The translations under genes were made by a program, and so were the position numbers. A model generated the notes under the pieces. That model was not told the DNA's origin. It was given only the letters and a program-made list of their open reading frames with translations, and did no database searches. From positions 1,257,793 to 1,321,792 of the forward strand of contig NZ_FNHB01000001.1 in NCBI RefSeq assembly GCF_900104455.1: a stretch of DNA of 64,000 nt, read 5' to 3'. Source of the DNA: Dendrosporobacter quercicolus. Its GTDB lineage: Bacteria > Bacillota > Negativicutes > DSM-1736 > Dendrosporobacteraceae. Below, in pieces: positions 1 to 64,000 of this stretch. The number at the start of each line of letters is the position of its first letter. Within the stretch, counting starts at the first letter, position 1.

Positions 1-955
1 TAAACACTGCCGGCATAGCATCGCGGGGAAACATGAACCCGGAAAGCAGTATGCTTGGCAAAAATATAAAAAATGACAGCTGCATGGCCTGCATTTGTGT
101 TTTTGTTACAGTGGAAATCAATATGCCCAGCGCCAGGGAAGCAATAATAAAAAAAGAGGTTAACGCATACAGCAGGACAAGGCTTCCCCTGATCGGCAGG
201 TCAAAGGCGGCGATTCCTACCAGAATGGCAACGGTAACCTGTACATATCCCACAATGCTGTACGGGATAATCTTCCCCAGCATAAGCTCCCAGCTTTTCA
301 TCGGCGTAACGATCAATTGCTCCAGCGTCCCCCGTTCGCGTTCCCGAACAATCGCCATTGAGGTAATCATCACCATGGTCATTGTTAAAATAACGCCCGT
401 AATACCCGGAACCATATAAAATGCGGACACAAAATCCCGGTTATACCAGGGCCGGATACGGATCTCATACGGACTTTGTTCGGCATGGCCCGTGTAGCCC
501 TTCATTTTTTGCAGCAATATTTGCTGTGATTTCAATTGGCTGACCAATTGAGCCGCACTAATGGCTGAAGAAGCAGACAGCGAATCGGAAGCATCTACAA
601 TCATTTGTACGGTCGCCGTCCGCCCATGCTTTAGCTGACTGGAAAAATCAGGAGGGATAATCACCCCCACCTTGGCTTTGCCGGAATCAACCGCCTCATT
701 GATCTCCTGGAAATTCCGGGCGGTATAGTGAATATCAAAATACCCGCTGGCGGTTAAAGAATTCAGCAGGTCGCGGCTATCCTGCTGGAGGGACTGGTCA
801 AAAACAATGGTCGGCAAATGCTTAACGTCGGTATTGATTGCATAGCCAAACAGCATAAGCTGTGCGACCGGTACCAGCAGCATCATCGCCAGCGTCAACC
901 GGTCCCGCCGCATTTGCAGGAACTCTTTGATCAGGATTGCCCGCAGCCTTTTCAT
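1..955 (-). CDS. ABC-2 type transporter permease (5' part; runs off the window start)
   Basis: Minus-strand reading from ATG at 955..953 gives MKRLRAILIKEFLQMRRDR..., typical of an ABC-2 permease N-terminus. It overlaps the stop of the upstream ATPase gene by 4 nt (operon-like). The plus-strand ORF 33..419 is a shadow of it. Confidence 0.55.
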   Translation of the reverse strand, partial: MKRLRAILIKEFLQMRRDRLTLAMMLLVPVAQLMLFGYAINTDVKHLPTIVFDQSLQQDSRDLLNSLTASGYFDIHYTARNFQEINEAVDSGKAKVGVIIPPDFSSQLKHGRTATVQMIVDASDSLSASSAISAAQLVSQLKSQQILLQKMKGYTGHAEQSPYEIRIRPWYNRDFVSAFYMVPGITGVILTMTMVMITSMAIVRERERGTLEQLIVTPMKSWELMLGKIIPYSIVGYVQVTVAILVGIAAFDLPIRGSLVLLYALTSFFIIASLALGILISTVTKTQMQAMQLSFFIFLPSILLSGFMFPRDAMPAVF

Positions 956-1857
956 GTTATTTCTCCCTCCCGCTGACACTTTACTAAATAAACGAAAACA
1001 TCTTCCAAACCGGGATTGATTCTTTTCCATTTATAAGAAGATAGCTGCTCGAGCTGGTGCGCTTCCAAAAGAATATGTACGCCGGCCCCGGATGGATAAC
1101 GGTCAAGACAGCAAATCCGCTCCTCTTCCAGTTGCTCCAGTAATTGCATGGGTTCGGCGGTATCAATGCGGACCAATACGCCCGGAATCAGCTTTTTCAA
1201 GCGCGAGGGTGCTTCATTTGCAATTAACTTACCTTCAAACATAAAGCCGATCATATCACAATGTTCAGCTTCATCCATAAAATGAGTGGTAACCATAACG
1301 GTAGTTCCTTGCCCGGCCAGTTGATAAATAATATCCCAAAACAGCCGTCTCGACTTAGGATCTACGCCTCCGGTCGGTTCATCCAAAAAGAGGATTGACG
1401 GACGGTGAATAATCGAACAGCTCAAAGCCAGCCGCTGTTTCCAGCCGCCGGACAAATTGGCGGCCAATTCATGCCGCCGGTCTTTGATCCCGGCCAGAAC
1501 CAGCATATCCTCAATTCTTTCTTTTGCCGTGCTGCGCGGCAGGCTGTACATACCGGCATAAAACTTTAAATTTTCCAAAACCGTCAGATCATCGTAAAGG
1601 CTGAACTTCTGGCTCATGTAGCCAATTTTTTGTTTAATCGCTTCGCTGTCGCGAATAATATCCAGGCCCAATATTTTCCCTTCCCCCGCAGTTGGCTGCA
1701 GCAGACCGCATAGCATCCGGATTGTCGTGGATTTACCCGATCCGTTCGGACCGAGAAAGCCATAGATAGAGCCTTGTTTGATTTTCAGTGAAATATGATT
1801 TACAGCAATAAAGCCGCCAAAACGGCGGAAAAGATTGTTGATTTCCACGGCATACAT
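952..1857 (-). CDS. ABC transporter ATP-binding protein
   Basis: Walker A GPNGSGKST, ABC signature LSGGWKQR, Walker B ILFLDEPT, H-loop. Confidence 0.9.
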   Translation of the reverse strand: MYAVEINNLFRRFGGFIAVNHISLKIKQGSIYGFLGPNGSGKSTTIRMLCGLLQPTAGEGKILGLDIIRDSEAIKQKIGYMSQKFSLYDDLTVLENLKFYAGMYSLPRSTAKERIEDMLVLAGIKDRRHELAANLSGGWKQRLALSCSIIHRPSILFLDEPTGGVDPKSRRLFWDIIYQLAGQGTTVMVTTHFMDEAEHCDMIGFMFEGKLIANEAPSRLKKLIPGVLVRIDTAEPMQLLEQLEEERICCLDRYPSGAGVHILLEAHQLEQLSSYKWKRINPGLEDVFVYLVKCQREGEIT

Positions 1858-2757
1858 TTAAGCCACCTCATTTGCCAATACCACAAACACATCTTCCAGG
1901 GTAGGCTCTATTTCTTCCAGTCCGGTAATTGCAATGCCCGCCGCCGCTAGCGCCTGACGGATCCTGGTTGCCGCATCACCGGCATTGTTTACCGCCAAAT
2001 GATAGGTCTCGCCGAAGCTATTGATGTCCAGAATGGGACAGTCTGCCAAATGCCGTTTTATGTTGCGGTCACTTGCCCGCAATTCCAGCACTTTATAGGG
2101 ATATCTTTGGCGTAAGCCCTGCGGCGAATCACAGGAAACAATGCGCCCTTGATGCATAAACGCAATCCGCGTACAAAACTCCGCTTCATCCATATAGGGA
2201 GTCGAAACAAAAATAGTTGTGCCTTCCTTATTGAGATTATACAGCATTTGCCAAAACTCGCGGCGGGAAACCGGATCGACGCCAGTGGTAGGCTCGTCGA
2301 GCAGAAAGAGGCGGGGCTGGTGCATTAAACCGGCCGCCAGTGCTAATTTTTGCTTCATACCGCCCGATAAATGATCGGCTAAACGATCCTTGAACGGCAG
2401 TATTTTGGTAAATCCTAAAATATGTTCGGCCAATACTTCGATCTGTTCTTTGTTTTGGCCGTACAGCGCCCCAAACAGACGAATGTTTTCCAAAACGGTT
2501 AAGTCGCCATACAGGCTGAATTTTTGCGGAACATAGCCAATATGCTCCCTGGCTGTTTCCAGCTTGTCGGAACCCATAACGCTAACCGTTCCGGAAGTGG
2601 GGGCCAGCAGCCCGGTCAGTATACGCATCATCGTTGTTTTACCGGCGCCGTCCGGTCCCACCAGGCCAAAGATTTCACCAGCTCTCACTTCCAGCGACAC
2701 ATTATTTACCGCCTGTATGGTCTGGTAAGCCTTCGATACATTGCTCAGGGCAATCAT
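1858..2757 (-). CDS. ABC transporter ATP-binding protein (second ATPase)
   Basis: Walker A GPDGAGKTT, signature LSGGMKQK, Walker B LFLLDEPT; adjacent tandem to the other ATPase. Confidence 0.9.
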   Translation of the reverse strand: MIALSNVSKAYQTIQAVNNVSLEVRAGEIFGLVGPDGAGKTTMMRILTGLLAPTSGTVSVMGSDKLETAREHIGYVPQKFSLYGDLTVLENIRLFGALYGQNKEQIEVLAEHILGFTKILPFKDRLADHLSGGMKQKLALAAGLMHQPRLFLLDEPTTGVDPVSRREFWQMLYNLNKEGTTIFVSTPYMDEAEFCTRIAFMHQGRIVSCDSPQGLRQRYPYKVLELRASDRNIKRHLADCPILDINSFGETYHLAVNNAGDAATRIRQALAAAGIAITGLEEIEPTLEDVFVVLANEVA

Positions 2758-3740
2758 TGAATAACCACATCCGCAGGCATTCCCGGTTTGAAAACGCCGT
2801 CAGAATTATCAAGCTTAACTTTAACATAAAACACCAAATTTGCCCGCTCCCGCTGGGTTATGCTTTGGCGGGGGGTAAATTCGGCATTTTGACTAATCTC
2901 TTTAATGGTACCGGCAAACGTCCGGTCGGAATAGGCGTCAATGTGAACATCGACCGGCTGATTTAATTGAATCCGGCCGAGCTGTTCCGAAGAAACATAG
3001 ACTTTGACCCAGCAATCACTTAAGTCGCCAATCGTAGCAACCGCCGAACCTACGCTGAGGTACTCCCCATTTTCAAAATTTTTGGTTAATACCACGCCAT
3101 TCATCGGACTGCTCACAACGGTATCGGCCAAATCCGAACGGGTTACGTCAATCACAGCCCGCAAGCGCTCCACCTCGGCCCGCTGGGCTTCAATGATATC
3201 CGGACGGGTGCCTTCTACGACAAGGCTCTTTCTGGACTGAGCTGCAAGCATGCTGTTTTCGGCAACATCATAACTTGCCTGAACAGCGTCCAGCTGCTGC
3301 GCGGAAATTGCATGATCCTGAAAGAGAACGAGATAACGTTTTAAATCATTTTTCGCTTTATGATAGGTTGCCTGCGCTGATGCCATTTCCGCCTTGGCCT
3401 GTTCAATCTCCTGCGCTCTCGCGCCTTTTTCATAATCCGCCAATTGCAATTCGGCCCTGTGTAAGGCGGCCTCATCAGCCAGCAATTGCGCCTTTAAATC
3501 CTTGCGGCTGATTCTTGCAATCACCTGGCCGGCTTGAACCGTATCACCCGCCTGAATGCTCAGCTCGGACATATAGCCGTTTGTCTTGGGCACAATATCA
3601 GCCAGCGTCACCTCTACCGTACCGGTGGCAGTGATCCCCTTTTCCCCGGGCAAATACAGCTTATAGCCACTGACCCCCGCCAAAACCAATAACACTATGC
3701 CAATTCCCATGATTTTTTTTAACCCGGCCTGATTCTTCAT
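2754..3740 (-). CDS. HlyD-family membrane fusion / secretion protein
   Basis: N-terminal TM anchor (IMGIGIVLLVLAG), long coiled-coil segment, C-terminal beta-barrel region typical of HlyD/EmrA. Start chosen at ATG 3740 with GGAGGGG RBS. Overlaps downstream ATPase start. Confidence 0.8.
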   Translation of the reverse strand: MKNQAGLKKIMGIGIVLLVLAGVSGYKLYLPGEKGITATGTVEVTLADIVPKTNGYMSELSIQAGDTVQAGQVIARISRKDLKAQLLADEAALHRAELQLADYEKGARAQEIEQAKAEMASAQATYHKAKNDLKRYLVLFQDHAISAQQLDAVQASYDVAENSMLAAQSRKSLVVEGTRPDIIEAQRAEVERLRAVIDVTRSDLADTVVSSPMNGVVLTKNFENGEYLSVGSAVATIGDLSDCWVKVYVSSEQLGRIQLNQPVDVHIDAYSDRTFAGTIKEISQNAEFTPRQSITQRERANLVFYVKVKLDNSDGVFKPGMPADVVIQ

Positions 3741-3899
3741 GTTCGCCCCTCCATATTGAATCCATAGAAATCCAAACCTCTGCCGAAAAAACTTCATTCA
3801 GAATGCCCGGAGCATTGGTTTTCTCAACTACAGTATTGCCTGACAAAACGATGGCTGAACCTTACACAAGCATTCATCACCGCAGCTCTTTCATAAATC

Positions 3900-3915
3900 A
3901 ATCAATCGATTGATT
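3900..3915. promoter_or_regulatory. 16-bp perfect palindrome AATCAATCGATTGATT in the HlyD-operon upstream region (candidate operator)
   Basis: Read directly from the sequence; lies between the hydrolase terminator and the HlyD start. Confidence 0.35.
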
Positions 3916-3960
3916 TAATCATATCACTGATTACAAAATTCTGTCAATCATTCCTCCAAT

Positions 3961-4004
3961 AAATAAAAAAGCTGAGCAAGGTTTCTTAATGAAACAGCTC
4001 AGCT
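3961..4004 (-). terminator. Rho-independent terminator ending the PKS operon
   Basis: Minus strand: AGCTGAGC-loop-GCTCAGC followed by TTTTTTATTT, immediately 3' of the hydrolase gene. Confidence 0.6.
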
Positions 4005-4039
4005 TCTATCAGCGCATTGCATAACCGGTATAAAGAAAG

Positions 4040-5113
4040 CTATTTTGCAAATAGCCTGTCAGCAAACCAGTCTACCAGATACCGCTGCACTTCCGTAGCA
4101 TCGAAGGTTGCACAATGATCAAATCCCGGGTAAATTTTTAACGTCTTATCCGTCGACGAAGCTTCCTGGAAAATTCGTTTCGCTCCGGCCACCGGGAAAA
4201 GAGGATCCTGTTCATTGTGGATAATGAGCAGCGGACAAGTTATTTTTTCGGCTATCCCGGCCAGCGTCATTTTAGACAGGAAATGCTCCTTTACATAGTC
4301 TATATCTTTGCCAAAGCGGATAGCCAGCTTCTCTAAGGCGTTGGGATAAACCGAAATCATTTCTTCCGGCTGATAGGAACCGCCGCGACATACGCAGCCG
4401 CCTAACTGACCGGACAAAAATCCTGCCGCACGGGCAACAAGATAGCCGCCGAAACTAGCGCCAAACAGTCCGATTTTTCCACCAATAGCGCTCCGGCTCA
4501 GTAGGTAATCGAAAATTACCTCATACGCTTTTTCATGCTCCACTTCATAGTAGGATTGATTAAAATATAAGGATTCGCCCTGCCCCGGCCCGTCGATGAG
4601 AAAAACGCCCAGCCCCCGCTCAACCAGCGACACCGCTATCGTATGCACTTCTTCCTTAAATCCGGTAAGACCGCCTGTGGCAACAACAACCGGAACAGCT
4701 CCCGGGGCCTGCTTGGGGAGCAGCAGCCAGCCGCTCAGCTTGGCGTTATGATAAGGAAGCGATACTTTTTCAGCCGTCATATTCTCATATAACTGAATGC
4801 CCCGCGAGTAACTGTCCAACAGCTTTCTATAGATTCTGAGCCTTTCATCCGTTATCGCAATAATATCATATTCACCGATCCGGTAGACCGCCGCAGCGTT
4901 GATGAAAAATATTTGCGCCGTCTCCCTGTGTCCGTTTTTTAATTCTTCTTCGGCAGCCGCAAACCATTTATCGCCAAGCTCCTCGCAGACTCTTACATGA
5001 TCCTCACCGCGGCCTACTCTGTCGATAATTCTGGTATAATCGGTGTGGTCAAGACCGCTGGCCATCATTCGATTAAAGTTTTGAAAAACGGGACTTTTTC
5101 TGTTTGCGCTCAT
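4040..5113 (-). CDS. alpha/beta-fold hydrolase (S9/esterase-like); possible product-release or tailoring enzyme
   Basis: GASFGG nucleophile elbow (GxSxG) and later Asp/His region. Start at ATG 5113 with GGAGGA RBS. Last gene of the PKS operon. Confidence 0.7.
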   Translation of the reverse strand: MSANRKSPVFQNFNRMMASGLDHTDYTRIIDRVGRGEDHVRVCEELGDKWFAAAEEELKNGHRETAQIFFINAAAVYRIGEYDIIAITDERLRIYRKLLDSYSRGIQLYENMTAEKVSLPYHNAKLSGWLLLPKQAPGAVPVVVATGGLTGFKEEVHTIAVSLVERGLGVFLIDGPGQGESLYFNQSYYEVEHEKAYEVIFDYLLSRSAIGGKIGLFGASFGGYLVARAAGFLSGQLGGCVCRGGSYQPEEMISVYPNALEKLAIRFGKDIDYVKEHFLSKMTLAGIAEKITCPLLIIHNEQDPLFPVAGAKRIFQEASSTDKTLKIYPGFDHCATFDATEVQRYLVDWFADRLFAK

Positions 5114-5153
5114 TATTATATCCTCCTTTTTGGCCCTGCACCTGCTGTGCATA

Positions 5154-6101
5154 TTATACCTTCTCCAAATATGCCTTTACCGTCTGCATCGTAATCATAC
5201 TGTTTTTCTCAATCGCTTGTTGAACAAGCGTCAAAGCCTCTTCCGGTTTGATCCCGCCCCATAGTTTTCGGACGCCCTCTTCCGCAAGAGCGATCCTGTG
5301 CCAGGATTCAAGATATACTCCATTCTTTTTATCGGTAATAACCCATCGACCTTCATGCCGTTGCAGAGCCGGCGGCAACGACGGCTGAAAATATTCAATC
5401 ATCCGATTGGCGTAGCCATGACGGATCGACCTCATGACCTCCAACTTTTCCCCTACGCCTACAACCGTCATCTCAAATTCCTGATTATGTCCGTCTTCAT
5501 AGAGAAGTTCAATTTTTTTACAATGCGGCAGTACCTGAGGCCATTCCTGCACCTGATACAGCAGGTCAAAGACTTGTCTGGCCGTTGACCTGATTTCAAT
5601 TCCCGACGAAAATACCGCCTCCGTCCGGCCTAAATGCTCGCTTTCCAAGAGCTTTTTTATGGCCTTCAATTCTTTGGTACTGTTATCTTCAATGGTGCGG
5701 TGCATAAACTGTATTGCATCTGTTGCGTTTTGAACCTCATCGACAACTCCTGCGACAGTGTCCTTAGGTTCAAACCTGTGTTCCAGCACCAGCAAGGCTC
5801 CTTGATTAAGGGTAAACATGTTCCAGCGGCCCTGCATGTACTTTACTAGCGGGCTTGGCTTGGACTGCTCAAAATCAATGCGATAAATATCCGGATACAA
5901 CCTTCGTTCTGACTGCCAGCTAAATTCCGTCTCATTGGACTCGGCCGTTATTGCGATAACCTGAAGATTGTCGCGCTCAGATATAATTTCGGCTTTTTTA
6001 CATGGAGGAAAATACTCAGGCCATTTTGCTACATTGGCGCATATATCGTAAACTCTGTCTACAGATGCGCTGATTTCGATCGAATGAAGGGTGATTTCCA
6101 T
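5154..6101 (-). CDS. di-domain SRPBCC aromatase/cyclase (ARO/CYC, ActVII/Gris-ORF4-like)
   Basis: Two tandem Polyketide_cyc2-like halves, each with a W-P-x-(Y/V)-(F/L)-P-x-C-K motif (WPEYFPPCKK and WPQVLPHCKK); 315 aa fits di-domain ARO/CYC. Confidence 0.7.
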   Translation of the reverse strand: MEITLHSIEISASVDRVYDICANVAKWPEYFPPCKKAEIISERDNLQVIAITAESNETEFSWQSERRLYPDIYRIDFEQSKPSPLVKYMQGRWNMFTLNQGALLVLEHRFEPKDTVAGVVDEVQNATDAIQFMHRTIEDNSTKELKAIKKLLESEHLGRTEAVFSSGIEIRSTARQVFDLLYQVQEWPQVLPHCKKIELLYEDGHNQEFEMTVVGVGEKLEVMRSIRHGYANRMIEYFQPSLPPALQRHEGRWVITDKKNGVYLESWHRIALAEEGVRKLWGGIKPEEALTLVQQAIEKNSMITMQTVKAYLEKV

Positions 6102-6143
6102 AAATTCAATACCTCCGCTTACAATTTTTTCTCTTCCCGCCCG

Positions 6144-6653
6144 CTAACTTTCAAGTGTAATTTTGCTCCGGCTGATCTGCTTGCCATCCATGAACATGTG
6201 ACTGAACAGAAAGATATTCACTCCTCCGCAAACAATTTCCAAAATTTGAAAAGCAAAAAAACTCAGATCAAACTGCGCATTTTGGGCAAAATAGTCCAGG
6301 ATAAAAGCCAATGGCGTCAGGAAAACAATCCCGTTGACACCAATCCATTTCATGCGCCTGGTTTTTGCCTCAATCAAGGGCTGACCGGGATAATAAGCCG
6401 CCAGCTTCCTCCCGGAAGCCACCAGCAAGGGCATACAAATTAGTACTATGGACAAACCATAAACAATCAATTTTTTTACTCCGGCAATTAATGCCGGTTC
6501 GCCAATCAGTTCTGCTGTTACGCTGGACAGCAGAAAGGTGCAAATAGTCAACAGCGCAATGACGGCTGTTATTTGATGAAATACTCTCACAGCAAACACT
6601 CCTTTTTTCCCTGACGGCAGCCGGGCAGGACAATCGATAGCAGAAGCCTGCAC
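6144..6653 (-). CDS. integral membrane protein (4-5 predicted TM helices), unknown function
   Basis: Hydrophobic stretches along the whole 169 aa; embedded in the PKS operon. Confidence 0.5.
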   Translation of the reverse strand: MQASAIDCPARLPSGKKGVFAVRVFHQITAVIALLTICTFLLSSVTAELIGEPALIAGVKKLIVYGLSIVLICMPLLVASGRKLAAYYPGQPLIEAKTRRMKWIGVNGIVFLTPLAFILDYFAQNAQFDLSFFAFQILEIVCGGVNIFLFSHMFMDGKQISRSKITLES

Positions 6654-6683
6654 AAGCGTTTATAGCGCTGCTTGCGGCTGGCA

Positions 6684-7137
6684 CTAAGGAAGAGCATAGG
6701 TAATTGTAACATTGGCAATGGCCGTCCCCCGGGGATCTTCAGCCGCAGCTTTTAGCTGCCTGCCGCTAAAGACCGACTCGCCCCGGATACCTGCAAAACG
6801 GCCGGTTCCTTTGACCAGTGTTCCGCATCCTTTATTGACAGGCAGTTTTCCATTTTGCCACGGCAGGGCGGACTGCCAGGAAATTATTATCAAGGATTTG
6901 TCTTCAAACTCCAGCCTGGTATACCCATTTGCCGTTCCCTCCCGGCCATTGGGGATATCGAAAGTTCCTACAAAAGAGTATTGCGCAGTTTCGCCATCCA
7001 TAAATTTCGCTGCTCCCTCCCGTTTTTGCACCCCCATCACATGCCCTTCCTCATCCTCGACCGGAAGCCATTCGGCAGAGACAATATAATTTATAACTTC
7101 GAAGCTCTTTACCTGTTGCCGCTTTTCTTTTCCCATC
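6684..7137 (-). CDS. hypothetical protein (about 150 aa) within PKS operon
   Basis: ORF with ATG at 7137 preceded by GGAGTGAG; no family recognised from sequence alone. Confidence 0.45.
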
Positions 7138-7164
7138 CGGATCTCACTCCTTTTACAAGCTGTT

Positions 7165-7932
7165 TTAAAAGCTGCCCAGCCCTCCGCAGACATTGATCGC
7201 CTGGACGGTAATACCCCTGGCCTTGTCCGAGGCCAAAAAAGAGACCATTGCGGCGACTTCATCAGGAACGATATATCTGCCGATAGGGATCATGCTTTCA
7301 AATTTCTTTTTCACCTCTTCCGGCGGAATGTTCAGCAGTTTACTGCTGGCTTCTCTGACTTTCTGCGCCATATCGCTTTCAACATAGCCAGGACATACGG
7401 CATTGACTGTTATTCCGGTTTTAGCCAGTTCCTTTCCCAGCGCCTTCGAAAACGCAATAACCCCCGCCTTAGAAGCGCTATAGGCCGAGCCAAAAGGCAC
7501 CCCCTGTTTGCCACCGGTGGACGCGATGTTGATAATCGCGCCGCCGGCGGTTAAATTGCCTTGGTTCAATACGGCTTTTGATACATAGTAAACACTGTTT
7601 AAGTTGGTGTTGATGATATCATGCCAAAGCGTATCGTCCATTTCCGCTGTTTTGCCGCCGCCGCTTCGCCCGGCGCAGTTAACCAGTACATCAATTTTCG
7701 CCACGTCTTTCATTACCTGGCCCATCATCGCCTCTACCGCTTCCTGTCTGGAAATATCACAGACAAACCAGGCCGAATGCCCGTCAAAACCAGCTATTTC
7801 CTTAGCCGCCGCTTCCAGTTGCGCTGCCGTTCTTGCCACCAAAACAACCTGAAAGCCGTCTTTCGCCAATTGTAAAGCGATTGATTTACCAATGCCTCTG
7901 CCCGCTCCTGTAACCAATGCTGTTTTTTTCAC
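7165..7932 (-). CDS. SDR-family ketoreductase (ActIII/FabG-like polyketide C9 ketoreductase candidate)
   Basis: TGAGRGIGKSIA Rossmann motif, NCAG, catalytic YSASK, 255 aa. Confidence 0.85.
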   Translation of the reverse strand: MKKTALVTGAGRGIGKSIALQLAKDGFQVVLVARTAAQLEAAAKEIAGFDGHSAWFVCDISRQEAVEAMMGQVMKDVAKIDVLVNCAGRSGGGKTAEMDDTLWHDIINTNLNSVYYVSKAVLNQGNLTAGGAIINIASTGGKQGVPFGSAYSASKAGVIAFSKALGKELAKTGITVNAVCPGYVESDMAQKVREASSKLLNIPPEEVKKKFESMIPIGRYIVPDEVAAMVSFLASDKARGITVQAINVCGGLGSF

Positions 7933-7977
7933 TGTCTCAAGCTCCTTTCCAAATCCTCTATTAACCAGTGAACCCGC

Positions 7978-8244
7978 TTACTTGGCAATATCCTGACGGA
8001 TAATTTCGAAACTGACCAAATTCTTCACATCCGGGCAGCAAGTTTCTATCTTGTCCGGATTATCCAGAGGCAAAACTCCGTCCCAGGCCAATGCCGCGAC
8101 AATCGGAAATATCGTGTGATAAGCCGCGCCGCAGAGTCCCCCTGAATCAGCGGGCGTAACTTTAAATATATCGCCTGTTTTATGCCCGGCCTTGCAGGTG
8201 CCGGTATTCGAAGTTACTTTGACCACAATCTCTTTTGTACTCAT
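7978..8244 (-). CDS. small Cys-rich conserved hypothetical protein (about 88 aa)
   Basis: ATG at 8244 with AGGAGG RBS; several Cys (TGTCKAGH..., CGAAYH..., CCPD). Confidence 0.5.
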   Translation of the reverse strand: MSTKEIVVKVTSNTGTCKAGHKTGDIFKVTPADSGGLCGAAYHTIFPIVAALAWDGVLPLDNPDKIETCCPDVKNLVSFEIIRQDIAK

Positions 8245-8266
8245 TCTCGCTCCTCCTAAACTCGAG

Positions 8267-9098
8267 TTATTCAAGCGCAACTACCCTGCACCAGCTTGCA
8301 TCGCTGCCAGTTAATTTAATCGGAAAGCAGCATACCTTAAACCCTGTCGGGTTTTGTATTTTATCTAAGTTGGCGAGACGTTCTATATGGCAATATTCTT
8401 TTTTTCGGCCTAAAAAATGAGCCGGCCATAAGTGCTTTACATCCTTGTCCCGCAGGTAATTGCCGATCATTCGCTGAAAAGGCGGATCAAACCCAAAACT
8501 GTCAATGCCGATAATCTTTACGCCACAGTCAATAAAATATTCTGTGGCTTCGGCGCTCACGCCCCGAAAACTGGCGAAATATTGCGGCGTACCTGCATAT
8601 TGATCGCCCCCGGTTTTCAGCAATACAATATCAAACGGTTGAATTTGATAATTTATTGCCTTAAGTTTTGCAATAACCTCCGCTTTTGAAACCGGCTCCT
8701 TTGCCGTCAAAGCTCCAAAATCCAACAATACACCATTTCCAAAGCACCATTCCAACGGAATATCTGTTATCGTTTTGGCTTTTTTTCCGGCAGAATCTGT
8801 ATCGCCGAAATGATAGGGAGCATCAAGATGCGTGCCTGTGTGGGTAGTAAGTTTATAAGTAAATAATGATAAGCCTTTTTCTTCCGGGAAATGCTTGTGG
8901 CTCAGTCCCCGGCCGACAACGTGTTTGAAACGTTCCACCAAGGTTAAGAACCAGTTGGTACCACGCATATAAATCAAATTTTCCCCCAGCAGGTCGGCGC
9001 CTTCTTTATGACCCACAATTTCACATTTTACCGGATTAGGCTCCCAGTCATTTACATCAATTGCGACACTTAAATCAACGATGCGGCAAGTATTCATA
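8267..9098 (-). CDS. cyclase-family protein (PF04199-like, kynurenine-formamidase fold)
   Basis: Signature HTGTHLDAPYHF (HxGTHxDxPxH) and downstream acidic residues; ATG at 9098. Confidence 0.65.
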
Positions 9099-9123
9099 GC
9101 TTTGTCCCCTGTCCTTTGTTTCT

Positions 9124-10377
9124 TTACTGCATTGCAGCGACTGACCCGATGACCAGGCTTGCACAAATTCCGCCATTGCCGCGTCCATTAATCATTACAT
9201 TATTAATTGTCCGTTCTCTTTGCGTTTCATGGACAATATTCAATTCAATTAAGGGATCGGCTACTTCATAGTTAAGTGTCGGTAAAACGGTATTATTTTC
9301 TATGGACATAGCTGCCCAAAATGCATCCAAAGCCCCGGCTGCTCCGTATAAATTGCCGGTCATCGTTTTAGGGACAGTAACCGGAACTGTGGAATACACC
9401 TTGTCCAGGCTTTTCTTAACCGCCCGGTACTCCCATAAATCGCCTAGCTCTGTTCCCAAACCGTCAGCAATGATTAAATCAATCTGCTGCTGGCTTAAAT
9501 CCGCATCAGCCAACGCCTCAGTCATCGTATAATCAAGCCCCAATTCCTGACCGGAAAGAAAACGGGGATGGCAGGCGACTGTGCTATCGCTAAACCCTTT
9601 GATCTCTCCGTATATTTTTGCTTCTCGCCGTTTTGCATGTTCGTATTCTTCCAGTACCAAAATCGCTGCTCCCTCGCCGGGAACCCATCCGTTTCTTCGC
9701 CGGTCAAAGGGCTGATAGACGCCACTTTCCGCAATTCTGTGCCGGGGTTCTTCAATGCCTTCCGTGCAAAGTGCGGCAAACGTAAAGGGATTGATTAACC
9801 CTTCAGTACCGCCCGCCAAAATAATATCCGCCCGTCCCTGCAAAACGGCTCTTGCCCCATAGCCAATCGCGGTCAGTCCGCTGGCTCTTCCGGAATCAAA
9901 GGTTTTACTGTGACCTCTCAGCTTGTTTTTGATCGTAATTTCACCTTGCGGCGCTGCCGGGAACCATGCCGTTCCTACAAAAGGGCTGAAATCGTCAATT
10001 CCATTTGTATGCAGCAGCCTCAGCTGAGGATCGTTAAAAGTCCATCCGCCAAAGCAATTTCCGATATAGACGCCGATTCGATCCGCATTCATTTGATTCA
10101 GCTTGATATCACTATCTTTGATCGCCAAATCGCTGGCGGCAATTGCGTATTTTGTGAATACGTCCAATTTGTGGGCTTGACGGGAAGAAATAAAATCCGT
10201 TTCCGCAAATCCCCTTACTTCACCGGCCATTTGCGCAGGCCAGTCCTGTACAGCAAATTTAGTGATCTGCTGTATATAATTCTTTCCGGCCACAGAATTT
10301 TCCCATACCTGATTTTTGCCAATGCCATTCGGCGCAATAACACCCAAACCGGTAATGACTACTTGTTTCGCGTTCAT
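9124..10377 (-). CDS. ketosynthase beta / chain-length factor (KS-like, no active-site Cys)
   Basis: Thiolase-fold KS N-terminus VVITGLGVIAPNGIG. Where KS-alpha has TGCAAGLDA, this protein has SGRASGLTA (Cys replaced). Start overlaps the KS-alpha stop (translational coupling). Confidence 0.75.
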   Translation of the reverse strand: MNAKQVVITGLGVIAPNGIGKNQVWENSVAGKNYIQQITKFAVQDWPAQMAGEVRGFAETDFISSRQAHKLDVFTKYAIAASDLAIKDSDIKLNQMNADRIGVYIGNCFGGWTFNDPQLRLLHTNGIDDFSPFVGTAWFPAAPQGEITIKNKLRGHSKTFDSGRASGLTAIGYGARAVLQGRADIILAGGTEGLINPFTFAALCTEGIEEPRHRIAESGVYQPFDRRRNGWVPGEGAAILVLEEYEHAKRREAKIYGEIKGFSDSTVACHPRFLSGQELGLDYTMTEALADADLSQQQIDLIIADGLGTELGDLWEYRAVKKSLDKVYSTVPVTVPKTMTGNLYGAAGALDAFWAAMSIENNTVLPTLNYEVADPLIELNIVHETQRERTINNVMINGRGNGGICASLVIGSVAAMQ

Positions 10378-11705
10378 TGTAGGCCTCCCCGGGGGGCTTC
10401 GGTTCCAAGCACCAGCGCGCTGTGTATTCCAGAAAAGCCGCTGGCATCTTTTAGAATCAAGTTCAGATTTTTAGGTTTTACGCTTTGGTTCGGTACATAA
10501 TTCAGATCGCACCGGCTGTCAGGATACTCGTAATTAATCGTCGGATGAATTTCTTTGTTGACCAGTGATTGCACACAAGCAACAACTTCCATTGCACTTG
10601 CCGCCGCCAAAGCATGCCCATGCATAGATTTCAAGGAACTGACAGGCACCTCATAGGCTCTTTTCCCCAGCACGGCTTTATATGCAGCTGTTCCATTAAC
10701 ATCATTCTGCGGAGTTGAACTGCCATGTGAATTAATGTAATCAATCTGTTCGGGCCTTACTCCCGCATCCGCCAAAGCAATTTCCAGCGCCCTTGCCAGA
10801 TCTTCTCCGTCCGGCAGCAGTTCGGTCATATGGTAGGCATTACAAGTTGAACCATATCCATAGATCTCAGCTAAAATTGGCGCTCTTCTTTTTATAGCGT
10901 GTTCCCGTTCTTCCAAAACAAGAATTCCGCCTCCTTCACCTAAAACAAAGCCGTCACGTTCTTTGTCAAAGGGCCGTGAGGCTTTTTCAGGCGTACTGTT
11001 TCTTTTGGCTGATACAGCGCCCAAAATATCAAAAGCGGCAAGCGTTACCGGACATAGAGGGGCCTCTGCTGCTCCAGTAATCATGACGTCCGCATATCCG
11101 CTTCTGATCAAATCGAAACTAAAGCCGATCGCATCCAGACCGGCGGCGCAACCTGTCGGTAAGGTCGGACACGCGCCTCTCAGTTTAAATTCAGCGGCCA
11201 CTTCAAGAGACGCCGTACTATAAGTAAATGCCTGATATAACGCCTTGCTTGTCCAAGCTACGTCAAACGCCTCGGTGCACTGTTCCGTCCTCTTTAAAAA
11301 TTCCTGTTCCATGGAGGTTGTACCGGTTATTGCATTGGCGATGCTGACGCCCGCCCGGCGGCAGTCAAGTTCATTCCTGTCAAGTTTGGAATCCTGTATG
11401 GCCATTTTAGCCGCAGCCAGGGCAAATTGAGCATAGCGGTCTAATCTCGCCAGCTGATTTTCTTTTAATTTAAATTCCCGCGGCTCAAAATCTTCAACAG
11501 CCGCACATATTTTCGATTTAAATTGCTCGACCGGAAATTGCTCAATTCCTTTCACACCTGATTTCCCTCTGACACAATTTTTCCAGAATACTTCCTTGCC
11601 AATGCCAATTGGGGAAATAATTCCTACCCCGGTGATAACAACCCGTTTGTTCTCAGCCACCCTTTTTTTCATACGCCGTCTTTCCTCCTCTGCTGACGAT
11701 ACCAT
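10374..11705 (-). CDS. ketosynthase alpha (type II PKS KS, FabF-like)
   Basis: VVITGVGIISPIGIG, active-site TGCAAGLDA, His motifs NSHGSST and KSMHGHALAAAS. The true start may be the internal ATG 11673 (MKKRV) with GAGGAGGA RBS. Confidence 0.85.
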   Translation of the reverse strand: MVSSAEEERRRMKKRVAENKRVVITGVGIISPIGIGKEVFWKNCVRGKSGVKGIEQFPVEQFKSKICAAVEDFEPREFKLKENQLARLDRYAQFALAAAKMAIQDSKLDRNELDCRRAGVSIANAITGTTSMEQEFLKRTEQCTEAFDVAWTSKALYQAFTYSTASLEVAAEFKLRGACPTLPTGCAAGLDAIGFSFDLIRSGYADVMITGAAEAPLCPVTLAAFDILGAVSAKRNSTPEKASRPFDKERDGFVLGEGGGILVLEEREHAIKRRAPILAEIYGYGSTCNAYHMTELLPDGEDLARALEIALADAGVRPEQIDYINSHGSSTPQNDVNGTAAYKAVLGKRAYEVPVSSLKSMHGHALAAASAMEVVACVQSLVNKEIHPTINYEYPDSRCDLNYVPNQSVKPKNLNLILKDASGFSGIHSALVLGTEAPRGGLQ

Positions 11706-11729
11706 TGCCCGGCTGTTACATACGATTGT

Positions 11730-11966
11730 CTAAGATGCCCGGCTCTTCTCTGACAGATGGATCAGTAGGTTTTCGATTGTATCAGCTTCCTTAACTTCGC
11801 AGAATTCCAAATCGCAGTGAAATGTTTTTCTTAAATCACGGCAGAGCTTTACCATTTCAATTGAATCAACGCCTATCTCGTTCGTCAAAGATGTAGCAGC
11901 CGTCATTTCACGACTTGATATGCCCAGAGATTTTGCAATTGCCTCAATTAATGTGTTTTCGTCCAT
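11730..11966 (-). CDS. acyl carrier protein
   Basis: 78 aa, GVDSIEMV phosphopantetheine-attachment motif (DSx); first gene of the operon. Confidence 0.8.
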   Translation of the reverse strand: MDENTLIEAIAKSLGISSREMTAATSLTNEIGVDSIEMVKLCRDLRKTFHCDLEFCEVKEADTIENLLIHLSEKSRAS

Positions 11967-12402
11967 TTTCTCACTTCCCTTTTGATTTCGTTTTCAGAGT
12001 TGATTTACCGGTTGATCCGTTGAACCGGGCCGGTTAAAACCGCCCCCGCCCCTATTTCTTCAAATTTCATTCCGTCTATTGCCAGCAGGCGCCGGATGCT
12101 TTCCATCATTCAGTCCAATGACGGCAGCCATGCCGCCTGCCGGTCTGTAAAACACTTCCACTCTCCTTTGCCCAAAATCCGTCCTTCCGGCCAATTCCAG
12201 ACAGCACGGTTATCGTCGGCGGCAAACCGGCATATTACCAGTTCCTGCCTGCTTCTTTTATAACACAGAGTTTTTACTGAATTCCATACCTTCTGTCTTA
12301 AATGGCGCTATTCTTGCCTAAAACGGCAGTTTGCTGTCTTGTCCAAGACCGGTATGCCAAGCGGTTCCAGCCTTTACAAATTCCGCCGGCCGCGTAAATT
12401 AT

Positions 12403-12431
12403 TGACATATATTGTAAAATAATATATTATT
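12403..12431 (+). promoter_or_regulatory. sigma-A-like promoter (TTGACA-N16-TATTAT) overlapped by a 24-bp perfect palindrome TGTAAAATAATATATTATTTTACA (12413..12436)
   Basis: Read from the sequence; sits about 70 nt upstream of the histidine-kinase start and in the divergent region facing the PKS operon. Confidence 0.45.
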
Positions 12432-12500
12432 TTACATGAATTAAGCTTTTCATTGCCTAAACAGCATGCTACCGTAAATATTCTGAAGGGAGGTAAAAAA

Positions 12501-13511
12501 GTGCTGCAGGGTAATGTCTTAATGATCTTTATTAATTCTTTTCTGGAAGCTATGCTGATCTTAATGATTGCGATATGTCCCTTTCCTCGGTTAGCCGAGA
12601 ACCCGGAAACGATACAAAGCAATATATTTATTCCGGTGTTCGGATTGTTGTTTTCACAAAGCGTAATCATTGTTTTTTTCTTTTGTCAGTATATTGTTCG
12701 ATTTAGAGAACTTTTTGCGCCTGATTATTTCTATTTATATTTCATCATAGTAAACATTCTTTTACCTGTTTTCACTATAACTGTGATTAACCGGCTGGTC
12801 CTTCAACTGAAACATCAAATTGAGTCACAAACCCAACTGGATACGCTGGGAAAAGTAAAAGAATTACTGCTTACCATGCGGGAACAACGCCACAATTTCA
12901 GGCAGGAACTGCAGGTCGTTTATGGATTGTTGGAAGTAGAAGAGTTCCAGGCGGCGCAAGACTATTTGAAAAAGAGCGTCTCCGAAGTAACGGCTGCCTC
13001 GGAAATGATAAAAACCGATAACCTGGGGATTACAGCCCTGTTGTACGCCAAGACCGGGTTAGCAGATGCGCGAAAAATCAATTTGCACGTTACGGTTCAG
13101 ACCAGCCTGCGAAAATTGTCTATGGACACAAGAGATATCAACCTGGTTCTCGGCAATTTAATTGACAATGCTCTTGAGGCAGCACAAGAATGCTCTGCCC
13201 CGGAGCGGATAGTTGAGGTTTTCATTCTGCAGAACGCTAAAGATTATATTTTCGAAGTTAGAAATCTCGGAGCAACCATTTTGCCCGACATATCCGGTAA
13301 AATATTCCAGGCGGGATTTTCGACTAAAGGAAAAGAAAGAGGTTTGGGGCTTTACAGCATAAAAAAACTTGTGTATAAATATCACGGCAATATCCAGGTT
13401 ACCAGTGACCGTAACGGCACTTGCTTTAGGATAACGATACCGGCGGAACAAGCCGGACTGCAAGCCGGTACCGTAAGTCATATCAAATCGGGAAAGAAAA
13501 GCAGTTATTGA
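12501..13511 (+). CDS. AgrC/LytS-like membrane sensor histidine kinase (HATPase_c, HPK10 type)
   Basis: GTG 12501 after GGGAGG RBS; 5-6 N-terminal TM helices; C-terminal GHKL motifs LGNLIDNALEA and GLGLYSIKKLVYKYHG. Confidence 0.75.
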   Translation: MLQGNVLMIFINSFLEAMLILMIAICPFPRLAENPETIQSNIFIPVFGLLFSQSVIIVFFFCQYIVRFRELFAPDYFYLYFIIVNILLPVFTITVINRLVLQLKHQIESQTQLDTLGKVKELLLTMREQRHNFRQELQVVYGLLEVEEFQAAQDYLKKSVSEVTAASEMIKTDNLGITALLYAKTGLADARKINLHVTVQTSLRKLSMDTRDINLVLGNLIDNALEAAQECSAPERIVEVFILQNAKDYIFEVRNLGATILPDISGKIFQAGFSTKGKERGLGLYSIKKLVYKYHGNIQVTSDRNGTCFRITIPAEQAGLQAGTVSHIKSGKKSSY

Positions 13512-13761
13512 AATCTTCGGGATAAAAAATAACCCTTTTAGACACTATAAACAGACTTTCGGGACAAACATGTTTACAGCCGAAAAATATTAATTTATTA
13601 TTATGTATAGAAATAAAATTGCAGCAATAAGAATACAATACCTGTCTTTACACTTTGGCTCTACAGGCAGAATGCAGAGTTGGCATTCGCTGCCCCGATT
13701 TCTCCTGTTGTCGAAACTCTGGCAAGACATAAATATGGCTGAGGATAAGAAGGTTTTTATT

Positions 13762-14511
13762 ATGTTAAAAGTCATTATTTCTGAAGATGATTCTGCAATG
13801 CGGCTCCTTTTAACACGTGTAATAGAAAGAATTGACGGCGTAGAGATTATTGGCAAGACCGAAAATGGCAGACAGTTGATTGAGCTTGTTGAACAATTGA
13901 ATCCGGAGGCTGTGTTTTTAGATATTAATATGCCGGGGATCAATGGCGTCGAAGCATCGAAAGAAATTTTCGCCTTCAATCCCAGGATATTTCTCATCTT
14001 TGTTACTGCTTATGATTGTTTTACCCATGAGGCTTTTGATGTCTATGCCTTTGATTACATTGTGAAGCCGTTTGATCTGAACCGGCTGCATCGAACAATA
14101 AAGCGGATAAAGGAATTGAAGGAAGAGCGGGAAAAAATTGAATTTTTAAAACGGGCGGAAACGCTGTATGGCCGAAAAAATCCCAAGCTTAAAATTTCAA
14201 CCAATGAGAAAAGCGTCTTTGTCAATGTGCATGATATCATCTTAATTACCCGCAACGAACGTAAAACCACAATCTATACGACCGATGGCCTGACTATTCA
14301 GACCAACGATCCTTTGCACTTGTTAGAACAACGCTTGGAAAAATACAAGTTTTTCCGCTGTCACAAAGGGTTTATCATCAATTCCGATATGGTGTTGGAA
14401 CTGGCCCCCTGGGGAGCCAAAACCTACTTAGTCAAGCTGTCCAACACAACCGAAACCGCGCTGATGACATTAGAACACGCCAGAGAATTTCAAAAACGGT
14501 ACTGCCTGTAG
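13762..14511 (+). CDS. LytTR-family response regulator (AgrA-like)
   Basis: ATG 13762 with AAGAAGG RBS; receiver domain (ISEDD...LDINMPG...), C-terminal LytTR DNA-binding domain. Its 3' 306 nt lie inside direct repeat copy 1. Confidence 0.85.
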   Translation: MLKVIISEDDSAMRLLLTRVIERIDGVEIIGKTENGRQLIELVEQLNPEAVFLDINMPGINGVEASKEIFAFNPRIFLIFVTAYDCFTHEAFDVYAFDYIVKPFDLNRLHRTIKRIKELKEEREKIEFLKRAETLYGRKNPKLKISTNEKSVFVNVHDIILITRNERKTTIYTTDGLTIQTNDPLHLLEQRLEKYKFFRCHKGFIINSDMVLELAPWGAKTYLVKLSNTTETALMTLEHAREFQKRYCL

Positions 14512-14679
14512 CGACGACCGTCGAATCTCCCTCACCTAAGCAGGTCATCGGACGCTGGAAAAGCCCGGGATTCTGTCGGCCAAGTGAGCCTACATAAAAA
14601 AACAAGTCTGTCCAAAACCATATGGTATGGTTTTGGACAGACTTGTTTTTCGAACCGGAAACCGGGTATTACAGCAGCC
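14201..14679. repeat. direct repeat copy 1 (about 479 bp): 3' end of LytTR regulator gene plus its terminator
   Basis: Near-identical to 37630..38106. The only differences are cacctaag vs cactaaag and a 7-A vs 5-A run. Confidence 0.95.
14606..14650 (+). terminator. Rho-independent terminator of the LytTR regulator gene
   Basis: Perfect 17-bp stem GTCTGTCCAAAACCATA/TGGTATGGTTTTGGACAGAC followed by TTGTTTTT. Confidence 0.8.
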
Positions 14680-14721
14680 AAAAAATCATCTAATTCCCCA
14701 GTAAGGATTGCAAAACAATCA

Positions 14722-15252
14722 TTACGACACCCCTGCCAAATAATCAGTTATTCCCCTGGCTATCGCCCGGGCAAACTCATCTCGTTTACCGGCATCGGCC
14801 AATAATACCTCATCCTCCGGGTTTGAGATAAATGCCAATTCGACCAATACCGCAGGACAATCAGTATTTTTCAGCACATAAAATCCGGCCGTTTTAACTC
14901 CCCGGTCAACAGTACCAAGGCTATTGACTATCTGCCGCTGTATGCATCCTGCCAGTTTCTCCCCTTGCCCGCCAAGCGAATAACAATAGGTTTCGGTCCC
15001 CTGCGCCGCCCGATTTACCGCTGCATTGCAATGAATGCTAACAAATAAATCAGCGCCGAACCGGTTAGATGTATCTGTGATTTGATACAGTTCGTTTTTC
15101 TGTACTTCCAGCACTACGGCACCAATATCCCTTAGATACCCGGCCACCCGCTGCATAACGCCCTTAACAACAACGGCCTCCTGCAGGCCAGTTGCCCCTA
15201 CTGCCCCGGAATCTAATCCAGGGCAGTGGCCTCCGTTAATTGTAATTTTCAT
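14722..15252 (-). CDS. N-acetylmuramoyl-L-alanine amidase (Amidase_3 family) - lysis enzyme of the tail-like element
   Basis: Amidase_3 core (SIHCNA..., GTETYCY, ELAFISNPED); overlaps the holin-like gene upstream. Confidence 0.8.
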   Translation of the reverse strand: MKITINGGHCPGLDSGAVGATGLQEAVVVKGVMQRVAGYLRDIGAVVLEVQKNELYQITDTSNRFGADLFVSIHCNAAVNRAAQGTETYCYSLGGQGEKLAGCIQRQIVNSLGTVDRGVKTAGFYVLKNTDCPAVLVELAFISNPEDEVLLADAGKRDEFARAIARGITDYLAGVS

Positions 15253-15599
15253 GATGCGCGCTCCTTTTCAGATCCAATACGATCTTCAATATCATCCACT
15301 CGCTCCTTGATTTCGCCGACATTCTGATTTAGGCAGACCATCGTATTATTGATGTTGTTTAGGGCTTCCGTCTGCTTAGCAAGCGTATTGTTCACTAAAT
15401 CGCCCAGCCGTTCTTCTCTAACTTTGGCATCATCCATTGACTTGTTAAAAAACTCCTGCTGCCGGTCAGCCTGCTTGTCCGCCTTGCGGACAACATAAGC
15501 CAGCAGCGGCAGAAAACATATGACAAATAAAATAAACCCGATTAAGTTCGGGTTTTGTATGATATATGGTATTAATGATATGACTTGTATTGCTTCCAT
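15249..15599 (-). CDS. holin-like / lysis-associated membrane protein (single N-terminal TM plus coiled coil)
   Basis: 116 aa with TM LIGFILFVICFLPLLAYVV and a charged coiled-coil tail; directly 5' of and overlapping the amidase. Confidence 0.45.
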   Translation of the reverse strand: MEAIQVISLIPYIIQNPNLIGFILFVICFLPLLAYVVRKADKQADRQQEFFNKSMDDAKVREERLGDLVNNTLAKQTEALNNINNTMVCLNQNVGEIKERVDDIEDRIGSEKERAS

Positions 15600-15664
15600 T
15601 GCCCCACCCCATAAAAAAACAACCGCCTATTAGCGGCTGTTTCACACGTCATAATCTTACGACT

Positions 15665-15691
15665 AAAATAAAAAAAGAGGCTTAATGCCTC
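15665..15691 (-). terminator. candidate rho-independent terminator inside the 720-bp AT-rich gap
   Basis: Minus strand GAGGC-ATTAA-GCCTC followed by TTTTTTTATTTT. Confidence 0.35.
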
Positions 15692-16321
15692 TAAACATTA
15701 TCCATAACGTACAAATTGTGTATCGTTAATGACGGATTTTGTCTTTGTAATATTTCTAAAACTTTATATTTGACTACGCTTTCGTCCTCTATCCCCCAAT
15801 AGTAATGGCGTTCATGTGCATTCCCATAGCTTCATCAGGCATTCTCAAACTTAATTCCCCATTTTCTGAAAAAACAAAAGTGGTTCTCTTTAAATCCTGT
15901 TTCCCTTCAGCTTCAAATTGTGCGGTTAAAAGAATTAGAGCACACTACTCAAAAACCGTTCTTCATGTTTACTAATATCATAGGTAAATACGAATGTCAA
16001 CTTTTCCAATAATTCTTAGGGAAATACAGGTCTTTAAATGCGTGTTGAATTGTATTAATTACGATCATTAATCACGTCCCCACATTAAGATACCTTTATT
16101 TCTATTAATTATCTTAAGTGGTCGGAGATATTCCTTTATCGGAATAGTCTTTTTAGTTTGTTGCGATAAACGCTATACCCCGAAAGAGAATTACTCATAA
16201 TCATGACGGTATTCCCTCCTCGCACTTGATGTGACTACTCAATATTTTTTTAATGTTTACTTTTGTTTCGGATAGATTTTGCCTAGTCATAATAATGCCC
16301 TGCTCAATTTAAATAACCGCC

Positions 16322-16567
16322 TTAGCGATTTGCTGCGTCCTTGACCTGATCAGGCGTAAATCCTCGGTGTTCGCGTACTTGCTGAAAAATTTGCTCTACC
16401 TGCCCTGACTGTCCCTGCTGTTGTTTTGTCAGTTGCTGTTCCGCTATCCACATTTCTTGCACTTTTTGCTGCCTAAGTTGCTCTAATTGATTAATTTGCT
16501 CATTTAAGCGTTCCTGTTCTCTCCTAATGTCAAACGCCTCTGATTTTAATTGCATGATTTTGTCCAT
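16322..16567 (-). CDS. small Gln-rich coiled-coil protein (fibre-cassette B accessory)
   Basis: 81 aa; about 85% identical to ORF 22357..22599; lies directly 3' of tail fibre B. Confidence 0.55.
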   Translation of the reverse strand: MDKIMQLKSEAFDIRREQERLNEQINQLEQLRQQKVQEMWIAEQQLTKQQQGQSGQVEQIFQQVREHRGFTPDQVKDAANR

Positions 16568-16601
16568 GATAAAAAATCCTCCCTTAAATTAAAATAACCG
16601 C

Positions 16602-19600
16602 TTATGCGGTTTGATTCTTTAATTCGGCTATTTCAGCCGCTTGCTGATCTACTTTGGCCGATAGCTCCTGCACTGCCTTTATCAGCGGGCCGATAAACTC
16701 TGTATAGCGCAGACCGTGTGAGCCATCTTCTCCGATCGTAAATAATCCAATATCCCTTTCGCCCAGGACTTCCTCTACTTCCTGCGCGATCAAACCGGCG
16801 TGAGGGCGCTTACCGGGAAGTGGAGTTATTACTTCTTTGTACTTAGGCTGTTCCTTAGTAACTGCCGGAATAATAACTTCTTCTGTTATTTCTTCGGATA
16901 CAAGTTTTTCTTCTGTGACAGCTTCTTTTACTAGTCGTTCTTCGGTTACAGCTTCAGTAATTACATTTCCTTCTTCGTCCAGTTCCTCCGATTGGATAAC
17001 AACAGTTTCATATTTGGCTGGTTCTATAATGACAGTCTCATATTTTGCAGGGGTGACTACTCTAGTTTCAGTACGTTCTGGTTCTACTTCTACTGTTTCA
17101 GTTCCGTCTTCAACCTGGGATAATTCGTTTTGTCTGACTTTGTACTTAAATTCTACTGGACGAAGGGAGTTAACAAAATCCAGTCCTAAATCTAAATCTT
17201 TTATGTCAGTTTTCGATCTTTCATCGGAGGTATTAATGGTTGCACTAGCGGCAAAGATTTGTGACCACCTCAAGCCTGAACCGCCAAGGGCAAAATTATT
17301 ATCAACAGATGGCGCAAAAGCACCTGAATCTATAAAACATCTGTCTATATTATTCCTTCTGAAATTTATAGGAAGGTCCAAATTATTACCAATATACATA
17401 CCATTAGAATTTGCTGATATTCTGCCAATTATAGTATTATTTTGAGTAAACCCTAAGTATCCTCCAGTGGAACCATTTAGAATTAACGTTCCGTAATCAG
17501 AAGCATTAAATGCTGGGGATAATGTTCCAACGCTTACTATGTCATAAACATATTCCTTTTGTATATGCGACTCAGACCATCTATAACTACTAGCTCCTAA
17601 AAGATATGCATTATTGTTACCAGGTCGAATGCCATTAACATCTATATAGCACCTTGTAGCAATACCTCCACCTGCATATGTCCCTATCCCAAATGCTCCA
17701 ATTTCGCTTCCTGCTGTCGCAGTTTGGGCATAAGCATTAATTGTGCCATATGCGATATTTGCAGAAGCAGAACTCGCATTCCCTCCATGAAAAGTAATCC
17801 CTGCCGCAGCCGCCCCACTGGATAGTGTACTTGTTCTCTCTAAACCTATCATATAAGGAGACCCTGCGCGATTTATCCACAGCATGTAAGTATCATTTGT
17901 TGCTGTATTAGCATTTGGCCCTAACTTGATTAATCCCGTAAATCTCCCATGATCTGTAAATAGGGTAGACCACCTAAAATTAGACTGTCCGCAACTAAAA
18001 TTATTATCACTTGCTGGCCTAATGCCTTGATGGTTTACATATAACCTATCAAGTAGATTTCCTGCGGCGTTTCTTGTTGCAACCAAAAATCCACCTACTT
18101 CTGAACCTGCTGTTGCAGTTTCGCAAAAACCTGATGCTAAAGCGTAATCTAAGTTTGCGATTTGATTTGAGCTGTTACCTCCCCTAAACAATATTGCTCC
18201 TACTCTTTGATTTCCATTTAGTATCTCTGCCCTCTCTAATGCCATAGAAGTAGTGCCTAATGTTCTCGCATAGTAGACACTTGAATATACAGAAGCCCAT
18301 CTATTAGTTACTAATCCAAGCGCATCTGTATTATTTACACTGGGATAAAACCCTTTATAATCTAGATACATTTTTGTAACAGAATTATTTCCCTCACCTA
18401 TCTCGAACAATAATCCCCCCTTTTCTGCTCCGGCAGTAGAATCAGAAGCATAACTTATTATAGTTCCGTAGGGTAGTCTTGCGTTTGCATTAGACGCGCT
18501 GCCACCTCTTAGCTGTATCCCTGTGGCACGTGGGGCGGCAGATGTTATAAGGGCATTTCTTTCACCCAAGATAGAGACAGGATTTGCTGGCCTTGAAACA
18601 TGAAAAGTAGCTAGTGGATCATTTGTGCCTAATCCCAAAAATCCTCCAACCGTAATTCTCATTTGCTCAGTGAAGGAACTCTCCCCATATATTGCATTAG
18701 TGTTGCCACCAAATATAAGTGGCCCAAAAGATGAGAGCCTGACTCCTCCGGTAATTGTTGAATCAAAATCCAAATATCCCGCAGTACCAGAACCAAAAAG
18801 ATAGCCATTTCTAACGCCTGTAACAGTTGCATGAACAGATATTCCACTATTGCCTGCTCCTCCAGTATACACCTGAAATTGACTTGGTATTGAACTACTA
18901 GGTACACCTCCCAAGCCAAGTTTTCCAGATGGAGCGCAAGCTAATCTTGTAGCATAATCAAGACCGTCTGCTGATGTGTCGTGAAAGTCCAAATATTTTC
19001 CAATGTCCAAAACCCCTGTATTCCCAACATGCGGGACATAAGGCCAAGCTTGAGTATTGCTTTTATAAAGAAGAGGTATTCCTCCAATTACTACATTCCC
19101 ATTCGGAAATGATACAGTATCAATTGTCATTCCTGAGCGGTAAACCCCCATGAAGGTGGTAGCTGAACTGTAGTTATCATTTAACACCCTAAAAGCTATA
19201 GAATTATCACCCACCACTGCTCCCCAATATTTATTATCAGTCGAGGCATTTGTTTTAACTAAGTCAAACGAGGGGCTTGTATTTGATACTCTCACGGCTC
19301 CGGTAAAAATAGCTCCGCTTGATTTAGCAATCTCGTGCCAAACTCCCCATGTCCCATTTACCCATTGTCTTTCATATATCCGATTAGAGGTATCTCTGAA
19401 TCTTAGAAAAATCCAACCAGAAGAAGCACTATTATAAACTCCAGTTACACTTAAATATCCCCAAATACCCGATGAGTATGGGGCGTTAGTTATAGCCGTG
19501 CCACTAGATACTACTATGGAAAAATTTTTTACTGCGCCCATATAACCTGGTATAAACGCAAATAGGGCAGGCAGATCGTTAAAGTCGGTAATGCTGCTAC

Positions 19601-19976
19601 CAATCCCTTGCGACATTCGGGGAAAGTTCGTAATTGGTATCGTACCAAGAGTAGTTGCATCTCCTGTGATACTTGCGGGAAGTTTAGCTTCGGAGTTAAG
19701 ACGTAATAACTTATTTGCTGTAGCTGTGGTGACAACATCAGACGCAGCTACGGCATTCGTTATACCAAAACCTGCCAGGGTACTCGGCTTAGACAGGATG
19801 TTAGTCCAGGACGTTTTAACTATGCCGTCCTCCATTATTGCGCGAAGGCACTCAGCCCAAAAATCGTACAGCCCTAAATTGCTGTTAGTCATCAGAAACG
19901 GCGTTGTCTTGCCGTATGCCCCCACTCGAATTATATTGCCGCTGCCGTCGTACTGTGTTCCAAAGTTAAATGCCAC
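16602..19976 (-). CDS. tail fibre protein B (1124 aa) with C-terminal S74-type intramolecular chaperone domain
   Basis: N-terminal 80 aa conserved with fibre A (MAFNFGTQYDGSG...). Gly/Ser-rich beta-region with three about 100-aa internal repeats (RGG(N/S)xS...YGTI...TAG(S/A)E). C-terminal ...ASATINTSDERSKTDIKDL... then coiled coil, as in T5 pb1 / K1F endosialidase chaperone domains. Confidence 0.75.
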   Translation of the reverse strand: MAFNFGTQYDGSGNIIRVGAYGKTTPFLMTNSNLGLYDFWAECLRAIMEDGIVKTSWTNILSKPSTLAGFGITNAVAASDVVTTATANKLLRLNSEAKLPASITGDATTLGTIPITNFPRMSQGIGSSITDFNDLPALFAFIPGYMGAVKNFSIVVSSGTAITNAPYSSGIWGYLSVTGVYNSASSGWIFLRFRDTSNRIYERQWVNGTWGVWHEIAKSSGAIFTGAVRVSNTSPSFDLVKTNASTDNKYWGAVVGDNSIAFRVLNDNYSSATTFMGVYRSGMTIDTVSFPNGNVVIGGIPLLYKSNTQAWPYVPHVGNTGVLDIGKYLDFHDTSADGLDYATRLACAPSGKLGLGGVPSSSIPSQFQVYTGGAGNSGISVHATVTGVRNGYLFGSGTAGYLDFDSTITGGVRLSSFGPLIFGGNTNAIYGESSFTEQMRITVGGFLGLGTNDPLATFHVSRPANPVSILGERNALITSAAPRATGIQLRGGSASNANARLPYGTIISYASDSTAGAEKGGLLFEIGEGNNSVTKMYLDYKGFYPSVNNTDALGLVTNRWASVYSSVYYARTLGTTSMALERAEILNGNQRVGAILFRGGNSSNQIANLDYALASGFCETATAGSEVGGFLVATRNAAGNLLDRLYVNHQGIRPASDNNFSCGQSNFRWSTLFTDHGRFTGLIKLGPNANTATNDTYMLWINRAGSPYMIGLERTSTLSSGAAAAGITFHGGNASSASANIAYGTINAYAQTATAGSEIGAFGIGTYAGGGIATRCYIDVNGIRPGNNNAYLLGASSYRWSESHIQKEYVYDIVSVGTLSPAFNASDYGTLILNGSTGGYLGFTQNNTIIGRISANSNGMYIGNNLDLPINFRRNNIDRCFIDSGAFAPSVDNNFALGGSGLRWSQIFAASATINTSDERSKTDIKDLDLGLDFVNSLRPVEFKYKVRQNELSQVEDGTETVEVEPERTETRVVTPAKYETVIIEPAKYETVVIQSEELDEEGNVITEAVTEERLVKEAVTEEKLVSEEITEEVIIPAVTKEQPKYKEVITPLPGKRPHAGLIAQEVEEVLGERDIGLFTIGEDGSHGLRYTEFIGPLIKAVQELSAKVDQQAAEIAELKNQTA

Positions 19977-20001
19977 GTGGTAGCCTCCTTTCCTTTCTGT
20001 G

Positions 20002-20724
20002 TTAGTAATTAGTAACGTCTAAGACTAAATAATTGTACCTTGTTTGAAAGTAATTCCTCGTGGGGATATTCATGTCGCCCAAATAGTACGAGTAAAGCAA
20101 GTAAGAACCATTCACAGATAATTTAACATTCGTTGAACTAAAATCTATTGCCGGGCCTTGAAAGTGTACGTTTACGTGCTGTATCCCCGCCCCTGTCTCA
20201 TCACCATCACTAACTACATGTGTCGCTGTGGGAGCCTTCCCAACAACAACTGCCACATTATCAGGAGATGTTGTTGCGTATTCCCCAAAAACCCATTCCT
20301 CGTTAGAACCCGGCCAACTCCAACTATGTCCATCCTTTATTGCTCCACTTCCCGATGATAATACCTTCATGAACTTCGCGGCATCAGAGAAACAAATTTC
20401 TTCGTTTTCGTTCCTCACCTCAAAATATCGTCCCGAAGGAATGTTTGCAAAATCAAAAATATAGTAAGTAACTAATAAATCCCCTAAACCATCAGCGGGA
20501 TGATAAAACCAACTCCCTTCCTTGTAAGGAAGGGTATACACCCTTCTGCCAGCAGGGATTTTAAAAGCAATAATTTTTCCCTCTCCTGTGTCTACTGAAA
20601 TAGAGTAATTGTTGGTTTGCTGCTTTAGGGTAATAGTGCCTTTACTGACAAGCTGCAAATTCTTGTATTCGGCTGTAATTTGCAAAATCCCAGAATTATT
20701 ATAAATCTCTATTCCTGCTGCCAT
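20002..20724 (-). CDS. fibre-cassette B adaptor / assembly protein (240 aa)
   Basis: N-terminal MAAGIEIYNNSGILQIT and C-terminal LVLDVTNY conserved with ORF 25502..26167; divergent middle. Confidence 0.5.
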   Translation of the reverse strand: MAAGIEIYNNSGILQITAEYKNLQLVSKGTITLKQQTNNYSISVDTGEGKIIAFKIPAGRRVYTLPYKEGSWFYHPADGLGDLLVTYYIFDFANIPSGRYFEVRNENEEICFSDAAKFMKVLSSGSGAIKDGHSWSWPGSNEEWVFGEYATTSPDNVAVVVGKAPTATHVVSDGDETGAGIQHVNVHFQGPAIDFSSTNVKLSVNGSYLLYSYYLGDMNIPTRNYFQTRYNYLVLDVTNY

Positions 20725-20726
20725 AA

Positions 20727-21035
20727 TTAATACACCCCATAAATAACATATTCTGGACGCTTACCGTCTTGATTAAAGGGGCTGCCTTCGATAAATGTCC
20801 AGCTAATTGTTGTCCCGCTAACAGTATACTGACATGCATATGAGTTATAAGGATAACTGCTGGTTGCATGTATCCAGGGAGTCCCAAACGCAAGCGCAGC
20901 ATCGGTGTGGGAGCCGTCAGTAGTGCCGGTAGAGAATGTACCTAAAACCCTGGTTAATCTGTCGGTCACATCTAAAGTTAAATTACCGTTTGCGTCCCAA
21001 ATTTGCAGCCCGCAGGGCATCTTACCACCTCCCAA
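20727..21035 (-). CDS. small tail protein (102 aa), paralogue of 26168..26482
   Basis: MGGGKMPCGLQIWDANGNLTLDVTDRLTRVLG vs MGGGNMQGLQCWDANGNLTLDLTDRLTRVLG. Confidence 0.55.
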   Translation of the reverse strand: MGGGKMPCGLQIWDANGNLTLDVTDRLTRVLGTFSTGTTDGSHTDAALAFGTPWIHATSSYPYNSYACQYTVSGTTISWTFIEGSPFNQDGKRPEYVIYGVY

Positions 21036-22327
21036 ATCTTATTCTTAATTGCCCGTTTTCGTCGTGGACTGTGGTTAACGCTCCGCTGATCGTTGTTTTG
21101 CCATTAGCTCCAGCAGAGACAAACGTACCCAAATTCGCAAACATGGCGGAAACAGTGTTAGATTCCAGATGCCCGGCTTTAACCGCTCCGGCCTGAATCA
21201 TCCCGGATGCAATAACATTTCCATCAATTTTGGTATTGGCGGCAATTCGTAAATACCCAGTGTTGATGTAAACTTCTGTCGGCGTAATAACCAGCAGCGA
21301 TTGCAAACTGCCGTCAGCGGCCCGGAAATACAGACCTTGGAGCATTTGCAAGATAGCAGTCACTTGAGTTTGAGCCAGCGGCTTGCCAATTTCTGTTACT
21401 AAACTGTTGATCCGGTCTGCCTGTTGCGTAAACTGGCTTTGCACGCCCTGTTTATCAGTTGCATAAATGCCACTGAGAAAGCGGTTCAGGCTGCTGTCGT
21501 CCGTATGTTAGTCGCTTTTTCCCAGTCGGCAGCAGCGTACGCCTGGCCTGTTGTTTTTTTGGTTTTGCAGCACATAAGTTCACCGCCAGTGCCTTGCGTC
21601 CACAAATCCCCGACATCATATGGCGGAACAGGCGCTGCTATAAATACCCTGCGCTTACTGTCGGCGGTGTCCTGTGCTTTCTGTGCAGCATCCAGCGCAG
21701 CAGTAACATCGGTATCTGATATTAAATCCCAGGAATAAACTGTGCCAGTTTTCATAAAGCGGTAGGCTTTTTTATTGTTTGTGTCGTAGTACAAATCGCC
21801 TAAATGGACATCACGAACGGCATTGGTCGTCCATGTGTTGGCCGGGGCATTGCTGAGCGTCGGCACCCCGGCGGAAAACCAGGTAGTAATGCTGCCGTCA
21901 ATTTGGGATTGCAGTTGCGCGTTTATGCTACCCTGGGCCTGTTTGTTAGCGGCGACAGTGCGGTTTTGTTTTCATTTACGGCAAAAGCGATTTGGTTACT
22001 TTTACATTTAGGGCAGCAACGCTTCCAAACTGATTCGGAGCGTCAGGAGCGGAGTTTAGTTTACCGGCCATAATGCCTACAGATTCCGCCGTCTGGCTGA
22101 TCAGCGTCCGGTTTTCAGTATCAACCTGAGCCAGCTCGTTTTTGGTTTCCGTAAACACAGTTTTGGATACCGTTGTCTCTCCCAGCGCAGCTACAGCGCC
22201 GTCGATAACTTCCATAGCGTCGCTGACGGCATCCATTGCGTTATTAAACGTTTCTTGTGCAATGCTTTTCTGAGCCTTTTCAATAGCTTATTGCGCGGCG
22301 TCTTCCAACTCACCAATTGCAATCTGG
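21036..22327 (-). pseudogene. decayed duplicate of the 3' about 1.3 kb of the J-like gene (frameshifted and stop-interrupted fragments)
   Basis: ORFs 21022..21444, 21486..21866 and 21976..22236 each match, in order, segments of the C-terminal 500 aa of the 1658-aa protein (for example TQVTAILQMLQGLYFRAADGSLQSLLVITPTEVYINTGYLRIAANTKIDGNVIASGMIQAGAVKAGHLESNTVSAMFAN) but sit in different frames. Confidence 0.8.
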
Positions 22328-22356
22328 ATTGCCCCACCCCCATAAAAATAACCGCC

Positions 22357-22599
22357 TTAGCGGTTTGCTGCGTCCTTGACCTGATCAGGCGTAATCCCCG
22401 GTGTTCGCGCTGGGGTAATTTGATCTACTCGTACCGATGGTTGCCCTTGCTGTTGGTTTGTCAGTTGCTGTTCCGCTATCCATATTTCTTGCACTTTTTG
22501 CTGCCTAAGTTGCTCTAATTGATTAATTTGCTCATTTAAGCGCTCCTGCTCTCTCCTAATGTCAAATGCCTCTGATTTTAATTGCATAATTTTATCCAT
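22357..22599 (-). CDS. small Gln-rich coiled-coil protein (fibre-cassette A accessory)
   Basis: 80 aa; paralogue of 16322..16567. Confidence 0.55.
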   Translation of the reverse strand: MDKIMQLKSEAFDIRREQERLNEQINQLEQLRQQKVQEIWIAEQQLTNQQQGQPSVRVDQITPARTPGITPDQVKDAANR

Positions 22600-22631
22600 A
22601 ATAAAATCCTCCCTTAAATTAAAATAACCGC

Positions 22632-25484
22632 TTATGCGGTTTGATTTTCTAAAGCTTCTATTCTAGCCGTGAGCTGATTCAGCATCACCTCCTGCGCTTC
22701 GATTTTTGCTGCCTGCGCCTCAACTTCGGAATCTAGTTCCTGTATGGCTAGTGCTAGGAATGGAGTTATTTCTTCGTAGCGCAGACCGTATCGGTCTGCC
22801 TCTTTGTCGTACGTCCATACCCCTATATCCCCGTAACCAAGCGCCTCAAGCGCCGCCCTTACCTCTTGTGCGATAAATCCAGCGTGGGGGCGGACACCGG
22901 GTAGCGATGTAATTACTTCTTTGTATTTCGGACGTTCTTCGGTTTTTGCGGGGATAATGATTTCTTCGGTTACTTCTGCGGATACCAAGCGTTCTTCGGT
23001 TATGGCTTCCTTTATTAATACTTCTTCTGTGACAGCTTCAGCAATTACATTCCCCTCTTCATTTGTTTCCTCCGGCTGAGTAACTACAGTTTCATATTCT
23101 GCCGGTTCGATTTCTACCGTTTCATAAACAGCGGGGGTTATTATCCGGGTTTCTGTTCGCTCCGGTTCGATCTCTACAATTTCTGTGCCATCTTCGACGG
23201 CTTCCACTTTCTTCAATCGCTCACGGTATTTAAATTTAACGGCACGAAGTGATTTTATGACTTTGCGGCCAAGCTTTAGTTCTTCAATGTCGGTTTTAGC
23301 GCGTTCATCGGAGGTATTGATCGTGGCACTGGCTGCAAATATTTGGGCTAAGCGGTGATCAGCAATGCCTATTGTAAAGGCGTTATCTACTGCGGGTATA
23401 AAACTGGCTCTATCTGTAGCTACTTTTGTCCATCCTCCCCAAACATCTGCGCCAACATCACGTTTCCCCCTAATGCACATTGATGAATACCCTTCATCTG
23501 CACCCGGCCAGGATACCCCAATTTGTATGGCTTCGACACCGTTTCTTGCATCTTTGATCGTCAGGCAAGTCCCAAAAGTAAGAGGGAAACCATTGTTATA
23601 AATTTGGGTATAGTACATCCCTGCAGCCCAAGTACTCGGCAGGTCAGTTGCCGGTTTAGCACTATTAATTTTGTGGTGGACATAACCAGCCCTCGCTGAA
23701 TTAGCAATCACAAACGCTGTGTTTGCAATCTGGGTATTGTTAGTTCCGGCGGCAGCCGTTGGTGCAGTAGGTATTCCGGTAAATGCAGGGCTAACTACTT
23801 TAGCTACTTCTACCCAAGGCTGCCATGTAGTTCCACGATCTGTCGAGTATCTAGTATACATACTTTTGTTTTGAAAACTGTCATGGGCAAATTGCACAAG
23901 AATATCGTCCCCGTTAGATATACTGATTAAATGTATCCAGCCCTTTCCGCTAGGTGAATTAGTCATATTATAGCCAGCAAAAAACCCGCAACCCCTAATA
24001 CTATTCAAATCTGTTCCAATTATTAGTTTTGCAGCAGTTCCAAGTCCATAGCCAGCAGGCGCTGCATTAGCAGTAACGTGATCGACGGTTGCAATTTTTT
24101 CACCGTTAATAAAGCTGCCGATTTCTTTACAAACATAGTTTAAGCCGCTGGTATCATCGTCGGCCAGGTCAAATAACGGTGTTTTATAGATAGATGCAAA
24201 AGTGTTTCTGGGATTTACGATAAGATTACTATCGTAAATAGGTTTAAAATAAATTTTCTTTGTCGTTCCTGTATCGACTATTTTTATTTCTAATTGCCCC
24301 GTTGTTTGCCACGAAAACACGTCATATTTAAGTAATAACCCTGTTGGCCTTGCATTAGTTGTCAACAGTTGACCACGAATATTAATAGGGTTATTGCCAG
24401 AATCGTGATAGTAGATAAAATCGCAAACAGTTCTTCCTCCACCTACAAATACACAGTTCCACTTCCCCGCTGTAAGCGGAACAGAAATGTTTGCTCTCGC
24501 ATTTGTGTAAATCGTCGGAGAACTACCAAAAGCTATCCCTTTTTCATCGGTAATTATACCCATTCCCCAGCCAGAACCAAACGCAGCAGATGCTTCTTGA
24601 CCTGCAAAGACATCACTTATAATAACTTTTGCTGTATTCCAGATTGTAGATATAGTCCCTAACAAGATGCAACATTTAGTTCCATCGTGTCCAAAACGTA
24701 TATCTGTAAATGGACATCCCTGAGATAAAGTAGCTGTAGCAAAGGCCCAATTACCCGCTACTTCTATTCTGCCGCCAAGTTCGACACTCCACATCGATCT
24801 CCCAACACCACGGTCTAAACCATCTATAACAATTTTAAGCATTGTGCCAGTCCAAGATGTCGGAAGGACTATCTTTAATGTACCTGTAATAGATACTCCC
24901 CCGTAATAATAAGCGCAAACATCACGGTAATGATATGTCGCAATCCCTGATGGAACAAGGTTACTTTTTGATAGTTTAGTATCCAAGTCTGCATACTTAG
25001 CTACTCTTTCCCACTCTGACCATGTTCCGGCCTGGCATCTGCGCTCAAACGTGAGAAAGGCAGAGCCGCCGAATCCAACAGCCTTTTGATATACATAAGA
25101 ATCGGTGTATCTAATGACAGTAACCCAATACCAGGTAGCCGCTCCACTTGTGGGAGCATTGGGTAAATTATTGCCTAGAAAAAACCCCGTTGTTTTATAG
25201 TTATTCCAGTCATTGTATGCAGTAACTGCCGCTGTACCCAGGCCATAACCCGCAGGGGCCGCATCTGTTATACCAAATCCTTCCAGGGTTGTCGGCTTAG
25301 AGAGGATGTTAGACCAGGGTGTTTTTACTATGCCGTCCTCAATTATGGAGCGGAAGTTCTCGGTAAAAAAATCATACAGCCCTAAATTGCTGTTGGTCAT
25401 CAGAAACGGTGTTGTCTTACCGTATGCTCCTGTTCGGATTATGCTGCCGCTGCCGTCGTACTGTGTGCCAAAATTGAAAGCCAT
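22632..25484 (-). CDS. tail fibre protein A (950 aa) with C-terminal S74-type intramolecular chaperone domain
   Basis: Conserved N-terminus and C-terminal ...ASATINTSDERAKTDIEEL... module shared with fibre B; divergent central receptor-binding region. Confidence 0.75.
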   Translation of the reverse strand: MAFNFGTQYDGSGSIIRTGAYGKTTPFLMTNSNLGLYDFFTENFRSIIEDGIVKTPWSNILSKPTTLEGFGITDAAPAGYGLGTAAVTAYNDWNNYKTTGFFLGNNLPNAPTSGAATWYWVTVIRYTDSYVYQKAVGFGGSAFLTFERRCQAGTWSEWERVAKYADLDTKLSKSNLVPSGIATYHYRDVCAYYYGGVSITGTLKIVLPTSWTGTMLKIVIDGLDRGVGRSMWSVELGGRIEVAGNWAFATATLSQGCPFTDIRFGHDGTKCCILLGTISTIWNTAKVIISDVFAGQEASAAFGSGWGMGIITDEKGIAFGSSPTIYTNARANISVPLTAGKWNCVFVGGGRTVCDFIYYHDSGNNPINIRGQLLTTNARPTGLLLKYDVFSWQTTGQLEIKIVDTGTTKKIYFKPIYDSNLIVNPRNTFASIYKTPLFDLADDDTSGLNYVCKEIGSFINGEKIATVDHVTANAAPAGYGLGTAAKLIIGTDLNSIRGCGFFAGYNMTNSPSGKGWIHLISISNGDDILVQFAHDSFQNKSMYTRYSTDRGTTWQPWVEVAKVVSPAFTGIPTAPTAAAGTNNTQIANTAFVIANSARAGYVHHKINSAKPATDLPSTWAAGMYYTQIYNNGFPLTFGTCLTIKDARNGVEAIQIGVSWPGADEGYSSMCIRGKRDVGADVWGGWTKVATDRASFIPAVDNAFTIGIADHRLAQIFAASATINTSDERAKTDIEELKLGRKVIKSLRAVKFKYRERLKKVEAVEDGTEIVEIEPERTETRIITPAVYETVEIEPAEYETVVTQPEETNEEGNVIAEAVTEEVLIKEAITEERLVSAEVTEEIIIPAKTEERPKYKEVITSLPGVRPHAGFIAQEVRAALEALGYGDIGVWTYDKEADRYGLRYEEITPFLALAIQELDSEVEAQAAKIEAQEVMLNQLTARIEALENQTA

Positions 25485-25501
25485 GCGTTAGCCTCCTTTC
25501 A

Positions 25502-26167
25502 TTAGTAGTTGGTAACGTCTAAGACCAGGAAACTGGAAGTTTTTCGCTCGTTAAAGTAACCGGAGTTTGTTGTTCCGCTGGTTAAACTGGAAGATAGGTT
25601 TTCCACCTTTGTCTCTATTCTGTCCTCATAAAAATTAAAGACTTGTGCGTCTGATGCTTGCCAAGTATACCAACTCCCTCCCATAATGTCTGTATTGTAC
25701 ATTTCACTATATGTATATACGGAGCCAGCTAATATAGCTGTTTTTATACTTGTATCGTGACTTAATGTTATACCACTCCCGAGATTGTTTGTATGTCTCG
25801 AATCAATAACCCGCATGTATTTGTTGTTTGAATCAAACACAATTTCGCCGTTACTGTTGAATACTTGAAAACCTCCCCCCGAAGATACGGTAGTAGAGTA
25901 ACCAAAACGAAACACCTCAACTACAGCACTTGTGGCAGGTTTGGCGAAAAAACGGATTATACTGCTACCCACATAAATTATAGCGATAGAACTGGTACCC
26001 GTTATTTCTCTAAAAGCGTAAAAACTACTCAAGTCGTTAGGTATCTCTTGTATGTCCAGTGAATTAAAGGAGGATAAAGTTATTTTCTCTATAAATTGTA
26101 AATTCCTAAACTTATCTGTGATTTGCAAAATGTTATTATTGTTATAAACCTCTATCCCTGCTGCCAT
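25502..26167 (-). CDS. fibre-cassette A adaptor / assembly protein (221 aa)
   Basis: Paralogue of 20002..20724 (conserved termini). Confidence 0.5.
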   Translation of the reverse strand: MAAGIEVYNNNNILQITDKFRNLQFIEKITLSSFNSLDIQEIPNDLSSFYAFREITGTSSIAIIYVGSSIIRFFAKPATSAVVEVFRFGYSTTVSSGGGFQVFNSNGEIVFDSNNKYMRVIDSRHTNNLGSGITLSHDTSIKTAILAGSVYTYSEMYNTDIMGGSWYTWQASDAQVFNFYEDRIETKVENLSSSLTSGTTNSGYFNERKTSSFLVLDVTNY

Positions 26168-26482
26168 TCAATACACCCCGTAGATAAATTTTCTACTAAT
26201 AGCTGTCCCTGGAAAAGAACTGCTATAATTCGTAAAGGTCCAAGAAATAGTAGAACCATTTATAAGTATGTCAAATATTTTTTCCTGTTCTGCAATATTT
26301 CTACCCATACTTAAATTCAATATCCAGGGTGTTCCATTAGCTATGTTCGCGTCCGTTATACTTCCGTTCACTGTTCCGGTTTTAAACTCGCCCAAAACCC
26401 TGGTTAACCGGTCTGTTAAATCTAAGGTTAAGTTCCCATTAGCATCCCAGCATTGTAACCCTTGCATATTACCACCGCCCAA
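26168..26482 (-). CDS. small tail protein (104 aa)
   Basis: Paralogue of 20727..21035; overlaps the J-like gene stop. Confidence 0.55.
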   Translation of the reverse strand: MGGGNMQGLQCWDANGNLTLDLTDRLTRVLGEFKTGTVNGSITDANIANGTPWILNLSMGRNIAEQEKIFDILINGSTISWTFTNYSSSFPGTAISRKFIYGVY

Positions 26483-29400
26483 AACGAGCCGCTAATTTAC
26501 CGTTTGGATGATGCACAGTAATCAGCGGCCCACTAATAGTTGTTTTGCTCCCATCTGCGCCTGCAGACACAAACGTGCCAAAATTCGCAAACATGGCGGA
26601 AACAGTGTTAGATTCCAGATGCCCGGCTTTAACCGCTCCGGCCTGAATCATCCCGGATGCAATAACATTTCCATCAATTTTGGTATTGGCGGCAATCCGT
26701 AAATACCCAGTATTGATGTAAACTTCTGTCGGCGTAATAACCAGCAGCGATTGCAAACTGCCGTCAGCGGCCCGGAAATACAGACCTTGAAGCATCTGCA
26801 GGATAGCTGTTACTTGGGTGTTTGCCAAGGTACTTGTCACGATGGAGCTAATCTGGTTGTTTTGCTGGTTAATCTGGCTTTGAATTTCCGACAAATCTAC
26901 ATCAGCCGTTATTCCTTGCCACGAGTAAGTAGCGCCTGCTTTAGAGAACACATATGCGGCTTTTCCGCTAGTATCATAGTAAATATCCCCTAGATGCTTT
27001 TCTTTTAAGGCAGCCGTGTTCCAGTTTACCGCAGGCTGATTGCTTAAAGTAGGAACCCCCGAATAAACCCAGTTTGCTGCTTTGCCGTCTACTTGCGTTT
27101 GTAAACCAGATACGGTATTTGTTATACCTTCTGTAGTTACTTCAATGGCTGCAACACGGGTAACTACAGGGGCAATTTGATTGTTAGTTATATCTTGCTT
27201 TGCTTCGGTGACAGCCGCCGTTATTTTCCCCGGCACTGCATTTATTTGCCCGGTGAGCGTCTCTATTTTGCCGTCGGCATCCTGCTTGTTGCTGGCGACG
27301 GTCTGGCTAATCTGATTAGCTTTAATATCCACGGCGGCAATAGCGTTATCAGTTGCAGTTTTATTCTCGTTTACGACAAGAGCAATTTGATTATTTTTTA
27401 CATTTAAAGCCGCAATGCTCTCGAACTGGCCCGGAGCGTCAGGAGCGGAGGCAAGCTTACCATTCATAACGCTGACGAATTCCGTGGTCTGGCTGATCAG
27501 TGTCCGGTTTTCAGTATCAACCAAGGCTAGTTCGTTTTTGGTTTCCGTAAACTCAGTCTTGGATACGGTTGTTTCTCCCAGTTCGGTTACAGCGTCGTTG
27601 ATAACTTCCATAGCGCCATCAACAGCTTCCATTGCATTGTTAAACGTTTCTTGAGCAACGCTTTTCTGAGCCTTTTCAATAGCCTCCTGTGCCGCATCTT
27701 CCAGTTCGCCAATGGCAATCTGGCTTTGTACTTCAACCAACTCAACCGGGCTTAAAGCGCCTTCGCCGAAGATATCCACAAATGCAACCTGTATTTGGAA
27801 AATGCCGCTGCGGGCTTCGTAAGTATAGGTATTGTTATTGCTAAAATACACCTGCCCGTCAACATGGACGTTGATACCGATGCAGTGCGTTGGCAGCGCC
27901 TCCGTAGTAAGCCTAAAGCCCTGGAATATGCCGGTTATCGTTACATTCTGTGGCATAGGCGGTGGCGCTTTATAGTAGCTATAGCTGGCCGGTACGGAGT
28001 ATTTGCCGACGGTCCCTGCTGTGTTATGGGCATATAAATAGAGCGTCCCCTGACGCTCAGCAAGTGTCGGTAATGCTTTTGTGGATGCTGTTCGCGCCAG
28101 CAGCCCCGCGTTTACGCCCGGGTTTTGGTCTGCTCTCAGTTCGTAAAAATCACAGTCAGTATCAGGTATCCTTGTCCATGTGCATGTGGCCACATCGGTA
28201 ATCTGCACAACAAAATTGTCCGGCGTGGACGGGATAGTTGTTTTGCCAGTGATTGTGTGAGTCTTGACCGGCGCAGTGTCAAAGTCGGCTTTCTTGCCCA
28301 GCGTATTAACGGCCACTACTTTAATGGAATAAGTTTCGCCCAGGATCAGATTTTTAATGGTAATATTATCTTTGGCAGCACCGTCAACTAATTTCCAGTT
28401 GTCCAGCATCGCGCCGATATCTTCGACCGGCACATCATAAAACGCCGGGTCTGTTAGGTCATACTCATTCACCCCCGGGTTGTGGGATTTAATGTACCAT
28501 TCGGCGTGGCTGTAATACAGGCTGTCCGGCGGCGTGCAGGCAACATAGAGTTCGTTCAAAACAACATTGTTGCCCTGATTTTGATTGTTCTCTGTAATAA
28601 AAATATTAGTAACATGCTCCGGCGCTGGCAAATCCTCATCCGTAATATAGATAGGGTCGGATACCACCCCCGCCGAAGTTAAGCCTAATTCGTTTACAGT
28701 GCAGACCTTTACCAAATATCGCTCTTGCAATTTAACCCCATTGATCTGTGCTTCGGTGGCCAGCATATCGCTCCACTTTGTCCAGGTTGCGCCGTCGTCA
28801 GCACTGTAATACACAATTACCGATTTAACGGACATCGAGGGCAGCTGCCAGGAACAATAAATTACCGGCACGACTGTACCATAGCCCTGCCAGCCCACCC
28901 GGAACGATACGCTTAAATTACTGACTTCGAGCGTTCCCGCTGCCGGCGGCGTATAGTCCACAACTGGATAGTTTAAATCACCGTCATAAACCCCTTCCAC
29001 ATATTCGGCAAGTTTCAACTGACATTTAAAATCGCCGTTCTTGGTAACACCCACCAAGCGGAACGGCTTTACTGACTTGTTCACCTCGCCGAACACATAA
29101 TTGTCATACTTTTCCGGGATAATCCCGAAGGACTCAGTAACAGTCAGCGTATCTGTTTCGGTGTCCTTGGCAACGGCTACAATATATCTTTTTACAAGCT
29201 TATCTGTCGCCAGGCTAATTATGATCTCGTAGCTTTTGCCGGGCGACAGGAGTACAGTTTTGTCAAGCGTGATGCTATCTTCCGTTGCCGCAACCAGCCG
29301 GCCGGAGGCAATGCCAATTTGGGATACAGCATGATTAAGTCCCACAATATCACCATATTGGCTAACCATAGCGTCAATGTCGGTGGAAATATCGACGAAC

Positions 29401-31445
29401 TGGGTAACCAATAAATTGTTGGCCAGCGTATAGTCGCCTTCCCGCTTAGCCTGCGAACGCCGCTTTACGCCAAACAACTGCAGCTGTGTCGGCGTGTCAT
29501 CGGCAATCGAACTGACTGCCCAATCCTCCGAACGAACCTGAAATTGAGTGTTTTTAAAATCGTTTTCGGTATCCGAAAAAATGACTTCAACAGATTTTGT
29601 CCGATCCTCGATTCCGGTAAAACTGCCCTGGAAGCTGGACATAACTGTACGTCCTTCGCCGAAAACCTGAGTCATAACCCCAGGTTTGTCACAGACAATG
29701 CTGATGTTGTTGCCCCTGAGCATTATCGTGGCGTGACCGACAGTAGCCGCCTTTTGCGCAGCAACTTGCCGTTTTAGGGCAGTATCAAAAAAGGCGTCAA
29801 ATTCAAAGCGGTTCTCCGGGCCGTCCGGGCCTTCAATCTGTCCGTCGGCATAGGCGGCGGCCTCCATCCATTCGTCCCAATACGGGTCAAGTCGGTCATG
29901 TTTGATACCAAATACAACGTATTCATCTTGACCGGTGTTGATATTTCTCAGCAGCCGGCACTGATGGTAGATGTCATAGGCCGCCCAAATTGGATTATTA
30001 GCGCGCTTGGCTTGATATTGTTTCGTATACGGGTTCCATGCATAAACGGTGTCCCGCCGCTGCCGCCAAGTAACACTGGGGATACCGCCAGACAGTTGCC
30101 CGGTTGCCAGTATCCGCAGGCCAATTAAAACTTTGTTCGGCCGGCAAAAATTGCCGTAAATCACAGTTGTAAGTCGCGTCCAGTATACAGTCGTGGAATC
30201 TCGGGTACCAGACACCGCCGAACGCGCTTTAACCCGCATCCTGACCTCATATTTCCCGGGCGCAAGATTTTCAAGGCTGTAGGAACGGCGAACTGCGGTA
30301 TTTTGCGCGGCTGTAATACGGGCTGTGCTTGCTGTGACGATGGTGTATGTGCCTATCCTCGGGACAACAAATGATATTTTACCATTATCATATAGCTCAC
30401 CAGGGCGAAGGTTGCTAGCCATTTTACCAGAAACACTGCCCTTAAGAGACATAACTCCTAAGCACAGAATTGTCCACGTTTCCGCCGGCGCATCGGCAGC
30501 GCATTTAGCGCCGGCAATCCCGCTCGATGCTACATAGGTACTGCCCAACCAATTCTGCCACTCACCACCGACAAGCCTGTACTGAGATTCTAATTCAACC
30601 CAGGCGTTTGTCAGGTTCCCCTTATCATTCAAATGGTAAAGGCCGCTGGGAAATTCCACACTAACCTGTAGGCCCTGGGCGTCCGTATTGTCGGCAACGT
30701 ATGTCGCCCAGGCGTCTTGCAGCTCATGGGAAATTTCCTGGTTGTTGGTGGTATTGCCCAAATAGGTTATGGCAGTTTGGTCGTTTGTACCTAACCGGGT
30801 TTCAATTTGCACGTCAGTGTAATTTTCGATAGGGTTATCACCGATTTTGATATTGCTGATTTCGTCAACCGGCCCCATGCCACCGCAAAACAACAGGTTA
30901 AGATATTGCTTATCGTCAACTGTGTCAAGATGGCTTTCCAATAGTTGCGGCGCTGGGATGCACTCACCATAGGTCACGCCGACCACGCCGCCTTCACCGG
31001 TGATAGGCTTTGGCAGGTCCCAGCCGTAGGTTTGGGTGGTTTCTTGCGATGATAAGCCGGACCGTTCCACTGGGACAAGCGCGTTTATGATTTTGCCACC
31101 AAGCACTGCTACAGTACCGGAGGCAAGGCAAGAGGCAATCGATCCTTTTCCAAGACCCCACAGCCCGTCCGCAACCTTCCCCGTATAAGCCGCCAATGCT
31201 ACGCTGGCAATCACGCCAAGTATCTTTTTAAAACTACCTCCGCCAACATGCGGCATAACAATGATCTGGTCACCGTCGCAGGGATAAGTCGTTTCCGGCT
31301 GCTCCACCCAATTACCGTTGAGTATAAATTCTATATTCTCATCCGGAATATACGTCCGCAGGCTTTGCCCTGGGATAAAATGAACGCGCTCAGTTTCCCG
31401 GCGCGTCCTGTCAAACGGATTTTCAATTTTTATAATTTCCAGCAC
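26469..31445 (-). CDS. lambda gpJ-like host-specificity / central tail fibre protein (1658 aa)
   Basis: Size, position after K/L/M homologues, FN3-like repeats, coiled-coil and beta-rich C-terminal part that is duplicated in the pseudogene. Confidence 0.7.
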   Translation of the reverse strand: MLEIIKIENPFDRTRRETERVHFIPGQSLRTYIPDENIEFILNGNWVEQPETTYPCDGDQIIVMPHVGGGSFKKILGVIASVALAAYTGKVADGLWGLGKGSIASCLASGTVAVLGGKIINALVPVERSGLSSQETTQTYGWDLPKPITGEGGVVGVTYGECIPAPQLLESHLDTVDDKQYLNLLFCGGMGPVDEISNIKIGDNPIENYTDVQIETRLGTNDQTAITYLGNTTNNQEISHELQDAWATYVADNTDAQGLQVSVEFPSGLYHLNDKGNLTNAWVELESQYRLVGGEWQNWLGSTYVASSGIAGAKCAADAPAETWTILCLGVMSLKGSVSGKMASNLRPGELYDNGKISFVVPRIGTYTIVTASTARITAAQNTAVRRSYSLENLAPGKYEVRMRVKARSAVSGTRDSTTVYWTRLTTVIYGNFCRPNKVLIGLRILATGQLSGGIPSVTWRQRRDTVYAWNPYTKQYQAKRANNPIWAAYDIYHQCRLLRNINTGQDEYVVFGIKHDRLDPYWDEWMEAAAYADGQIEGPDGPENRFEFDAFFDTALKRQVAAQKAATVGHATIMLRGNNISIVCDKPGVMTQVFGEGRTVMSSFQGSFTGIEDRTKSVEVIFSDTENDFKNTQFQVRSEDWAVSSIADDTPTQLQLFGVKRRSQAKREGDYTLANNLLVTQFVDISTDIDAMVSQYGDIVGLNHAVSQIGIASGRLVAATEDSITLDKTVLLSPGKSYEIIISLATDKLVKRYIVAVAKDTETDTLTVTESFGIIPEKYDNYVFGEVNKSVKPFRLVGVTKNGDFKCQLKLAEYVEGVYDGDLNYPVVDYTPPAAGTLEVSNLSVSFRVGWQGYGTVVPVIYCSWQLPSMSVKSVIVYYSADDGATWTKWSDMLATEAQINGVKLQERYLVKVCTVNELGLTSAGVVSDPIYITDEDLPAPEHVTNIFITENNQNQGNNVVLNELYVACTPPDSLYYSHAEWYIKSHNPGVNEYDLTDPAFYDVPVEDIGAMLDNWKLVDGAAKDNITIKNLILGETYSIKVVAVNTLGKKADFDTAPVKTHTITGKTTIPSTPDNFVVQITDVATCTWTRIPDTDCDFYELRADQNPGVNAGLLARTASTKALPTLAERQGTLYLYAHNTAGTVGKYSVPASYSYYKAPPPMPQNVTITGIFQGFRLTTEALPTHCIGINVHVDGQVYFSNNNTYTYEARSGIFQIQVAFVDIFGEGALSPVELVEVQSQIAIGELEDAAQEAIEKAQKSVAQETFNNAMEAVDGAMEVINDAVTELGETTVSKTEFTETKNELALVDTENRTLISQTTEFVSVMNGKLASAPDAPGQFESIAALNVKNNQIALVVNENKTATDNAIAAVDIKANQISQTVASNKQDADGKIETLTGQINAVPGKITAAVTEAKQDITNNQIAPVVTRVAAIEVTTEGITNTVSGLQTQVDGKAANWVYSGVPTLSNQPAVNWNTAALKEKHLGDIYYDTSGKAAYVFSKAGATYSWQGITADVDLSEIQSQINQQNNQISSIVTSTLANTQVTAILQMLQGLYFRAADGSLQSLLVITPTEVYINTGYLRIAANTKIDGNVIASGMIQAGAVKAGHLESNTVSAMFANFGTFVSAGADGSKTTISGPLITVHHPNGKLAARFGRW

Positions 31446-31447
31446 TA

Positions 31448-31834
31448 TTACTCACCTCGTGGCACATAAAATCCAATAATATTGCTCTGCCAGCGCTTAA
31501 TCCGGTCAATAATCACACCGGTTTTACTATAGGCGTGGATAAACTTCCCGTTACCAATATATACGCCGACATGATTGGCCCAGCTGACGCAGCTTAACTG
31601 GATGACTACCAGGCAAGGCACTGGCAAGGGTTGCTTTACTTCTACCCAGGCCGGGGCCTCTGTTGCCATTTGGTCGCCAATTTTTTGGGCGTCCATTGCA
31701 GATATTCGGTAATCGGGCAGCTCCCGGCCATAACGCCGGTAAACTTCCAGAGCCATCCCCCAGCAATCGAAGGTTTCCTGGCCTCTGCCGCCGTCTTGAA
31801 AGGGCTGGCCAATAAGATCATCAATTTTTACCAA
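31448..31834 (-). CDS. NlpC/P60-domain tail assembly protein (lambda gpK-like)
   Basis: 128 aa with a Cys-His papain-like core (FDCWGMALEVY ... H); placed between L-like and J-like genes as in lambda. Confidence 0.65.
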   Translation of the reverse strand: MVKIDDLIGQPFQDGGRGQETFDCWGMALEVYRRYGRELPDYRISAMDAQKIGDQMATEAPAWVEVKQPLPVPCLVVIQLSCVSWANHVGVYIGNGKFIHAYSKTGVIIDRIKRWQSNIIGFYVPRGE

Positions 31835-31907
31835 GGAAATAAATACCTCCTATCGAAGGTTGTCCTTAAAGGGAGGTGATGAGGAATGTTGGGATTAAAC
31901 CGCTTAT

Positions 31908-32498
31908 TTAGGCTGATTGCATCCCTTTTTCCCCATTGTAGCGCTCCCTGATTTGACAAGTTGACAGCGTATTGTCGCAGGGTTCTTCATTGCCGGCATA
32001 GCCGCACATAATATCCTTAAAATAATGCGGACAAAAATCCCTGATATACCGCCAAAACGGAAACCGGAAACTGTGATCGTTGGACGCTCCGATATTAAAC
32101 GTTACCCATTGCTCATCATAGTCAGTTTTAATTATGATATAATCCATTTCAAATTCCGGAACGGGATTATCCAAATGGGCCGCATGAACAATCATCAGCT
32201 TAACAGGAGCGTCACAGAAGCCTTTGTGCTGCTGGACATACGTCTGGACCATACCGCCAACATTACTGACCTTGAGGCTAACCGACGGGAGTTCTTTTCC
32301 ATCCTCGCTTGTAATTTTGTCTAAGTCAATCGGGAAACGTATCCACGAGTGACCGTTCCAGGCAATATCCTCATTATTGCGAACCAACCGGATGGGTTCT
32401 GCCAACCCAGGAACGTCCAATTGCACCAACAAGAGAAATGGAGCGTCATTGGCCAGCTTGTTTTTTTCAAGTATGCCCGCAAGGGACCAATTAAGCAT
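31908..32498 (-). CDS. minor tail protein L-like (C-terminal 4-Cys cluster)
   Basis: 196 aa ending CPHYFKDIMCGYAGNEEPCDNTLSTC, reminiscent of the lambda gpL Fe-S motif; synteny. Confidence 0.55.
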   Translation of the reverse strand: MLNWSLAGILEKNKLANDAPFLLLVQLDVPGLAEPIRLVRNNEDIAWNGHSWIRFPIDLDKITSEDGKELPSVSLKVSNVGGMVQTYVQQHKGFCDAPVKLMIVHAAHLDNPVPEFEMDYIIIKTDYDEQWVTFNIGASNDHSFRFPFWRYIRDFCPHYFKDIMCGYAGNEEPCDNTLSTCQIRERYNGEKGMQSA

Positions 32499-32724
32499 AA
32501 AAATGTCTCCTTTTCAAAAGACTGTCACTAAGCAGGAATAAAATAATATGATTTAGCACAACATGGTTGGCGTATCGCCGCCCAGTTCAAAAGTATTGCG
32601 GACAATCCGGATGCCGGTGTCCCGGTCAATCTGAATTTCCAGCAGAATTAGGCCATACCCCGTCTGAGGCCAGCTTGTTCTTTTCCAGGATCGCCACTTT
32701 AGATAAATCAAGGGCCATGGTCGA

Positions 32725-33093
32725 CTATACCTCCTGTAGTTTAAATTCCCCCGAATACTGACCCGGACCAACCAAATCAAACCGTATCTCTCCGCTTATA
32801 AACCGGACTGTAAACACCTTTTTACTATAGGCGTCATCCGGCACCTCAGGATAAGTCCAGTAGAATTCCCGGCTGCCGCCTAGGACGACATCCTTCCAGA
32901 ATGTGCGCAGAGCATGATAGTCCCTCGCCGGCAGAGCCTGCCATTTTAGACGAAAAGTTTCCCTGACCCTGGTAAATTTAGGTCGGGAGACAATGTAGCC
33001 GTTTTCCATTTTGGAAGTTAACGCCGGATCTTCCCACTCGCTGCTGAACGGATAACAAGGCTGCTGTATCTCAGGAAATTCCGGTAAAGTCAT
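32725..33093 (-). CDS. minor tail protein M-like
   Basis: 122 aa; position between the tape-measure-like and L-like genes. Confidence 0.45.
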   Translation of the reverse strand: MTLPEFPEIQQPCYPFSSEWEDPALTSKMENGYIVSRPKFTRVRETFRLKWQALPARDYHALRTFWKDVVLGGSREFYWTYPEVPDDAYSKKVFTVRFISGEIRFDLVGPGQYSGEFKLQEV

Positions 33094-33097
33094 AGTT

Positions 33098-34159
33098 CTA
33101 CCCCCTCGCCCCTATGATATCGCGCATACCGCTGACATTTCGCGCATATGCGTCTAAAAAAATATCGACAACATACTGCCGGCCGTCCCAGTTTATCTGT
33201 CCCTGGCGGGCGCTGGCCTGAACGCCGGTATTGTTAACCACATTAATGGTTACTGCCGGTTCAGCCAAAGAGGCGGCGGACCGGTTAAGTTGATAATTGG
33301 GAACGATTGTTCCGGACGTATGGGGCACAAACAATTCCTTACCTGATTCTCCGACAATCACCGCTTCCTGCCCGCGCACTTCCCCCCCGCTTTGTTCCTG
33401 CTTAATGCCGAAAATCTTATTAATCCATTTGGGAAATTGCTGGGTAACCCACATCTGCAGAGTGACAACCAAAAATTCCTGCGCTAGTTTTTTGATAATT
33501 CCCATAAAACTCTGCCTAAAACTTTCCGCTCCACTGAGCATATTTTGCATATGCCCCTGAATGCTGGCATTCACCCGCTCGACACCGTCTTCTATTAACT
33601 TGGCCTCATCAAGCGGGTTTTTATCTGCTTTTGCTTTGTCAGCCGCACTTTGTTTTTTCTGTACTGCAGTGGTAGTTGCGGGTGTCCCTGATGCAGCAGC
33701 CGATGATACTGCATCATCCACCTTCTGCTCGGCACCGCCCTCTTTGCCAAACCAGTTTTTTATCCTGCCCTGCCACCATTCTTTAAGCACCGGAAGAATA
33801 GTATCCTCCAGCCATACCTGCATGACTACACGTCCCAGTTCATTGCCTGTATTTTGCAGAATTTGCGTAAATCCCTGACGAACCGATTGTTTTCCGTCAA
33901 AAATTCCGCCAATGGCTTCATCAATTTTTTTCTGCAAATTTTCAAAGCCATCCTGAATATGTTTCTCCATCGCCGGAGTCAGCTTTGCACTGCTTGGCTC
34001 CTTGCTGTTATCCGGTATTACCTGAGTCATTTTTTGCAGTGTGGACGCCTGTATTTCCGCTATGTTCTGCATTTTCTCAGTTGTACTTTCCAGGGCAATA
34101 ATATGCTCTTTCTGGTATTCTTCCCATTTGTCCACTGCTGCCGAGGTATCACTGTCCAT
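33098..34159 (-). CDS. tape-measure-like protein (short, 353 aa)
   Basis: Coiled-coil/helical N-terminal half, Gly-rich C-terminus, position 5' of M/L/K/J homologues. Confidence 0.45.
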   Translation of the reverse strand: MDSDTSAAVDKWEEYQKEHIIALESTTEKMQNIAEIQASTLQKMTQVIPDNSKEPSSAKLTPAMEKHIQDGFENLQKKIDEAIGGIFDGKQSVRQGFTQILQNTGNELGRVVMQVWLEDTILPVLKEWWQGRIKNWFGKEGGAEQKVDDAVSSAAASGTPATTTAVQKKQSAADKAKADKNPLDEAKLIEDGVERVNASIQGHMQNMLSGAESFRQSFMGIIKKLAQEFLVVTLQMWVTQQFPKWINKIFGIKQEQSGGEVRGQEAVIVGESGKELFVPHTSGTIVPNYQLNRSAASLAEPAVTINVVNNTGVQASARQGQINWDGRQYVVDIFLDAYARNVSGMRDIIGARG

Positions 34160-34481
34160 TATTATCCCTCCTTATTATGCAAAAGTGCCCGTAGTTCCAA
34201 CTGCCTCAGTTTCTCAAACAAACCTGGCGTTATTTTCATTCGGTAGACGGCCGCGATCCGAAATACCGCGGTATAATCCAGGCCGATCATACCGCCTAAA
34301 CCCACGCGCCATTGGGTGTTTACCAGCCGCCAGAGTTCAAAAACCCGGCGATTGCCCGGACATATTGCCGGGCAACTGCCTTTACAGCCATGACAATTTA
34401 TGGGCTTCGCGGTCTGTTTTTGACGTACGCGGCAGGCCTCACAGTAACTGTTCCGGCCTTCCGCATACCAATCCCAGACCG

Positions 34482-34727
34482 CTATAAGTTTTTTACTTCA
34501 TCCTCTTCCGCCTTAATTGTCAGTTCATAAGTACGATACGCCAGATTGCGGCATTTAGGATAAGGCTGACCAGAGAAATCACAGTCTTGATAAATATTTT
34601 TTAACATCCAGCCGACAATATCGCGTTCACGCTGCGGCGTTATTTTTTGATCCGTAAACATTGGGTCCAGGCCAGCATCGATAAAAGCTTCTCGTTCCGC
34701 ATAAGTCATTGCTCTTGCTCCAGGCAT
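34482..34727 (-). CDS. tail assembly chaperone-like small protein (gpG position)
   Basis: 81 aa ORF between the major tail and tape-measure genes. The 320-nt uncoded gap downstream (34160..34480) could hold a frameshift-extended T part. Confidence 0.35.
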   Translation of the reverse strand: MPGARAMTYAEREAFIDAGLDPMFTDQKITPQRERDIVGWMLKNIYQDCDFSGQPYPKCRNLAYRTYELTIKAEEDEVKNL

Positions 34728-34757
34728 GATATCCTCCCTAACTAAAATTATTTACTT

Positions 34758-35708
34758 TTAAGCATAGCTTTCCACGCTATTGACCAACGTTGCCTTAACA
34801 GCGGTGTGATCCGTATTGCTCTGATAAAAAGCCTGAAAAGGCAAGGAGATCAGCACGCCTGCCGGACCGGTAATGCCTGGCGAACTGCGTTCGTAGAGTA
34901 TTTCCGGAAACAGAAACTCCAGACTATGATTGTTTGCGGCAAAATTCACTTTTAGACTGGACTTTGTTCCGTCCAATGCTTTTTGCAGCAAATCAGGACC
35001 GTCAAACAGCGCGGTAATGCTGCCGCTTATTTTGTATATCCCTGCAGGAATGTCACTGCGGCAGCCGTTATTGCCTATGGTATACTGATTGCCGTCAAGT
35101 CCGGTATTAATCGTAAATTCTCCTTTGGTAACAGTAGCCAGAACAGAGCCGCCCTCTTCCACGCGGCCATGCATGTTATTGAATGCTGCAAAGGGAATAA
35201 CTGCCGGAGTTTCCGCATAAGGAGCCGCTGAAAGCCGTTCCTGTCCGCCCATGATTTCTATGGCGGCGGTTAATTCATCTTCCCCGCCAAACGCCAGTTT
35301 GAATGAGCTGATCTTACAACCATTTAGCAGCACATATTGACCAATATCGGTAAAGCCTTTTTCCAGCACCATGGACGGCTGGGTATTTCCCACCTTAAAA
35401 ACATGTCGATACGGTGCTGCCGCGCCAGTTGTTACAGGATTGCCGAACAGACCTTTAAGCCAATATCCGACAGCACTGTCATCAAGCGGCGTTACAATAC
35501 TGCCGTCTACGCTGACATTGCCGGAAGACGGTTCTACCGGATTGCGCGTGCCGGTTATCGTAGCCGGGTCTTTCATATTCTGCTTGGATTTTACGTCAAA
35601 CGTGTTGAAGGGAAGAACTTTCGCGTTTTTCGACACCGGATTTTGGCCATATACCGTTTCAAAATCCAATAATAGCCTGCCTTGTGCTCCTACTGCCTGT
35701 TTCATCAT
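34758..35708 (-). CDS. major tail (tube) protein candidate
   Basis: 316 aa from ATG 35708 with GGAGGA RBS; first structural gene downstream of the conserved promoter motif at 35862. Confidence 0.5.
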   Translation of the reverse strand: MMKQAVGAQGRLLLDFETVYGQNPVSKNAKVLPFNTFDVKSKQNMKDPATITGTRNPVEPSSGNVSVDGSIVTPLDDSAVGYWLKGLFGNPVTTGAAAPYRHVFKVGNTQPSMVLEKGFTDIGQYVLLNGCKISSFKLAFGGEDELTAAIEIMGGQERLSAAPYAETPAVIPFAAFNNMHGRVEEGGSVLATVTKGEFTINTGLDGNQYTIGNNGCRSDIPAGIYKISGSITALFDGPDLLQKALDGTKSSLKVNFAANNHSLEFLFPEILYERSSPGITGPAGVLISLPFQAFYQSNTDHTAVKATLVNSVESYA

Positions 35709-35861
35709 TATCTTCCTCCAAAATAATTTTTCTTCACCTGCGCCTTCTTTCAGCAGGCTTCTATTCAATGAATGGGGCCAGCCTCACAACCTCCGTTTTA
35801 TCCTGTCCGACCAATATGGCAGATCCGGTTATTATGCCGCCGGGTTGCTGGTATTCAGAAT

Positions 35862-35887
35862 CTCCCTCTATTCTTTATCCGTACAAG
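35862..35887. promoter_or_regulatory. conserved about 24-nt motif copy A (CTCCCTCTATTCTTTATCCGTACAAG), upstream of the structural operon
   Basis: Same motif recurs at 37388..37411 and 37507..37530. Confidence 0.5.
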
Positions 35888-36497
35888 ACAGAGTTGATTT
35901 ATGCAATTCAATTGATGTTTTCTTTTGTTTTTTATAAAAGGATAATAACCAAAGCATACCCGGTCAGGCTGGCAAGTCATACCAATCGGTAACGGGTAAC
36001 CCTAACGGCCTCCCCGTTGAATCATAAAGGCAATAACCTGCAAAATAAACTCCAACTCCAGCCGAAATGTATCCGGCTGTACGATATACGTTGTCAATTC
36101 GTTTATGGGCTGATTTTATCGACTCATGAGCCTGAACGCGCGCCTGGCATGGCGGCACTGTGCAACTACAATATCCATCCCCCCAAGCTTATTTAACTGA
36201 TAATTGCCGCAGGCGGTGGCTGCTGACATTGGCGTCTGTATCATTCCAGTTGTGTTCTTTGGCAATCGCGTTTTTAATGTGCCGAAAGTATTGCGCATAT
36301 CAGCGCTTGACAGAGCGCTGTTGGCCGCAGGCTTATTTGAGTCAAAACCCATTTTTATGACATTCCCGTCACTTAAATCTTCTTACCGGCTTTTATTCTA
36401 TATGCCTCACCCCCTCACTGCCTGCCCTTTCAACAGGATGTTAGTACCGAGGGCCGGGTACTGCGTTCCTTACGAAACCACACACGGCTTTCTCTTT

Positions 36498-36974
36498 TTA
36501 GTGCAGACTGTTCTGGACTAATTTTGCACGTTTATTTAAATAGCTGGTCAGTCTGTTAAACGCCTGACTTGCATGTGAGGCCGCCGTAGCGGCGCTAATG
36601 CCCATAGCGGTACTAATTTCTTTATATTCATAGCCTTGCTGCAAAAGCAGAATTACCCGTTGCTGACGCGGACTTAGGTGCTTAATCCCCTGATCAATAT
36701 CCACAATAATGCACAGCAGCTCCTCTTTTGCCGTTCTGGCTCCTGTTTTCCCTACTCTATCCAGCCTGTTTGCAACATATTCCAACGAACTGCGTACTTG
36801 CTGATATCGTTTAATCGTATTAGCGATTTGCTCACTTCGATAGTCTTCAAATTTTCTTATATCTGCTTTAATCACGCTTACTCTCCTCCTCAAATCAGCC
36901 ATCTGATCAAGTTGCATTGGCTGGACTAACCGGCCTGTCAGCAGCGTTCCCTCTTCACCGAGCTCCGCTTGCAA
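36498..36974 (-). CDS. sigma-70 region-4-containing regulator (phage late sigma factor, Xpf/ECF-like)
   Basis: C-terminal RQQRVILLLQQGYEYKEISTAMGISAATAASHASQAFNRL is a sigma-70 r4 / LuxR-type HTH; 158 aa. Confidence 0.6.
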   Translation of the reverse strand: MQAELGEEGTLLTGRLVQPMQLDQMADLRRRVSVIKADIRKFEDYRSEQIANTIKRYQQVRSSLEYVANRLDRVGKTGARTAKEELLCIIVDIDQGIKHLSPRQQRVILLLQQGYEYKEISTAMGISAATAASHASQAFNRLTSYLNKRAKLVQNSLH

Positions 36975-37234
36975 TTTCCCCGCGAATAATGATAGGTCTG
37001 CGATGGTGAACCGTTAAGTAACATATCGATGAGATACGTTGAATATAAATGAATATTCATCTTATAATAGCGTTTGTTACTTCTACGCCAGTAAACATCT
37101 AATGTGTTTAACAGATTATGAATGGTTTGGGCCTTTTCTTGAATTTTATCCTCAGGCCAGTTTGGCTGCTCTCGCCGGTACATCTCCCGGAGCATATCTA
37201 TAGTGTAATATAACATAATACTCCTCCTTAACAA
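36938..37234 (-). CDS. hypothetical small regulatory protein (98 aa) upstream of the sigma-like gene
   Basis: ORF overlapping the start of the sigma-like gene; no recognisable motif. Confidence 0.35.
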   Translation of the reverse strand: MLRRSIMLYYTIDMLREMYRREQPNWPEDKIQEKAQTIHNLLNTLDVYWRRSNKRYYKMNIHLYSTYLIDMLLNGSPSQTYHYSRGNCKRSSVKRERC

Positions 37235-37387
37235 TGATCATCGCCTTCCGGGTATCCAATTAAGCAAATTGTACGAACAAATGCGAATTGCATTTGAGCA
37301 TAAAATCACCTCGATTTCCATATATCCAGTAATACTTGCTGGTGTCCTAATTCTCTCAATTTTATGCAGTGTTAGAACAAAGATTTG

Positions 37388-37411
37388 CCTCTATATTTAT
37401 ATCCGTACAAG
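37388..37411. promoter_or_regulatory. conserved motif copy B (CCTCTATATTTATATCCGTACAAG)
   Basis: Upstream (minus sense) of the regulator genes. Confidence 0.45.
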
Positions 37412-37506
37412 TTATGACAATTTCATGCAGATTTTTTAGAAATTATGGTAAAAAATATTATTTTTTCTATAATCAAGCAAGTTTATGGAATTATTCCCAT
37501 AAACTT

Positions 37507-37530
37507 CTCCCTATTCTTTATCCGTACAAG
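37507..37530. promoter_or_regulatory. conserved motif copy C (CTCCCTATTCTTTATCCGTACAAG)
   Basis: Near-identical to copy A. Confidence 0.5.
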
Positions 37531-37629
37531 TGCTCTGAATTTATTGCAGGACAATTTAATATTTCTTAATAGCACAAACCCTCATTACAACAAAAAAACT
37601 GCCTAGTGCATAGCACTAAGAATGTTCAT

Positions 37630-38106
37630 CCAATGAGAAAAGCGTCTTTGTCAATGTGCATGATATCATCTTAATTACCCGCAACGAACGTAAAACCACA
37701 ATCTATACGACCGATGGCCTGACTATTCAGACCAACGATCCTTTGCACTTGTTAGAACAACGCTTGGAAAAATACAAGTTTTTCCGCTGTCACAAAGGGT
37801 TTATCATCAATTCCGATATGGTGTTGGAACTGGCCCCCTGGGGAGCCAAAACCTACTTAGTCAAGCTGTCCAACACAACCGAAACCGCGCTGATGACATT
37901 AGAACACGCCAGAGAATTTCAAAAACGGTACTGCCTGTAGCGACGACCGTCGAATCTCCCTCACTAAAGCAGGTCATCGGACGCTGGAAAAGCCCGGGAT
38001 TCTGTCGGCCAAGTGAGCCTACATAAAAACAAGTCTGTCCAAAACCATATGGTATGGTTTTGGACAGACTTGTTTTTCGAACCGGAAACCGGGTATTACA
38101 GCAGCC
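37630..38106. repeat. direct repeat copy 2 (about 477 bp)
   Basis: See copy 1; contains a 5'-truncated LytTR-domain coding fragment and a second copy of the terminator (38044..38088). Confidence 0.95.
37656..37940 (+). pseudogene. 5'-truncated duplicate of the LytTR regulator gene (C-terminal 94 codons only)
   Basis: Protein identical to residues 209-302 of the regulator at 13603..14511; no receiver domain, no own promoter seen. Confidence 0.85.
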
Positions 38107-38127
38107 ACAGGCATCAGCTCCTTCTTG

Positions 38128-39342
38128 CTACTTAAGGATGGTTTTAATCTGTTGCTGCCTAATCCAGTCGCCTATTTCTTTCCCTTGCAGCTCACCCGGT
38201 GCATCGTTACCCTTTACCGTCTTAATTGCAGCAATATACTCCTCAAAATTCAGTAAACAATCTGGCAGACTTCCATTGTCAACGAGCAGAATATCACTAA
38301 ATCCTTTATCTCCAATAGGATTTTTCTGTAACGCAAGGATAAAATCAACAATTTTACCTTTTTGTTTTAATTTATTGACACGCATATGATGCTGGATGGT
38401 AAACTCTGCGCATGCTATCCACTTATTAGGTAATCCAATATGCTGATCGAACGCCTTTATGGCATCAAGCCCCAACACATCATGCAGATGATGTGTTGGC
38501 AATTTTTCCTTTGGCGTCAGTCCCTTGCCAAGATCATGTGCTAATGCTGCAAATCGAACCTCAACTCTGGGGTTGAGCTCCGAGACACGATCTACAACCT
38601 CCAAGGTATGATTAAAAGCGTCTCCCTCTGGATGATACCGGACGGGCTGTGTCTGTCCAATTAAAGCATGAATTTGAGGATACGTGATATCCAACAAATT
38701 AGCCTGTTGTAATGCTAAGAAAAACAGCGACGGCTTATTCGATTGTAAAGCCTTGTCCAATTCATTAAATAATCGTTCTTTAGGCTCGCTCATTAATTCT
38801 TCCCGGCATTCCTTCATCAACGCAATTGTGGATTCATCAATAAAAAAATTAAACTGCGCTGCTTGTCTCGCTGCTCGCAATGCCCGAATTGGATCATCCT
38901 TGAAATGTTGTGAAGTTGGAAATATCTTTCGTTCAGCAATGTGCTGCTTACCTTGGAATGGATCAATCAGTTCAAGCGTTTGTAAATCAAAGGCAATACT
39001 ATTCATTGTTGTATCTCTGCGATATAAATCATCCCTAATATGGATACTTTTATCAAAGGAAACCTCAACCCCCTTATAACCTGCACCCGTTTTACGTTCC
39101 TGCCTGGCAAATGCAATTTCACAAGACTCGCCATTGATTTCCAGCAAATATACAGGGAAGGAGTTGCCTACTTTAATTGCTTGTGGAAACAATTTATTAA
39201 AGCCCTCTTCGTGCAGACCAGTAATTACATAATCTTTATCTTTAGGAGAAATTCCTCTAATCCAGTCTCTGACCCATCCGCCAACAACATATGCCGCACC
39301 ATGAATACTATTGATTTTTCTTACAAACTCTTTTTCCAGCAT
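38128..39342 (-). CDS. cca: CCA-adding enzyme (tRNA nucleotidyltransferase, class II) with C-terminal HD domain
   Basis: Head motif GGWVRDWIRGISPKDKDYVI (GGxVRD...DxD), PolyA_pol body, HD motif (H...HDLGKG); 404 aa like E. coli Cca. Confidence 0.75.
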   Translation of the reverse strand: MLEKEFVRKINSIHGAAYVVGGWVRDWIRGISPKDKDYVITGLHEEGFNKLFPQAIKVGNSFPVYLLEINGESCEIAFARQERKTGAGYKGVEVSFDKSIHIRDDLYRRDTTMNSIAFDLQTLELIDPFQGKQHIAERKIFPTSQHFKDDPIRALRAARQAAQFNFFIDESTIALMKECREELMSEPKERLFNELDKALQSNKPSLFFLALQQANLLDITYPQIHALIGQTQPVRYHPEGDAFNHTLEVVDRVSELNPRVEVRFAALAHDLGKGLTPKEKLPTHHLHDVLGLDAIKAFDQHIGLPNKWIACAEFTIQHHMRVNKLKQKGKIVDFILALQKNPIGDKGFSDILLVDNGSLPDCLLNFEEYIAAIKTVKGNDAPGELQGKEIGDWIRQQQIKTILK

Positions 39343-39363
39343 ACGTATCCAAACCTTTCCTGA

Positions 39364-40413
39364 CTAATTGTTAACTGAATAGCCTTCTGCAGATGTTCTT
39401 TCATCCAGCATCGTAAGCAATTGTTTCTGTTTTGCTATGCGCCCGATCAATTGTTCTTTGAAGTGTTCGGGACCAATCACTTTAATAACAGGCCCAAAAG
39501 AAAGCAGGGTTATGAGTAGTTCCATCTCATCGACCTCATAATAATAAATTTTCATTAGACATCTTTTAGTATTTTCATCGTATTCGGAAACACGCTCAAA
39601 GTTGGATAATTGGGTAAAGATTCGTTCAAAACCGTTACGCTCATTTGTAATCTCAATCTCTACTGGTAGTGGCATACGAAGGCTTCTAACATAACTAGCA
39701 AGATTTTCTGGTCTATGATTATCCATGATTTCCACCGAACGCATCCGGGAAAGATTTAGTTTATAGAGGCTTCTCATTCTACCTTGCCTGACTCGTATCC
39801 CGCATAGTCTAAATTTGTCATCCTTAATAGAATACTCTAGCTTATAAGGAGCAAAGTATCCGGAAAGGCGGTTACCTTTGCCACTTTCATAGGTGATGAG
39901 AATAATTTTATTATCTTGTATACCCTGCATGATTGATTTAAAAATCAATCTGTATTCCTTGCTTTCGTAGTCATCACCGTCATTGGCCATATCGACCGTT
40001 ATAAAATGCCGACTATCATACAGAGGTTCAACATTGGAAAGCAGTTCTTCATAAAGCTGATATTGACTTTCATCGATAAACAGCAAAAAGCGTTTATCTT
40101 TCACAATTGCTCGCATCCACCGTTTTTGGTACTCCGTCAGTAAAAAGGGGGGATCGCCTTTTAAAACCGGCCTATATCCAGAGGACTCTTCATTCAGTAC
40201 ATAATAGCCTTCCCCATTAACATTTAGTAATTTAGCGGGCAGGGTTAGCGCGGTTTCGGCAAAACCCAACTTAGCAACTATCCCAGCAATATCCTTACTA
40301 TGCAGACTGCCTACGGAAGCGGCTTTTAGAATTTCACTTATAATATAAAAATACCGGCTATGTATTTCATTAAAAATTCCCAAAACAAAACCGTCCCTTT
40401 CGCCTAATCGCAC
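39364..40413 (-). CDS. WYL-domain protein (PafB/PafC-like)
   Basis: ...IILITYESGKGNRLSGYFAPYKLEYSIKDDKFRLCGIRVRQGRMRSLYKLNLSRMRSVEI... matches the WYL-domain core (xRxFRLDRI-type). Confidence 0.5.
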   Translation of the reverse strand: MRLGERDGFVLGIFNEIHSRYFYIISEILKAASVGSLHSKDIAGIVAKLGFAETALTLPAKLLNVNGEGYYVLNEESSGYRPVLKGDPPFLLTEYQKRWMRAIVKDKRFLLFIDESQYQLYEELLSNVEPLYDSRHFITVDMANDGDDYESKEYRLIFKSIMQGIQDNKIILITYESGKGNRLSGYFAPYKLEYSIKDDKFRLCGIRVRQGRMRSLYKLNLSRMRSVEIMDNHRPENLASYVRSLRMPLPVEIEITNERNGFERIFTQLSNFERVSEYDENTKRCLMKIYYYEVDEMELLITLLSFGPVIKVIGPEHFKEQLIGRIAKQKQLLTMLDERTSAEGYSVNN

Positions 40414-40452
40414 ATACCATACAAGTCGTTAACTAATTTGACACGCTCACCG

Positions 40453-41709
40453 CTATGCATCATACAAGCTTGCCATTCGGTCAATATCGTCAATAAACCG
40501 CTGAATGACTGGTTGATTCGATCCTTTGACAGATATAATCCGTCCGATAAAGGTTCGAAGCCAAGGAACCATTTCCATAATGTCAAACACTTCATTCCGG
40601 TAGGCAAAGGTATGATCTCCTATTTTTTCAATTGTGCCATTTTTCCCTTCTCTTTTCAGTCTTGCAAGAACATATCCTTCCCTTATCTCATCAATATGAA
40701 GAATTACTTCAACTTTCTCCATCTGCGTTTTTTTGCCAAGGGCTACTCCCCATGAAAAAGGCAGCCTGGTTTCAAGTTCTGCTGATTTTGCTTCATACAT
40801 ATCACTTACCTCTAAAATTTCAAGATTTTTAATATAGTCCAAACGATAGGAAAGCAGCCTGCGCATCCTAAGATTATAAGCCAGCAAAAATCTTCGTCCA
40901 TGCCTTACATTGGTAGCAATTTTTAGCGGAAGCACAGTTTCCACTGAATGGGTCTTAGACCGAGAACTGCAGTTCTCAAAACGTACGCTTTTTTGGCAAT
41001 CCATTGCATTCGCAATCCTAATCACTACCTCATCATCCAGTGTGTGTGACATGAAGATATGCCGAAAGGAAAACACATCTTCTCTTTTGCCTCTATCCCG
41101 TCGAATAAAGTAGCCCAAAACCCCAGCGGGAACAACATTCTCAAAAAGCTGCAAAGCAGATAGAAGGTTGTTTATTACAGAAGGACCGACTTGATCGAAC
41201 AGGTTTTGATTTATGGAATAGTGCAAAGTTTTACCTTTTTTCTCGGTTCTGAATAAACCAGCAGCAGTATATTCATTGAGCTTATTACGAATTGTCATAA
41301 CATCCAGCTCATAATCATTAAAACAAGACAGGTACTGCTCACTTAAAAAAACTGTCACATCTTTCGCTGTTAAGCCAGGATTTTCTCTTAGTATATCAGG
41401 CAGGCAAAAATGCAATAGACAATCATTCTTAGTAAAAGATTTTGCCTCCCACATGGCAAAGAGAGGATTACTGGAAATATCCGAGGTATCTGTGCTGATA
41501 TATATATTTTTCCCCCGGGGATTCATTTCCCATTTGATGTATCCAGAAAGATAGCTCTCTATTCTTCGTCTTTCATTGTCGTAGCTTCTACCGCTCTTTC
41601 TGGTGTAATCATTTCTACATTTATAACCGTACACAAAAAAATCTCTAGTATAGTCTCTTATTTTATCAAAGTTCTTGATTAATTCCGTAAATCCGGCCAT
41701 GTCTATCAC
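40453..41709 (-). CDS. WYL-domain protein (second paralogue of a PafBC-like pair)
   Basis: ...HGRRFLLAYNLRMRRLLSYRLDYIKNLEIL... WYL core; 418 aa; tandem with the previous gene and divergent from rtcB. Confidence 0.5.
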   Translation of the reverse strand: MIDMAGFTELIKNFDKIRDYTRDFFVYGYKCRNDYTRKSGRSYDNERRRIESYLSGYIKWEMNPRGKNIYISTDTSDISSNPLFAMWEAKSFTKNDCLLHFCLPDILRENPGLTAKDVTVFLSEQYLSCFNDYELDVMTIRNKLNEYTAAGLFRTEKKGKTLHYSINQNLFDQVGPSVINNLLSALQLFENVVPAGVLGYFIRRDRGKREDVFSFRHIFMSHTLDDEVVIRIANAMDCQKSVRFENCSSRSKTHSVETVLPLKIATNVRHGRRFLLAYNLRMRRLLSYRLDYIKNLEILEVSDMYEAKSAELETRLPFSWGVALGKKTQMEKVEVILHIDEIREGYVLARLKREGKNGTIEKIGDHTFAYRNEVFDIMEMVPWLRTFIGRIISVKGSNQPVIQRFIDDIDRMASLYDA

Positions 41710-41838
41710 CCTTACATTTTGGTTGTTTTAATCATATCATCCTAATAATAATTGTCAACGACGCAACGAAGTTCGCAAACTTTTTTTAATGATACCTGAT
41801 AATTTCCTATGGTAAATTATAGGCAAGGAGATGATTTC

Positions 41839-43075
41839 ATGTATACAATTTATGACAAACAAAAAAATAGCCATCCCATAAAGGTCTGGCTGAGTGATGA
41901 GGATATTATAGAAGAAGGATGCTTAGAGCAAGCTACTAACCTATCCAATCTTCCTTTTATACATAAATGGGTCGCCCTAATGCCAGATACACATACTGGA
42001 AAAGGTATGCCAATCGGCGGTGTGATTGCTACAGATGGCGTAGTCAGCCCCAATGCTGTCGGTGTGGATATCGGATGCGGCATGGCTTGTATACAAACCA
42101 ATATTGAAGCTGCATTTCTCAAAAATACCACTACACCTAACGGTTCATTGCTGCAGGGTATCATTGGCGACATCCTGCGAAATATCCCTTTAGGATTCAG
42201 ACATCATAAGAAGCAGCAAACCTCGTCGACAATAGATACAGCATTATCTAATATAGATAAATACTCTTTTGCAAAAGATCTGATTCCAGAAATAGAGCAG
42301 AGCTACTACCAAATCGGCACCTTAGGTGGCGGCAATCATTTCATTGAACTGCAGGAAGATGAAGATGGCATGGCAGCTATTATGCTGCACTCCGGCAGCA
42401 GACATCTGGGACACCAAATCTGTAAGTTTTTCCACTCGGTGGCAAGAGAACATAACCAACAATGGTTCTCTCTTGTACCCGACCAACTACCAACTTGCTT
42501 TTTTGCCTGTGGATAGTATGGAAGGTCAATCCTATATTGATTGGATGAATTTAGCATTGTCATTTGCTCGGGAAAACAGGGATCGAATGATGAGTGATAT
42601 AACAAGAATGATAGACGGCTGGGTCATCCGTTCCGGAGGTATACAACCGGAGTATTCCAGCTATATTAACTGCCATCATAATTACGCCGCTATTGAAAAT
42701 CACTACGGCAAAAATGTCTGGGTTCACAGAAAAGGCGCCATTAGAGTACGTGAAGGCGATACTGGCATTATACCTGGCGCCATGGGCTCTTACAGTTATC
42801 TTGTCGAAGGCAAAGGTAATGCGGAAAGTTTTACTTCATGCTCTCATGGCGCAGGACGCCGTATGTCAAGAACCAAAGCCAGGGAAAGTTTCTCTGTCGA
42901 AGAAGTAATAACAGATTTGAAAAGCGGTGGTGTTGTTCTTGGTAAAAACAGCAAAGCTGATATCGCAGAAGAATCACGCTATTCCTATAAGGATATTGAT
43001 ACTGTTATTGCAAATGAGCTTGATCTTATCGCACCGGTAAAAAAACTGTGTACGATCGGTGTAGTTAAAGGTTGA
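41839..43075 (+). pseudogene. rtcB: RtcB RNA 3'-phosphate ligase, interrupted by a frameshift near 42455-42490
   Basis: All RtcB hallmarks present (LMPDTHTGKG, GVDIGCGM, GGGNHFIELQ, HSGSRHLGHQ, NCHHNYA, HRKGA, CSHGAGR) but split over two frames (ORFs 41809..42516 and 42326..43075). Confidence 0.85.
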
Positions 43076-43149
43076 AGCCCTTACGATTGGAAGTATATTT
43101 TACGATATATTTTACCGTTTACTTTTCATGCTAAGGTTTCAAAAGCCTG

Positions 43150-43310
43150 GCGGTGCCCGCAGCTCTGCTGCAGGGTATACCGAAGGAACGGTCTGAACTG
43201 AAGTGTCGGAGGTTCGACTCCTCCACCGTAGCTGCTACGGTTAACTCAGCGGTAGAGTCTTCATTGGTAAATTCCCTTTGGGAATGGGGTTCGACTCCCC
43301 ACATGAAAAA
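43150..43310 (+). ncRNA. tRNA-like non-coding element(s): two T-arm consensus hairpins plus a D-arm-like hairpin; not a canonical tRNA
   Basis: GGAGG-TTCGACT-CCTCC (43209..43225) and TGGGG-TTCGACT-CCCCA (43286..43302). ACTC-AGCGGTA-GAGT D-arm-like hairpin (43242..43260). Palindrome ACCGTAGC-t-GCTACGGT (43226..43242) that could pair as an acceptor-like stem. Confidence 0.4.
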
Positions 43311-43610
43311 GACCTGTTAAGTCTTTCCTTTTTAAACACCTGGATCAAAGGAATTCCCTGCGTATTTCGCGGCTAACCGCAAAGTACGCAGCAGGCTTTG
43401 GCTCTGTGATTTTGAGGATACGCATAAGTCAGCTGCGCTCAAGACTGTCAAGAGATCAGGCGTATGCCTATACTCTTTGCATTCTTCGGTACAGTAAGCC
43501 TTGATGCTGAATCAAAGTTCCGCTAAAAAGTCTGTGGGGATTCCTGAGAGAAGGGCACAACAATGATATTCATAACTTTTCTCATATTTTTATTCAAAGG
43601 AGAATCCATT

Positions 43611-44720
43611 ATGCGAATAACAATTAGAGACCATGAACGGGGCATACTCTTTAAAGATGGTAACTATAGAGGAAAATTAAAACCCGGGAAACATTTTATA
43701 ATACCATTTTCTCAAACTAAAGTAGAAATTCTGGATATAACCAAACCATTTTACATTGCTGGTTATCATTTAGATCTGTTTTTGCAAGATGCTGATCTAT
43801 GCAGCGAGCTTATTATTATCAATGTAACAGATAAGGAAATCGCCTTTCATTATGTTGATGATAAATTTCAAGAGGTTCTTAGCACTGGAAAGCATGCTTT
43901 TTGGACATCGTTAGAAAAGCATACTTTTACAGTTGTTACAATAAGCAATCCAGAAATTAAAGATCCCATAGACAAGGACCTCCTTGCTCTGCCTCAACTT
44001 AAGCCTTACTGTGGAATATATGATATTGAACCACATATGAAGGGCATACTGTTTTTCAATAACATCCTGCAGCGTACCCTTGAACCAGGCAGACATTATT
44101 TTTGGCTTGGTTTCAACAAGATCGATATTACTAAGGTGGATATACGCAAACGCGAAATCGAAATTAACGGCCAGGAAATTATGACAGAAGACAAAGTGCC
44201 ACTGCGGTTTAATTTCGTTTGTCAATATAAAATAGCCGATGCCTTAAAAGTAGTAGTAGAAATGAAAGACTACGAGCAACAACTATACATCCTGCTGCAG
44301 CTTATTCTGCGCGAATACGTGGGAACACGTAAGCTTGACGACCTTTTAAAGATGAAACAGGAGATTGCTGCCTATGTATTAAAAGCCCTTCAAGAAAAAG
44401 GACAGGATTACGGCGTAGAATTTCTGTTTGCTGGTGTGAAAGATATTATCCTTCCTGGTGAAATTAAGGATATTTTAAATACAGTCCTGATTGCTGAAAA
44501 AAAAGCCCTTGCTAACGTGATTACACGCCGGGAGGAAACGGCATCAACCAGAAGTCTGTTAAATACCGCCAAACTGATGGAAGAAAATCAAACCCTCTTC
44601 CGTCTTAAGGAACTAGAATTCTTAGAGAAGATCTGCGATAAAATCGGTCATATTTCTTTAACTGGCAATAGCAGTCTGCTTGAACAATTGAATTCACTAC
44701 TTGCCATTAAGAATCCATGA
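43611..44720 (+). CDS. SPFH/band-7 (stomatin/flotillin-like) domain protein
   Basis: ATG 43611 after AAAGGAGAA; N-terminal ERGILFKDGNYRGKLKPGKHFIIPF (E.GVV.RFGK...L.PGLHF.IPF type), repeated at MKGILFFNN...LEPGRHYFW; SPFH core and C-terminal helical region. Confidence 0.65.
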   Translation: MRITIRDHERGILFKDGNYRGKLKPGKHFIIPFSQTKVEILDITKPFYIAGYHLDLFLQDADLCSELIIINVTDKEIAFHYVDDKFQEVLSTGKHAFWTSLEKHTFTVVTISNPEIKDPIDKDLLALPQLKPYCGIYDIEPHMKGILFFNNILQRTLEPGRHYFWLGFNKIDITKVDIRKREIEINGQEIMTEDKVPLRFNFVCQYKIADALKVVVEMKDYEQQLYILLQLILREYVGTRKLDDLLKMKQEIAAYVLKALQEKGQDYGVEFLFAGVKDIILPGEIKDILNTVLIAEKKALANVITRREETASTRSLLNTAKLMEENQTLFRLKELEFLEKICDKIGHISLTGNSSLLEQLNSLLAIKNP

Positions 44721-44823
44721 ACTACATAAACACTCATATCCACATAAACCCCCTGTAATTCAATGCGAAATGATACAGGAGGTTTCCTTATTAGATACGA
44801 TATTTATTACCCTGCTAAAATTG

Positions 44824-45822
44824 TTAAAGCATTTTTTCATAAATACAGATGAGAAGCTCCTCCGCTGCCTTGTGGTTAGGTTCATCCGGTAGAACCGTAT
44901 TTTGCGCCGCATATTTGAATTCAGCCTCTAATTTATCAACGGCAGCAAAAATCTCTTCATAGTTAAAATTCCCGCTTCTAATCTCTAAAAGATAATCCCT
45001 CTCAGCAGCTCTATAGGTATGTATCCCCTTCCCCTGAAGTATCTCTGAACCTGTAATCAGAAGCCGAATCAGATGCATCGCATGTTTATTCAATTTCAAT
45101 GCATCTTTCTTTTTATTGCGGTGATTCAATTGGGAATAATCCTTAACTACATTGCTCATCTCTGAGTAAATCGATTTGAAATCCCTCAAAGGATAGTGCT
45201 TCAAGTTGATATCCATAAAAATCTCCGCTTCATAATCCTCTTTGTTGGACTTATCGATATACAGGTGAATGTCTTCATTCATAAATTGTTGGTATTTTTG
45301 CTTAAAATGATGCATCTGTCCCTGTATACTATTTAACATATGCTGTTCCTTTACTGCTTGGGGATAACTGTCTCGGGCCAGTGCATTTTGAAGCCGTCTT
45401 AGCTGGGCAGTGGCATAATTCCCAAAGCTCTGAATCACTCTCTTTGATAGAAATAGGTCTGCATGATCGCGCAGGCATTTGCCTTCCTCGGTTAAAATCA
45501 ACAGATGATCTTCGCGAGTGCCTAGCATCTCTAAAATATTAGGGTTTCCAGCCAGAGCAAGGTTTATGGTCTTGCGGAGACCATAAATTACCGTATCAGT
45601 AACACGGTCTTCAAACTGCTCAAAGTTTGACAGACCTAAAAGTTCTTCTTTTCGTTCTGCAGCAACCCCTCGAATATCAGTGTCGCTGGTTTCCACATGA
45701 GTACCATAGGCATATGAACCTCCTGTGGTCAGTAGAATAATTCTATCACCAAGATTCTTGTTCTTTCGCAGGAAATCATATTCTGTGCTATTTATTTTAT
45801 TTCTGATGTTTTGAATATCCAT
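44824..45822 (-). CDS. Pol-beta-fold nucleotidyltransferase (COG3541/YcgL-like family), paralogue 1
   Basis: LLTTGGSYAYGTHVETSDTDIRGV = hG[GS]...[DE]hD NTase motif, followed by a helical domain. Confidence 0.6.
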   Translation of the reverse strand: MDIQNIRNKINSTEYDFLRKNKNLGDRIILLTTGGSYAYGTHVETSDTDIRGVAAERKEELLGLSNFEQFEDRVTDTVIYGLRKTINLALAGNPNILEMLGTREDHLLILTEEGKCLRDHADLFLSKRVIQSFGNYATAQLRRLQNALARDSYPQAVKEQHMLNSIQGQMHHFKQKYQQFMNEDIHLYIDKSNKEDYEAEIFMDINLKHYPLRDFKSIYSEMSNVVKDYSQLNHRNKKKDALKLNKHAMHLIRLLITGSEILQGKGIHTYRAAERDYLLEIRSGNFNYEEIFAAVDKLEAEFKYAAQNTVLPDEPNHKAAEELLICIYEKML

Positions 45823-45829
45823 AACGTCT

Positions 45830-46618
45830 TCAGCTAGATGTATTTTCTCCAGCCCAAGCCTCCTTTACCATCGTGCAAAACAATGCATCTAATGCTGCTT
45901 TTTCTGGATGATCTTTTCTGGGTAAAAAACGAATTTCATCTTCATAATAAGCAATGGTTTCGTTAAAATACTGATATAACTGATGATCGATTGGCTCAAT
46001 ATCGGATTCTGTGCTGATAAGCTTTCGCTCCATCAGACGGTCTATTTCCACCCGAATATCCGCTTCAATTTTTAGGCCAGCCAATAACTTATGAAGCTCC
46101 ATAGGTGCCATCGTTTGGTATGTATCAATCCATCTGCAGGCCATAAGAGGTCTTAACACATAAAAATACTTCTTAATTCTAACCTGCTTCGTTATAATTA
46201 TTTCCTGAAATGTCTTTTTTGCCAAGTTTAAATAATGATGGAGCGAAGGCACTGGCAAAAAATATTCCCTGCTCAATGCTCTAAGCTTCTCGGCCAAGGA
46301 GTGTTCATCTCTATACACAATAGGTGAACTCAGCCATTCCATGAGTGGTGGATTGGATTTTCGGTATAATCTTAGCGCTTTTCGAATGTCCCAGCCATTA
46401 ATATCTAAAAGACTATTGATGGGTACCTCTATATAATCCTTGTGATCCTCAATACTAAGATATCCTGATAACGGGCGAATATAAATAAAGCGCACATCAT
46501 AGTCGCTATCTTTAGAAGCAAATCCCCAACCCCGGCTGCCAGACTCAACAGCATATAAAATTTTAACCCCGTTTTCTGATTCAATCCGGGCTAATTCATC
46601 GGTTATTTCCCTAAGCAT
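45830..46618 (-). CDS. Pol-beta-fold nucleotidyltransferase (COG3541/YcgL-like family), paralogue 2
   Basis: LYAVESGSRGWGFASKDSDYDVRFIY NTase motif; 262 aa. Confidence 0.6.
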   Translation of the reverse strand: MLREITDELARIESENGVKILYAVESGSRGWGFASKDSDYDVRFIYIRPLSGYLSIEDHKDYIEVPINSLLDINGWDIRKALRLYRKSNPPLMEWLSSPIVYRDEHSLAEKLRALSREYFLPVPSLHHYLNLAKKTFQEIIITKQVRIKKYFYVLRPLMACRWIDTYQTMAPMELHKLLAGLKIEADIRVEIDRLMERKLISTESDIEPIDHQLYQYFNETIAYYEDEIRFLPRKDHPEKAALDALFCTMVKEAWAGENTSS

Positions 46619-46733
46619 CTCTTCACCTCAATTGGGTATTCTTCTATCCTGGATTCTTATTACTACAAATATTTTTCTAAATTCCCGTCTTAGGGCAACC
46701 AAGCGGATAAGGTAATCTTACACCACAAATATA

Positions 46734-47303
46734 TTAATTTGTAGCCTCTTGTATTCTCCAGCCTTCTAAACTGTAATCATAGACAATGTTTTTGCCAGCC
46801 ATGCATAGCTCCTCGATATACCGCTTTACAGCGGCCTCACTACGTTTTAACCGCTCTGCCAAATGAACTGTGGAAACACCCGGATGATCTTTAATCGCTT
46901 GCAAAATGAAGAACGAAACGGCCATGCTCTTGGCCAAATTCTCTTGTCTTCTGGCCCGGTTATAAGCCTTCTTTAGTATACCGTCTATTTTATCCAGCAA
47001 CGCTTCAAGACTGTAAAAGATTTGGGCGTTTGTAGTTTTGGTAAGAGCGTCCTGCTTATCCGTTAAGAAAATCTTGGTTGTCGAAGCGCCATCCACCTTT
47101 GAAAAAAACGCCCCTAATGCGCCACTCTCGCTTTGGGAGATCGCATCCCGGCGGATAATAGCGGCAAAATACGCTCCGTTGATCAGCTGACTGTTTGATT
47201 GCGCCATAGATATGCCGAACCCCGGTTGATGCAAAACACCAACAATTGCTTTTAGCTCCTGTTCTTCAAGGCCAAATGTTAATACAGCTTTGCTCTTTAC
47301 CAT
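46734..47303 (-). CDS. transcriptional regulator with C-terminal winged-HTH
   Basis: C-terminal ...VSTVHLAERLKRSEAAVKRYIEELCMAGKNIVY... HTH; N-terminal domain unassigned. Confidence 0.45.
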   Translation of the reverse strand: MVKSKAVLTFGLEEQELKAIVGVLHQPGFGISMAQSNSQLINGAYFAAIIRRDAISQSESGALGAFFSKVDGASTTKIFLTDKQDALTKTTNAQIFYSLEALLDKIDGILKKAYNRARRQENLAKSMAVSFFILQAIKDHPGVSTVHLAERLKRSEAAVKRYIEELCMAGKNIVYDYSLEGWRIQEATN

Positions 47304-47735
47304 TTCTTTATTACCCTCTCTTTCGCGTTTAGTACGCTTTAAGCCCCTCTGGTTTATTCAAATAATAACATACCCGTCCTTATAAAATAAAGCAGGCACA
47401 AAACAAAACTGCCGTGGCCTGTTCCACGGTCAACCTTTAACGAGGCAATCTGAAAGTCAGCTAAGAAAACTAACGCTCAGCAAAAAACAACGCTGTAAGG
47501 CCTTGATTTTACAAGGCTTTCCAGGGTTGTTTTGCCCTTTACTCCCACTCGCTCCCTTGGAGCGTAATCTAAACGATATAAAGCCTATCGCGCCACAGTT
47601 ATTTGGCATACCCGAACTGTTCATCCGTGCAGCTCGGGTATGCCATCCTAGTGTCTTGCCAAAGTTAAATCTTAGTTTATCCAGTATATCTTTTTCCGCA
47701 CTGCTGCGTTGTCGTCGCCTTACATATGGCCGGTA

Positions 47736-48749
47736 CTATTTCCAACTGGCATACACGCTGGCAATCACCTGTTCAATAGGAGCTTTTTTAATTTCGACAT
47801 CACAAACCCCATCAAATTCAGATAGGAGCCGCATAAGAGTTTTAATCGGAGTTTGGGCAAGGTCAAGCTCAAACTCATGAACACCATTTTCCGATGACAA
47901 TAGCGTCGCATTTTGAAGCTCCGGCCTAAATCCGTTTTCCGTAGTCACAACAACGCGAGTCAGATTTCCGGTGATTTTTCTTAATCCGTCAAAGTCGCCA
48001 TCATAGGCGATCTTGCCATCCGAAATCATTAGAATACGTTGCGCCATTTCCTCAAGGTCATCCATATCATGGCTTGTAACGATGATGGTAACGCCATCCT
48101 CACGATTCAGCTTTTTGAGGAAGTCAATCATCTGGCGTTTTGCGACAACGTCAAGTCCAAGTGTTGGCTCATCAAGCAAGATGATTTCAGGTGAATGCAA
48201 CAGCATCATAGCCAGATCGGCCCGCATGCGTTGTCCGAGACTGAGCTCTCTCGCAAATGTTCTGAGCAGCCCGCCGATATCCAGAAGCTCCGTCACCATG
48301 TCAAGATTTTTACGGTACAGCGGCTCTGGAATGTTCCAGACCACCTTTTTCCACTCAAAACTTTGGATTACCGGGTGGTCCCACCAAAGTTCGGTGCGAT
48401 TGCCAAACAACACGCCCAGCTTTGCCATCAACTCCCTGCGCTGTTTTTGGGGAGACATCGACAGCACAGAGATTTCGCCGGAAGTGGGCAGCAACATACC
48501 TGACAATAGTTTCATGGTCGTGCTTTTTCCCGCGCCATTCGGCCCGGCATAAGCGACAAATTCTCCTTTCCGAATACCAAATGATACATCTGAAAGTGCC
48601 GCTATCACTTTCTTTTCGGGCTTTATCAGGTTTCTCAAAATACCTTTACCCGAATTGTCTCTTTGCCATTGTGTAAAGTGTTTTGTTACATTGCATAAGC
48701 TAACGGCGGAAGCCGTAGGGAACGTATCGGTTAGAGCCTTTTCTGACAT
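47736..48749 (-). CDS. ABC transporter ATP-binding protein
   Basis: Walker A GPNGAGKST, signature LSLGQRMR, Walker B ILLDEPT; 337 aa. Confidence 0.85.
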   Translation of the reverse strand: MSEKALTDTFPTASAVSLCNVTKHFTQWQRDNSGKGILRNLIKPEKKVIAALSDVSFGIRKGEFVAYAGPNGAGKSTTMKLLSGMLLPTSGEISVLSMSPQKQRRELMAKLGVLFGNRTELWWDHPVIQSFEWKKVVWNIPEPLYRKNLDMVTELLDIGGLLRTFARELSLGQRMRADLAMMLLHSPEIILLDEPTLGLDVVAKRQMIDFLKKLNREDGVTIIVTSHDMDDLEEMAQRILMISDGKIAYDGDFDGLRKITGNLTRVVVTTENGFRPELQNATLLSSENGVHEFELDLAQTPIKTLMRLLSEFDGVCDVEIKKAPIEQVIASVYASWK

Positions 48750-49548
48750 AGTAGCTCAGTCCTCTCTTGAAAATACAACTTGCAATAAGCGACAGAATGA
48801 CCGCATACAGCAGGGGATAGTAGGCGCCGAGCCCCAGCGGGGGCCTGCCTAAGAGGCATAACGACGGGAACCATGCCATCAATCCTTCGGGGAGAATCGT
48901 TACTAGTGAAATTTGAACCAACGGCGGCATCCCAGACAACGGGAACGTGCTCATGAACCAGGTTCCCTCTATCGCCGTATAGGAGATTTCTTCAGCGGCT
49001 GCGGGCGCATAGAACGCCATGCTTGATACGAGGTAGGCCCGCGCCACAATAACTACCATTGTAATAAGCAGATATGCGGCCAGAGACAATATCCAGCCAA
49101 CTGAAACCAGCAATTCCAATCTGCTGATCGCGATCATCATCAAAATCACGCCAACAACAAAATTGCTGCCGCCTGTAAATGGCATAAAGCCGCATGTCGC
49201 CAATTGTACTTTTATCGGCAAGGGTTGGGTAAACAGGTGTTCAAGCTGTCCTCTCCCGATAATCCTTGAGATATGGATGTTGTTCCCCGAGCCGAACATC
49301 ATGAAGAGGCCGGTTGTCAACGTGGAATAAGCCATCATAAACAACACTTCATCGGCGCTCATACCGCCGATGCCGCCAAACCGTACTGAGATTAGAAATA
49401 CGCCGGACACGATAGAGAGGTTGGAAATAATATCTGCGCTAATGATGGCCAAGGCATATTTGCTGTCGCGCAGAAGCCACGCTAAATCCATTTTGGCCGA
49501 TATGCCAAGCAATTTGATAAGGCGTGCAACCGTAATTTTATCCGCCAT
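48700..49548 (-). CDS. ABC-2 family permease
   Basis: 6 TM hydrophobic profile; coupled to the ATPase. Confidence 0.6.
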   Translation of the reverse strand: MADKITVARLIKLLGISAKMDLAWLLRDSKYALAIISADIISNLSIVSGVFLISVRFGGIGGMSADEVLFMMAYSTLTTGLFMMFGSGNNIHISRIIGRGQLEHLFTQPLPIKVQLATCGFMPFTGGSNFVVGVILMMIAISRLELLVSVGWILSLAAYLLITMVVIVARAYLVSSMAFYAPAAAEEISYTAIEGTWFMSTFPLSGMPPLVQISLVTILPEGLMAWFPSLCLLGRPPLGLGAYYPLLYAVILSLIASCIFKRGLSYYVRKGSNRYVPYGFRR

Positions 49549-50389
49549 AACTCACCATTTCTTCCTGAGATTTTCGAAACGTAACTAGTGCCAGCGGCCA
49601 AAGAATGAAATTCCAGATAATCTGTAAGGCAATCGTTTCACCGGCATGAGCCGCCCCTACAAATATTGATAGCGGTGCCCCGCCGAGTGATGCAAAAGGT
49701 TGATATTTCATAGCATCTGCAAGTCCAAATGGCAATAGGCTAATCGGAATAACTGTTCCTGAAAAAATTGAAATAATTGCCATGCGTATTCGATAAATCA
49801 GCCAGTTCATATTTCTCAGCTTAATAGACAGACAAGCAAATAAAAAATCTACGGCAAAGCCAAGAGAAATACAAAGCAAAAGGCTCAATAGAAAATACGG
49901 CGAAGCAGATATTAGATTGACATCTAACAGCGGTGATAGAATAACCATCGGCAGAGAAAACAACAGCAGCATCGGCAGCCAGCCTCCTGCCGTCAAAGCT
50001 ATAAGCTGGCCGAGCACCGGGAGAGGTCTGCCGTAGAGTTTCAGCAATACTCCTTCGGAAAGCCATCCGGACGCAGGCGTTTTAACAACCAGCATATCTG
50101 CCAGAAGAGCGCTGACAACGGTATAGGTGAGCATTTGCTCAAGGGTCATATCAACTTTTGCACCTGATGACATGACCACCTTCCATAAATAGACCAGAGG
50201 AATGAGTGTGCATATCTTGATGATGATGTCCGGCAGCAGATAAATAATGCCGCCGTTTGTCTTTTCAAGCGCAGATAACTGCGCGGTTTTCCAATATTTC
50301 GTCATATAGGGTTGCTCCTTGCGAGTAGTTTGGGACGCAAAAATGCCCGGGTATCCGTCGGAATACCCGGGCAACTCAAACAGCAACAA
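49538..50389 (-). CDS. ABC-2 family permease (second membrane subunit)
   Basis: Hydrophobic 283 aa; overlaps the next gene. Confidence 0.6.
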   Translation of the reverse strand: MLLFELPGYSDGYPGIFASQTTRKEQPYMTKYWKTAQLSALEKTNGGIIYLLPDIIIKICTLIPLVYLWKVVMSSGAKVDMTLEQMLTYTVVSALLADMLVVKTPASGWLSEGVLLKLYGRPLPVLGQLIALTAGGWLPMLLLFSLPMVILSPLLDVNLISASPYFLLSLLLCISLGFAVDFLFACLSIKLRNMNWLIYRIRMAIISIFSGTVIPISLLPFGLADAMKYQPFASLGGAPLSIFVGAAHAGETIALQIIWNFILWPLALVTFRKSQEEMVSYGG

Positions 50390-50776
50390 ACCTGACTAAT
50401 CAGGCAAGACTATATGAGGCAAGAGGTATTCAACACGGCCAAAATGGGCGCAATTATTCCGTGAAAGTCCAAAACCGGCGCAAATTACCGGCAAAAGGGC
50501 GCACTTCACCCATAACGCCGCATTTTTGAATGCGAAGCCTTTGATCCATTCACAATTAGCGTACACGTTCCCTAGGCTTGCAAATAACGTAATATTCATA
50601 CCTCTCACCACCTTTCATCAACGATTAAAATTATTTTACCATGAACGATAATAAAAGTCAATTAATTCCAGTTTTCGTTCATAAACTCACTGTTGTAGTG
50701 TAGTTCCGAAGTCACAGTCCCATAGTCCGGACTACAGGATTGTCCAATTCTGCAAAATTAGTTTCGGCGTTTTTTG

Positions 50777-50964
50777 CTAAGTGACTAGTTCATAAAAGAT
50801 TTGCAGGCTTGGATGCTGTTCGCTGTTTTCAATGGGCGTAATATATCGAGGGGCAATGTGCATTTGATCTGCTAACTGATTCCTTGATATTCCCTTGGCT
50901 TTTCTTGCTGCTTTTATGTCTTGTCTAAAGCTTTAAAAGCAAATTTGTCGATTTTACGTTTCAT
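50777..50964 (-). pseudogene. XRE-family HTH regulator remnant (frameshifted/stop-interrupted)
   Basis: Minus strand: MKRKIDKFAFKALDKT-stop; then in +1 frame ...KAARKAKGISRNQLADQMHIAPRYITPIENSEQHPSLQIFYELVT. Confidence 0.35.
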
Positions 50965-51277
50965 CGTTATTTTACCCAATTACATTTTACAGTTCACCTA
51001 TGTGTTAGATATGATTATACACATCATCTAATTAATGATAATACATCATATCCATGATGTCTGCATATTGATATTGTTCGGCTGTCCGTATATAATTCAT
51101 GGTGATATCGCTTGCAAACGAAAGGACGGTCAAGTTATGGAATATATTTCTGCTCCTGAAACCGCGAAAAAGTTGGGGATTTTTTTAATTCCTACAAAAT
51201 CGTAGGATGAGTGTTATATAATAGTAGGATTATCATGATAATCTTTCAATAGCAAGAAAGAAAGTGGTGAATAATCT

Positions 51278-51973
51278 ATGAATTTACTGGAAGTAAAATC
51301 AATTTCTAAGACCTATGGTAGTGGTGAAGCTGCTGTACATGCATTAAAGGATATCAGCTTTTCTATTTCGCAAGGTGAATTTGTCGCAATTGTCGGAGAA
51401 TCCGGCTCCGGCAAGAGTACACTTTTGAATATGATAGGTGCGCTTGATACACCAACCTCTGGCAAGATATTTATTGACAGAAAAGATATTTTTTCCATGA
51501 AAGATAGTAGTTTGACGATCTTTCGACGCAGAAATATTGGATTTATTTTCCAGAGTTTTAATCTCATTCCAGAATTGAGTGTTGAACAAAATATCATATT
51601 TCCTGTACTGCTTGATTATCAAAAGCCAGATAAAAAGTATCTTGAGGAACTTCTTATGGTGCTCAATTTGAAAGGACGTCGCCATCATTTACCTAGTCAA
51701 TTATCAGGTGGTCAGCAACAGCGTGTAGCAATCGGACGTGCGCTAATTACAAGACCGTCACTTATTCTGGCTGATGAACCAACGGGGAATCTGGATACGC
51801 AAAATAGCAGTGACGTAATTACTTTGCTAAAAGAAGCGGCAAAAAAATATCAGCAGACCATTGTGATGATTACCCATAGCCGAAGTATCGCACAGACCGC
51901 AGATCGGATATTGCAAGTGTCCGATGGCGTACTGACCGATTTAGGGGGAATCACAAATGAAAAGCTATCTTAG
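51278..51973 (+). CDS. ABC transporter ATP-binding protein (MacB/BceA/FtsE type)
   Basis: [42 protein letters not shown]. Confidence 0.9.
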
Positions 51974-53768
51974 CTTAATTCCGATTTCTGCAAAAGTACA
52001 CAGAAGACAGAATCGTATGACGCTTCTTTGTATTATATTTGCCGTATTTTTGGTAACTGCTGTTTTCAGTATGGCAGAAATGGGCGTTAGGATGGAGACC
52101 ACAAGATTGTTGGACAAGCATGGCAGTTTGACGCTTCAAGAAATGAGTAGCAATGCAACAGTACAGACATTTTATTCTATTGCAGCGGTGTTATTTTTGC
52201 TGATTCTGATTGCAGGAGTGCTAATGATTTCAAGCAGCATAAACAGCAATGTCGCCCAAAGGACAAAATTTTTCGGAATGATGCGCTGTATTGGAATGAG
52301 TAGACAGCAAATTGTCCGTTTTGTAAGACTGGAAGCTCTTAACTGGTGCAAAACTGCGATTCCGATAGGTGTGATACTTGGAATTGTTATTACATGGGGA
52401 ATATGCGCTGCGTTGCGTTTTTTCGTCGGTGGAGAGTTTTCTGATATACCTCTTTTTCAAATTAGCACAATCGGTATTCTTAGCGGCATTATTATGGGTG
52501 TTGTTACCGTTCTCATTGCTGCCAGTTCTCCAGCAAAACGTGCTGCTAAGGTATCGCCCATCACCGCAGTATCGGGTAATTCAGAAGACACAAATAATAT
52601 TCAACATGCAGCGCACAGCCGTTTTTTTAAAATTGAAACGGCTCTTGGTATTCATCATGCACTATCAATAAAGAAAAACTTGATGCTTATGACTAGCTCA
52701 TTTGCACTTAGTATCATTCTTTTTTTGAGTTTTTCCGTTTTCATAGAGTTTATAGGCTACCTTATGCCTCAGTCGTCAAATACTTCTGATATAAACATTT
52801 CAAGTAATGACGGTTCAAATTCGATAGACAGTCAGTTGCTTGATGTGATTAGTGGAATGCAAGGGGTAGAGCGTGTTTTTGGTCGTAGGAGCAAATTTGA
52901 TATTCCGGCAGAATTAAATAAAGGTAATCTTCTGTCGAGTACGATTGATATTATTTCCTATGATGAATTTGATTTAAATTCTCTTATTAAAGATAAGCAA
53001 CTTAGAAAAGGCAGTGATATTTCGGAAGTTTACGGGGACAGCAATTACGTTCTTACAACTTGGGACAAAGATAGTCCTTTAAAGATAGGCGATAAAATAA
53101 GGATTGGCAATGAGGAACTTGAGATTGCAGGTATGCTGAAAAATGATCCTTTCAGTAGCGATGGTAGCACAAATGGTAAAATAACGATTATTACTTCTGG
53201 TGAAACTTTTGCCCGTCTAACTGGTCTAACTGATTATTCTCTTATTATGGTACAGACAACGAGAGATGCAACAGACGAGGACGTGGCAGCAATCCGCAAG
53301 GTAGTTAGTGAAGAATATGCGTTTAGTGATCGGCGTGACCAGCGTACTACCAGCACATATATCGCATTTTTGTTCTTCGTATATGGATTTTTAGCAATTA
53401 TTACATTGGTTACTGTGCTCAATATTGTGAACAGTCTTTCGATGAGTGTGTCCTCAAGAATAAAACAGTATGGAGTAATGCGTGCAGTCGGCATGGACGA
53501 ACACCAGCTAACAAAAATGATTGCTGCTGAAGCATTTACCTACGCCTTATCCGGGTGTATAGTCGGCTGTGTAGTGGGTTTGTCCCTTAGCAAGTTGCTA
53601 TATGACAATCTTATTACCGCTCACTTCAACTATGCCGTTTGGGATATTCCGGTTATTCCAATAATGATAATAATTCTGTTCGTTTTCGTTGCTGCTAGCG
53701 CTGCGATCTATATTCCATCAAAGCGAATTCGGAATATATCGGTATCCGAAACGATAAATCAATTGTAA
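51957..53768 (+). CDS. FtsX-family ABC permease (BceB/MacB-like, 603 aa, about 10 TM)
   Basis: Two FtsX-type 4-TM modules separated by a large extracytoplasmic loop; overlaps the ATPase gene. Confidence 0.8.
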   Translation: MKSYLSLIPISAKVHRRQNRMTLLCIIFAVFLVTAVFSMAEMGVRMETTRLLDKHGSLTLQEMSSNATVQTFYSIAAVLFLLILIAGVLMISSSINSNVAQRTKFFGMMRCIGMSRQQIVRFVRLEALNWCKTAIPIGVILGIVITWGICAALRFFVGGEFSDIPLFQISTIGILSGIIMGVVTVLIAASSPAKRAAKVSPITAVSGNSEDTNNIQHAAHSRFFKIETALGIHHALSIKKNLMLMTSSFALSIILFLSFSVFIEFIGYLMPQSSNTSDINISSNDGSNSIDSQLLDVISGMQGVERVFGRRSKFDIPAELNKGNLLSSTIDIISYDEFDLNSLIKDKQLRKGSDISEVYGDSNYVLTTWDKDSPLKIGDKIRIGNEELEIAGMLKNDPFSSDGSTNGKITIITSGETFARLTGLTDYSLIMVQTTRDATDEDVAAIRKVVSEEYAFSDRRDQRTTSTYIAFLFFVYGFLAIITLVTVLNIVNSLSMSVSSRIKQYGVMRAVGMDEHQLTKMIAAEAFTYALSGCIVGCVVGLSLSKLLYDNLITAHFNYAVWDIPVIPIMIIILFVFVAASAAIYIPSKRIRNISVSETINQL

Positions 53769-53904
53769 TGTGCTTATTAAAAGGCGCTAAAGAAAAATTA
53801 AATACTCTGTATTCTGGCGGACGACGGCAAAAAGAAAAAAGCCGTCGTGAAAATGAAAAAGAGCCGAAAACCCAGTAAACACTGGACTTTCAGCTCTCCT
53901 GCAA

Positions 53905-55446
53905 CTATTCCCACTCAATTGTGGACGGCGGTTTGGAGGTTACGTCATAAACCACCCGGTTGACATCCTTTACCTCATTGACAATCCGGCGCGAAATGGC
54001 GTCAATGACTTCATAGGGCAGTCTCACCCAGTCGGCGGTCATGCCGTCTTCGCTGGATACTACCCGTAAGCCGACGGTATAAGCATAGGTACGCTCATCA
54101 CCCATCACTCCGACGCTTTTCATGGCCGGCAGAATGGCGAAAGACTGCCATACCTTGCGGTACAGGTCGGCATTCTTGATTTCCTGATGCACAATAGCAT
54201 CCGCATCACGCAATATCTCCAGCCGTTCGGCAGTCACCTCGCCGATGATGCGAATAGCCAGTCCCGGTCCGGGAAAAGGCTGACGCCAGACAATATCTTC
54301 AGGCATATTGAGTTCACGGGCCAGCGCTCTTACTTCATCCTTAAATAAATCCCGCAGCGGCTCAACCAGCTTAAACTTCATATCCTCCGGCAGCCCGCCG
54401 ACATTATGATGGCTTTTGATTACGGCTGCGGTCGCAGTGCCGCTTTCAACCACATCCGGATACAGTGTGCCCTGAACCAAAAAGTCAATCTCGCCAAGCT
54501 TTGAGGCCTCGGCCTCAAATACCCGGATAAATTCATTGCCAATGATTTTGCGCTTTTCCTCCGGATCGGTTACTCCGGCCATTCGGTCCATAAAGCGGTC
54601 AACCACATCGGCATAAACCAGATTCATTTTAAACCCGTCCCGGAAAGTTCTCACCACTTGTTCAGGCTCGCCTTTGCGCAAAAAGCCATGGTTTACAAAA
54701 ACACAGGTCAGTTGATCGCCAATTGCCCGGTGAACCAAAACAGCGGCAACCGAGGAGTCAATGCCGCCGCTTAAAGCGCACAACACCCGCTTATCGCCCA
54801 CCTGCTCGCGGATGGCCTGAACCGCCTGATCGACAAACGATCCCATGTTCCAGTCACCGCTGCAGCCGCAGACATTAAACAGGAAATTGCGCAGCATCTT
54901 CATGCCTTCCGTTGTATGTACAACCTCCGGATGGAATTGCACGCCATAAATCCGGCGCTGTTCGTTAGCCATGGCAGCCACCGGCGCACCGGCGGTATGG
55001 GCGGTAACGGCAAAGCCGGCCGGAGGCGTATGGATATGATCGCCATGACTCATCAGAACCTGAGTTTCCCGGCCGATCTCGGCGAAAATCCCCTCATTGC
55101 GGTCTACAAACAATTTGGTGTTTCCATATTCGCGTGACTTGGCATGCGCAACCTCTCCCCCCAGCGCCAGCGCAGTCAGTTGCATGCCGTAACAGATTCC
55201 CAGCACTGGAATGCCAAGCTCAAATATCCTGACATCACATTTTGGCGCATTTTCACTGTGCACGCTGGAAGGCCCGCCCGAAAATACAATTCCCTTGGGC
55301 CCAAGAGCCTTAATTTGATCAACCGGCTTATTATACGGCACAATTTCGCAAAAAACGCCGCATTCACGGATTCTTCTGGCAATCAGCTGACTGTATTGCC
55401 CGCCAAAATCCATAATTAAAATAGTCTCATTTTGCTTGGTTTCCAT
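53905..55446 (-). CDS. guaA: GMP synthase (glutamine-hydrolysing)
   Basis: Class-I GATase domain (GICYGMQL catalytic Cys), PP-loop SGGIDSSV, conserved C-terminal dimerisation domain ending ...STIEWE. Confidence 0.95.
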
Positions 55447-55497
55447 GCAGAGATATCCCCCTTGGTAAAACTAATGTCGACACTATACCACATAATT

Positions 55498-56340
55498 CTA
55501 CTTATTGTAAATAGTTTTGAGCAGAGTTTCTTTGCGTAACTGGCGGCAGCTGCATTCGCCTGTGGCTGACAGCGACCTGATGGTATCCAAAATAATTCTG
55601 CTGATCATTGGCGCATCATCATAAAAAATATCCTTGAGCTCCTGATGAGACCATTCCTTAACAACGCCTTCGCCATAATTCACCACATAATACAATCCGG
55701 CAAAACAAGCGCCGATTTCCCGGGCTAAATAAACCTCAGGACAAATACTCTGCCCCACAATATCGGCATGGCCCTTCATCATGCTGATCTCCGCCGGACT
55801 CTCAAAATGGCGGCCCTCGGTAACTGCATAAATGCCGCGGCTAAAAATACGTCCCTGATAGTGCCTGCGCGTTGTTTCGATAAGTCCGTCCCGAACCTCG
55901 GGACACAGTGCGTCCCTCATCACCAACAGATATTTTCCTTCCAGCCCCACATCCTTACGCAGAGAAAAATCCAAATAGTCATTTGGTATAACAAAATCAC
56001 GCGTATCCAGTAGATGGTTAACCGTGCCTACACCGCCTTCGGCAATAATGCGCTTAACGCCGGCTTCCCGCAATGCCCAGAAAACCTGCCGCGAAGCATC
56101 GGCCCGGCTGACATCGCTGCGCCAGCCGTGCATCTTGCAGGTCAGCACCTGCCGGTCATCCACCGTAAACAGACGAAACGCCGGGCTGAGCCCATAGGGA
56201 GTTTCAAATTCCAGGTCATCATAGAGAATTTTAACCCCCGGATCATCAGCCCCCAGCGGAAAATCACTGGATAAGGTTCCCGAGCCGCCAATGACGGCAA
56301 ATTCTGTTTTCAGTAAATTCATTTTATCCGCCTCACTCAT
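55498..56340 (-). CDS. PNP/MTAP-family nucleoside phosphorylase (possibly the futalosine-pathway nucleosidase step)
   Basis: AVIGGSG phosphate-binding start and overall PNP_UDP_1 pattern; in an operon with the mqn genes. Confidence 0.55.
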   Translation of the reverse strand: MSEADKMNLLKTEFAVIGGSGTLSSDFPLGADDPGVKILYDDLEFETPYGLSPAFRLFTVDDRQVLTCKMHGWRSDVSRADASRQVFWALREAGVKRIIAEGGVGTVNHLLDTRDFVIPNDYLDFSLRKDVGLEGKYLLVMRDALCPEVRDGLIETTRRHYQGRIFSRGIYAVTEGRHFESPAEISMMKGHADIVGQSICPEVYLAREIGACFAGLYYVVNYGEGVVKEWSHQELKDIFYDDAPMISRIILDTIRSLSATGECSCRQLRKETLLKTIYNK

Positions 56341-57382
56341 TTTGGTTCAATCCTGCAAATCTTTTGATAATCCTGTACCGTGAATCCCGCTGCGCCGGAA
56401 TTTTGCCGGCCGCCGCTATCATTCCGGTCATTTTATCAATCGACATCCGGTAAGCTGTACCGGCTGCCCGGACAACGTTCTCCTCCAGCATAATGCTGCC
56501 CAGATCGTTGGCGCCAAAGGCCAGGGTCAGCTGCCCGACCGTTTGGCCCTGGGTTACCCAAGAGCCTTGAATGTGCCGGATGTTATCCAGATATAACCGG
56601 GTCATGGCCAAAGTTCGGAGATAATCCCAGGAAGACGTTTTCTCACCGCCCAGCTCGGTATTGCCAGGCTGAAAAGTCCAGGTGATAAAAGCCCGGAAGC
56701 CGCCGGTTTTCTCCTGCAGGTTCCGTATCTTCTCCAGATGCTCCAGCCGGTGGGCCAGCGTTTCACCCATACCGATCACCATTGTCGCTGTGCTTTCCAG
56801 TCCGACGGCATGGGCAGCTTCCATTACCGCCAGCCAGTCGCCGGCGCTGATCTTTTTCGGGCTTACCCTCTGCCGGACTTCGTCCACCAGTATTTCCGCC
56901 CCGCCGCCCGGCAGGGAATCCAGCCCGGCTGCTTTCAGCCTGATCAGGGTTTCCCGGACGGTCAGCCCGGCCTGCCGGGCCATATGCAGGACTTCCGCCG
57001 GCGAGAAAGAATGGATGGTGATCGAATAGTTCGCTTTAATTAAACGTAATAAATCCAGATAATAGTCCAGACCAAGCCCAGGGTGCAGACCGCCCTGCAG
57101 CATGACCTGCGTGCCCCCGGCGGCAATTGTTTCCTGCAGTTTGTCCAGGATAACGGCATTCGCCAAAACATAGGCCTCCCGGTCATCTTTCCGGCGAAAG
57201 AAAGCGCAAAACCGGCACTCGCTCGAGCAAATATTGGTATAGTTGATATTGCGGTCAATAACAAACGTAACCAGCCCGCCGGGATGTATTCTGGTTCGAA
57301 CCGCATCGGCCTTCCGGCCAAGTTCCAGGATATCGGCCTGTTCCAGCATGGTTAAGGCCTGCGGCGTTGACAAACGGTTCAT
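56333..57382 (-). CDS. radical SAM enzyme of the MqnC/MqnE family (futalosine pathway)
   Basis: CSSECRFCAF (CxxxCxxC); family-typical length 349 aa; adjacent mqnA. Confidence 0.7.
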   Translation of the reverse strand: MNRLSTPQALTMLEQADILELGRKADAVRTRIHPGGLVTFVIDRNINYTNICSSECRFCAFFRRKDDREAYVLANAVILDKLQETIAAGGTQVMLQGGLHPGLGLDYYLDLLRLIKANYSITIHSFSPAEVLHMARQAGLTVRETLIRLKAAGLDSLPGGGAEILVDEVRQRVSPKKISAGDWLAVMEAAHAVGLESTATMVIGMGETLAHRLEHLEKIRNLQEKTGGFRAFITWTFQPGNTELGGEKTSSWDYLRTLAMTRLYLDNIRHIQGSWVTQGQTVGQLTLAFGANDLGSIMLEENVVRAAGTAYRMSIDKMTGMIAAAGKIPAQRDSRYRIIKRFAGLNQNE

Positions 57383-58218
57383 CGTAAGACCTCCGCGAAG
57401 GCAATTTCCGGCGCCTGCTCAAGCAAGCCAATATGATAAGCCCGCTGATAGAAACTGAGCAGCGCCTGTTGATGGGCGGGGGTTAACGACCAGTTTAAGA
57501 GTTTTAAATAGGTGCTGATCTGGTCGCAGCTAAAAGGCAGCTTGTCCGCAAAAGCGGCAACGGCCTGATCGATATTCGCCAAACCATGCCGGAAACCGCC
57601 GGTCACCCGTTCATAAACAGTCTGCAAAAGCTCCGGCTGCGTCCGGGCGAAACGCCGCCTCACCACCCAAACCGCATAAACCATTGGCAAACCAGTCAGC
57701 TGCTTCCATTCAGCCCCGATATCGTAATAAAATAAACCCTGCTGCCGGTTATGGTAGTTAAACAGCGCATCGTCACCGATAAATAAAACGGCATCGGCGT
57801 CAGCCAGCGCCTCTTCAGCAGTGGAGGCTTCGGTAATATAACAGCCGGGAACAGCCTGATAAGCATCATGCAATACAATTTTAAGCAGGCAATGAGAAGT
57901 TTCCGATTTTGCCGTTAAAGCCACACTGGCCTGATTCAACTCGGCAATCGGCTTTTTTGAGACCAGCAGTATGCTCCGCAAGGCCCCCTCAGCGCTAATG
58001 GATACATCAGGCATAATCAGAAATTTCTCGCTGTGCTGGGCATACACGATGGATGACACCGGGCTGACGTCAAGCTGCCCCTGAACAATAAGCCTGTTTA
58101 ATTTTGCCGGAACATCCGCATAGATATCCAGCCCCTCGTCATATCCCCCGTAGAGCAAACTATAGGATAATGGCAAACAGTTGATGAATTTAATATGTCC
58201 TAACCGCGACTTTTCCAT
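57379..58218 (-). CDS. mqnA: chorismate dehydratase MqnA
   Basis: N-terminal RLGHIKFINCLPL motif characteristic of MqnA; 279 aa. Confidence 0.7.
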   Translation of the reverse strand: MEKSRLGHIKFINCLPLSYSLLYGGYDEGLDIYADVPAKLNRLIVQGQLDVSPVSSIVYAQHSEKFLIMPDVSISAEGALRSILLVSKKPIAELNQASVALTAKSETSHCLLKIVLHDAYQAVPGCYITEASTAEEALADADAVLFIGDDALFNYHNRQQGLFYYDIGAEWKQLTGLPMVYAVWVVRRRFARTQPELLQTVYERVTGGFRHGLANIDQAVAAFADKLPFSCDQISTYLKLLNWSLTPAHQQALLSFYQRAYHIGLLEQAPEIAFAEVLR

Positions 58219-58219
58219 G

Positions 58220-59323
58220 TTAATATTCCGCCTGTCTTGGCAGCGGGCGATAAAAGGTATCCCGCTCTACCGGAGTATAGCCTGTTTCTTCGACCAGGCT
58301 GATGATGTTGGCTTTAGTAATCCCTTTGCCGGTTTTTGCACCGGCAGCATGAATGATTTTTTCCTCAACCACAGTACCGTCCAGATCATCCACGCCAAAA
58401 GCCAAAGACAACTGGGCAACCGGTAATGTCAGCATCATCCAGAAAGCCTTGATATGATCAAAATTATCTAAAATCAGCCGGGCCAGGGCAATCATTTTTA
58501 AATCTTCCCACACGGTCACTCTGTTTAAGCCGGCAAGGCCGGTATTGGCCGGATGAAACGGGAAGGCCACGAAAGCCTGAAAGCCGCCGGTCTCGTCCTG
58601 AATGTCCCGCAAAGTCAATAAATGCCTGAGCCGCTGCTCAATTGTCTCAACATGACCGTACAGCATAGTTGCATTTGTCGGAATTCCCAAACGGTGCGCA
58701 GTGGTAATCACCTCAATCCACTGCCTGGTTGTGGCTTTATCCGGGCAAATGACCCTGCGTACTTCATCGTCTAAAATTTCAGCGCCGCCGCCTGGCAGGG
58801 AATCCAGCCCTGCATCCTTAAGCTCCGCTAATACCCGCTCAACACTCAGACCGGAAATGTTGGCAAAATGGACGATCTCCACCGGGGTAAACGCTTTGAC
58901 ATGCACCTTCGGCAGACAGGCTTTAACGGTTTTTACAATACTAAGATAATAGTCAAACGGCTTATCGGGATGTAAAGCGCTGACCATATGAATCTCCGTC
59001 AAATCGGGCGTAGTCTGAGCAATTTCCTGAACAATCCCGGCCACGTCGGCCTGTTCCAGAACATACGCCTGCTGCTGATCAGGCTGACAGCCAAAAGCAC
59101 ACAGGGGACAGCCGGAAACGCAAATATTCGTCAAATTGATGTGACGGTTGACATTAAAGTAAATATCCTGTCCGGATTTTCGCTCTTTTGCCGCTCTGGC
59201 CCACTGAGCCAATTGCAATAAATTATTGTCGTAATATAAGGCTAAGGCCTCAGCCAGGTCGATTCGTTCTCCGGCTTGCGCCTTCTTTGCCGCTGCAGCT
59301 AAAATTGACATCATTTTCGTCAC
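58220..59323 (-). CDS. radical SAM enzyme of the MqnE/MqnC family
   Basis: CVSGCPLCAF cluster motif; 367 aa; paralogous to 56333..57382. Confidence 0.7.
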   Translation of the reverse strand: MTKMMSILAAAAKKAQAGERIDLAEALALYYDNNLLQLAQWARAAKERKSGQDIYFNVNRHINLTNICVSGCPLCAFGCQPDQQQAYVLEQADVAGIVQEIAQTTPDLTEIHMVSALHPDKPFDYYLSIVKTVKACLPKVHVKAFTPVEIVHFANISGLSVERVLAELKDAGLDSLPGGGAEILDDEVRRVICPDKATTRQWIEVITTAHRLGIPTNATMLYGHVETIEQRLRHLLTLRDIQDETGGFQAFVAFPFHPANTGLAGLNRVTVWEDLKMIALARLILDNFDHIKAFWMMLTLPVAQLSLAFGVDDLDGTVVEEKIIHAAGAKTGKGITKANIISLVEETGYTPVERDTFYRPLPRQAEY

Positions 59324-59472
59324 CTCAAGTTGACAACAGAATCCTGACAGATTTCAAGATATTTTGTCACAAATTAAACTTTACTTATTTCGGTATGAGT
59401 ATTTTCTTTTCCTGCCGCAATGAAATAGAGATTACCTCATCATCACGAAGTAATCTCATCGTAAACCAAAGC

Positions 59473-60234
59473 TTAGTGCCGCTGGATGCCTTTGTCGGCA
59501 TATTTGGTTAAAAGTTCCCCGACAGTAACAATTTGATACCCTTCCGACTTGATCTTTTCAATTAAAATCGGCAGAGCTTCAGCGGTTTGCACCGGCGTGT
59601 CTGATGCATGCAGCAGAATAATTGCGCCCGGCTTAAGCCGCTTGGCCACCCGCTCCACAATAACGTCACGGCCAGGATTTTTCCAGTCAAGCGAATCCAC
59701 ATTCCAGATAATTGTTTTATAACCCAGTTCATCGGTGGTCTTTAAGGATTGCTGGCTGTAGTGGCCGTTGGGCGGACGCAGCAGCTTAGGTTCGACCCCG
59801 GTCACCTCTTTAATCTGCGCATGCGCCTTTTCGATATCGCTCTTCACCCACTCGGCCGTCTTGTCGCCGTAGTTTTCATGCCGGTAGCCGTGGCTGGCAA
59901 TTTCATGCCCGTCCTTGGCCATCCGCTGCGCCACCTCAGGATACTTCTGCGCCCACGGCCCCATAATAAAAAAGGTCACTTTCAGATTATTTGTCTGCAA
60001 TGTATCAAGAATTGACGGCGTAAACTTATTGCCCCAGGAATGATCAAAAGTCAATGCTACCACTTTCTGGTCGGTCCTAACCCCGGCAATCGCAATCGGT
60101 CCGTCGGCAATTACGTCCGCCACCTGAATATATGTTGCACTGATTGCCAACAAACCGATAACACTGTAAAACAAATTACGGTGCTGCAACAGACTGCGTA
60201 AATTGATAATCACAGCTTCATCCCCCTCCCGCAA
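59473..60234 (-). CDS. polysaccharide deacetylase (NodB homology; PdaB/PgdA-like)
   Basis: LTFDHSW, FFIMGPW, HGYRH and LLH motifs; N-terminal signal anchor. Confidence 0.8.
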   Translation of the reverse strand: MREGDEAVIINLRSLLQHRNLFYSVIGLLAISATYIQVADVIADGPIAIAGVRTDQKVVALTFDHSWGNKFTPSILDTLQTNNLKVTFFIMGPWAQKYPEVAQRMAKDGHEIASHGYRHENYGDKTAEWVKSDIEKAHAQIKEVTGVEPKLLRPPNGHYSQQSLKTTDELGYKTIIWNVDSLDWKNPGRDVIVERVAKRLKPGAIILLHASDTPVQTAEALPILIEKIKSEGYQIVTVGELLTKYADKGIQRH

Positions 60235-60268
60235 AACTACATTAGTATCTATGCGGGAAGTAAGAAAA

Positions 60269-60982
60269 TTATGAGATGCGAATGTAAGGATATTTTTTTA
60301 TTGCATAAATAATCAACTTGTCAGAAACAGTATAAGCCAGCCGAAGCGTAATAATGGTCGTTGCCGCGGTAATCCACCACAGCCACTGGGTTTTCCGCAC
60401 TTCCAAGGGAATAAGCAGTGCAGCGGTCAATACCACCAGGGCACAGGACAGCGTGAGCGGAATGCCTGTCTGAATCAGGCCAAAGCCCCAACGCGAATGC
60501 ATCATTGTCGTCCAACTGTCGCGCTTGCTTTCAAACAATTCCAGGACATCAAAATAACGGTCTTCAGCCCATTGCTGATCATCACTGTTCACAACCAGTT
60601 TGCCGCTCGGCGGGGCAAAATTACGAAAAGCCAGCGCGATCACCCCGTGATCAGGAATTTCGGCTGTAATGGTCAGGCTGTCAATACGCGGCAGAGTCTG
60701 CAGCAAACGGATCAATTCCTCCCAGTCTGTAATCGCCTGCTTGGGACGCTCTTCCTGCTTGCCCAGCAGATCACCGCCCACACCAACTTCGGCGTGCCAT
60801 AAGAATTCGCCGTCACGATGAAAAACCTCCCATAACCGGGTCAACAGCTCCCGGTCTAATTTACAAGCCGGCAGCCGCCCCTTCATTTTTGGTTCAACCT
60901 TGCCTGGCTGCTCTTTGTTCATCCCCAACACATTTAAGCCCCCTAGCTGCTCAATATTCCCCGAACCCTCAGTTGTCCACAA
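60269..60982 (-). CDS. hypothetical protein with C-terminal TM segments
   Basis: ORF only; start codon uncertain. Confidence 0.35.
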   Translation of the reverse strand: MWTTEGSGNIEQLGGLNVLGMNKEQPGKVEPKMKGRLPACKLDRELLTRLWEVFHRDGEFLWHAEVGVGGDLLGKQEERPKQAITDWEELIRLLQTLPRIDSLTITAEIPDHGVIALAFRNFAPPSGKLVVNSDDQQWAEDRYFDVLELFESKRDSWTTMMHSRWGFGLIQTGIPLTLSCALVVLTAALLIPLEVRKTQWLWWITAATTIITLRLAYTVSDKLIIYAIKKYPYIRIS

Positions 60983-61169
60983 GTCAATGCATCCCGGGGC
61001 AGCCGTTTCTCCGCGTAATTCCCCCGGAAAAAGGTATCGGATTGAACCTTGCTCAACCCCTGACTAACTTATGTCAATTCTATAGTTCGCCGCAGACTAC
61101 CAAACCCCCTGCCAGTATCCTGAATTGGTATAAGCATCCCGTCTGCCTGAATTCCAAGTGTATTCACCG

Positions 61170-62720
61170 TCAGCTGCGCGGCAATGTTACAATCACCGCT
61201 GTTCCCCGGCCAATTTCAGACCGGATTTCCACAGATCCTTTGTGGCGGTCAACAATACTTTGACAAACGGCAAGACCTAAACCGGTGCCGTTATCTTTCG
61301 TTGTGAAAAAGGGATCAAAAATTTTATTCAGATGCTGGCTGTCAATGCCGCAGCCGCTGTCGGAGGTTATTAATTCTACCTTGTCGTCATGCACATGTGT
61401 TTCAATGCCCAGCCTCCGGCAGTCTGCTTTCATCGCTTCAATGGCATTGCGCACCAGATTTAAAATCAATTGTTTAATCTCTTTTTCATTCAGCAGCAGC
61501 TCCGGCATGTCATCAGCCAGAACAAGCTTAACTTCAATGTCATTTTTGGTGGCATCCGCCATAATGAGCGGGTAAATACTGTTGATAATTTCATTTAAAT
61601 TGCTGCTTTCCTTTTCCACCAATTTATCTTTGGCTAACGATAAAAAGTCGGTAACAATGGCATTGATACGGTTCAGTTCCTCCATGATGATATCATATTT
61701 TTCCTGCAAGCCATCCTCCGCCCGCCCTGACAGCATTTGCAAATATCCCATCACCACAGTCATCGGATTTCTAATTTCATGAGCCACGCCGGCCGCCATT
61801 TCGCCAATAAGATTAAGACGGTCCAGACGCGCCAGTTCTTTACGCAGCTTCTCCACTTCAGTTATATCCTGATAAAAGGCCACCGCTCCCAAAATAACGC
61901 CGGTATCCTTCTCTCTGGTTGGAAAGGCGCTGATCAGATAATGCCGGTCATTATACTCAAACAGGCCGGACTTAATTTCTTCGCCGTTTAACGCTCTGGC
62001 GATCAAAGCCCCGCCGCAGGTATCGTTGTGCAGTTTCAGCGATGTCCGGTACAATTTCGGACCCTTAAAGCTATCGCTGATATGGGGCAGCAGTTCAATT
62101 GCCGCCTGATTGATAGCCGTAATAAACCCATCGCCGTCCACCGTCAGAATGGCCATCGGCGCGGCATCAGTTAACTGCTGGAGACGCTGATTCTCATGTA
62201 AATACTGCAAAGTAAGCTGTTGCTGAACAGTCTCGGATTCTTTATGCTGGGTCACGTCGCGAATGACGCAAAAAACCGCATCCACATTCAGGGTTTTACC
62301 CAATACCGGATTTAAATAATACTCCATATACCTGATGCCATAAGGAAACTGAACCTTAGCGACATTTGTCACTGAAGTCCCCAGTAAAAAAGCCGTCTTT
62401 AAATGAGCCTCAAATGGTACCATGACTTCACGAGGCAAGCCCAGCTCCCGCCAGTTTTTTCCGATCACATCCAATTGCTTCAATCCCAGCAATTGCGCTC
62501 CGGCTATGCTGGCATAGGTGAAGGTGGCATTCCGGTCAATGATGAACGAGCATTCATTGCTCATGGAAACGATTGCGCCAAATACGCGGGACTGTCTTTT
62601 GATGGCCTTGGTTAAAGCCGATAACTCTGTTTCAATAATCTTACGGTCAGACAGTAAAGTTTCAAGCTGCTTATCTACATTTTTTAGTTTTTCAATATAA
62701 TCCTGAATCAATTCAAGCAT
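61170..62720 (-). CDS. cytoplasmic PAS-domain sensor histidine kinase (KinA-like)
   Basis: PAS region, H-box HEIRNPMTVVMGY, N-box LVRNAIEAM, G-boxes DSGCGI and GTGLGLAVCQ. Confidence 0.85.
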   Translation of the reverse strand: MLELIQDYIEKLKNVDKQLETLLSDRKIIETELSALTKAIKRQSRVFGAIVSMSNECSFIIDRNATFTYASIAGAQLLGLKQLDVIGKNWRELGLPREVMVPFEAHLKTAFLLGTSVTNVAKVQFPYGIRYMEYYLNPVLGKTLNVDAVFCVIRDVTQHKESETVQQQLTLQYLHENQRLQQLTDAAPMAILTVDGDGFITAINQAAIELLPHISDSFKGPKLYRTSLKLHNDTCGGALIARALNGEEIKSGLFEYNDRHYLISAFPTREKDTGVILGAVAFYQDITEVEKLRKELARLDRLNLIGEMAAGVAHEIRNPMTVVMGYLQMLSGRAEDGLQEKYDIIMEELNRINAIVTDFLSLAKDKLVEKESSNLNEIINSIYPLIMADATKNDIEVKLVLADDMPELLLNEKEIKQLILNLVRNAIEAMKADCRRLGIETHVHDDKVELITSDSGCGIDSQHLNKIFDPFFTTKDNGTGLGLAVCQSIVDRHKGSVEIRSEIGRGTAVIVTLPRS

Positions 62721-63455
62721 TACTTAACCCCTCTCGGATCCACCAACCAATGAAAGAACACGGTTGTGAGCCACCGTGTTTGGATATTTGTCTATGATTA
62801 TTCAATAACTTATTCTTGTACTTTTTGGCAAAATCCTGCCCCGCCGGCTTAGAGAGCCAGGCTTAAAAACAAAAAAAGGCAAAAAAAATCCTCTTTGCAG
62901 AGGTTCCCGAAGGGTAAGAAAAACAAATAAAAGGAGTGTTTGTTTGCAAGAAAACCCAGTGGACATTAAACGTCCCGCCAGAACATTTAATGTCCTTATA
63001 CAGTATATTCGTTGTCTGTGAGCAAATTCCTGCTGAATATTCAGTTAATTTAGAAAAAATCAAAAAATTTATTTAAATATAAAAAGCAGTTGATTTTAGG
63101 CAAAAAAAAGAGCCCCAAGAGGGGGGCATAAGAAACAAATAATGATCCACAACTAGTAAAAGAGAGTTACTATGTTTAAATTTTAACATAATCTCATCGG
63201 AAATAGCCAATTTTGTTATTTGTTTTAATCATAACTTAACTTACAAAATATTTTCAACTTAATTAAGCCTGCCTAATTTCTTGCACTGCAATTTTTTTCT
63301 TCAAAACACTATCCACCCTTCTTCCTGAATGGCTGGCGTCAATTGTACGAAAAAGCCGGAACCGGGCTATCAGCTGACCTGCAATAAGCATTAACCAAAT
63401 TAGTCTAATAACATAAGATAATATGTAAACAATATGAAAAGAAAGGACTTTCGGA

Positions 63456-64000
63456 ATGAGTATATCATTACAACTAGAACGTTTAACATCCGGTATGATC
63501 GCACAAAACGCCAATGTGGTCTTTGATTCAACAACTATTTCAAACGGCACGATCAGCTATGACAGCACGACCGGGATTATCACCCTGCAGGCTGCGGGCC
63601 GATATCAATTTACCTGGTGGGTTGCTACGCAGTCCACCCTTTCCTTCATTGGAACAGGCTTTGCGCTGATTTCATCCCAGGGCGATTCCATCATCGCCAA
63701 TTCACCCATTAAAACAGGAGAAGTAGTCGGAATTGGCATCATTGAGATCACTGCAGCACCGGTTACTGTAGAATTAAGAAACAACAGCGATGCAGCGATT
63801 TCATATTCATCCATTGTGCCGGTCAAAGCCTCCTTGCTGGTGATTGGGCAAGACGATATAGATATAGCCGGCCCGACTGGCCCTACCGGAGCGCAAGGTA
63901 ACACCGGCCCGACCGGCCTACAGGGCGACACCGGGGCCACTGGCGCCCAGGGCGATGTCGGGCCTACTGGGCCTCAGGGCGACACCGGCTCCACTGGCGC
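63456..64000 (+). CDS. collagen-like triple-helix repeat protein (BclA-like), 5' part; runs off the window end
   Basis: ATG 63456 after AAAGGA; about 140-aa N-terminal domain then uninterrupted GxT/GxQ repeats ([40 protein letters not shown]...). Minus ORFs 63263..63550 and 63605..63940 are shadows of it. Confidence 0.7.

What the first reader, a model, noticed from the sequence alone, without database searches (positions are those of the whole stretch)
4040..11966. Aromatic type II polyketide synthase operon in a Firmicutes-like background
Gene order on the minus strand is ACP, KS-alpha, KS-beta/CLF, PF04199 cyclase, small Cys-rich protein, SDR ketoreductase, 150-aa unknown, membrane protein, di-domain ARO/CYC, alpha/beta hydrolase, terminator. 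Then a separate HlyD plus 2 ATPases plus ABC-2 permease exporter follows. A minimal PKS plus C9-KR plus di-domain ARO/CYC is the actinorhodin-type logic for a reduced aromatic polyketide. Type II PKSs are rare outside actinomycetes (clostrubin-type clusters in clostridia being the best known exception), so this is likely an uncharacterised product. No MCAT, PPTase or oxygenases are seen, which suggests an anaerobe-style minimal pathway.
Basis: partly seen in the sequence, partly recalled or inferred. Interest (0 to 1): 0.8.

Follow-up and report, generated by a model that had tools for sequence, protein, structure and literature searches.

The report
Known dendrubin polyketide gene cluster

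Summary
On the minus strand, 11966 to 4040, lie ACP, KS-alpha, CLF, a PF04199 cyclase, an 88-aa Cys-rich protein, an actKR-type ketoreductase, a 150-aa beta-barrel protein, a 4-helix membrane protein, a di-domain ARO/CYC and an alpha/beta hydrolase. A hairpin with a T-run follows, then an exporter with its own promoter.

It is not uncharacterised. All ten proteins, the exporter proteins and the divergent two-component regulators are exact full-length matches to deposited Dendrosporobacter quercicolus proteins named DenA-J, DenK-M and DenW/X. The window is therefore that genome and the cluster is the den locus of Ishida et al. 2020 (PMC7693217). That paper credits it with dendrubins A-F, which are anthrone/anthraquinone-type compounds derived from a nonaketide.

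The cluster-product link there rests on 13C-acetate labelling only; knockout and heterologous expression failed.

What I add:
- DenJ belongs to the AntI/DHPON-hydrolase/Ayg1 family of C-C-cleaving hydrolases.
- The DenI-type membrane domain occurs elsewhere fused to FAD/NAD reductase modules, which suggests a redox role.
- DenH is an allene-oxide-cyclase/dirigent-like barrel.
- The same ten genes recur in shuffled order in Methylomusa and related metagenomic contigs.

Novelty: already known. Interest is low.

The parts
11730..11966 (-). denC, acyl carrier protein (78 aa). Carries the GVDSIE phosphopantetheine-attachment motif.
   Evidence: PP-binding 2.4e-10. Exact match to D. quercicolus DenC, NSL47506.1.
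10374..11672 (-). denA, KS-alpha (432 aa). The Cys-His-His triad is intact (TGCAAG, NAYHMT, SHGSST).
   Evidence: Pfam. Best PDB matches: AntD 6smo_B 1.8e-111, actinorhodin KS 1tqy_A 1e-100, then FabF 2e-96. Alignment. Exact match to DenA, NSL47505.1.
9124..10377 (-). denB, chain-length factor / KS-beta (417 aa). The active-site Cys is replaced by Arg (DSGRASG) and the second His by Asp. Translationally coupled to denA by a 4-nt overlap.
   Evidence: Exact match to DenB, NSL47504.1.
8267..9097 (-). denD, PF04199 'cyclase' family protein (276 aa). The den paper calls it OxyN-type; probable second/third-ring cyclase.
   Evidence: PF04199 3.1e-30. Exact match to DenD. Architecture described in PMC7693217.
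7978..8244 (-). denG, 88-aa Cys-rich TIGR04076-family protein. Function unknown.
   Evidence: TIGR04076 1.8e-14, above its cutoff. Conserved at 68-78% in three related clusters. Exact match to DenG. No PDB relative.
7165..7932 (-). denE, SDR ketoreductase of the actinorhodin/hedamycin C9-KR type (255 aa). Ser and a YxxxK motif are present.
   Evidence: PDB: HedKR 3sju 7e-71 and actKR 1x7g 2e-70, against the best FabG at 1.4e-47. Exact match to DenE.
6684..7136 (-). denH, 150-aa soluble eight-stranded beta-barrel of the allene-oxide-cyclase / dirigent / DUF3224 kind. Function unknown.
   Evidence: No Pfam match. AF2 model with pLDDT 92.6. Foldseek on PDB: 2q03 1.2e-5, dirigent 6ooc 6e-4, PloI4, AOC; TM about 0.5-0.6. 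Only 7 homologues in 5.8 billion clusters. Exact match to DenH.
6144..6590 (-). denI, 148-aa membrane protein modelled as a four-helix bundle, with a nearly invariant His5 (at least 90% of 76 aligned family members). Probable redox module.
   Evidence: Weak DUF2269 match in 3 of 5 aligned sequences (the window protein among them), best E = 3.8e-4; the MAG-cluster L088 sequence gives a weak UPF0093 match instead. 407 representatives at E <= 1e-3. Four of these carry C-terminal FAD_binding + NAD_binding_1 domains and one a CDGSH domain. AF2 pLDDT 95.3. Exact match to DenI.
5154..6101 (-). denF, di-domain SRPBCC aromatase/cyclase (315 aa).
   Evidence: Polyketide_cyc 1.2e-20, two stretches. PDB: BexL 4xrw 1.3e-27 over the full length, ZhuI 1.3e-15, StfQ 2.4e-15. 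Exact match to DenF.
4040..5113 (-). denJ, alpha/beta hydrolase of the AntI / DHPON-hydrolase / Ayg1 C-C-cleaving family (357 aa). Has the GASFGG nucleophile elbow and aligned Asp and His.
   Evidence: Single sequence: 2jbw 2e-18, AntI 9e-8. Family profile: AntI 6hxa 2.2e-44, 2jbw 2.9e-34, Yg1-like 2.9e-22, with the catalytic residues aligned. Exact match to DenJ.
3961..4006 (-). Terminator-like hairpin plus T-run after denJ.
   Evidence: Sequence and fold. Not listed by the rule-based scan.
3894..3947 (-). Promoter-like site for the exporter (TTGACA-18-TATGAT, 11 of 12 matches, with a TG). A palindrome, TAAATCAATC-N4-GATTGATTTA, overlaps its -10 region.
2754..3740 (-). denK, HlyD-type membrane-fusion / periplasmic adaptor protein (328 aa).
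   Evidence: HlyD_D23 3e-23. Exact match to DenK, NSL47496.1.
1858..2757 (-). denL, ABC ATPase with a DrrA-type C-terminal domain.
   Evidence: ABC_tran 2e-32, DrrA1-3_C 1.3e-8. Exact match to DenL.
952..1857 (-). denM, second ABC ATPase.
   Evidence: ABC_tran 1.8e-32. Exact match to DenM.
1..955 (-). ABC-2 permease gene, cut off by the start of the window.
   Evidence: Open frame of 318 codons. The corresponding gene in the 98%-identical contig L082 is 374 aa with ABC2_membrane families.
12501..13511 (+). denW, sensor histidine kinase (SpoOB-type helical domain plus GHKL). Transcribed divergently from denC.
   Evidence: Pfam. Exact match to DenW, NSL47507.1.
13762..14511 (+). denX, LytTR-family response regulator.
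   Evidence: Response_reg 8.5e-23, LytTR 4.3e-17. Exact match to DenX, NSL47508.1.

Best explanation
The region is the den biosynthetic gene cluster of Dendrosporobacter quercicolus (Negativicutes). It is a type II (iterative, dissociated) aromatic polyketide synthase pathway credited with making the dendrubins.

Shown here:
- Gene content, the catalytic residues of the enzymes, and exact identity of the proteins to DenA-M and DenW/X.

Taken from the literature (13C-acetate labelling, PMC7693217):
- The core is a nonaketide that loses its terminal carboxyl carbon and forms a 1,8-dihydroxyanthrone. A second acyl chain on the molecule does not come from this PKS.

Inferred order of events:
1. 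Holo-DenC is made by a PPTase encoded elsewhere and is malonylated by the fatty-acid MCAT. No MCAT or PPTase gene is in the cluster, although related clusters carry an adjacent MCAT.
2. The DenA/DenB heterodimer builds the C18 poly-beta-ketone chain on DenC.
3. DenE reduces the C9 carbonyl.
4. DenF closes and aromatises the first ring (C7-C12).
5. DenD helps to close the later rings.
6. DenJ, an AntI-family Ser-His-Asp enzyme, most likely takes the intermediate off the ACP. Dendrubin's third ring is an aldol closure, not the Dieckmann closure that AntI performs. DenJ therefore probably hydrolyses the thioester, giving an arylacetic acid that decarboxylates to the C-1 methyl group. It probably does not trim a C2 unit.
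7. DenG, DenH and DenI are conserved accessory proteins. DenI is probably a membrane electron-transfer protein.
8. DenK-M plus the ABC-2 permease export the product.
9. DenW/DenX regulate the cluster.
For: Identity:
- All 18 proteins looked up are exact full-length matches to D. quercicolus entries. Fifteen of them carry Den names: DenA-J (NSL47497-47506), DenK-M and DenW/X. The other three (an HTH protein, the amidase and GMP synthase) simply tie the rest of the window to the same genome.
- The paper describes denABC, the cyclases denD and denF, the oxidoreductase denE, plus regulators and transporters. It reports no methyltransferase or oxygenase genes and names Methylomusa as the closest orthologous cluster.

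Enzymology:
- KS-alpha has the Cys-His-His triad. The CLF has Arg and Asp at the corresponding positions.
- KS-alpha is nearest to AntD and actinorhodin KS.
- The KR matches actKR/HedKR at 1e-70, against 1e-47 for the best FabG.
- The ARO/CYC matches BexL at 1e-27.
- DenJ matches AntI at 2e-44 with a family profile, with the catalytic residues aligned.

The ten genes form a unit:
- They recur at 48-81% identity, in shuffled order, in Methylomusa anaerophila (L081) and two metagenomic contigs (L083, L086). Each of those clusters has the HlyD/ABC exporter next to it.

Tree:
- In a neighbour-joining tree, DenA groups with KS-alpha proteins of myxobacteria and Streptomyces. It sits apart from solitary FabF-type ketosynthases. 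DenB groups with the Arg-type CLFs.
Against: - The link between cluster and product has never been tested genetically. The authors report that knockouts and heterologous expression failed.
- The roles I give DenD, DenG, DenH, DenI and DenJ are inferences from homology and context.
- By raw score, DenB is closer to FabF (246 bits) than to actinorhodin CLF (208 bits) or AntE (149 bits).
- I could not read the paper's supplementary tables. I therefore do not know what the authors themselves proposed for DenG-J.
Confidence: 0.9

Rival explanations
1. The cluster is den, but dendrubins are not its product, or not its only product. It would make a different aromatic polyketide, for example an AntI-trimmed anthraquinone like AQ-256, and the dendrubin core would come from elsewhere or from additional unlinked enzymes.
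For: - No knockout or heterologous expression exists.
- The gene set matches the ant gene set (KR, PF04199 cyclase, KS, CLF, ACP, ARO/CYC and an AntI-like hydrolase). The ant product is a trimmed heptaketide.
Against: - The paper describes a single type II PKS locus, den, in the genome.
- 13C-acetate labelling fits a type II nonaketide.
- The oxygen pattern of dendrubin (no oxygen at the position corresponding to C9, first ring C7-C12) fits the combination of KR and di-domain ARO/CYC found here.
Confidence: 0.08
2. It is a fatty-acid-synthase-like or aryl-polyene-type KS/CLF system rather than an aromatic polyketide synthase.
For: - NCBIfam's best models for both KS proteins are FabF models: 431 and 334 bits on the fabF equivalog TIGR03150, both below its 493.75-bit cutoff.
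- The best PDB hits for DenB are FabF proteins.
Against: - The best PDB hits for KS-alpha are AntD and actinorhodin KS.
- The partner KS lacks the catalytic Cys.
- The KR is of the actKR type, far ahead of FabG.
- A BexL-like di-domain ARO/CYC is present.
- No dehydratase, enoyl reductase, second ACP, ammonia lyase or other aryl-polyene hallmark was found in the operon.
- The organism makes labelled aromatic polyketides.
Confidence: 0.01

Closest known systems
den cluster of Dendrosporobacter quercicolus (dendrubins A-F; Ishida et al. 2020, Chem Eur J 26:13147, PMC7693217)
   Same: It is the same locus. DenA-M and DenW/X are exact protein matches, and three further exact matches (amidase, HTH protein, GMP synthase) tie other parts of the window to the same genome.
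   Different: Nothing differs at the protein level. A 98%-identical contig from run ERR1288716 (L082) lacks the 32-kb insertion found next to denX in this window.
ant cluster of Photorhabdus (antA-I; anthraquinone AQ-256; PDB 6SMO and 6HXA; PMC6601290, PMC11165489)
   Same: The core gene set is the same: KR, PF04199-type cyclase, KS-alpha, CLF, ACP, di-domain ARO/CYC and an AntI-family hydrolase. KS-alpha's best solved relative is AntD. The DenJ family profile hits AntI at 2e-44.
   Different: - den has no PPTase (AntB) and no CoA ligase (AntG).
- den adds DenG, DenH and DenI, an ABC exporter and a LytTR two-component system.
- ant makes an octaketide that AntI trims to a heptaketide by retro-Claisen cleavage and then closes by a Dieckmann reaction.
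- den is assigned a nonaketide whose third ring is an aldol closure followed by decarboxylation.
Orthologous unnamed clusters in Methylomusa anaerophila, Pelosinus sp. IPA-1 and Negativicutes-like metagenomic contigs
   Same: Comparing the window with L081, L083 and L086, all ten genes are conserved at 48-81% identity and the HlyD/ABC exporter is adjacent. For Pelosinus sp. IPA-1 only the KS-alpha match (78%) was examined.
   Different: - The gene order is shuffled.
- These clusters have a TetR regulator ahead of the exporter where den has none. den instead has a divergent HK/LytTR pair upstream of the ACP gene.
- Two of them carry an adjacent MCAT, and one of those also an AMP-ligase. Both genes are absent here.
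Actinorhodin-type reduced type II PKS of Streptomyces (minimal PKS + actKR + actVII ARO/CYC + actIV)
   Same: The logic is the same: minimal PKS, C9 ketoreduction, then C7-C12 cyclisation by a di-domain ARO/CYC. The KR matches actKR at 2e-70.
   Different: - The CLF has Arg, not the Gln of actinomycete CLFs, at the former Cys position.
- KS-alpha and CLF sit in the early-branching non-actinomycete clade (PMC7693217).
- There are no tailoring oxygenases.

Membership tests
den (dendrubin) biosynthetic gene cluster of D. quercicolus | Proteins identical to the deposited DenA-J, DenK-M and DenW/X | tested here: met
   Exact full-length sequence look-ups returned NSL47494-47508 and the matching SDL entries, with Den names.
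den (dendrubin) biosynthetic gene cluster of D. quercicolus | The cluster actually produces dendrubins | not testable with these tools
   The literature offers only 13C labelling and genome mining. Knockout and heterologous expression failed.
Aromatic type II PKS (minimal PKS) | KS-alpha with a Cys-His-His triad | tested here: met
   TGCAAG, NAYHMT and SHGSST motifs.
Aromatic type II PKS (minimal PKS) | An adjacent, translationally coupled KS homologue that lacks the catalytic Cys (the CLF) | tested here: met
   Cys is replaced by Arg and the second His by Asp. The genes overlap by 4 nt at 10374-10377.
Aromatic type II PKS (minimal PKS) | A dedicated ACP with the DSx serine motif | tested here: met
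   PP-binding 2.4e-10 and a GVDSIE motif.
Aromatic type II PKS (minimal PKS) | KS-alpha groups with type II PKS ketosynthases, not with FabF/FabB | tested here: met
   PDB ranking: AntD, then actinorhodin KS, then FabF. In a neighbour-joining tree it groups with Pyxidicoccus, Sorangium and Streptomyces KS-alpha, apart from solitary FabF-type KS. The tree has no bootstrap support.
C9 ketoreductase (actKR / HedKR type) | Closer to actKR/HedKR than to FabG, with the Ser-Tyr-Lys catalytic residues | tested here: met
   7e-71 and 2e-70 against 1.4e-47 for FabG. A YSASK motif is present. The regiospecificity of reduction was not tested.
Di-domain ARO/CYC of reducing type II PKSs (BexL / actVII type) | Two SRPBCC domains with a full-length match to a known ARO/CYC | tested here: met
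   BexL 4xrw at 1.3e-27 over residues 5-312. StfQ also matches over the full length.
AntI-type polyketide-trimming hydrolase | Sequence membership in the AntI / DHPON-hydrolase / Ayg1 alpha/beta-hydrolase family, including the N-terminal helical domain | tested here: met
   Profile hit to AntI 6hxa at 2.2e-44, covering profile positions 34-353 and AntI residues 74-390.
AntI-type polyketide-trimming hydrolase | Catalytic Ser245, Asp326 and His355 conserved | tested here: met
   GasfGGY aligns with GISFGGY, eqDplF with ELDDIF, and ldHv with eaHV. The residue roles come from PMC6601290.
AntI-type polyketide-trimming hydrolase | Catalyses retro-Claisen trimming followed by Dieckmann closure of the third ring | not testable with these tools
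   The published dendrubin structure has an aldol-closed third ring and a decarboxylated terminus. That argues against an identical last step, but this is an inference.
Aryl-polyene / FAS-like KS-CLF systems | Dehydratases, further ACPs and polyene-specific accessory genes in the operon | tested here: not met
   None was found among the ten operon genes.

The most novel reading that the evidence does not exclude
The four conserved but functionally unassigned genes, denG to denJ, may encode the tailoring chemistry that the 2020 paper could not locate in the cluster.

- DenJ is an AntI-family enzyme, and AntI forms a C-C bond from a Ser-bound ester. DenJ would be the 'missing' Friedel-Crafts-like C-acyltransferase that installs the acetyl, propionyl or butyryl side chain. 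Alternatively it would act as a dedicated release-and-decarboxylation enzyme.
- DenI is a four-helix membrane protein whose relatives are fused to FAD/NAD reductase or CDGSH modules. Perhaps together with the Cys-rich DenG, it would carry out an oxygen-independent redox step between anthrone and anthraquinone in this strict anaerobe.
- DenH, a dirigent/AOC-like barrel, would guide cyclisation or the coupling that forms the bis-anthrone.
Probability: 0.2. Interest if true: 0.45.

Novelty: already known. Interest (0 to 1): 0.15.

Why it matters
As a discovery it matters little. The cluster, the organism and the products were published in 2020 and the genes are named in GenBank.

It remains useful as a case in three ways:
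- It is one of the few type II PKS loci from an anaerobe with assigned products, and those products are active against Mycobacterium tuberculosis.
- The assignment still lacks genetic proof.
- Four conserved genes have no assigned function in the paper's main text.

Recognising DenJ as an AntI-family enzyme and DenI as a likely redox module gives concrete, testable candidates for steps the authors said they could not find in the cluster: the second acyl chain, and anthrone oxidation without oxygenase genes.

Tried and rejected
It returned nothing above 52% identity.
- The exact look-up of the 443-aa ORF form of KS-alpha found nothing, because the deposited protein starts at M12.
- In the homology tables the source organism was hidden. 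The 90%-cluster representatives came from an unnamed Logan assembly. I therefore first took the window for a relative of Methylomusa. The DenH search and the exact look-ups corrected this.
- Guessing that P0011 or P0032 might be DenA led to unrelated ant-like clusters in MAGs.
- The supplementary tables of the den paper are not held.
- Rfam found nothing in the window.
- The PDB searches with the DenG and DenI family profiles found nothing.
- The DenI link to DUF2269/UPF0093 is weak (best E = 3.8e-4) and I do not rely on it.
- The FAS-like and aryl-polyene readings were considered and rejected; see the rival explanations.

Full report
**1. Observation**

The ORF map matches the reported span exactly. 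Ten consecutive minus-strand ORFs lie between 11966 and 4040.

Pfam and NCBIfam identify them as follows:
- an ACP;
- two full-length beta-ketoacyl synthases;
- a PF04199 cyclase;
- a TIGR04076 Cys-rich 88-aa protein;
- an SDR;
- two proteins with no family match (150 aa soluble, 148 aa membrane);
- a two-domain SRPBCC polyketide cyclase;
- an alpha/beta hydrolase.

Directly after the hydrolase stop there is a GC-containing hairpin followed by TTTTTTATTT. After that comes a near-consensus promoter-like site, then a HlyD adaptor and two ABC ATPases. An open frame then runs off the window start. In a 98%-identical contig that frame is a 374-aa ABC-2 permease.

**2. What the enzymes are**

- KS-alpha keeps the Cys-His-His triad. 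Its partner has Arg in place of the Cys and Asp in place of the second His, and the two genes overlap by 4 nt. That is a KS-alpha/CLF pair.
- Against solved structures, KS-alpha scores best with AntD of the Photorhabdus anthraquinone PKS (1.8e-111). Actinorhodin KS follows (1e-100), and both are ahead of every FabF.
- The CLF scores slightly better with FabF than with actinorhodin CLF. This fits its published placement in an early-branching clade.
- The SDR matches the polyketide C9 ketoreductases HedKR and actKR at about 1e-70, against 1e-47 for the best FabG.
- The SRPBCC protein matches the di-domain ARO/CYC BexL over its whole length (1.3e-27), and also ZhuI and StfQ.
- In a simple neighbour-joining tree, KS-alpha groups with KS-alpha of Pyxidicoccus, Sorangium and Streptomyces. 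It sits apart from solitary FabF-type synthases of Firmicutes. The CLF groups with other Arg-type CLFs.

**3. Where it comes from**

KS-alpha has 76-84% identical relatives in Methylomusa anaerophila, Pelosinus sp. IPA-1 and several metagenomic contigs. The paper on Dendrosporobacter quercicolus names Methylomusa as the closest orthologue of its den cluster.

The search with the 150-aa protein then returned a 100% match named DenH from D. quercicolus. Exact-sequence look-ups settled the matter:
- All ten operon proteins are identical from first to last residue to deposited D. quercicolus proteins. These are named DenC, DenA, DenB, DenD, DenG, DenE, DenH, DenI, DenF and DenJ.
- The adaptor and the two ATPases are DenK, DenL and DenM. 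The divergent histidine kinase and LytTR regulator are DenW and DenX.
- An amidase, an HTH protein and GMP synthase from elsewhere in the window also match that genome exactly.

The window is D. quercicolus DNA, and the finding is the den cluster itself.

**4. What is known about it**

Ishida et al. 2020 (PMC7693217) found den by genome mining and placed DenB with AntE and PcyF in an 'ancestral' C16/C18 clade. They isolated dendrubins A-F from the red cultures. These are 1,8-dihydroxyanthrone/anthraquinone-type compounds, and dendrubins A and B are active against M. tuberculosis and other mycobacteria.

From 13C-acetate labelling they proposed:
- a nonaketide that undergoes three cyclodehydrations and loses its terminal carboxyl;
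- a second acyl side chain (acetyl, propionyl or butyryl) that does not come from the PKS.

They state that the cluster holds no methyltransferase or oxidase/oxygenase genes and that no homologue of the known C-acyltransferase exists in the genome. They also state that all attempts at knockout and heterologous expression failed. The link between cluster and product is therefore well argued but not proven genetically. I found no later paper that closes this gap.

**5. Mechanism**

The steps are listed under the best explanation. The published structure agrees with the gene set:
- In the paper's numbering, C-8 carries no oxygen. It corresponds to C9 of the chain, as expected after reduction by DenE.
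- The first ring is C7-C12 in chain numbering, as expected for a BexL-type ARO/CYC.

These correspondences are my reading of the published structure, not a tool result.

**6. What I can add**

(a) DenJ is not a generic hydrolase.
- Alone it hits DHPON hydrolase (2e-18), fungal Yg1-type enzymes and AntI.
- A profile built from five family members hits AntI at 2.2e-44 over nearly the full length. The nucleophile elbow, the Asp and the His are all aligned.
- AntI takes the bicyclic intermediate off the ACP, trims it by a retro-Claisen reaction and closes the third ring by a Dieckmann reaction from a Ser-bound ester (PMC6601290, PMC11165489).
- The third ring of dendrubin is an aldol product. DenJ therefore cannot simply copy AntI. 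Release from the ACP followed by decarboxylation is the simplest role. Intermolecular C-acylation, the 'missing' acyltransferase, is a more speculative one.

(b) DenI belongs to a family of about 400 representative sequences, most of them stand-alone proteins of about 150 aa.
- Four members carry a C-terminal FNR-type FAD/NAD(P)H module and one carries a CDGSH iron-sulfur domain. This points to an electron-transfer function.
- The model is a confident four-helix bundle, but the structure comparison was uninformative.

(c) DenH is predicted with high confidence to be an eight-stranded barrel. It resembles DUF3224 proteins, dirigent proteins, allene oxide cyclase and PloI4-type pericyclases. Only seven homologues exist in the large database. 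The four whose contigs I retrieved lie in den-type clusters.

(d) The ten genes are conserved at 48-81% identity, in different orders, in Methylomusa and two other contigs, always next to the HlyD/ABC exporter. This supports treating them as one functional unit.

(e) More distant ant-like clusters in MAGs keep the hydrolase and a DenI-like membrane protein, and add an AntG-like ligase.

**7. Verdict**

The functional interpretation is correct, and the claim of an uncharacterised product is wrong. Novelty: already known. Interest is low, with modest residual value in the unassigned den genes and the unproven cluster-product link.

Noticed in passing
window 14554-46746: About 32 kb next to denX is absent from a 98%-identical contig (L082, run ERR1288716), which joins 14553 to 46747 with about 138 bp. 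The insert starts with a phage-tail and lysis block. This holds an amidase, a holin/bacteriocin-like 116-aa protein, two tail-spike/fibre proteins of 1124 and 950 aa, a 1658-aa lambda-J-like central tail fibre, minor tail proteins and a sigma-like factor. I saw no capsid, portal or terminase gene among the large ORFs, so it may be a prophage remnant or a tailocin.
   Followed up: partly
window 14196-14680 and 37625-38107: A 485-bp direct repeat (99% identical) brackets the phage-tail block. It contains the 3' end of the LytTR regulator gene denX. The second copy corresponds to a deposited 94-aa truncated LytTR protein (NSL47531). This looks like the duplication left by integration into the 3' end of denX.
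   Followed up: partly
window 38128-46618: Between the second repeat copy and the host HTH gene lies an island of possibly defence- or RNA-repair-related genes. It holds a PolyA_pol/HD nucleotidyltransferase, a WYL-domain protein, an SPFH/Band-7 protein and two RlaP-family (RNA repair pathway DNA polymerase beta family) proteins. It too is absent from contig L082.
   Followed up: no
window 9124-10377 (DenB), residue in the DSGRASG motif: The CLF position that is Gln in actinomycete CLFs is Arg here. It is also Arg in 84 of the 120 best CLF relatives, including myxobacterial ones such as Pyxidicoccus fallax. The one Streptomyces CLF I extracted has Gln. This is a feature of the clade, not of this locus.
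   Followed up: partly
window 12413-12436: A perfect 24-bp palindrome, TGTAAAATAATA/TATTATTTTACA, lies in the divergent denW-denC intergenic region. It overlaps promoter-like sites on both strands and could be an operator.
   Followed up: no
window 3894-3917: The palindrome TAAATCAATC-N4-GATTGATTTA overlaps the -10 region of the exporter (denK) promoter. The orthologous clusters have a TetR gene just upstream of the exporter, but this window has none at that position.
   Followed up: no
L083 5301-6212; L086 6124-9532; L088 6943-8484: Orthologous or related clusters carry genes missing from den. An MCAT (Acyl_transf_1) sits next to the ACP gene in L083 and L086. An AMP-binding ligase, like AntG, is present in L086 and L088.
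   Followed up: no
window 55498-59323: These genes look like a futalosine-type menaquinone pathway: a PF02621 VitK2_biosynth protein, two radical-SAM CofH/MqnC-like proteins and a nucleoside phosphorylase-family protein. guaA lies at 53905-55446. This is ordinary host metabolism.
   Followed up: no

Follow-up and report, generated by a model that had tools for sequence, protein, structure and literature searches.

F-pyocins of Pseudomonas aeruginosa and the monocins of Listeria are encoded by headless, flexible, non-contractile tail clusters that start at the tube gene and comprise chaperones, a tape measure, lambda M/L/K/J-like proteins, fibres, their own regulators and a lysis cassette; conserved genes flank the pyocin locus, which is not known to be bracketed by repeats of the kind described here. 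Other prophages and islands restore the 3' end of a tRNA, tmRNA or protein gene, the proximal of their two terminal direct repeats completing the gene and the distal one forming a dead fragment. Such repeats are usually some tens of bp in length, about 100-200 bp at most, and an integrase accompanies them. In lysogens of specialised-transducing phages such as lambda dgal and lambda bio, and in Campbell integration of non-replicating circles by homology, an element without integration function of its own carries host DNA from its former site and enters by one homologous crossover; a direct duplication of the host stretch flanks it, and it is lost by the reverse crossover. Lambda bio and gal transducing genomes form by imprecise excision and re-integrate by homology.

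We analyzed a window of 64,000 nucleotides from Dendrosporobacter quercicolus DSM 1736, in which a 22.9-kb headless lambda-like tail cluster, with every gene on the minus strand, lies between two direct repeats of host sequence. The island resembles the F-pyocins and monocins in its gene content and in starting its tail genes at the tube gene, the 3'-end-restoring elements in its terminal repeats, completed gene and dead fragment, and the lambda lysogens in the host duplication that flanks it.

The duplicated regulator segment

The insertion point lies between a LytTR regulator gene and a convergent gene for a CCA-adding enzyme (Table 1). The regulator was called either as a 249-aa form starting at 13762 or as an alternative 258-aa form starting at 13735, with its stop at 14511, and the exact protein is on record as NSL47508.1/SDL92295.1 'DenX'. 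Its gene adjoins the den polyketide cluster of DSM 1736, the dendrubin producer. On the right, the CCA-enzyme gene is the first of an RNA-repair-type module that extends to about 46746.

Repeat search and pairwise alignment of the window placed the two copies 23,429 bp apart, start to start, with 99.4% identity over 480 bp. They match perfectly over 335 bp (14201-14535 = 37630-37964), a stretch that, judged by its length, cannot be a chance match, and they differ at only two sites: CT at 14536-14537 in copy 1 versus TA at 37965-37966 in copy 2, and A7 at 14596-14602 versus A5 at 38025-38029. The final 78 bp are identical, and a 4-nt TTCA match plus one mismatch prolong the similarity leftward to 14196/37625. 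Copy 1 consists of 311 bp of the regulator gene 3' end and 169 bp of downstream sequence with its terminator; copy 2 likewise consists of the last 311 bp of the gene and a copy of the terminator, and codes for the LytTR domain only (Pfam). An in-frame TAA (37617-37619) lies directly upstream of copy 2, the earliest in-frame start within it is a GTG at 37656, and no Shine-Dalgarno-like sequence was seen upstream of this GTG when the sequence was read by eye. The earlier note on this DNA had placed both repeats correctly to within 1 bp and had described one substitution cluster and one A-run length, which are the two differences in our alignment. It had also taken copy 1 for the native gene end and copy 2 for a promoterless 3' fragment, with which the Pfam matches and the in-frame stop agree.

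The downstream part of copy 1 holds a hairpin with a 25-bp stem (-40.8 kcal/mol, z = -10) and T-runs that flank it on both strands. This terminator serves both the regulator gene (+) and the amidase gene (-), the last gene of the island, which stops just 41 bp short of the repeat and, having no terminator of its own, uses the regulator's. Judged from the sequence, a side effect of the duplication would be a strong bidirectional terminator at each end of the island; the repeat-borne terminators would stop transcription of the amidase gene and protect the island promoter region against transcription running on from the CCA operon. The AT-rich control region at the other end carries a small terminator-like hairpin on the minus strand (37602-37620), and at junction B the island meets the repeat inside coding sequence, at the TTCA microhomology (37625-37628). 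The island-specific element CTATTCTTTATCCGTACAAG upstream of the tube gene recurs at 37511-37530, and its core occurs once more at 37400-37412; the element may act as a promoter or operator recognized by the sigma-like regulator of the island itself.

Table 1. Features of the island, its flanking repeats and the adjoining host genes (window coordinates).
Feature	Position	Strand	Basis or remark
Sensor histidine kinase of the left flank (core genome), paired with the LytTR regulator	12453-13511	+	Pfam SPOB_a, HATPase_c
Intact LytTR-family response regulator gene, DenX (depositor's name)	13762-14511	+	Pfam Response_reg, LytTR
Direct repeat copy 1	14201-14680 (480 bp)	+	Repeat search, pairwise alignment
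Palindromic bidirectional intrinsic terminator	14598-14650	both	Terminator-like call on either strand
N-acetylmuramoyl-L-alanine amidase	14722-15252	-	Amidase_3, E = 3.7e-39
Small holin-like membrane protein	15249-15599	-	phrog_1625 match, N-terminal hydrophobic segment
Second, appended receptor-binding cassette	16298-22299	-	Repeat families, Pfam, PHROGs
1124-aa tail fibre with endosialidase-chaperone domain	16602-19976	-	Peptidase_S74
Broken remnant of gpJ 3' end	21022-22299	-	Tail-protein PHROGs on broken ORFs
First receptor-binding cassette	22333-26482	-	Peptidase_S74; phrog_2427/phrog_4062
950-aa tail fibre, first cassette	22632-25484	-	
Lambda-like distal tail and ruler block	26469-34159	-	FNIII-A_GpJ, Phage-tail_3, NLPC_P60, Phage_tail_L
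Short tape-measure protein, 353 aa	33098-34159	-	C-terminus matches tape-measure PHROGs
Tail-assembly-chaperone-like protein, 81 aa	34482-34727	-	Tube/chaperone block 34482-35708; phrog_290
Tail tube protein, 316 aa	34758-35708	-	Phage_tube_2, E = 6.7e-54; exact protein P0024
Island-specific 20-21-nt element CTATTCTTTATCCGTACAAG	35868-35888	.	Upstream of tube gene
Sigma-70 region-4/GerE-type regulator, 158 aa	36498-36974	-	Sigma70_r4_2, E = 1.2e-10; sigma-factor PHROGs
98-aa regulator	36938-37234	-	
AT-rich control region and junction B	37235-37629	.	Sequence reading, terminator and motif scans
Direct repeat copy 2	37630-38107 (478 bp)	+	Repeat search, pairwise alignment
Promoterless LytTR-domain gene fragment, annotated 94-aa protein	37656-37940 (ORF)	+	Inside copy 2
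Terminator copy in copy 2	38025-38077		
CCA-adding/poly(A) polymerase-HD protein, right flank	38128-39342	-	Pfam PolyA_pol, HD

Gene content of the island

Island ORFs of at least 60 aa that did not lie inside a longer ORF were scanned with Pfam and PHROGs, and ORFs in the flanks with Pfam. These scans identified a full non-contractile tail gene set (tube, chaperone, tape measure, distal tail/tip and fibres), with the 158-aa and 98-aa regulator genes coming first in the minus-strand cluster. The distal tail block codes for a gpJ-like tip of 1658 aa, a gpK-like NlpC/P60 protein, gpL, a gpM-like protein of 122 aa and the tape measure, which corresponds in gene order to tape-measure proteins of 411-419 aa in relatives. 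Besides its fibre, the first receptor-binding cassette codes for proteins of 104, 221 and 80 aa and the second for proteins of 102 and 240 aa and a coiled-coil protein of 81 aa; repeat families D2-D12 match the second cassette to 22333-27695 at 71-94% identity. The amidase and holin-like genes form a lysis cassette (14722-15599, minus strand). Among the island ORFs scanned, no match to capsid, portal, terminase, replication or lysogeny genes was found. Consistent with the earlier note, which had seen no integrase or recombinase between the copies, no integrase, recombinase or transposase was found in the island ORFs (Pfam and PHROGs) or in the flank ORFs (Pfam). The island also contains a 720-bp stretch without any ORF of at least 60 aa, and blastn of the two largest stretches of this kind gave no phage match.

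A complete siphophage contig with capsid genes and a tape measure of 1219 aa has gpL, gpK and gpJ proteins that share 78-89% identity with those of the island, and these matches mark the island tail genes as genuine and derived from phage. Clusters with the same headless layout (regulator, tube, short tape measure of 411-419 aa, M-L-K-J) lie beside host genes in IMG/VR contigs, and one is also present in Pelosinus sp. IPA-1. In other genomes (L087/L088, L090/L091 and L092), regulators lie directly upstream of the tube gene, those of L087, L088 and L090 being homologues of the island regulators, and the tape measures have 408-419 aa in the first two pairs and 627 aa in L092. This conserved headless architecture appears to indicate domestication, not random decay. 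Furthermore, the island has its own regulators of the Sigma70_r4/GerE type and a lysis cassette, as F-type tailocins do. An F-type tailocin-like reading is reasonable because similar headless, short-tape-measure clusters occur in other Sporomusaceae; function as a tailocin (particles, killing) is predicted from gene content only.

The single-copy allele

JGI metagenome contig Ga0154004_1002774 (L083) corresponds to window positions 12335-14200 joined to 37630-39816 and differs from them by 2 SNPs over 4,053 bp. Its flanks are 99.95% identical to the window and it carries the kinase, the regulator, one repeat and the CCA-enzyme gene, and no island; the regulator and CCA-enzyme genes converge with 187 bp between the gene ends. 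The contig has the left junction of copy 1 together with the TA/A5 of copy 2, and comparison of its variants with both copies maps the crossover to 14201-14535. Thus, the single-copy junction that the earlier note had expected from homologous recombination was found in nature. In principle, this contig could be a collapsed repeat threaded through, as assemblers can produce from short reads. This concern is mitigated because the collection contains neither the island proteins nor a second hairpin context: by exact look-up, four island proteins had no JGI/IMG source and both flank proteins had one, and the hairpin sequence occurred a single time in JGI metagenome contigs, on the empty-site contig itself.

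In two more distant relatives, L084 (98% identical, and also carrying the kinase gene) and L089, the regulator is followed by HTH/ABC-transporter genes, and neither the island nor the repeat duplication is present. The comparison with relatives that the earlier note had called for therefore revealed no insert and no duplicated arrangement that would speak against its reading. At the variant site both relatives share CT with copy 1, and these sequences show CT/A7 as the ancestral state and the TA/A5 of copy 2 and the single-copy strain as derived. Downstream content at the locus is of three different kinds among relatives, marking a plasticity hot spot. Because a natural strain with such closely matching flanks has the exact single-copy allele, carriage of the island would be a very recent presence/absence polymorphism arising from recombination in the first 335 bp of the repeat.

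We also considered whether the repeat or the placement of the island could reflect a mis-join, since a short-read assembly of DSM 1736 is interrupted within the hairpin of the repeat, where L001 stops at window position 38078. Two DSM 1736 assemblies (NSL475xx and SDL9xxxx) provide accessions for both the complete regulator and the 94-aa fragment, and the dendrubin paper states that two DSM 1736 genomes were sequenced independently. The assemblies of the two laboratories annotate regulator and fragment in like gene order, the two differing sites mark the copies as distinct loci, and unique sequence is joined to each copy on both sides, which makes a mis-join extremely improbable. Thus, the duplication is no assembly artefact, because both independent assemblies carry gene and fragment, and the mis-assembly that the earlier note had named as a threat to its reading did not materialize.

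Origin of the duplication and relation to known systems

The island is probably explained, with a probability of about 0.7, by homologous recombination through one Campbell-type crossover inside the 335-bp stretch of identity. The order along the DNA (native gene, repeat, insert, repeat fragment, right flank) has the Campbell-type geometry that the earlier note had recognized: the insert lies between direct repeats that duplicate a host segment, the uninserted allele joins the flanks by exactly one copy, and the variants are distributed as one crossover predicts, a distribution that fits gain and loss, and hence the reversal of a single crossover, equally well. One reciprocal crossover between the chromosomal 480-bp segment and a second copy of it borne by a circularized island would leave an intact regulator gene with terminator on the left and a dead 3' fragment with terminator on the right. 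None of the island genes would by itself account for circularization or transfer of such a headless, integrase-less cluster. With the crossover left of 14536, copy 1 would combine chromosome-left with element-right sequence, and copy 2 element-left with chromosome-right. The element-borne copy may plausibly have arisen by imprecise excision of an element that lay just 3' of the terminator and took 480 bp of host DNA along, much as lambda bio and gal transducing genomes arise and re-integrate. Host general homologous recombination (RecA) would be favoured over site-specific att recombination, because the repeat consists of host sequence, its copies are 99.4% identical across 480 bp, and no recombinase gene accompanies it. 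The derived TA/A5 of the single-copy strain would fit two histories equally well: an ancestor with the island lost it, or a TA/A5 chromosome gained it by taking up an element with the ancestral CT/A7. The reverse crossover would delete the island precisely. Of the 'phase-variable or losable tailocin' of the earlier note, the losable part is supported, as a single-copy allele exists, and the phase-variable part is not: loss should be irreversible within a lineage because no replication or integration function is encoded.

The same geometry would result if a temperate siphophage with a tyrosine or serine integrase had targeted the 3' end of the regulator gene, so that the repeats are attL and attR and the element-borne copy restored the gene; attP would have carried the replacement 3' end and terminator, and the integrase, lysogeny, replication and head genes would have been deleted later. 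Consistent with this, the repeat block ends just beyond a terminator with dyad symmetry, and such sites are common targets of integration; a related siphophage is known in complete form, and lysis genes at the island edge are the usual layout of Firmicute prophages. However, we consider such an origin unlikely, as the island ORFs scanned contained no integrase gene or recognizable remnant, and 480 bp at 99.4% far exceeds known att identity blocks, which are far shorter and less close, and suggests recent capture within the same lineage. Moreover, no IMG/VR viral contig had the hairpin or a close LytTR fragment, no GenBank phage or plasmid matched the repeat segment, the closest headless relatives adjoin unrelated host genes without a LytTR fragment, and the deletions would have had to run right up to the repeat on one side while sparing the repeat itself. 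A site-specific integrase could still have been present once and been deleted later. A composite transposon or IS-mediated island was rejected, the direct repeats being host gene sequence and no transposase having been found among the ORFs scanned.

Duplication in place, without a circular intermediate, could have occurred by homology-facilitated illegitimate recombination of incoming linear DNA or by unequal sister-chromatid exchange; the 480-bp segment would anchor one end, and microhomology would join the other. Junction B, in coding sequence at the TTCA microhomology, resembles an illegitimate join, the amidase gene's use of the regulator terminator suggests that the island already adjoined that terminator, and the three downstream contents in relatives fit a plastic locus. 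We nevertheless regard duplication in place as very unlikely: nothing supports it directly, a pair of coordinated events, or two sister chromosomes, would be needed to yield duplication instead of replacement, and one reciprocal crossover accounts more simply for the clean single-copy allele and the variant pattern. It is quite unlikely, too, that the island is an integrase-less mobile tailocin, a circle with 480 bp of captured host DNA that spreads among sibling strains and relies on host RecA for entry and exit alike. In that case carriage would be a dynamic population polymorphism with producers, non-producers and possibly amplified copies, and the DNA damage and RecA activity that usually induce tailocins would also favour loss and amplification. 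Still more speculative is expression of the 94-aa fragment as a stand-alone LytTR domain that interferes with the DenX regulon; inspection of sequence and motifs gave no promoter, start codon context or shared operator to back it.

With a single homologous crossover as the preferred reading, gain or loss of the island by one recombination between the copies would be ordinary biology, cleanly documented. The locus would then be a clean natural example of a phage-tail weapon cluster whose gain or loss needs no dedicated recombinase, since a single homologous crossover between copies of a host segment is enough, with both states caught in strains 2 SNPs apart in 4 kb of flank. This marks the island as unstable in DSM 1736, which is relevant to users of the dendrubin producer. 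A wider family of lambda-like tail clusters, headless and with short tape measures, is also indicated in Sporomusaceae (diderm Firmicutes), a bacterial group in which we found no tailocins described.

A likeness to the tandem of R and F pyocins is seen in Pelosinus sp. IPA-1, in which a related cluster directly follows contractile-tail baseplate genes. In contrast to F-pyocins and monocins, the island belongs to a diderm Firmicute (Negativicutes) and is known from its genes alone; its tape measure is very short (353 aa versus 1219 aa in the related complete phage), and its regulator is of the sigma-70 region-4/GerE type and not of the PrtN/PrtR type. Unlike F-pyocins, it is bracketed by 480-bp repeats and is strain-variable. 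It differs from the 3'-end-restoring elements in that its repeat is 480 bp long and near-identical to host sequence, and in that no integrase is present. Compared with lambda dgal and lambda bio, the island has no packaging, head or replication genes, and the likeness is one of geometry, set against established lambda genetics.

Repeat copies and a single-copy allele

A repeat search of the window returned two families of direct matches, at spacings of 23,429 and 23,427 bp, and pairwise alignment and the raw sequence both showed that the duplication reported in an earlier note is real and lies where it had been placed. The two copies are identical over their initial 335 bp and their final 78 bp but differ at two sites: copy 1 has CT (14536-14537) where copy 2 has TA (37965-37966), and an A-run counts seven residues in copy 1 (14596-14602) and five in copy 2 (38025-38029). 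Each copy is preceded by a 4-nt TTCA match and then by one mismatch. Copy 1 comprises the 3'-most 311 bp of the regulator gene, which encodes a Response_reg + LytTR protein, and 169 bp downstream of it; this downstream part contains a palindromic hairpin with a 25-bp stem (-40.8 kcal/mol, z = -10) and T-runs on both strands, which makes it terminator-like in either direction. The regulator gene is intact despite the duplication, and the coding content of copy 2 is limited to the LytTR domain. A stand-alone LytTR protein from copy 2 was rejected: an in-frame TAA (37617) lies just before the copy, reading of the sequence revealed no ribosome-binding site for the earliest in-frame start (a GTG at 37656), and promoter prediction gave nothing on the plus strand of 37235-37655, the interval from the first gene of the island to this GTG.

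Exact protein look-ups identified the organism as Dendrosporobacter quercicolus DSM 1736 and the left flank as the den type II polyketide (dendrubin) cluster, with the regulator deposited as DenX. Accessions from two assemblies (NSL475xx and SDL9xxxx) exist for the full regulator and for the 94-aa fragment alike, and the dendrubin paper describes two genomes, JABTVI000000000 and GCA_900104455.1, that were produced independently. Two independent assemblies, together with copies that differ at two sites, exclude a collapsed or invented repeat for practical purposes.

By exact-sequence look-up, a 258-aa call of the regulator and the 404-aa CCA-adding/poly(A) polymerase (CCA enzyme) of the right flank were both found on a single 4,053-bp JGI metagenome contig (L083; sample 3300012112, Ga0154004_1002774), which carries the kinase, the regulator, the CCA enzyme and the next gene, with 187 bp separating the two converging gene ends. 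Its alignment covers 12335-14680 and 37617-39816 of the window, and a synthetic join of 12335-14200 and 37630-39816 matches it except for 2 SNPs. L083 is thus a single-copy junction of the kind the earlier note had predicted for the excised form, in a strain whose flanks are 99.95% identical to the window. Its lone repeat has TA and a five-A run, as in copy 2. The hairpin sequence was found on no JGI metagenome contig besides L083, and exact look-up of four island proteins (cluster sizes 1-3) gave no JGI/IMG source; the tube protein, with no further member sequence in its 90% cluster, occurs on two contigs and has sources in NCBI, Logan, UniRef and MetaClust. The island seems to be absent from the sample of L083, which argues against an assembler having threaded through a collapsed repeat.

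Coordinates and content of the repeat, the island and related features
Feature	Position	Strand	Content or basis
Repeat copy 1	14201-14680		pairwise alignment and raw sequence
Repeat copy 2	37630-38107		pairwise alignment and raw sequence
Island, transcription order 1		minus	98-aa protein, sigma-70 region-4/GerE-type protein
Island, order 2		minus	two small ORFs
Island, order 3		minus	Phage_tube_2 tail tube and chaperone-like protein
Island, order 4	33098-34159	minus	short tape-measure protein, 353 aa
Island, order 5		minus	gpM-like, gpL, gpK (NlpC/P60), 1658-aa gpJ-like protein
Island, order 6		minus	fibre cassette with 950-aa fibre
Island, order 7		minus	second, related cassette, led by broken gpJ 3' end remnant; 1124-aa fibre
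Island, order 8		minus	holin-like protein, Amidase_3 lysin
20-nt element CTATTCTTTATCCGTACAAG	35868-35887		upstream of tube gene
Identical 20-nt element	37511-37530		upstream of regulator operon
13-nt core of element, third copy	37400-37412
RNA-repair-type module	38108-46746		CCA/poly(A) polymerase-HD, 349-aa unknown protein, WYL-domain protein, RtcB, Band_7, two RlaP proteins
L090, Pelosinus sp. IPA-1 (BSVC01000006.1 31551-52498)	2943-20948 of locus		contractile-tail baseplate genes, then non-contractile headless cluster

A headless tail island with a short ruler

The island genes, from 37234 down to 14722, all lie on the minus strand. No scanned ORF of the island or the flanks matched a capsid, portal, terminase, replication, lysogeny, integrase, recombinase or transposase gene, and the earlier statement that no integrase or recombinase lies between the copies therefore stands. 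The distal tail proteins are 78-89% identical to those of a complete siphophage contig, Logan ERR5773482_189, in which ClpP protease, decoration and capsid genes accompany a tape measure of 1219 aa. Thus, the phage ancestry of the island is clear. Headless relatives were also found: two IMG/VR contigs show, in this order, a host oxidoreductase gene, two sigma-r4-type regulators, a tube (69% identical), a tape measure of 419 aa, M-L-K-J and a fibre, and a Pelosinus sp. IPA-1 cluster encodes a regulator of the GerE type, a tube that shares 74% identity with that of the window, a tape measure of 411 aa and M-L-K-J. On a third contig, cI/Cro-like regulators lie immediately upstream of the tube gene.

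The tape measure has 353 aa in the island and 408-419 aa in the headless relatives, compared to 1219 aa in the related complete phage. An unusually short tail is predicted from this length, and the shortness is conserved in the headless clusters L087/L088 and in those of Pelosinus. At ~0.15 nm per residue, 353 aa would correspond to a flexible rod of roughly 50-60 nm. The conserved lack of a head, the consistently short ruler, the regulators dedicated to the cluster and the lysis cassette are in keeping with a putative F-type tailocin. In Pelosinus locus L090, Phage_base_V, PAAR, gp25-like, Baseplate_J and fibre genes directly precede the headless cluster, and this tandem of R-type and F-type elements resembles the Pseudomonas aeruginosa pyocin locus, here in a Negativicute. 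A literature search on F-type tailocins in Negativicutes returned nothing relevant and, as far as we could find, the putative tailocin family of this island, in diderm Firmicutes, has not been described; it may be a more interesting lead than the duplication itself.

The island also contains debris, namely a gpJ remnant and a stretch of 720 bp without an ORF of at least 60 aa. The two receptor-binding cassettes are stacked (16298-22299 and 22333-27695; 71-94% nucleotide identity), and at the start of the downstream one the gpJ 3' end is present as a broken copy (ORFs 21022-21444, 21486-21866 and 21976-22236), an arrangement which suggests that a second fibre module was appended via recombination with a related tail cluster. 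The 720-bp stretch (15600-16321) separates the holin-like gene from the fibre cassette; blastn of 15600-16322 against GenBank phages gave no match, and the stretch could represent degraded sequence or else some non-coding feature. Upstream of both the regulator operon and the tube gene we found a shared element of 20-21 nt, which probably serves the island itself as promoter or operator and does not occur in the den or regulator promoters. A comparison of the den/regulator promoters with the control regions of the island, made to look for signs of control by DenX, gave no words in common beyond chance-level short k-mers, and only this island-internal element stood out.

The locus in related genomes

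In L084, a relative with 98% identity, the den cluster, kinase and regulator are followed after ~140 bp by HTH and ABC-transporter genes that the window carries at 46.7 kb, and in the more distant L089 an ABC transporter directly follows the regulator. Both outgroups lack the tail island, the RNA-repair-type module (CCA enzyme, WYL, RtcB, RlaP) and the duplication; the comparison with relatives called for earlier thus found neither the insert nor the duplicated arrangement. At the variant site both outgroups read CT, and the A-run of L084 counts seven residues, so that copy 1 carries the ancestral states, and the derived states are common to copy 2 and the single-copy strain L083. Blastn homology to L084 ends at 14553. 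Multiple alignment showed that both outgroups nevertheless retain the terminator in diverged form, and the idea that the repeat spans the edge of the RNA-repair module was therefore dropped. Similarly, a foreign origin of the regulator's 3' end was discarded, as divergence to L084 rises only gradually, with no step at 14201.

The site downstream of the regulator is found in four states in four genomes. Its differing contents in L084 and L089 mark it as a plasticity hot spot, at which the tail island is the most recent layer. Compared with L084, the RNA-repair-type module is an insertion in its own right. Its RtcB RNA ligase gene (41809-43075) is represented by two overlapping ORFs (41809-42516 and 42326-43075); the split also occurs in an independent short-read assembly of the strain and could reflect a frameshifted pseudogene or a recoding site. 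On the other side, Logan contig ERR1288716_315 carries the den cluster, kinase and regulator (3780-14553) at 98% identity. SRR33440611_187 has a regulator from the same 90% cluster (protein identity at least 90%; ~89% nucleotide identity) beside chemotaxis genes, with no den cluster, and the polyketide cluster is thus strain-variable at the locus. Among the matches listed for the regulator protein against genome contigs, identity did not exceed 45% over partial segments and was about 30-34% when the full length was taken, with no orthologous locus.

Gain, loss and the origin of the duplicated segment

A single reciprocal crossover within 14201-14535 would relate the island-bearing and single-copy alleles. 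In the case of gain, a circle carrying the island and a CT/A7 copy of the segment would have entered a TA/A5 chromosome, leaving a copy 1 composed of chromosome-left and element-right sequence and a copy 2 composed of element-left and chromosome-right sequence. In the case of loss, an island-bearing chromosome whose copy 2 was already TA/A5 would have dropped the island, keeping the left junction of copy 1 and the right part of copy 2. Gain and loss would require equal numbers of mutations, and the data fit both. As to the machinery, we favour host homologous recombination over a site-specific system that has since been lost, because the segment consists of host sequence, 480 bp long and 99.4% identical between copies, no recombinase gene or recognisable remnant was found, the segment occurs on no phage, viral contig or plasmid searched, and the closest headless relatives lie at unrelated sites. 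No match was obtained by a hairpin pattern scan of viral contigs, by scans of these contigs with the LytTR fragment and with the sigma-like regulator, by blastn of the control region and copy 2 against GenBank phages, or by blastn of the repeat against plasmids.

Repeats this long should permit RecA-dependent precise deletion as well as tandem amplification. Consistent with this, and with the single-copy allele L083, the island can be regarded as losable, as had been proposed. However, an excised circle would carry nothing for replication or re-entry, and the island is thus not phase-variable in the usual sense; with the exception of this idea, the earlier interpretation is supported. The duplicated terminator is predicted to close the island's last gene on one side and to insulate its control region from the CCA operon on the other.

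In kind, the arrangement is ordinary: a phage-derived island, variable between strains, sits within a Campbell-type duplication. Its documentation is unusually good, since the island-bearing and the single-copy allele have both been captured for the same locus. The junction between the island and copy 2 lies inside coding sequence at a 4-nt microhomology, and the amidase gene, which stops 41 bp short of the repeat, lacks its own terminator. These two features suggest that the island may once have resided just downstream of the terminator and that imprecise excision could have captured the 480 bp, in the same way that lambda transducing genomes pick up host DNA by imprecise excision.

What the first reader, a model, noticed from the sequence alone, without database searches (positions are those of the whole stretch)
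14722..37234. Tail-only lambda-like module with lysis cassette and its own sigma factor: F-type tailocin (monocin-like) rather than a prophage
Going right to left the locus encodes a regulator, an Xpf-like sigma factor, the major tail protein, a chaperone, a short tape-measure protein, M-, L-(4-Cys) and K-(NlpC/P60) like proteins, a 1658-aa J-like central fibre, two side-fibre cassettes, a holin-like protein and an Amidase_3 lysin. No capsid, portal, terminase, protease, integrase or DNA-replication gene is present anywhere between the direct repeats. That is the signature of a phage-tail-like bacteriocin released by lysis (F-pyocin, monocin, diffocin logic). The 353-aa tape measure predicts a very short tail tube (about 50 nm at 1.5 Angstrom per residue).
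Basis: partly seen in the sequence, partly recalled or inferred. Interest (0 to 1): 0.8.

Follow-up and report, generated by a model that had tools for sequence, protein, structure and literature searches.

The report
Headless phage-tail bacteriocin locus in Dendrosporobacter
A 23-kb block in the oak bacterium Dendrosporobacter quercicolus encodes a complete lambda-type flexible phage tail, a cell-lysis pair and its own regulators but no head or DNA-packaging genes, so it is most likely a phage-tail-like killing particle (F-type tailocin), a kind not found in the searched literature for this bacterial class (Negativicutes).

Summary
Window 14681-37624 (minus strand) in Dendrosporobacter quercicolus encodes tube, G/G-T chaperone with an intact -1 slippery site, a 353-aa tape measure, M-, L- (4 Cys) and K-like (NlpC/P60) proteins, a 1658-aa J, two fibre cassettes, a holin-like protein and an Amidase_3 lysin. 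No head, terminase, portal, integrase or replication gene was detected in the 64 kb, and both flanks are host genes.

Comparisons support a domesticated F-type tailocin over a decaying prophage:
- Tail-only relatives lie directly beside host genes in Pelosinus and Lucifera.
- The Pelosinus tail genes show purifying selection (dN/dS 0.03-0.17, like host genes).
- Related complete phages have heads and tape measures of 897-1114 aa.

By gene order the locus is closest to F-pyocin (lambda V to J), not monocin.

The "sigma factor" is only partly supported. It is a 120-134-aa sigma-region-4/GerE-type HTH protein without region 2, always paired with a rare ~55-aa-core small protein.

New here:
- The same regulator pair and a bipartite DNA motif (invariant TGTACGGATA half, lineage-specific upstream half that co-varies with the HTH helix) also head R-type contractile tail-only clusters in relatives.
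- The element is bracketed by ~485-bp direct repeats of a host response-regulator gene end.

All function is inferred; nothing was tested experimentally.

The parts
14196..14680 (+). Left direct repeat: the 3' third of the LytTR response-regulator gene (13603-14511) plus a bidirectional terminator hairpin (14603-14645).
   Evidence: 480/483 identical to 37625-38107; Response_reg + LytTR; 20-bp stem terminator.
14722..15252 (-). Endolysin: N-acetylmuramoyl-L-alanine amidase, 176 aa, with no signal peptide and no wall-binding domain.
   Evidence: Amidase_3, 3.7e-39; phrog_435 endolysin, 3.9e-57; sequence.
15249..15599 (-). Holin-like protein, 116 aa: N-terminal hydrophobic segment and charged coiled-coil tail. 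Its stop overlaps the amidase start.
   Evidence: sequence; phrog_1625 'involved in bacteriocin production or immunity', 6e-8. No Pfam holin family reached threshold.
15600..16321 (-). Non-coding spacer of 720 bp before the lysis genes. It holds a degenerate copy of the cis motif (15696-15715) and two terminator-like hairpins.
   Evidence: no Rfam match.
16322..20724 (-). Fibre cassette 2, distal part: 240-aa protein (20002-20724), 1124-aa fibre with endosialidase-type stalk and S74 intramolecular chaperone (16602-19976), 81-aa coiled-coil protein (16322-16567).
   Evidence: Peptidase_S74 1e-12, End_tail_spike 4.4e-7, tail fibre/spike PHROGs; phrog_4062.
20727..21035 (-). 102-aa protein of the family encoded just after J in related phages; paralogue of 26168-26482.
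   Evidence: phrog_2427, 2e-24; 36% identical to the 154-aa gene after J in L007.
21022..22326 (-). Broken duplicate of the J C-terminus (J residues ~1242-1658), in three pieces with frame changes. It is a relic of the tandem duplication or recombination that brought in cassette 2.
   Evidence: repeat families D2, D3; tblastn: 82%, 53% and 81% identity in frames -3, -1, -3.
22357..26482 (-). Fibre cassette 1: 104-aa protein (26168-26482), 221-aa protein (25502-26167), 950-aa fibre with S74 chaperone (22632-25484), 80-aa coiled-coil protein (22357-22599).
26469..31445 (-). J-like central fibre / tip protein, 1658 aa. Its N-terminus weakly resembles the lambda I-type tail assembly protein.
   Evidence: FNIII-A_GpJ 3e-13, Phage-tail_3; phrog_31 4.5e-121; phrog_32 2e-4; TipJ family 2.6e-36; full-length alignment to the phage L007 J.
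31448..31834 (-). K-like NlpC/P60 protein, 128 aa; no MPN domain detected.
   Evidence: NLPC_P60, 9e-14; phrog_329.
31908..32498 (-). L-like minor tail protein, 196 aa, with a C-terminal four-cysteine motif.
   Evidence: Phage_tail_L, 3.4e-8; TIGR01600; sequence.
32626..32718 (-). 30-codon fragment that duplicates the N-terminus of L; a recombination scar.
   Evidence: called as a 30-aa gene; 60-65% identical to residues 2-21 of L homologues.
32725..33093 (-). M-like tip protein, 122 aa.
   Evidence: phrog_384, 6e-9; 42-57% identical to the gene between the tape measure and L in tail-only relatives and in phage L007.
33098..34159 (-). Tape measure protein, 353 aa.
   Evidence: C-terminus matches phrog_22443 at 1e-8 and tape-measure phrog_5062 at 7.7e-4; 29% identical over its full length to the 419-aa Pelosinus protein in the same position.
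34174..34727 (-). Tail assembly chaperone pair. G is 81 aa (34482-34727). The T frame (DUF1799, 34174-34479) has no start codon. It is fused to G by -1 slippage at A_AAA_AAC (34488-34494).
   Evidence: sequence; DUF1799, 9.2e-11; homology to the T genes of L005 and L007; the same heptamer is present in Pelosinus loci and in complete phages.
34758..35708 (-). Major tail tube protein, 316 aa.
   Evidence: Phage_tube_2, 6.7e-54; 185 homologues; called as 316 aa.
35868..35910 (-). Promoter-like element P3, 160 nt upstream of the tube gene start: TTGCATAAAT..N..TTGTACGGATAAAGAATAG.
36116..36352 (-). Frameshifted remnant of the first gene that follows the regulators in the R-type relative L010; probably not a functional gene.
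36498..36917 (-). Sigma-region-4 / GerE-type HTH protein (called as 125-134 aa); the putative activator or sigma-like factor of the element.
36938..37216 (-). Small helical protein, 92 aa (conserved core ~55 aa). It is paired with the HTH protein at every fetched locus where the adjacent DNA is held and a tail cluster is attached.
37400..37552 (-). Promoter-like elements P2 (core 37400-37409) and P1 (37511-37529), upstream of the regulator operon.
37625..38107 (+). Right direct repeat: a partial copy of the LytTR domain (ORF 37656-37940) plus the same terminator.
   Evidence: Short-read assemblies break here.

Best explanation
The block 14681-37624 is a domesticated, tail-only derivative of a lambda-like siphophage of diderm Firmicutes. 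In other words, it is an F-type tailocin locus of Dendrosporobacter quercicolus.

Proposed working (shown = read from the sequence or computed; inferred = deduced from known systems):

1. Regulation (motifs shown; roles inferred). An unknown trigger raises expression of the two-gene regulator operon: the 92-aa helical protein and the sigma-4/GerE-type HTH protein. This operon carries two copies of the element's own bipartite promoter-like motif, which suggests positive autoregulation.
2. Structural operon (inferred). The same motif upstream of the tube gene switches on a ~20-kb operon.
3. Assembly (inferred from lambda and F-pyocin). J (with an I-like N-terminus), K, L (putative Fe-S protein) and M build the tip. 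The 353-aa tape measure, held by G and the frameshift product G-T, sets the length. Tube hexamers polymerise to roughly 12-13 rings, about 50-55 nm.
4. Specificity (inferred). Two kinds of side fibre, each matured by an S74 self-cleaving chaperone domain, provide target specificity.
5. Release (inferred). The holin-like protein and the cytoplasmic Amidase_3 lyse the producer and release the particles.
6. Killing (inferred). Particles bind related Negativicutes and kill by breaching the envelope without delivering DNA.
For: Gene content and integrity:
- The gene set is complete and collinear with the tail modules of complete relatives. These relatives have 897- and 1114-aa tape measures. L007-9 share the G-T-tape measure-M-L-K-J order, whereas L005 has RcGTA-type distal tail genes.
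- The programmed frameshift site is intact.
- No head, packaging, integrase or replication genes occur in the 64 kb; both flanks are host genes.

Conservation:
- Tail-only relatives with the same regulators sit directly beside unrelated host genes in Pelosinus fermentans and P. baikalensis and in Lucifera butyrica, whose cluster ends in a GH25 lysin.
- Further tail-only examples occur in metagenomes.
- P. fermentans versus P. baikalensis: dN/dS is 0.03-0.17 for tube, G, tape measure, M, L, K and J, against 0.06-0.09 for flanking host genes. dS is comparable in both sets. The fibre has dN/dS 0.40. This is the pattern of a vertically inherited, selected element whose receptor-binding part evolves fast.

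Regulatory module:
- The same regulator pair and motif also head R-type contractile tail-only clusters.
- The motif was not found in the held stretches of the complete phages.

Precedents:
- F2 pyocin corresponds to lambda gpV-gpJ and encodes its terminator elsewhere (PMC13455828).
- Rhizoviticin needs its own sigma-type regulator (PMC10811719).
Against: - There is no experimental evidence for particles or for killing.
- No tail-terminator homologue was found in the cluster.
- No spanin-like gene for outer-membrane disruption was found, although the host is diderm.
- The element carries scars: a broken J duplicate, an L N-terminal fragment and a remnant ORF.
- The ~485-bp flanking repeats suggest a recent rearrangement or acquisition rather than an old fixed locus.
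- The tape-measure assignment rests mainly on position and weak profile hits.
- Selection was measured in Pelosinus, not in Dendrosporobacter, for which only one strain is available.
- The downstream (lysis) end of the Pelosinus clusters was not seen.
Confidence: 0.75

Rival explanations
1. Cryptic prophage remnant. A lambda-like prophage lost its head, packaging and lysogeny modules by deletion. What remains is a decaying tail and lysis block with no current function.
For: Scars of rearrangement are present: a broken J C-terminal duplicate, an L N-terminal fragment and a remnant ORF p78. No terminator gene was found. The flanking 485-bp repeats with only three mismatches suggest a recent event. 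The tape measure is unusually short.
Against: All core tail genes are full-length against phage homologues, and the frameshift signal is intact. The same tail-only layout, with dedicated regulators, recurs in three genera at different chromosomal sites. In Pelosinus it evolves under purifying selection at host-like dS. The short tape measure is shared by the Pelosinus clade (353 and 419 aa) rather than being a private deletion.
Confidence: 0.12
2. Tail-supply module for a head encoded elsewhere. Under this reading the locus is one part of a split gene-transfer agent, or a donor of tails to a tail-less capsid-forming element, and not a killing particle.
For: RcGTA-type systems scatter head, tail-fibre and lysis genes over several loci (established knowledge). 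A Pelosinus prophage carrying a related tube protein has RcGTA-type distal tail genes: DUF2460, Phage_BR0599, Rcc01698_C. The rest of the D. quercicolus genome could not be inspected.
Against: No head-tail joining, terminator or connector gene accompanies the tube gene, unlike in the related phages, where four such genes precede it. The regulators and motif also drive R-type clusters that start directly with sheath and tube genes. The cluster has its own lysis pair. The tape measure is far shorter than in any related complete phage.
Confidence: 0.06
3. Part of a complete prophage that extends beyond the repeats or beyond the window.
For: None was found. The only weak point is that 8-10 kb to the left of the window could not be fetched.
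Against: Immediately outside the repeats lie host genes. On one side is a histidine kinase/response regulator pair and the den type II polyketide cluster. On the other is an RNA-repair island, followed by ABC transporters, guaA and menaquinone genes. A tblastn search with head proteins of related phages finds nothing in the 64 kb.
Confidence: 0.02

Closest known systems
F-type pyocins of Pseudomonas aeruginosa (F2 pyocin, pyoF cluster)
   Same: Both are non-contractile, lambda-derived and tail-only. Gene order corresponds to lambda gpV, G/T, H, M, L, K, (I), J followed by fibre genes, with duplicated fibre-region genes. No terminator gene lies in the cluster. Release is by a lysis cassette (PMC13455828; here).
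   Different: There is no detectable close sequence relationship. Cultured-phage tube homologues are below 30% identical, and the tube belongs to the Phage_tube_2 family. The host is a diderm Firmicute. Regulation is by a small protein plus a sigma-4/GerE-type HTH protein with a dedicated motif, not by PrtN/PrtR (own knowledge). I is apparently fused to J. The tape measure is only 353 aa. The element is bracketed by 485-bp repeats rather than sitting in a conserved trpE-trpG-type site (own knowledge).
Monocin of Listeria monocytogenes (F-type, TP901-1-like)
   Same: An F-type tail-only bacteriocin in the Firmicutes, with a regulator region, structural genes, and holin and lysin at the end of one cluster (PMC11830787).
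   Different: Monocin uses a Dit/Tal-type baseplate and encodes its own terminator FtbF. Its tape measure is 622 aa, with 22 tube rings and a length of ~103 nm. The present locus has lambda-type M/L/K/J tip genes, no terminator gene and a 353-aa tape measure.
Rhizoviticin of Allorhizobium vitis (F-type tailocin)
   Same: A headless prophage-like region whose tail and lysis genes depend on a locus-encoded sigma-type regulator (PMC10811719).
   Different: Rhizoviticin keeps an early-phage region with an integrase remnant, replication genes and a LexA-family repressor. None of these is present here.
PBSX of Bacillus subtilis and its positive factor Xpf
   Same: A defective phage-derived element switched on by its own sigma-like factor and released by lysis (own knowledge).
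   Different: PBSX makes heads and packages host DNA, and has a contractile tail. Xpf is a sigma-70-family protein. Here only a region-4-type HTH is detectable.
R-type tail-only clusters of Pelosinus fermentans (CP010978, locus L011) and of a Dendrosporobacter relative (L010), both uncharacterised
   Same: They carry the same regulator pair (66-87% identical HTH protein, 68-85% identical small protein) and the same promoter-like motif.
   Different: The structural genes are those of a P2-like contractile tail: sheath, Phage_tube, gpD, V, U, W and J baseplate.

Membership tests
F-type tailocin (non-contractile phage tail-like bacteriocin) | Encodes a complete non-contractile tail: tube, chaperones, tape measure, tip or baseplate, and fibres. 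No sheath. | tested here: met
   There are no sheath or R-type homologues in the window. A terminator gene was not found, but F2 pyocin also lacks one in its cluster.
F-type tailocin (non-contractile phage tail-like bacteriocin) | Lacks capsid, portal, terminase, replication and integration genes. | tested here: met
   Pfam, PHROG and NCBIfam scans of all ORFs and gaps in the element and of both flanks. tblastn with head proteins of related phages. Only this 64-kb window was searched, not the whole genome.
F-type tailocin (non-contractile phage tail-like bacteriocin) | Own lysis cassette for release. | tested here: met
   Holin-like protein plus Amidase_3 at the 3' end, with overlapping stop and start codons. 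No spanin was found.
F-type tailocin (non-contractile phage tail-like bacteriocin) | Maintained by selection as a host trait: conserved tail-only synteny under purifying selection. | tested here: met
   Tail-only relatives occur in Pelosinus and Lucifera beside host genes. dN/dS is 0.03-0.17 with host-like dS in Pelosinus. This was not testable within Dendrosporobacter, where only one strain is available.
F-type tailocin (non-contractile phage tail-like bacteriocin) | Produces headless particles that kill related strains. | not testable with these tools
   Needs induction, electron microscopy and killing assays.
Lambda-like tail tip module (gpM-L-K-I-J) | Homologues of L (with a Cys cluster), K (NlpC/P60) and J (TipJ) in the lambda order, preceded by the tape measure and a G/G-T frameshift pair. 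| tested here: met
   M is assigned by position and by homology to relatives only. There is no separate I gene, only a weak I-like match at the J N-terminus. K lacks a detectable MPN domain.
Monocin / TP901-1-like F-type tailocin | Dit/Tal-type baseplate hub and a cluster-encoded terminator. | tested here: not met
   The tip genes are lambda-type L/K/J. No terminator homologue was found. Compared against the monocin structure paper.
Sigma-70 family sigma factor (ECF/Xpf-like) | Region 2 (core binding and -10 recognition) together with region 4. | tested here: not met
   Only Sigma70_r4_2 and GerE match. TIGR02937 scores 30.2 bits against a cut-off of 42.9. The AF2 model is a long helix plus an HTH. 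Foldseek hits cover sigma-4 domains only, with E of 0.09 or more. PDB profile hits favour NarL/GerE HTH domains.
Temperate prophage with att sites | An integrase, and short att core repeats at the junctions. | tested here: not met
   No integrase or recombinase is present. The flanking repeats are ~485 bp of host gene plus terminator, not a short core.

The most novel reading that the evidence does not exclude
Sporomusaceae (Dendrosporobacter, Pelosinus, Lucifera and relatives) may possess a dedicated, portable 'tailocin switch'. It consists of a rare ~55-aa-core helical protein plus a ~120-aa protein that has only a sigma-region-4-type HTH. Together these would act as a two-subunit sigma factor, or as an obligate activator pair, on a bipartite promoter. 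One half of that promoter is lineage-specific and co-varies with the HTH recognition helix. The other half, TGTACGGATAA..GAAT.G, is invariant. The switch would have been coupled repeatedly to tail modules of different ancestry (lambda-like F-type and P2-like R-type). In D. quercicolus the F-type module would have replaced an R-type-associated cassette downstream of the switch. The resulting element makes an unusually short (~50 nm) flexible tailocin that sits beside the dendrubin antibiotic cluster.
Probability: 0.25. Interest if true: 0.7.

Novelty: new member of a known kind. Interest (0 to 1): 0.55.

Why it matters
- **Rarity.** Few F-type tailocins have been characterised: F-pyocins, monocin, rhizoviticin and the recently described efagins. 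None of the literature searches run here linked tailocins to Negativicutes, Pelosinus or Sporomusa.
- **Extension of the kind.** A lambda-type tail-only element in a diderm Firmicute extends F-type tailocins to a lineage with an unusual envelope.
- **A natural length experiment.** The tape measure is 353-419 aa here, against 897-1114 aa in sister phages. This can show how short a flexible tail can be and still kill.
- **A common regulatory handle.** The shared regulator pair and promoter motif offer a practical way to induce both F- and R-type particles in genetically intractable anaerobes. They also give a search key for finding more such loci.
- **Genomic context.** The locus sits next to the dendrubin polyketide cluster. 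This suggests that small-molecule and particle-based antagonism are encoded in one genomic neighbourhood.

Tried and rejected
- **Phage DNA search.** blastn of the tail core against 50,697 phage genomes gave no match. The protein-level search found only homologues below 30% identity, in phages of Gram-negative hosts.
- **Viral contigs.** The single-protein scan of IMG/VR with the tube protein found nothing.
- **Exact-protein look-ups.** Several failed because ORF starts were ambiguous. As a result the 8-10 kb left of the window, where synteny with L010 predicts a possible R-type cluster, could not be inspected.
- **Two-subunit sigma idea.** AF2 models of both regulator proteins had moderate confidence (pLDDT 73 and 69). 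Fold and sequence searches of the 92-aa protein against the PDB gave nothing. The idea is therefore neither supported nor excluded.
- **Tail terminator.** The proteins encoded just upstream of the tube gene in phages L005 and L007 and in Lucifera have no match in the window.
- **Spanins.** No candidate ORF lies around the lysis genes.
- **Rfam.** No family matched in 12000-40000.
- **Defence systems.** PADLOC found only WYL-domain hits in the right flank and nothing in the element.
- **Promoter scan.** The sigma-70-type promoter scan was no better than shuffled sequence.
- **Integrated phage with att sites.** Rejected: no integrase is present, and the repeats are 485 bp of host gene.

Full report
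**Source and layout**

Exact protein look-ups place the window in Dendrosporobacter quercicolus, a member of the Negativicutes (Sporomusaceae), on a 1.32-Mb contig.

All genes of the finding lie on the minus strand. The element is bounded by two near-identical direct repeats, 14196-14680 and 37625-38107 (480/483 identical). Each repeat consists of the last third of a LytTR response-regulator gene (13603-14511) plus its bidirectional terminator. The unique DNA between them, 14681-37624, is 22.9 kb. Short-read assemblies of the same strain break at these repeats, which is what a true repeat would cause.

**Checking the observation**

| Gene | Coordinates | Evidence |
|---|---|---|
| Amidase_3 endolysin | 14722-15252 | E=3.7e-39; phrog_435 3.9e-57 |
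| Holin-like, 116 aa | 15249-15599 | hydrophobic N-terminus, coiled-coil tail; phrog_1625 'involved in bacteriocin production or immunity' 6e-8; stop overlaps the amidase start |
| Fibres, 1124 and 950 aa | 16602-19976, 22632-25484 | Peptidase_S74 intramolecular chaperone domains |
| J, 1658 aa | 26469-31445 | phrog_31 4.5e-121; FNIII-A_GpJ; TipJ family |
| K-like, 128 aa | 31448-31834 | NlpC/P60 |
| L-like, 196 aa | 31908-32498 | Phage_tail_L; C-terminal C-x8-C-x8-C-x6-C motif |
| M-like, 122 aa | 32725-33093 | position, plus homology to relatives |
| Tape measure, 353 aa | 33098-34159 | position; weak tape-measure PHROG hits |
| Tube, 316 aa | 34758-35708 | Phage_tube_2, 6.7e-54 |

The chaperone deserves a fuller description than 'a chaperone'. 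The 81-aa G gene ends ...GTA AAA AAC TTA TAG. The -1 frame from the canonical slippery heptamer A_AAA_AAC (34488-34494) opens into a ~100-codon frame that has no start codon. That frame is a DUF1799 domain (E=9.2e-11), the T part in related phages. The same heptamer is present in the Pelosinus loci and in two complete phages. The lambda-type G/G-T programmed frameshift is therefore intact.

**Absence of other phage modules**

- Every remaining ORF and gap inside the element was scanned, and no head, packaging, integrase or replication domain appeared.
- The left flank is a histidine kinase/LytTR regulator pair followed by the den type II polyketide (dendrubin) cluster with its exporters (PMC7693217).
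- The right flank is an RNA-repair island (CCA-adding enzyme, WYL proteins, RtcB, RlaP). Beyond it lie ABC transporters, guaA and futalosine-pathway genes.
- tblastn with terminase, portal, capsid and scaffold proteins of the closest complete phages, and with R-type sheath and baseplate proteins, finds nothing in the window.

**Relatives**

The tube protein has 185 database homologues at E of 1e-10 or better. Genomic context was obtained for several.

Complete phages or prophages:
- A Pelosinus sp. UFO1 prophage (L005) and a widespread Caudoviricetes lineage (L007-L009) carry the tube gene, at 43-46% identity.
- In these it follows terminase, portal, capsid and four connector-type genes. It precedes G, T(DUF1799) and a tape measure of 1114 or 897 aa.
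- L007-9 continue with M-L-K-J, while L005 has RcGTA-type distal tail genes.

Tail-only relatives:
- In Pelosinus fermentans and P. baikalensis (L001, L002; tube 69-70% identical), the cluster begins directly after host genes: Fe-hydrogenase, amino-acid permease, GGDEF protein, thioredoxin-reductase-like protein. It consists of regulators, tube, G, T, a 419-aa tape measure, M, L, K, J and a fibre.
- In Lucifera butyrica (L006) a rearranged tail-only cluster lies between a pyruvate formate-lyase gene and a histidine kinase gene, and ends in a GH25 lysin.
- Further tail-only examples occur in IMG/VR and metagenome contigs.

Selection. The two Pelosinus species share the same flanks, so I computed Nei-Gojobori rates:

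| Gene | dN/dS |
|---|---|
| Tube | 0.07 |
| G | 0.03 |
| Tape measure | 0.17 |
| M | 0.06 |
| L | 0.12 |
| K | 0.06 |
| J | 0.17 |
| Flanking host genes | 0.06-0.09 |
| Fibre | 0.40 (79% amino-acid identity) |

dS is 0.09-0.23 for the tail genes and 0.19-0.26 for the host genes. This is the pattern of a vertically inherited, selected host trait whose receptor-binding part evolves fast. It is not the pattern of a decaying prophage.

**The regulators**

The 'sigma factor' (36498-36917; called as 125-134 aa) matches only Sigma70_r4_2 and GerE.
- Its best sigma-family score, TIGR02937, is 30 bits against a cut-off of 42.9.
- A profile of seven homologues hits NarL/GerE-type HTH domains in the PDB more strongly than it hits sigma factors.
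- An AF2 model (pLDDT 73) shows a long N-terminal helix plus an HTH. The HTH superposes on sigma-4 domains at about 1 Å, but no sigma-2 domain is present.

The claim of an Xpf-like sigma factor is therefore not established.

The upstream 92-aa 'regulator' has no family, fold or PDB match. It belongs to a very small family: 27 clusters at 50% identity among 1.84 billion proteins, with a conserved core of ~55 residues. A homologue lies next to the HTH gene at every fetched locus that holds the adjacent DNA and a tail cluster. The exceptions are L019, L020 and L023. In Dendrosporobacter-type loci the small-protein gene precedes the HTH gene. In Pelosinus F-type and Lucifera-type loci it follows it.

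**A conserved cis element**

The 10-mer TGTACGGATA occurs exactly three times in the window, all on the coding strand of the element:
- twice upstream of the regulator operon (cores 37519-37528 and 37400-37409);
- once 160 nt upstream of the tube gene start (35876-35885).

Among the loci held, it recurs on the gene strand upstream of genes in the tail-only loci and is absent from the complete phages. Later-fetched tail-only loci mostly carry it too, though none was found in L014.

Aligned, the element is bipartite. The downstream half, TGTACGGATA(A/G)(A/G)GAAT.G, is invariant across genera. A block about 20 nt upstream differs by lineage and co-varies with the HTH recognition helix:
- tctgcat(g)aaat goes with helix ATAASH (Dendrosporobacter, L010, L011, L016);
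- acctaNC..ttt goes with helix T(I/V)(K/R)FH (Pelosinus F-type and Lucifera-type loci).

This supports the HTH protein binding the upstream half. What reads the invariant half is unknown. Candidates are the small partner, the N-terminal helix, or host sigma-A.

A degenerate copy (TTGTACGttatGGATAATG, 15696-15715) followed by two terminator-like hairpins precedes the holin gene. This may delay lysis, but that is inference.

**The same switch on a different tail**

A contig from a close relative of D. quercicolus (L010; ~78% nucleotide identity in the den/ABC flank) carries the small protein at 85% identity, the HTH protein at 83-87% identity, and both upstream motifs. There they are followed by a contractile-tail cluster with sheath, Phage_tube, Phage_TAC_7 and tail X genes.

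In the complete genome of P. fermentans (L011), host genes are followed directly by the small protein, the HTH protein, a motif and a P2-like sheath-tube-baseplate cluster, with no head genes in the 10 kb upstream or between the regulators and the sheath gene.

DNA homology between L010 and the window runs from motif P1 through the HTH gene and into the first ~150 nt of the next gene. In D. quercicolus that next gene survives only as the frameshifted ORF at 36116-36352. The simplest reading is that an F-type structural module with its own motif copy (P3) was recombined in downstream of a regulator cassette that elsewhere serves R-type clusters.

**Other scars**

- The two 'fibre cassettes' are a diverged tandem duplication. 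Cassette 2 starts with a copy of J residues ~1242-1658 that is broken into three frames (21022-22326). It then continues with intact paralogues of the 104-aa and 221-aa proteins, a different fibre, and the small coiled-coil protein.
- A 30-codon duplicate of the L N-terminus lies between M and L (32626-32718).

These marks point to recombinational exchange of host-range modules, which is common in tail loci. The core genes are untouched.

**Comparison with known systems**

By gene order the locus corresponds to lambda gpV-gpJ. This is exactly how the F2 pyocin cluster is described. That cluster also lacks its terminator gene, which is encoded elsewhere (PMC13455828). The missing terminator here is therefore a gap, not a refutation.

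Monocin is only a functional analogue. It has a Dit/Tal baseplate, its own terminator, a 622-aa tape measure, 22 tube rings and a length of ~103 nm (PMC11830787). Scaling by monocin, or by lambda (853 aa for about 32 rings; own knowledge), 353 aa predicts about 12-13 rings, or ~50-55 nm.

Rhizoviticin sets a precedent for a tailocin that depends on its own sigma-type regulator, but it still retains early-phage genes (PMC10811719).

No paper in the searchable library links tailocins with Negativicutes, Pelosinus or Sporomusa.

**Verdict**

The element is best explained as an F-type tailocin locus (confidence about 0.75). It is a new member of a known kind in a class where none was found reported. 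It is closest in architecture to F-pyocin and independent of it in sequence.

The points that go beyond 'another tailocin' are:
- the conserved short tape measure;
- the regulator pair with its bipartite, co-varying motif, shared between F- and R-type clusters;
- the unexplained 485-bp host-gene repeats bracketing the element.

Unresolved questions:
- the inducing signal, since no repressor gene is present;
- the terminator;
- outer-membrane disruption in the absence of a spanin;
- whether the HTH protein is a sigma factor, half of a split sigma, or an activator.

All functional statements are inferences from sequence and comparison.

Noticed in passing
window 4040-11966 (and exporters at 952-3797): This is the den type II polyketide synthase cluster: KS-alpha 10374-11705, chain-length factor 9124-10377, ACP 11730-11966, cyclases and a ketoreductase. 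It is the published dendrubin locus of D. quercicolus (PMC7693217). The tail element therefore lies next to an antibiotic gene cluster, separated from it only by a histidine kinase/LytTR regulator pair.
   Followed up: partly
window 14196-14680 and 37625-38107: These ~485-bp direct repeats (480/483 identical) are the 3' end of the host LytTR response-regulator gene plus its terminator. No integrase is present. This suggests single-crossover (Campbell-type) insertion of a circle, or a segmental duplication. The right copy leaves a stand-alone LytTR-domain ORF at 37656-37940.
   Followed up: partly
L010 9349-20375 and L011 9810-20231: R-type (contractile, P2-like) tail-only clusters occur in a Dendrosporobacter relative and in Pelosinus fermentans CP010978. 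Both are headed by the same small-protein/HTH regulator pair and the TGTACGGATA motif. P. fermentans thus appears to have both R- and F-type clusters.
   Followed up: partly
L010 10540-14758: Five or six extra genes, including a radical-SAM enzyme, sit between the regulators and the R-type tail genes. The window ORF 36116-36352 is a frameshifted remnant of the first of them.
   Followed up: partly
L020 2109-8328: A homologue of the sigma-4/GerE-type protein lies between three GH18 chitinase genes and a Phage_holin_4_1 holin, with no tail genes. The same regulator family may therefore also control holin-dependent enzyme release.
   Followed up: no
L014 7234-7869: A 211-aa protein with a T6SS_Tdi1_C (immunity-protein-like) domain is encoded between the tape-measure-like gene and M in a Lucifera-type tail-only cluster.
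   Followed up: no
window 38128-47303: This is an RNA-repair-type island: CCA-adding enzyme, two WYL-domain proteins, RtcB split into two ORFs, a Band_7 protein, two RlaP nucleotidyltransferases and an HTH protein. The CCA enzyme clusters at 90% identity or more with that of Pelosinus propionicus, which suggests recent horizontal transfer.
   Followed up: no
window 15600-16321: A 720-bp non-coding spacer lies between the structural operon and the lysis genes. It contains a degenerate motif copy and two terminator-like hairpins immediately before the holin ribosome-binding site. It has no Rfam match.
   Followed up: partly
L006 9491-9988; L014 4706-5182; L021 712-1200: Lucifera-type tail-only clusters carry a conserved ~165-aa gene directly upstream of the tube gene. 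It is a possible terminator or completion protein, and it has no counterpart in the Dendrosporobacter or Pelosinus clusters.
   Followed up: no
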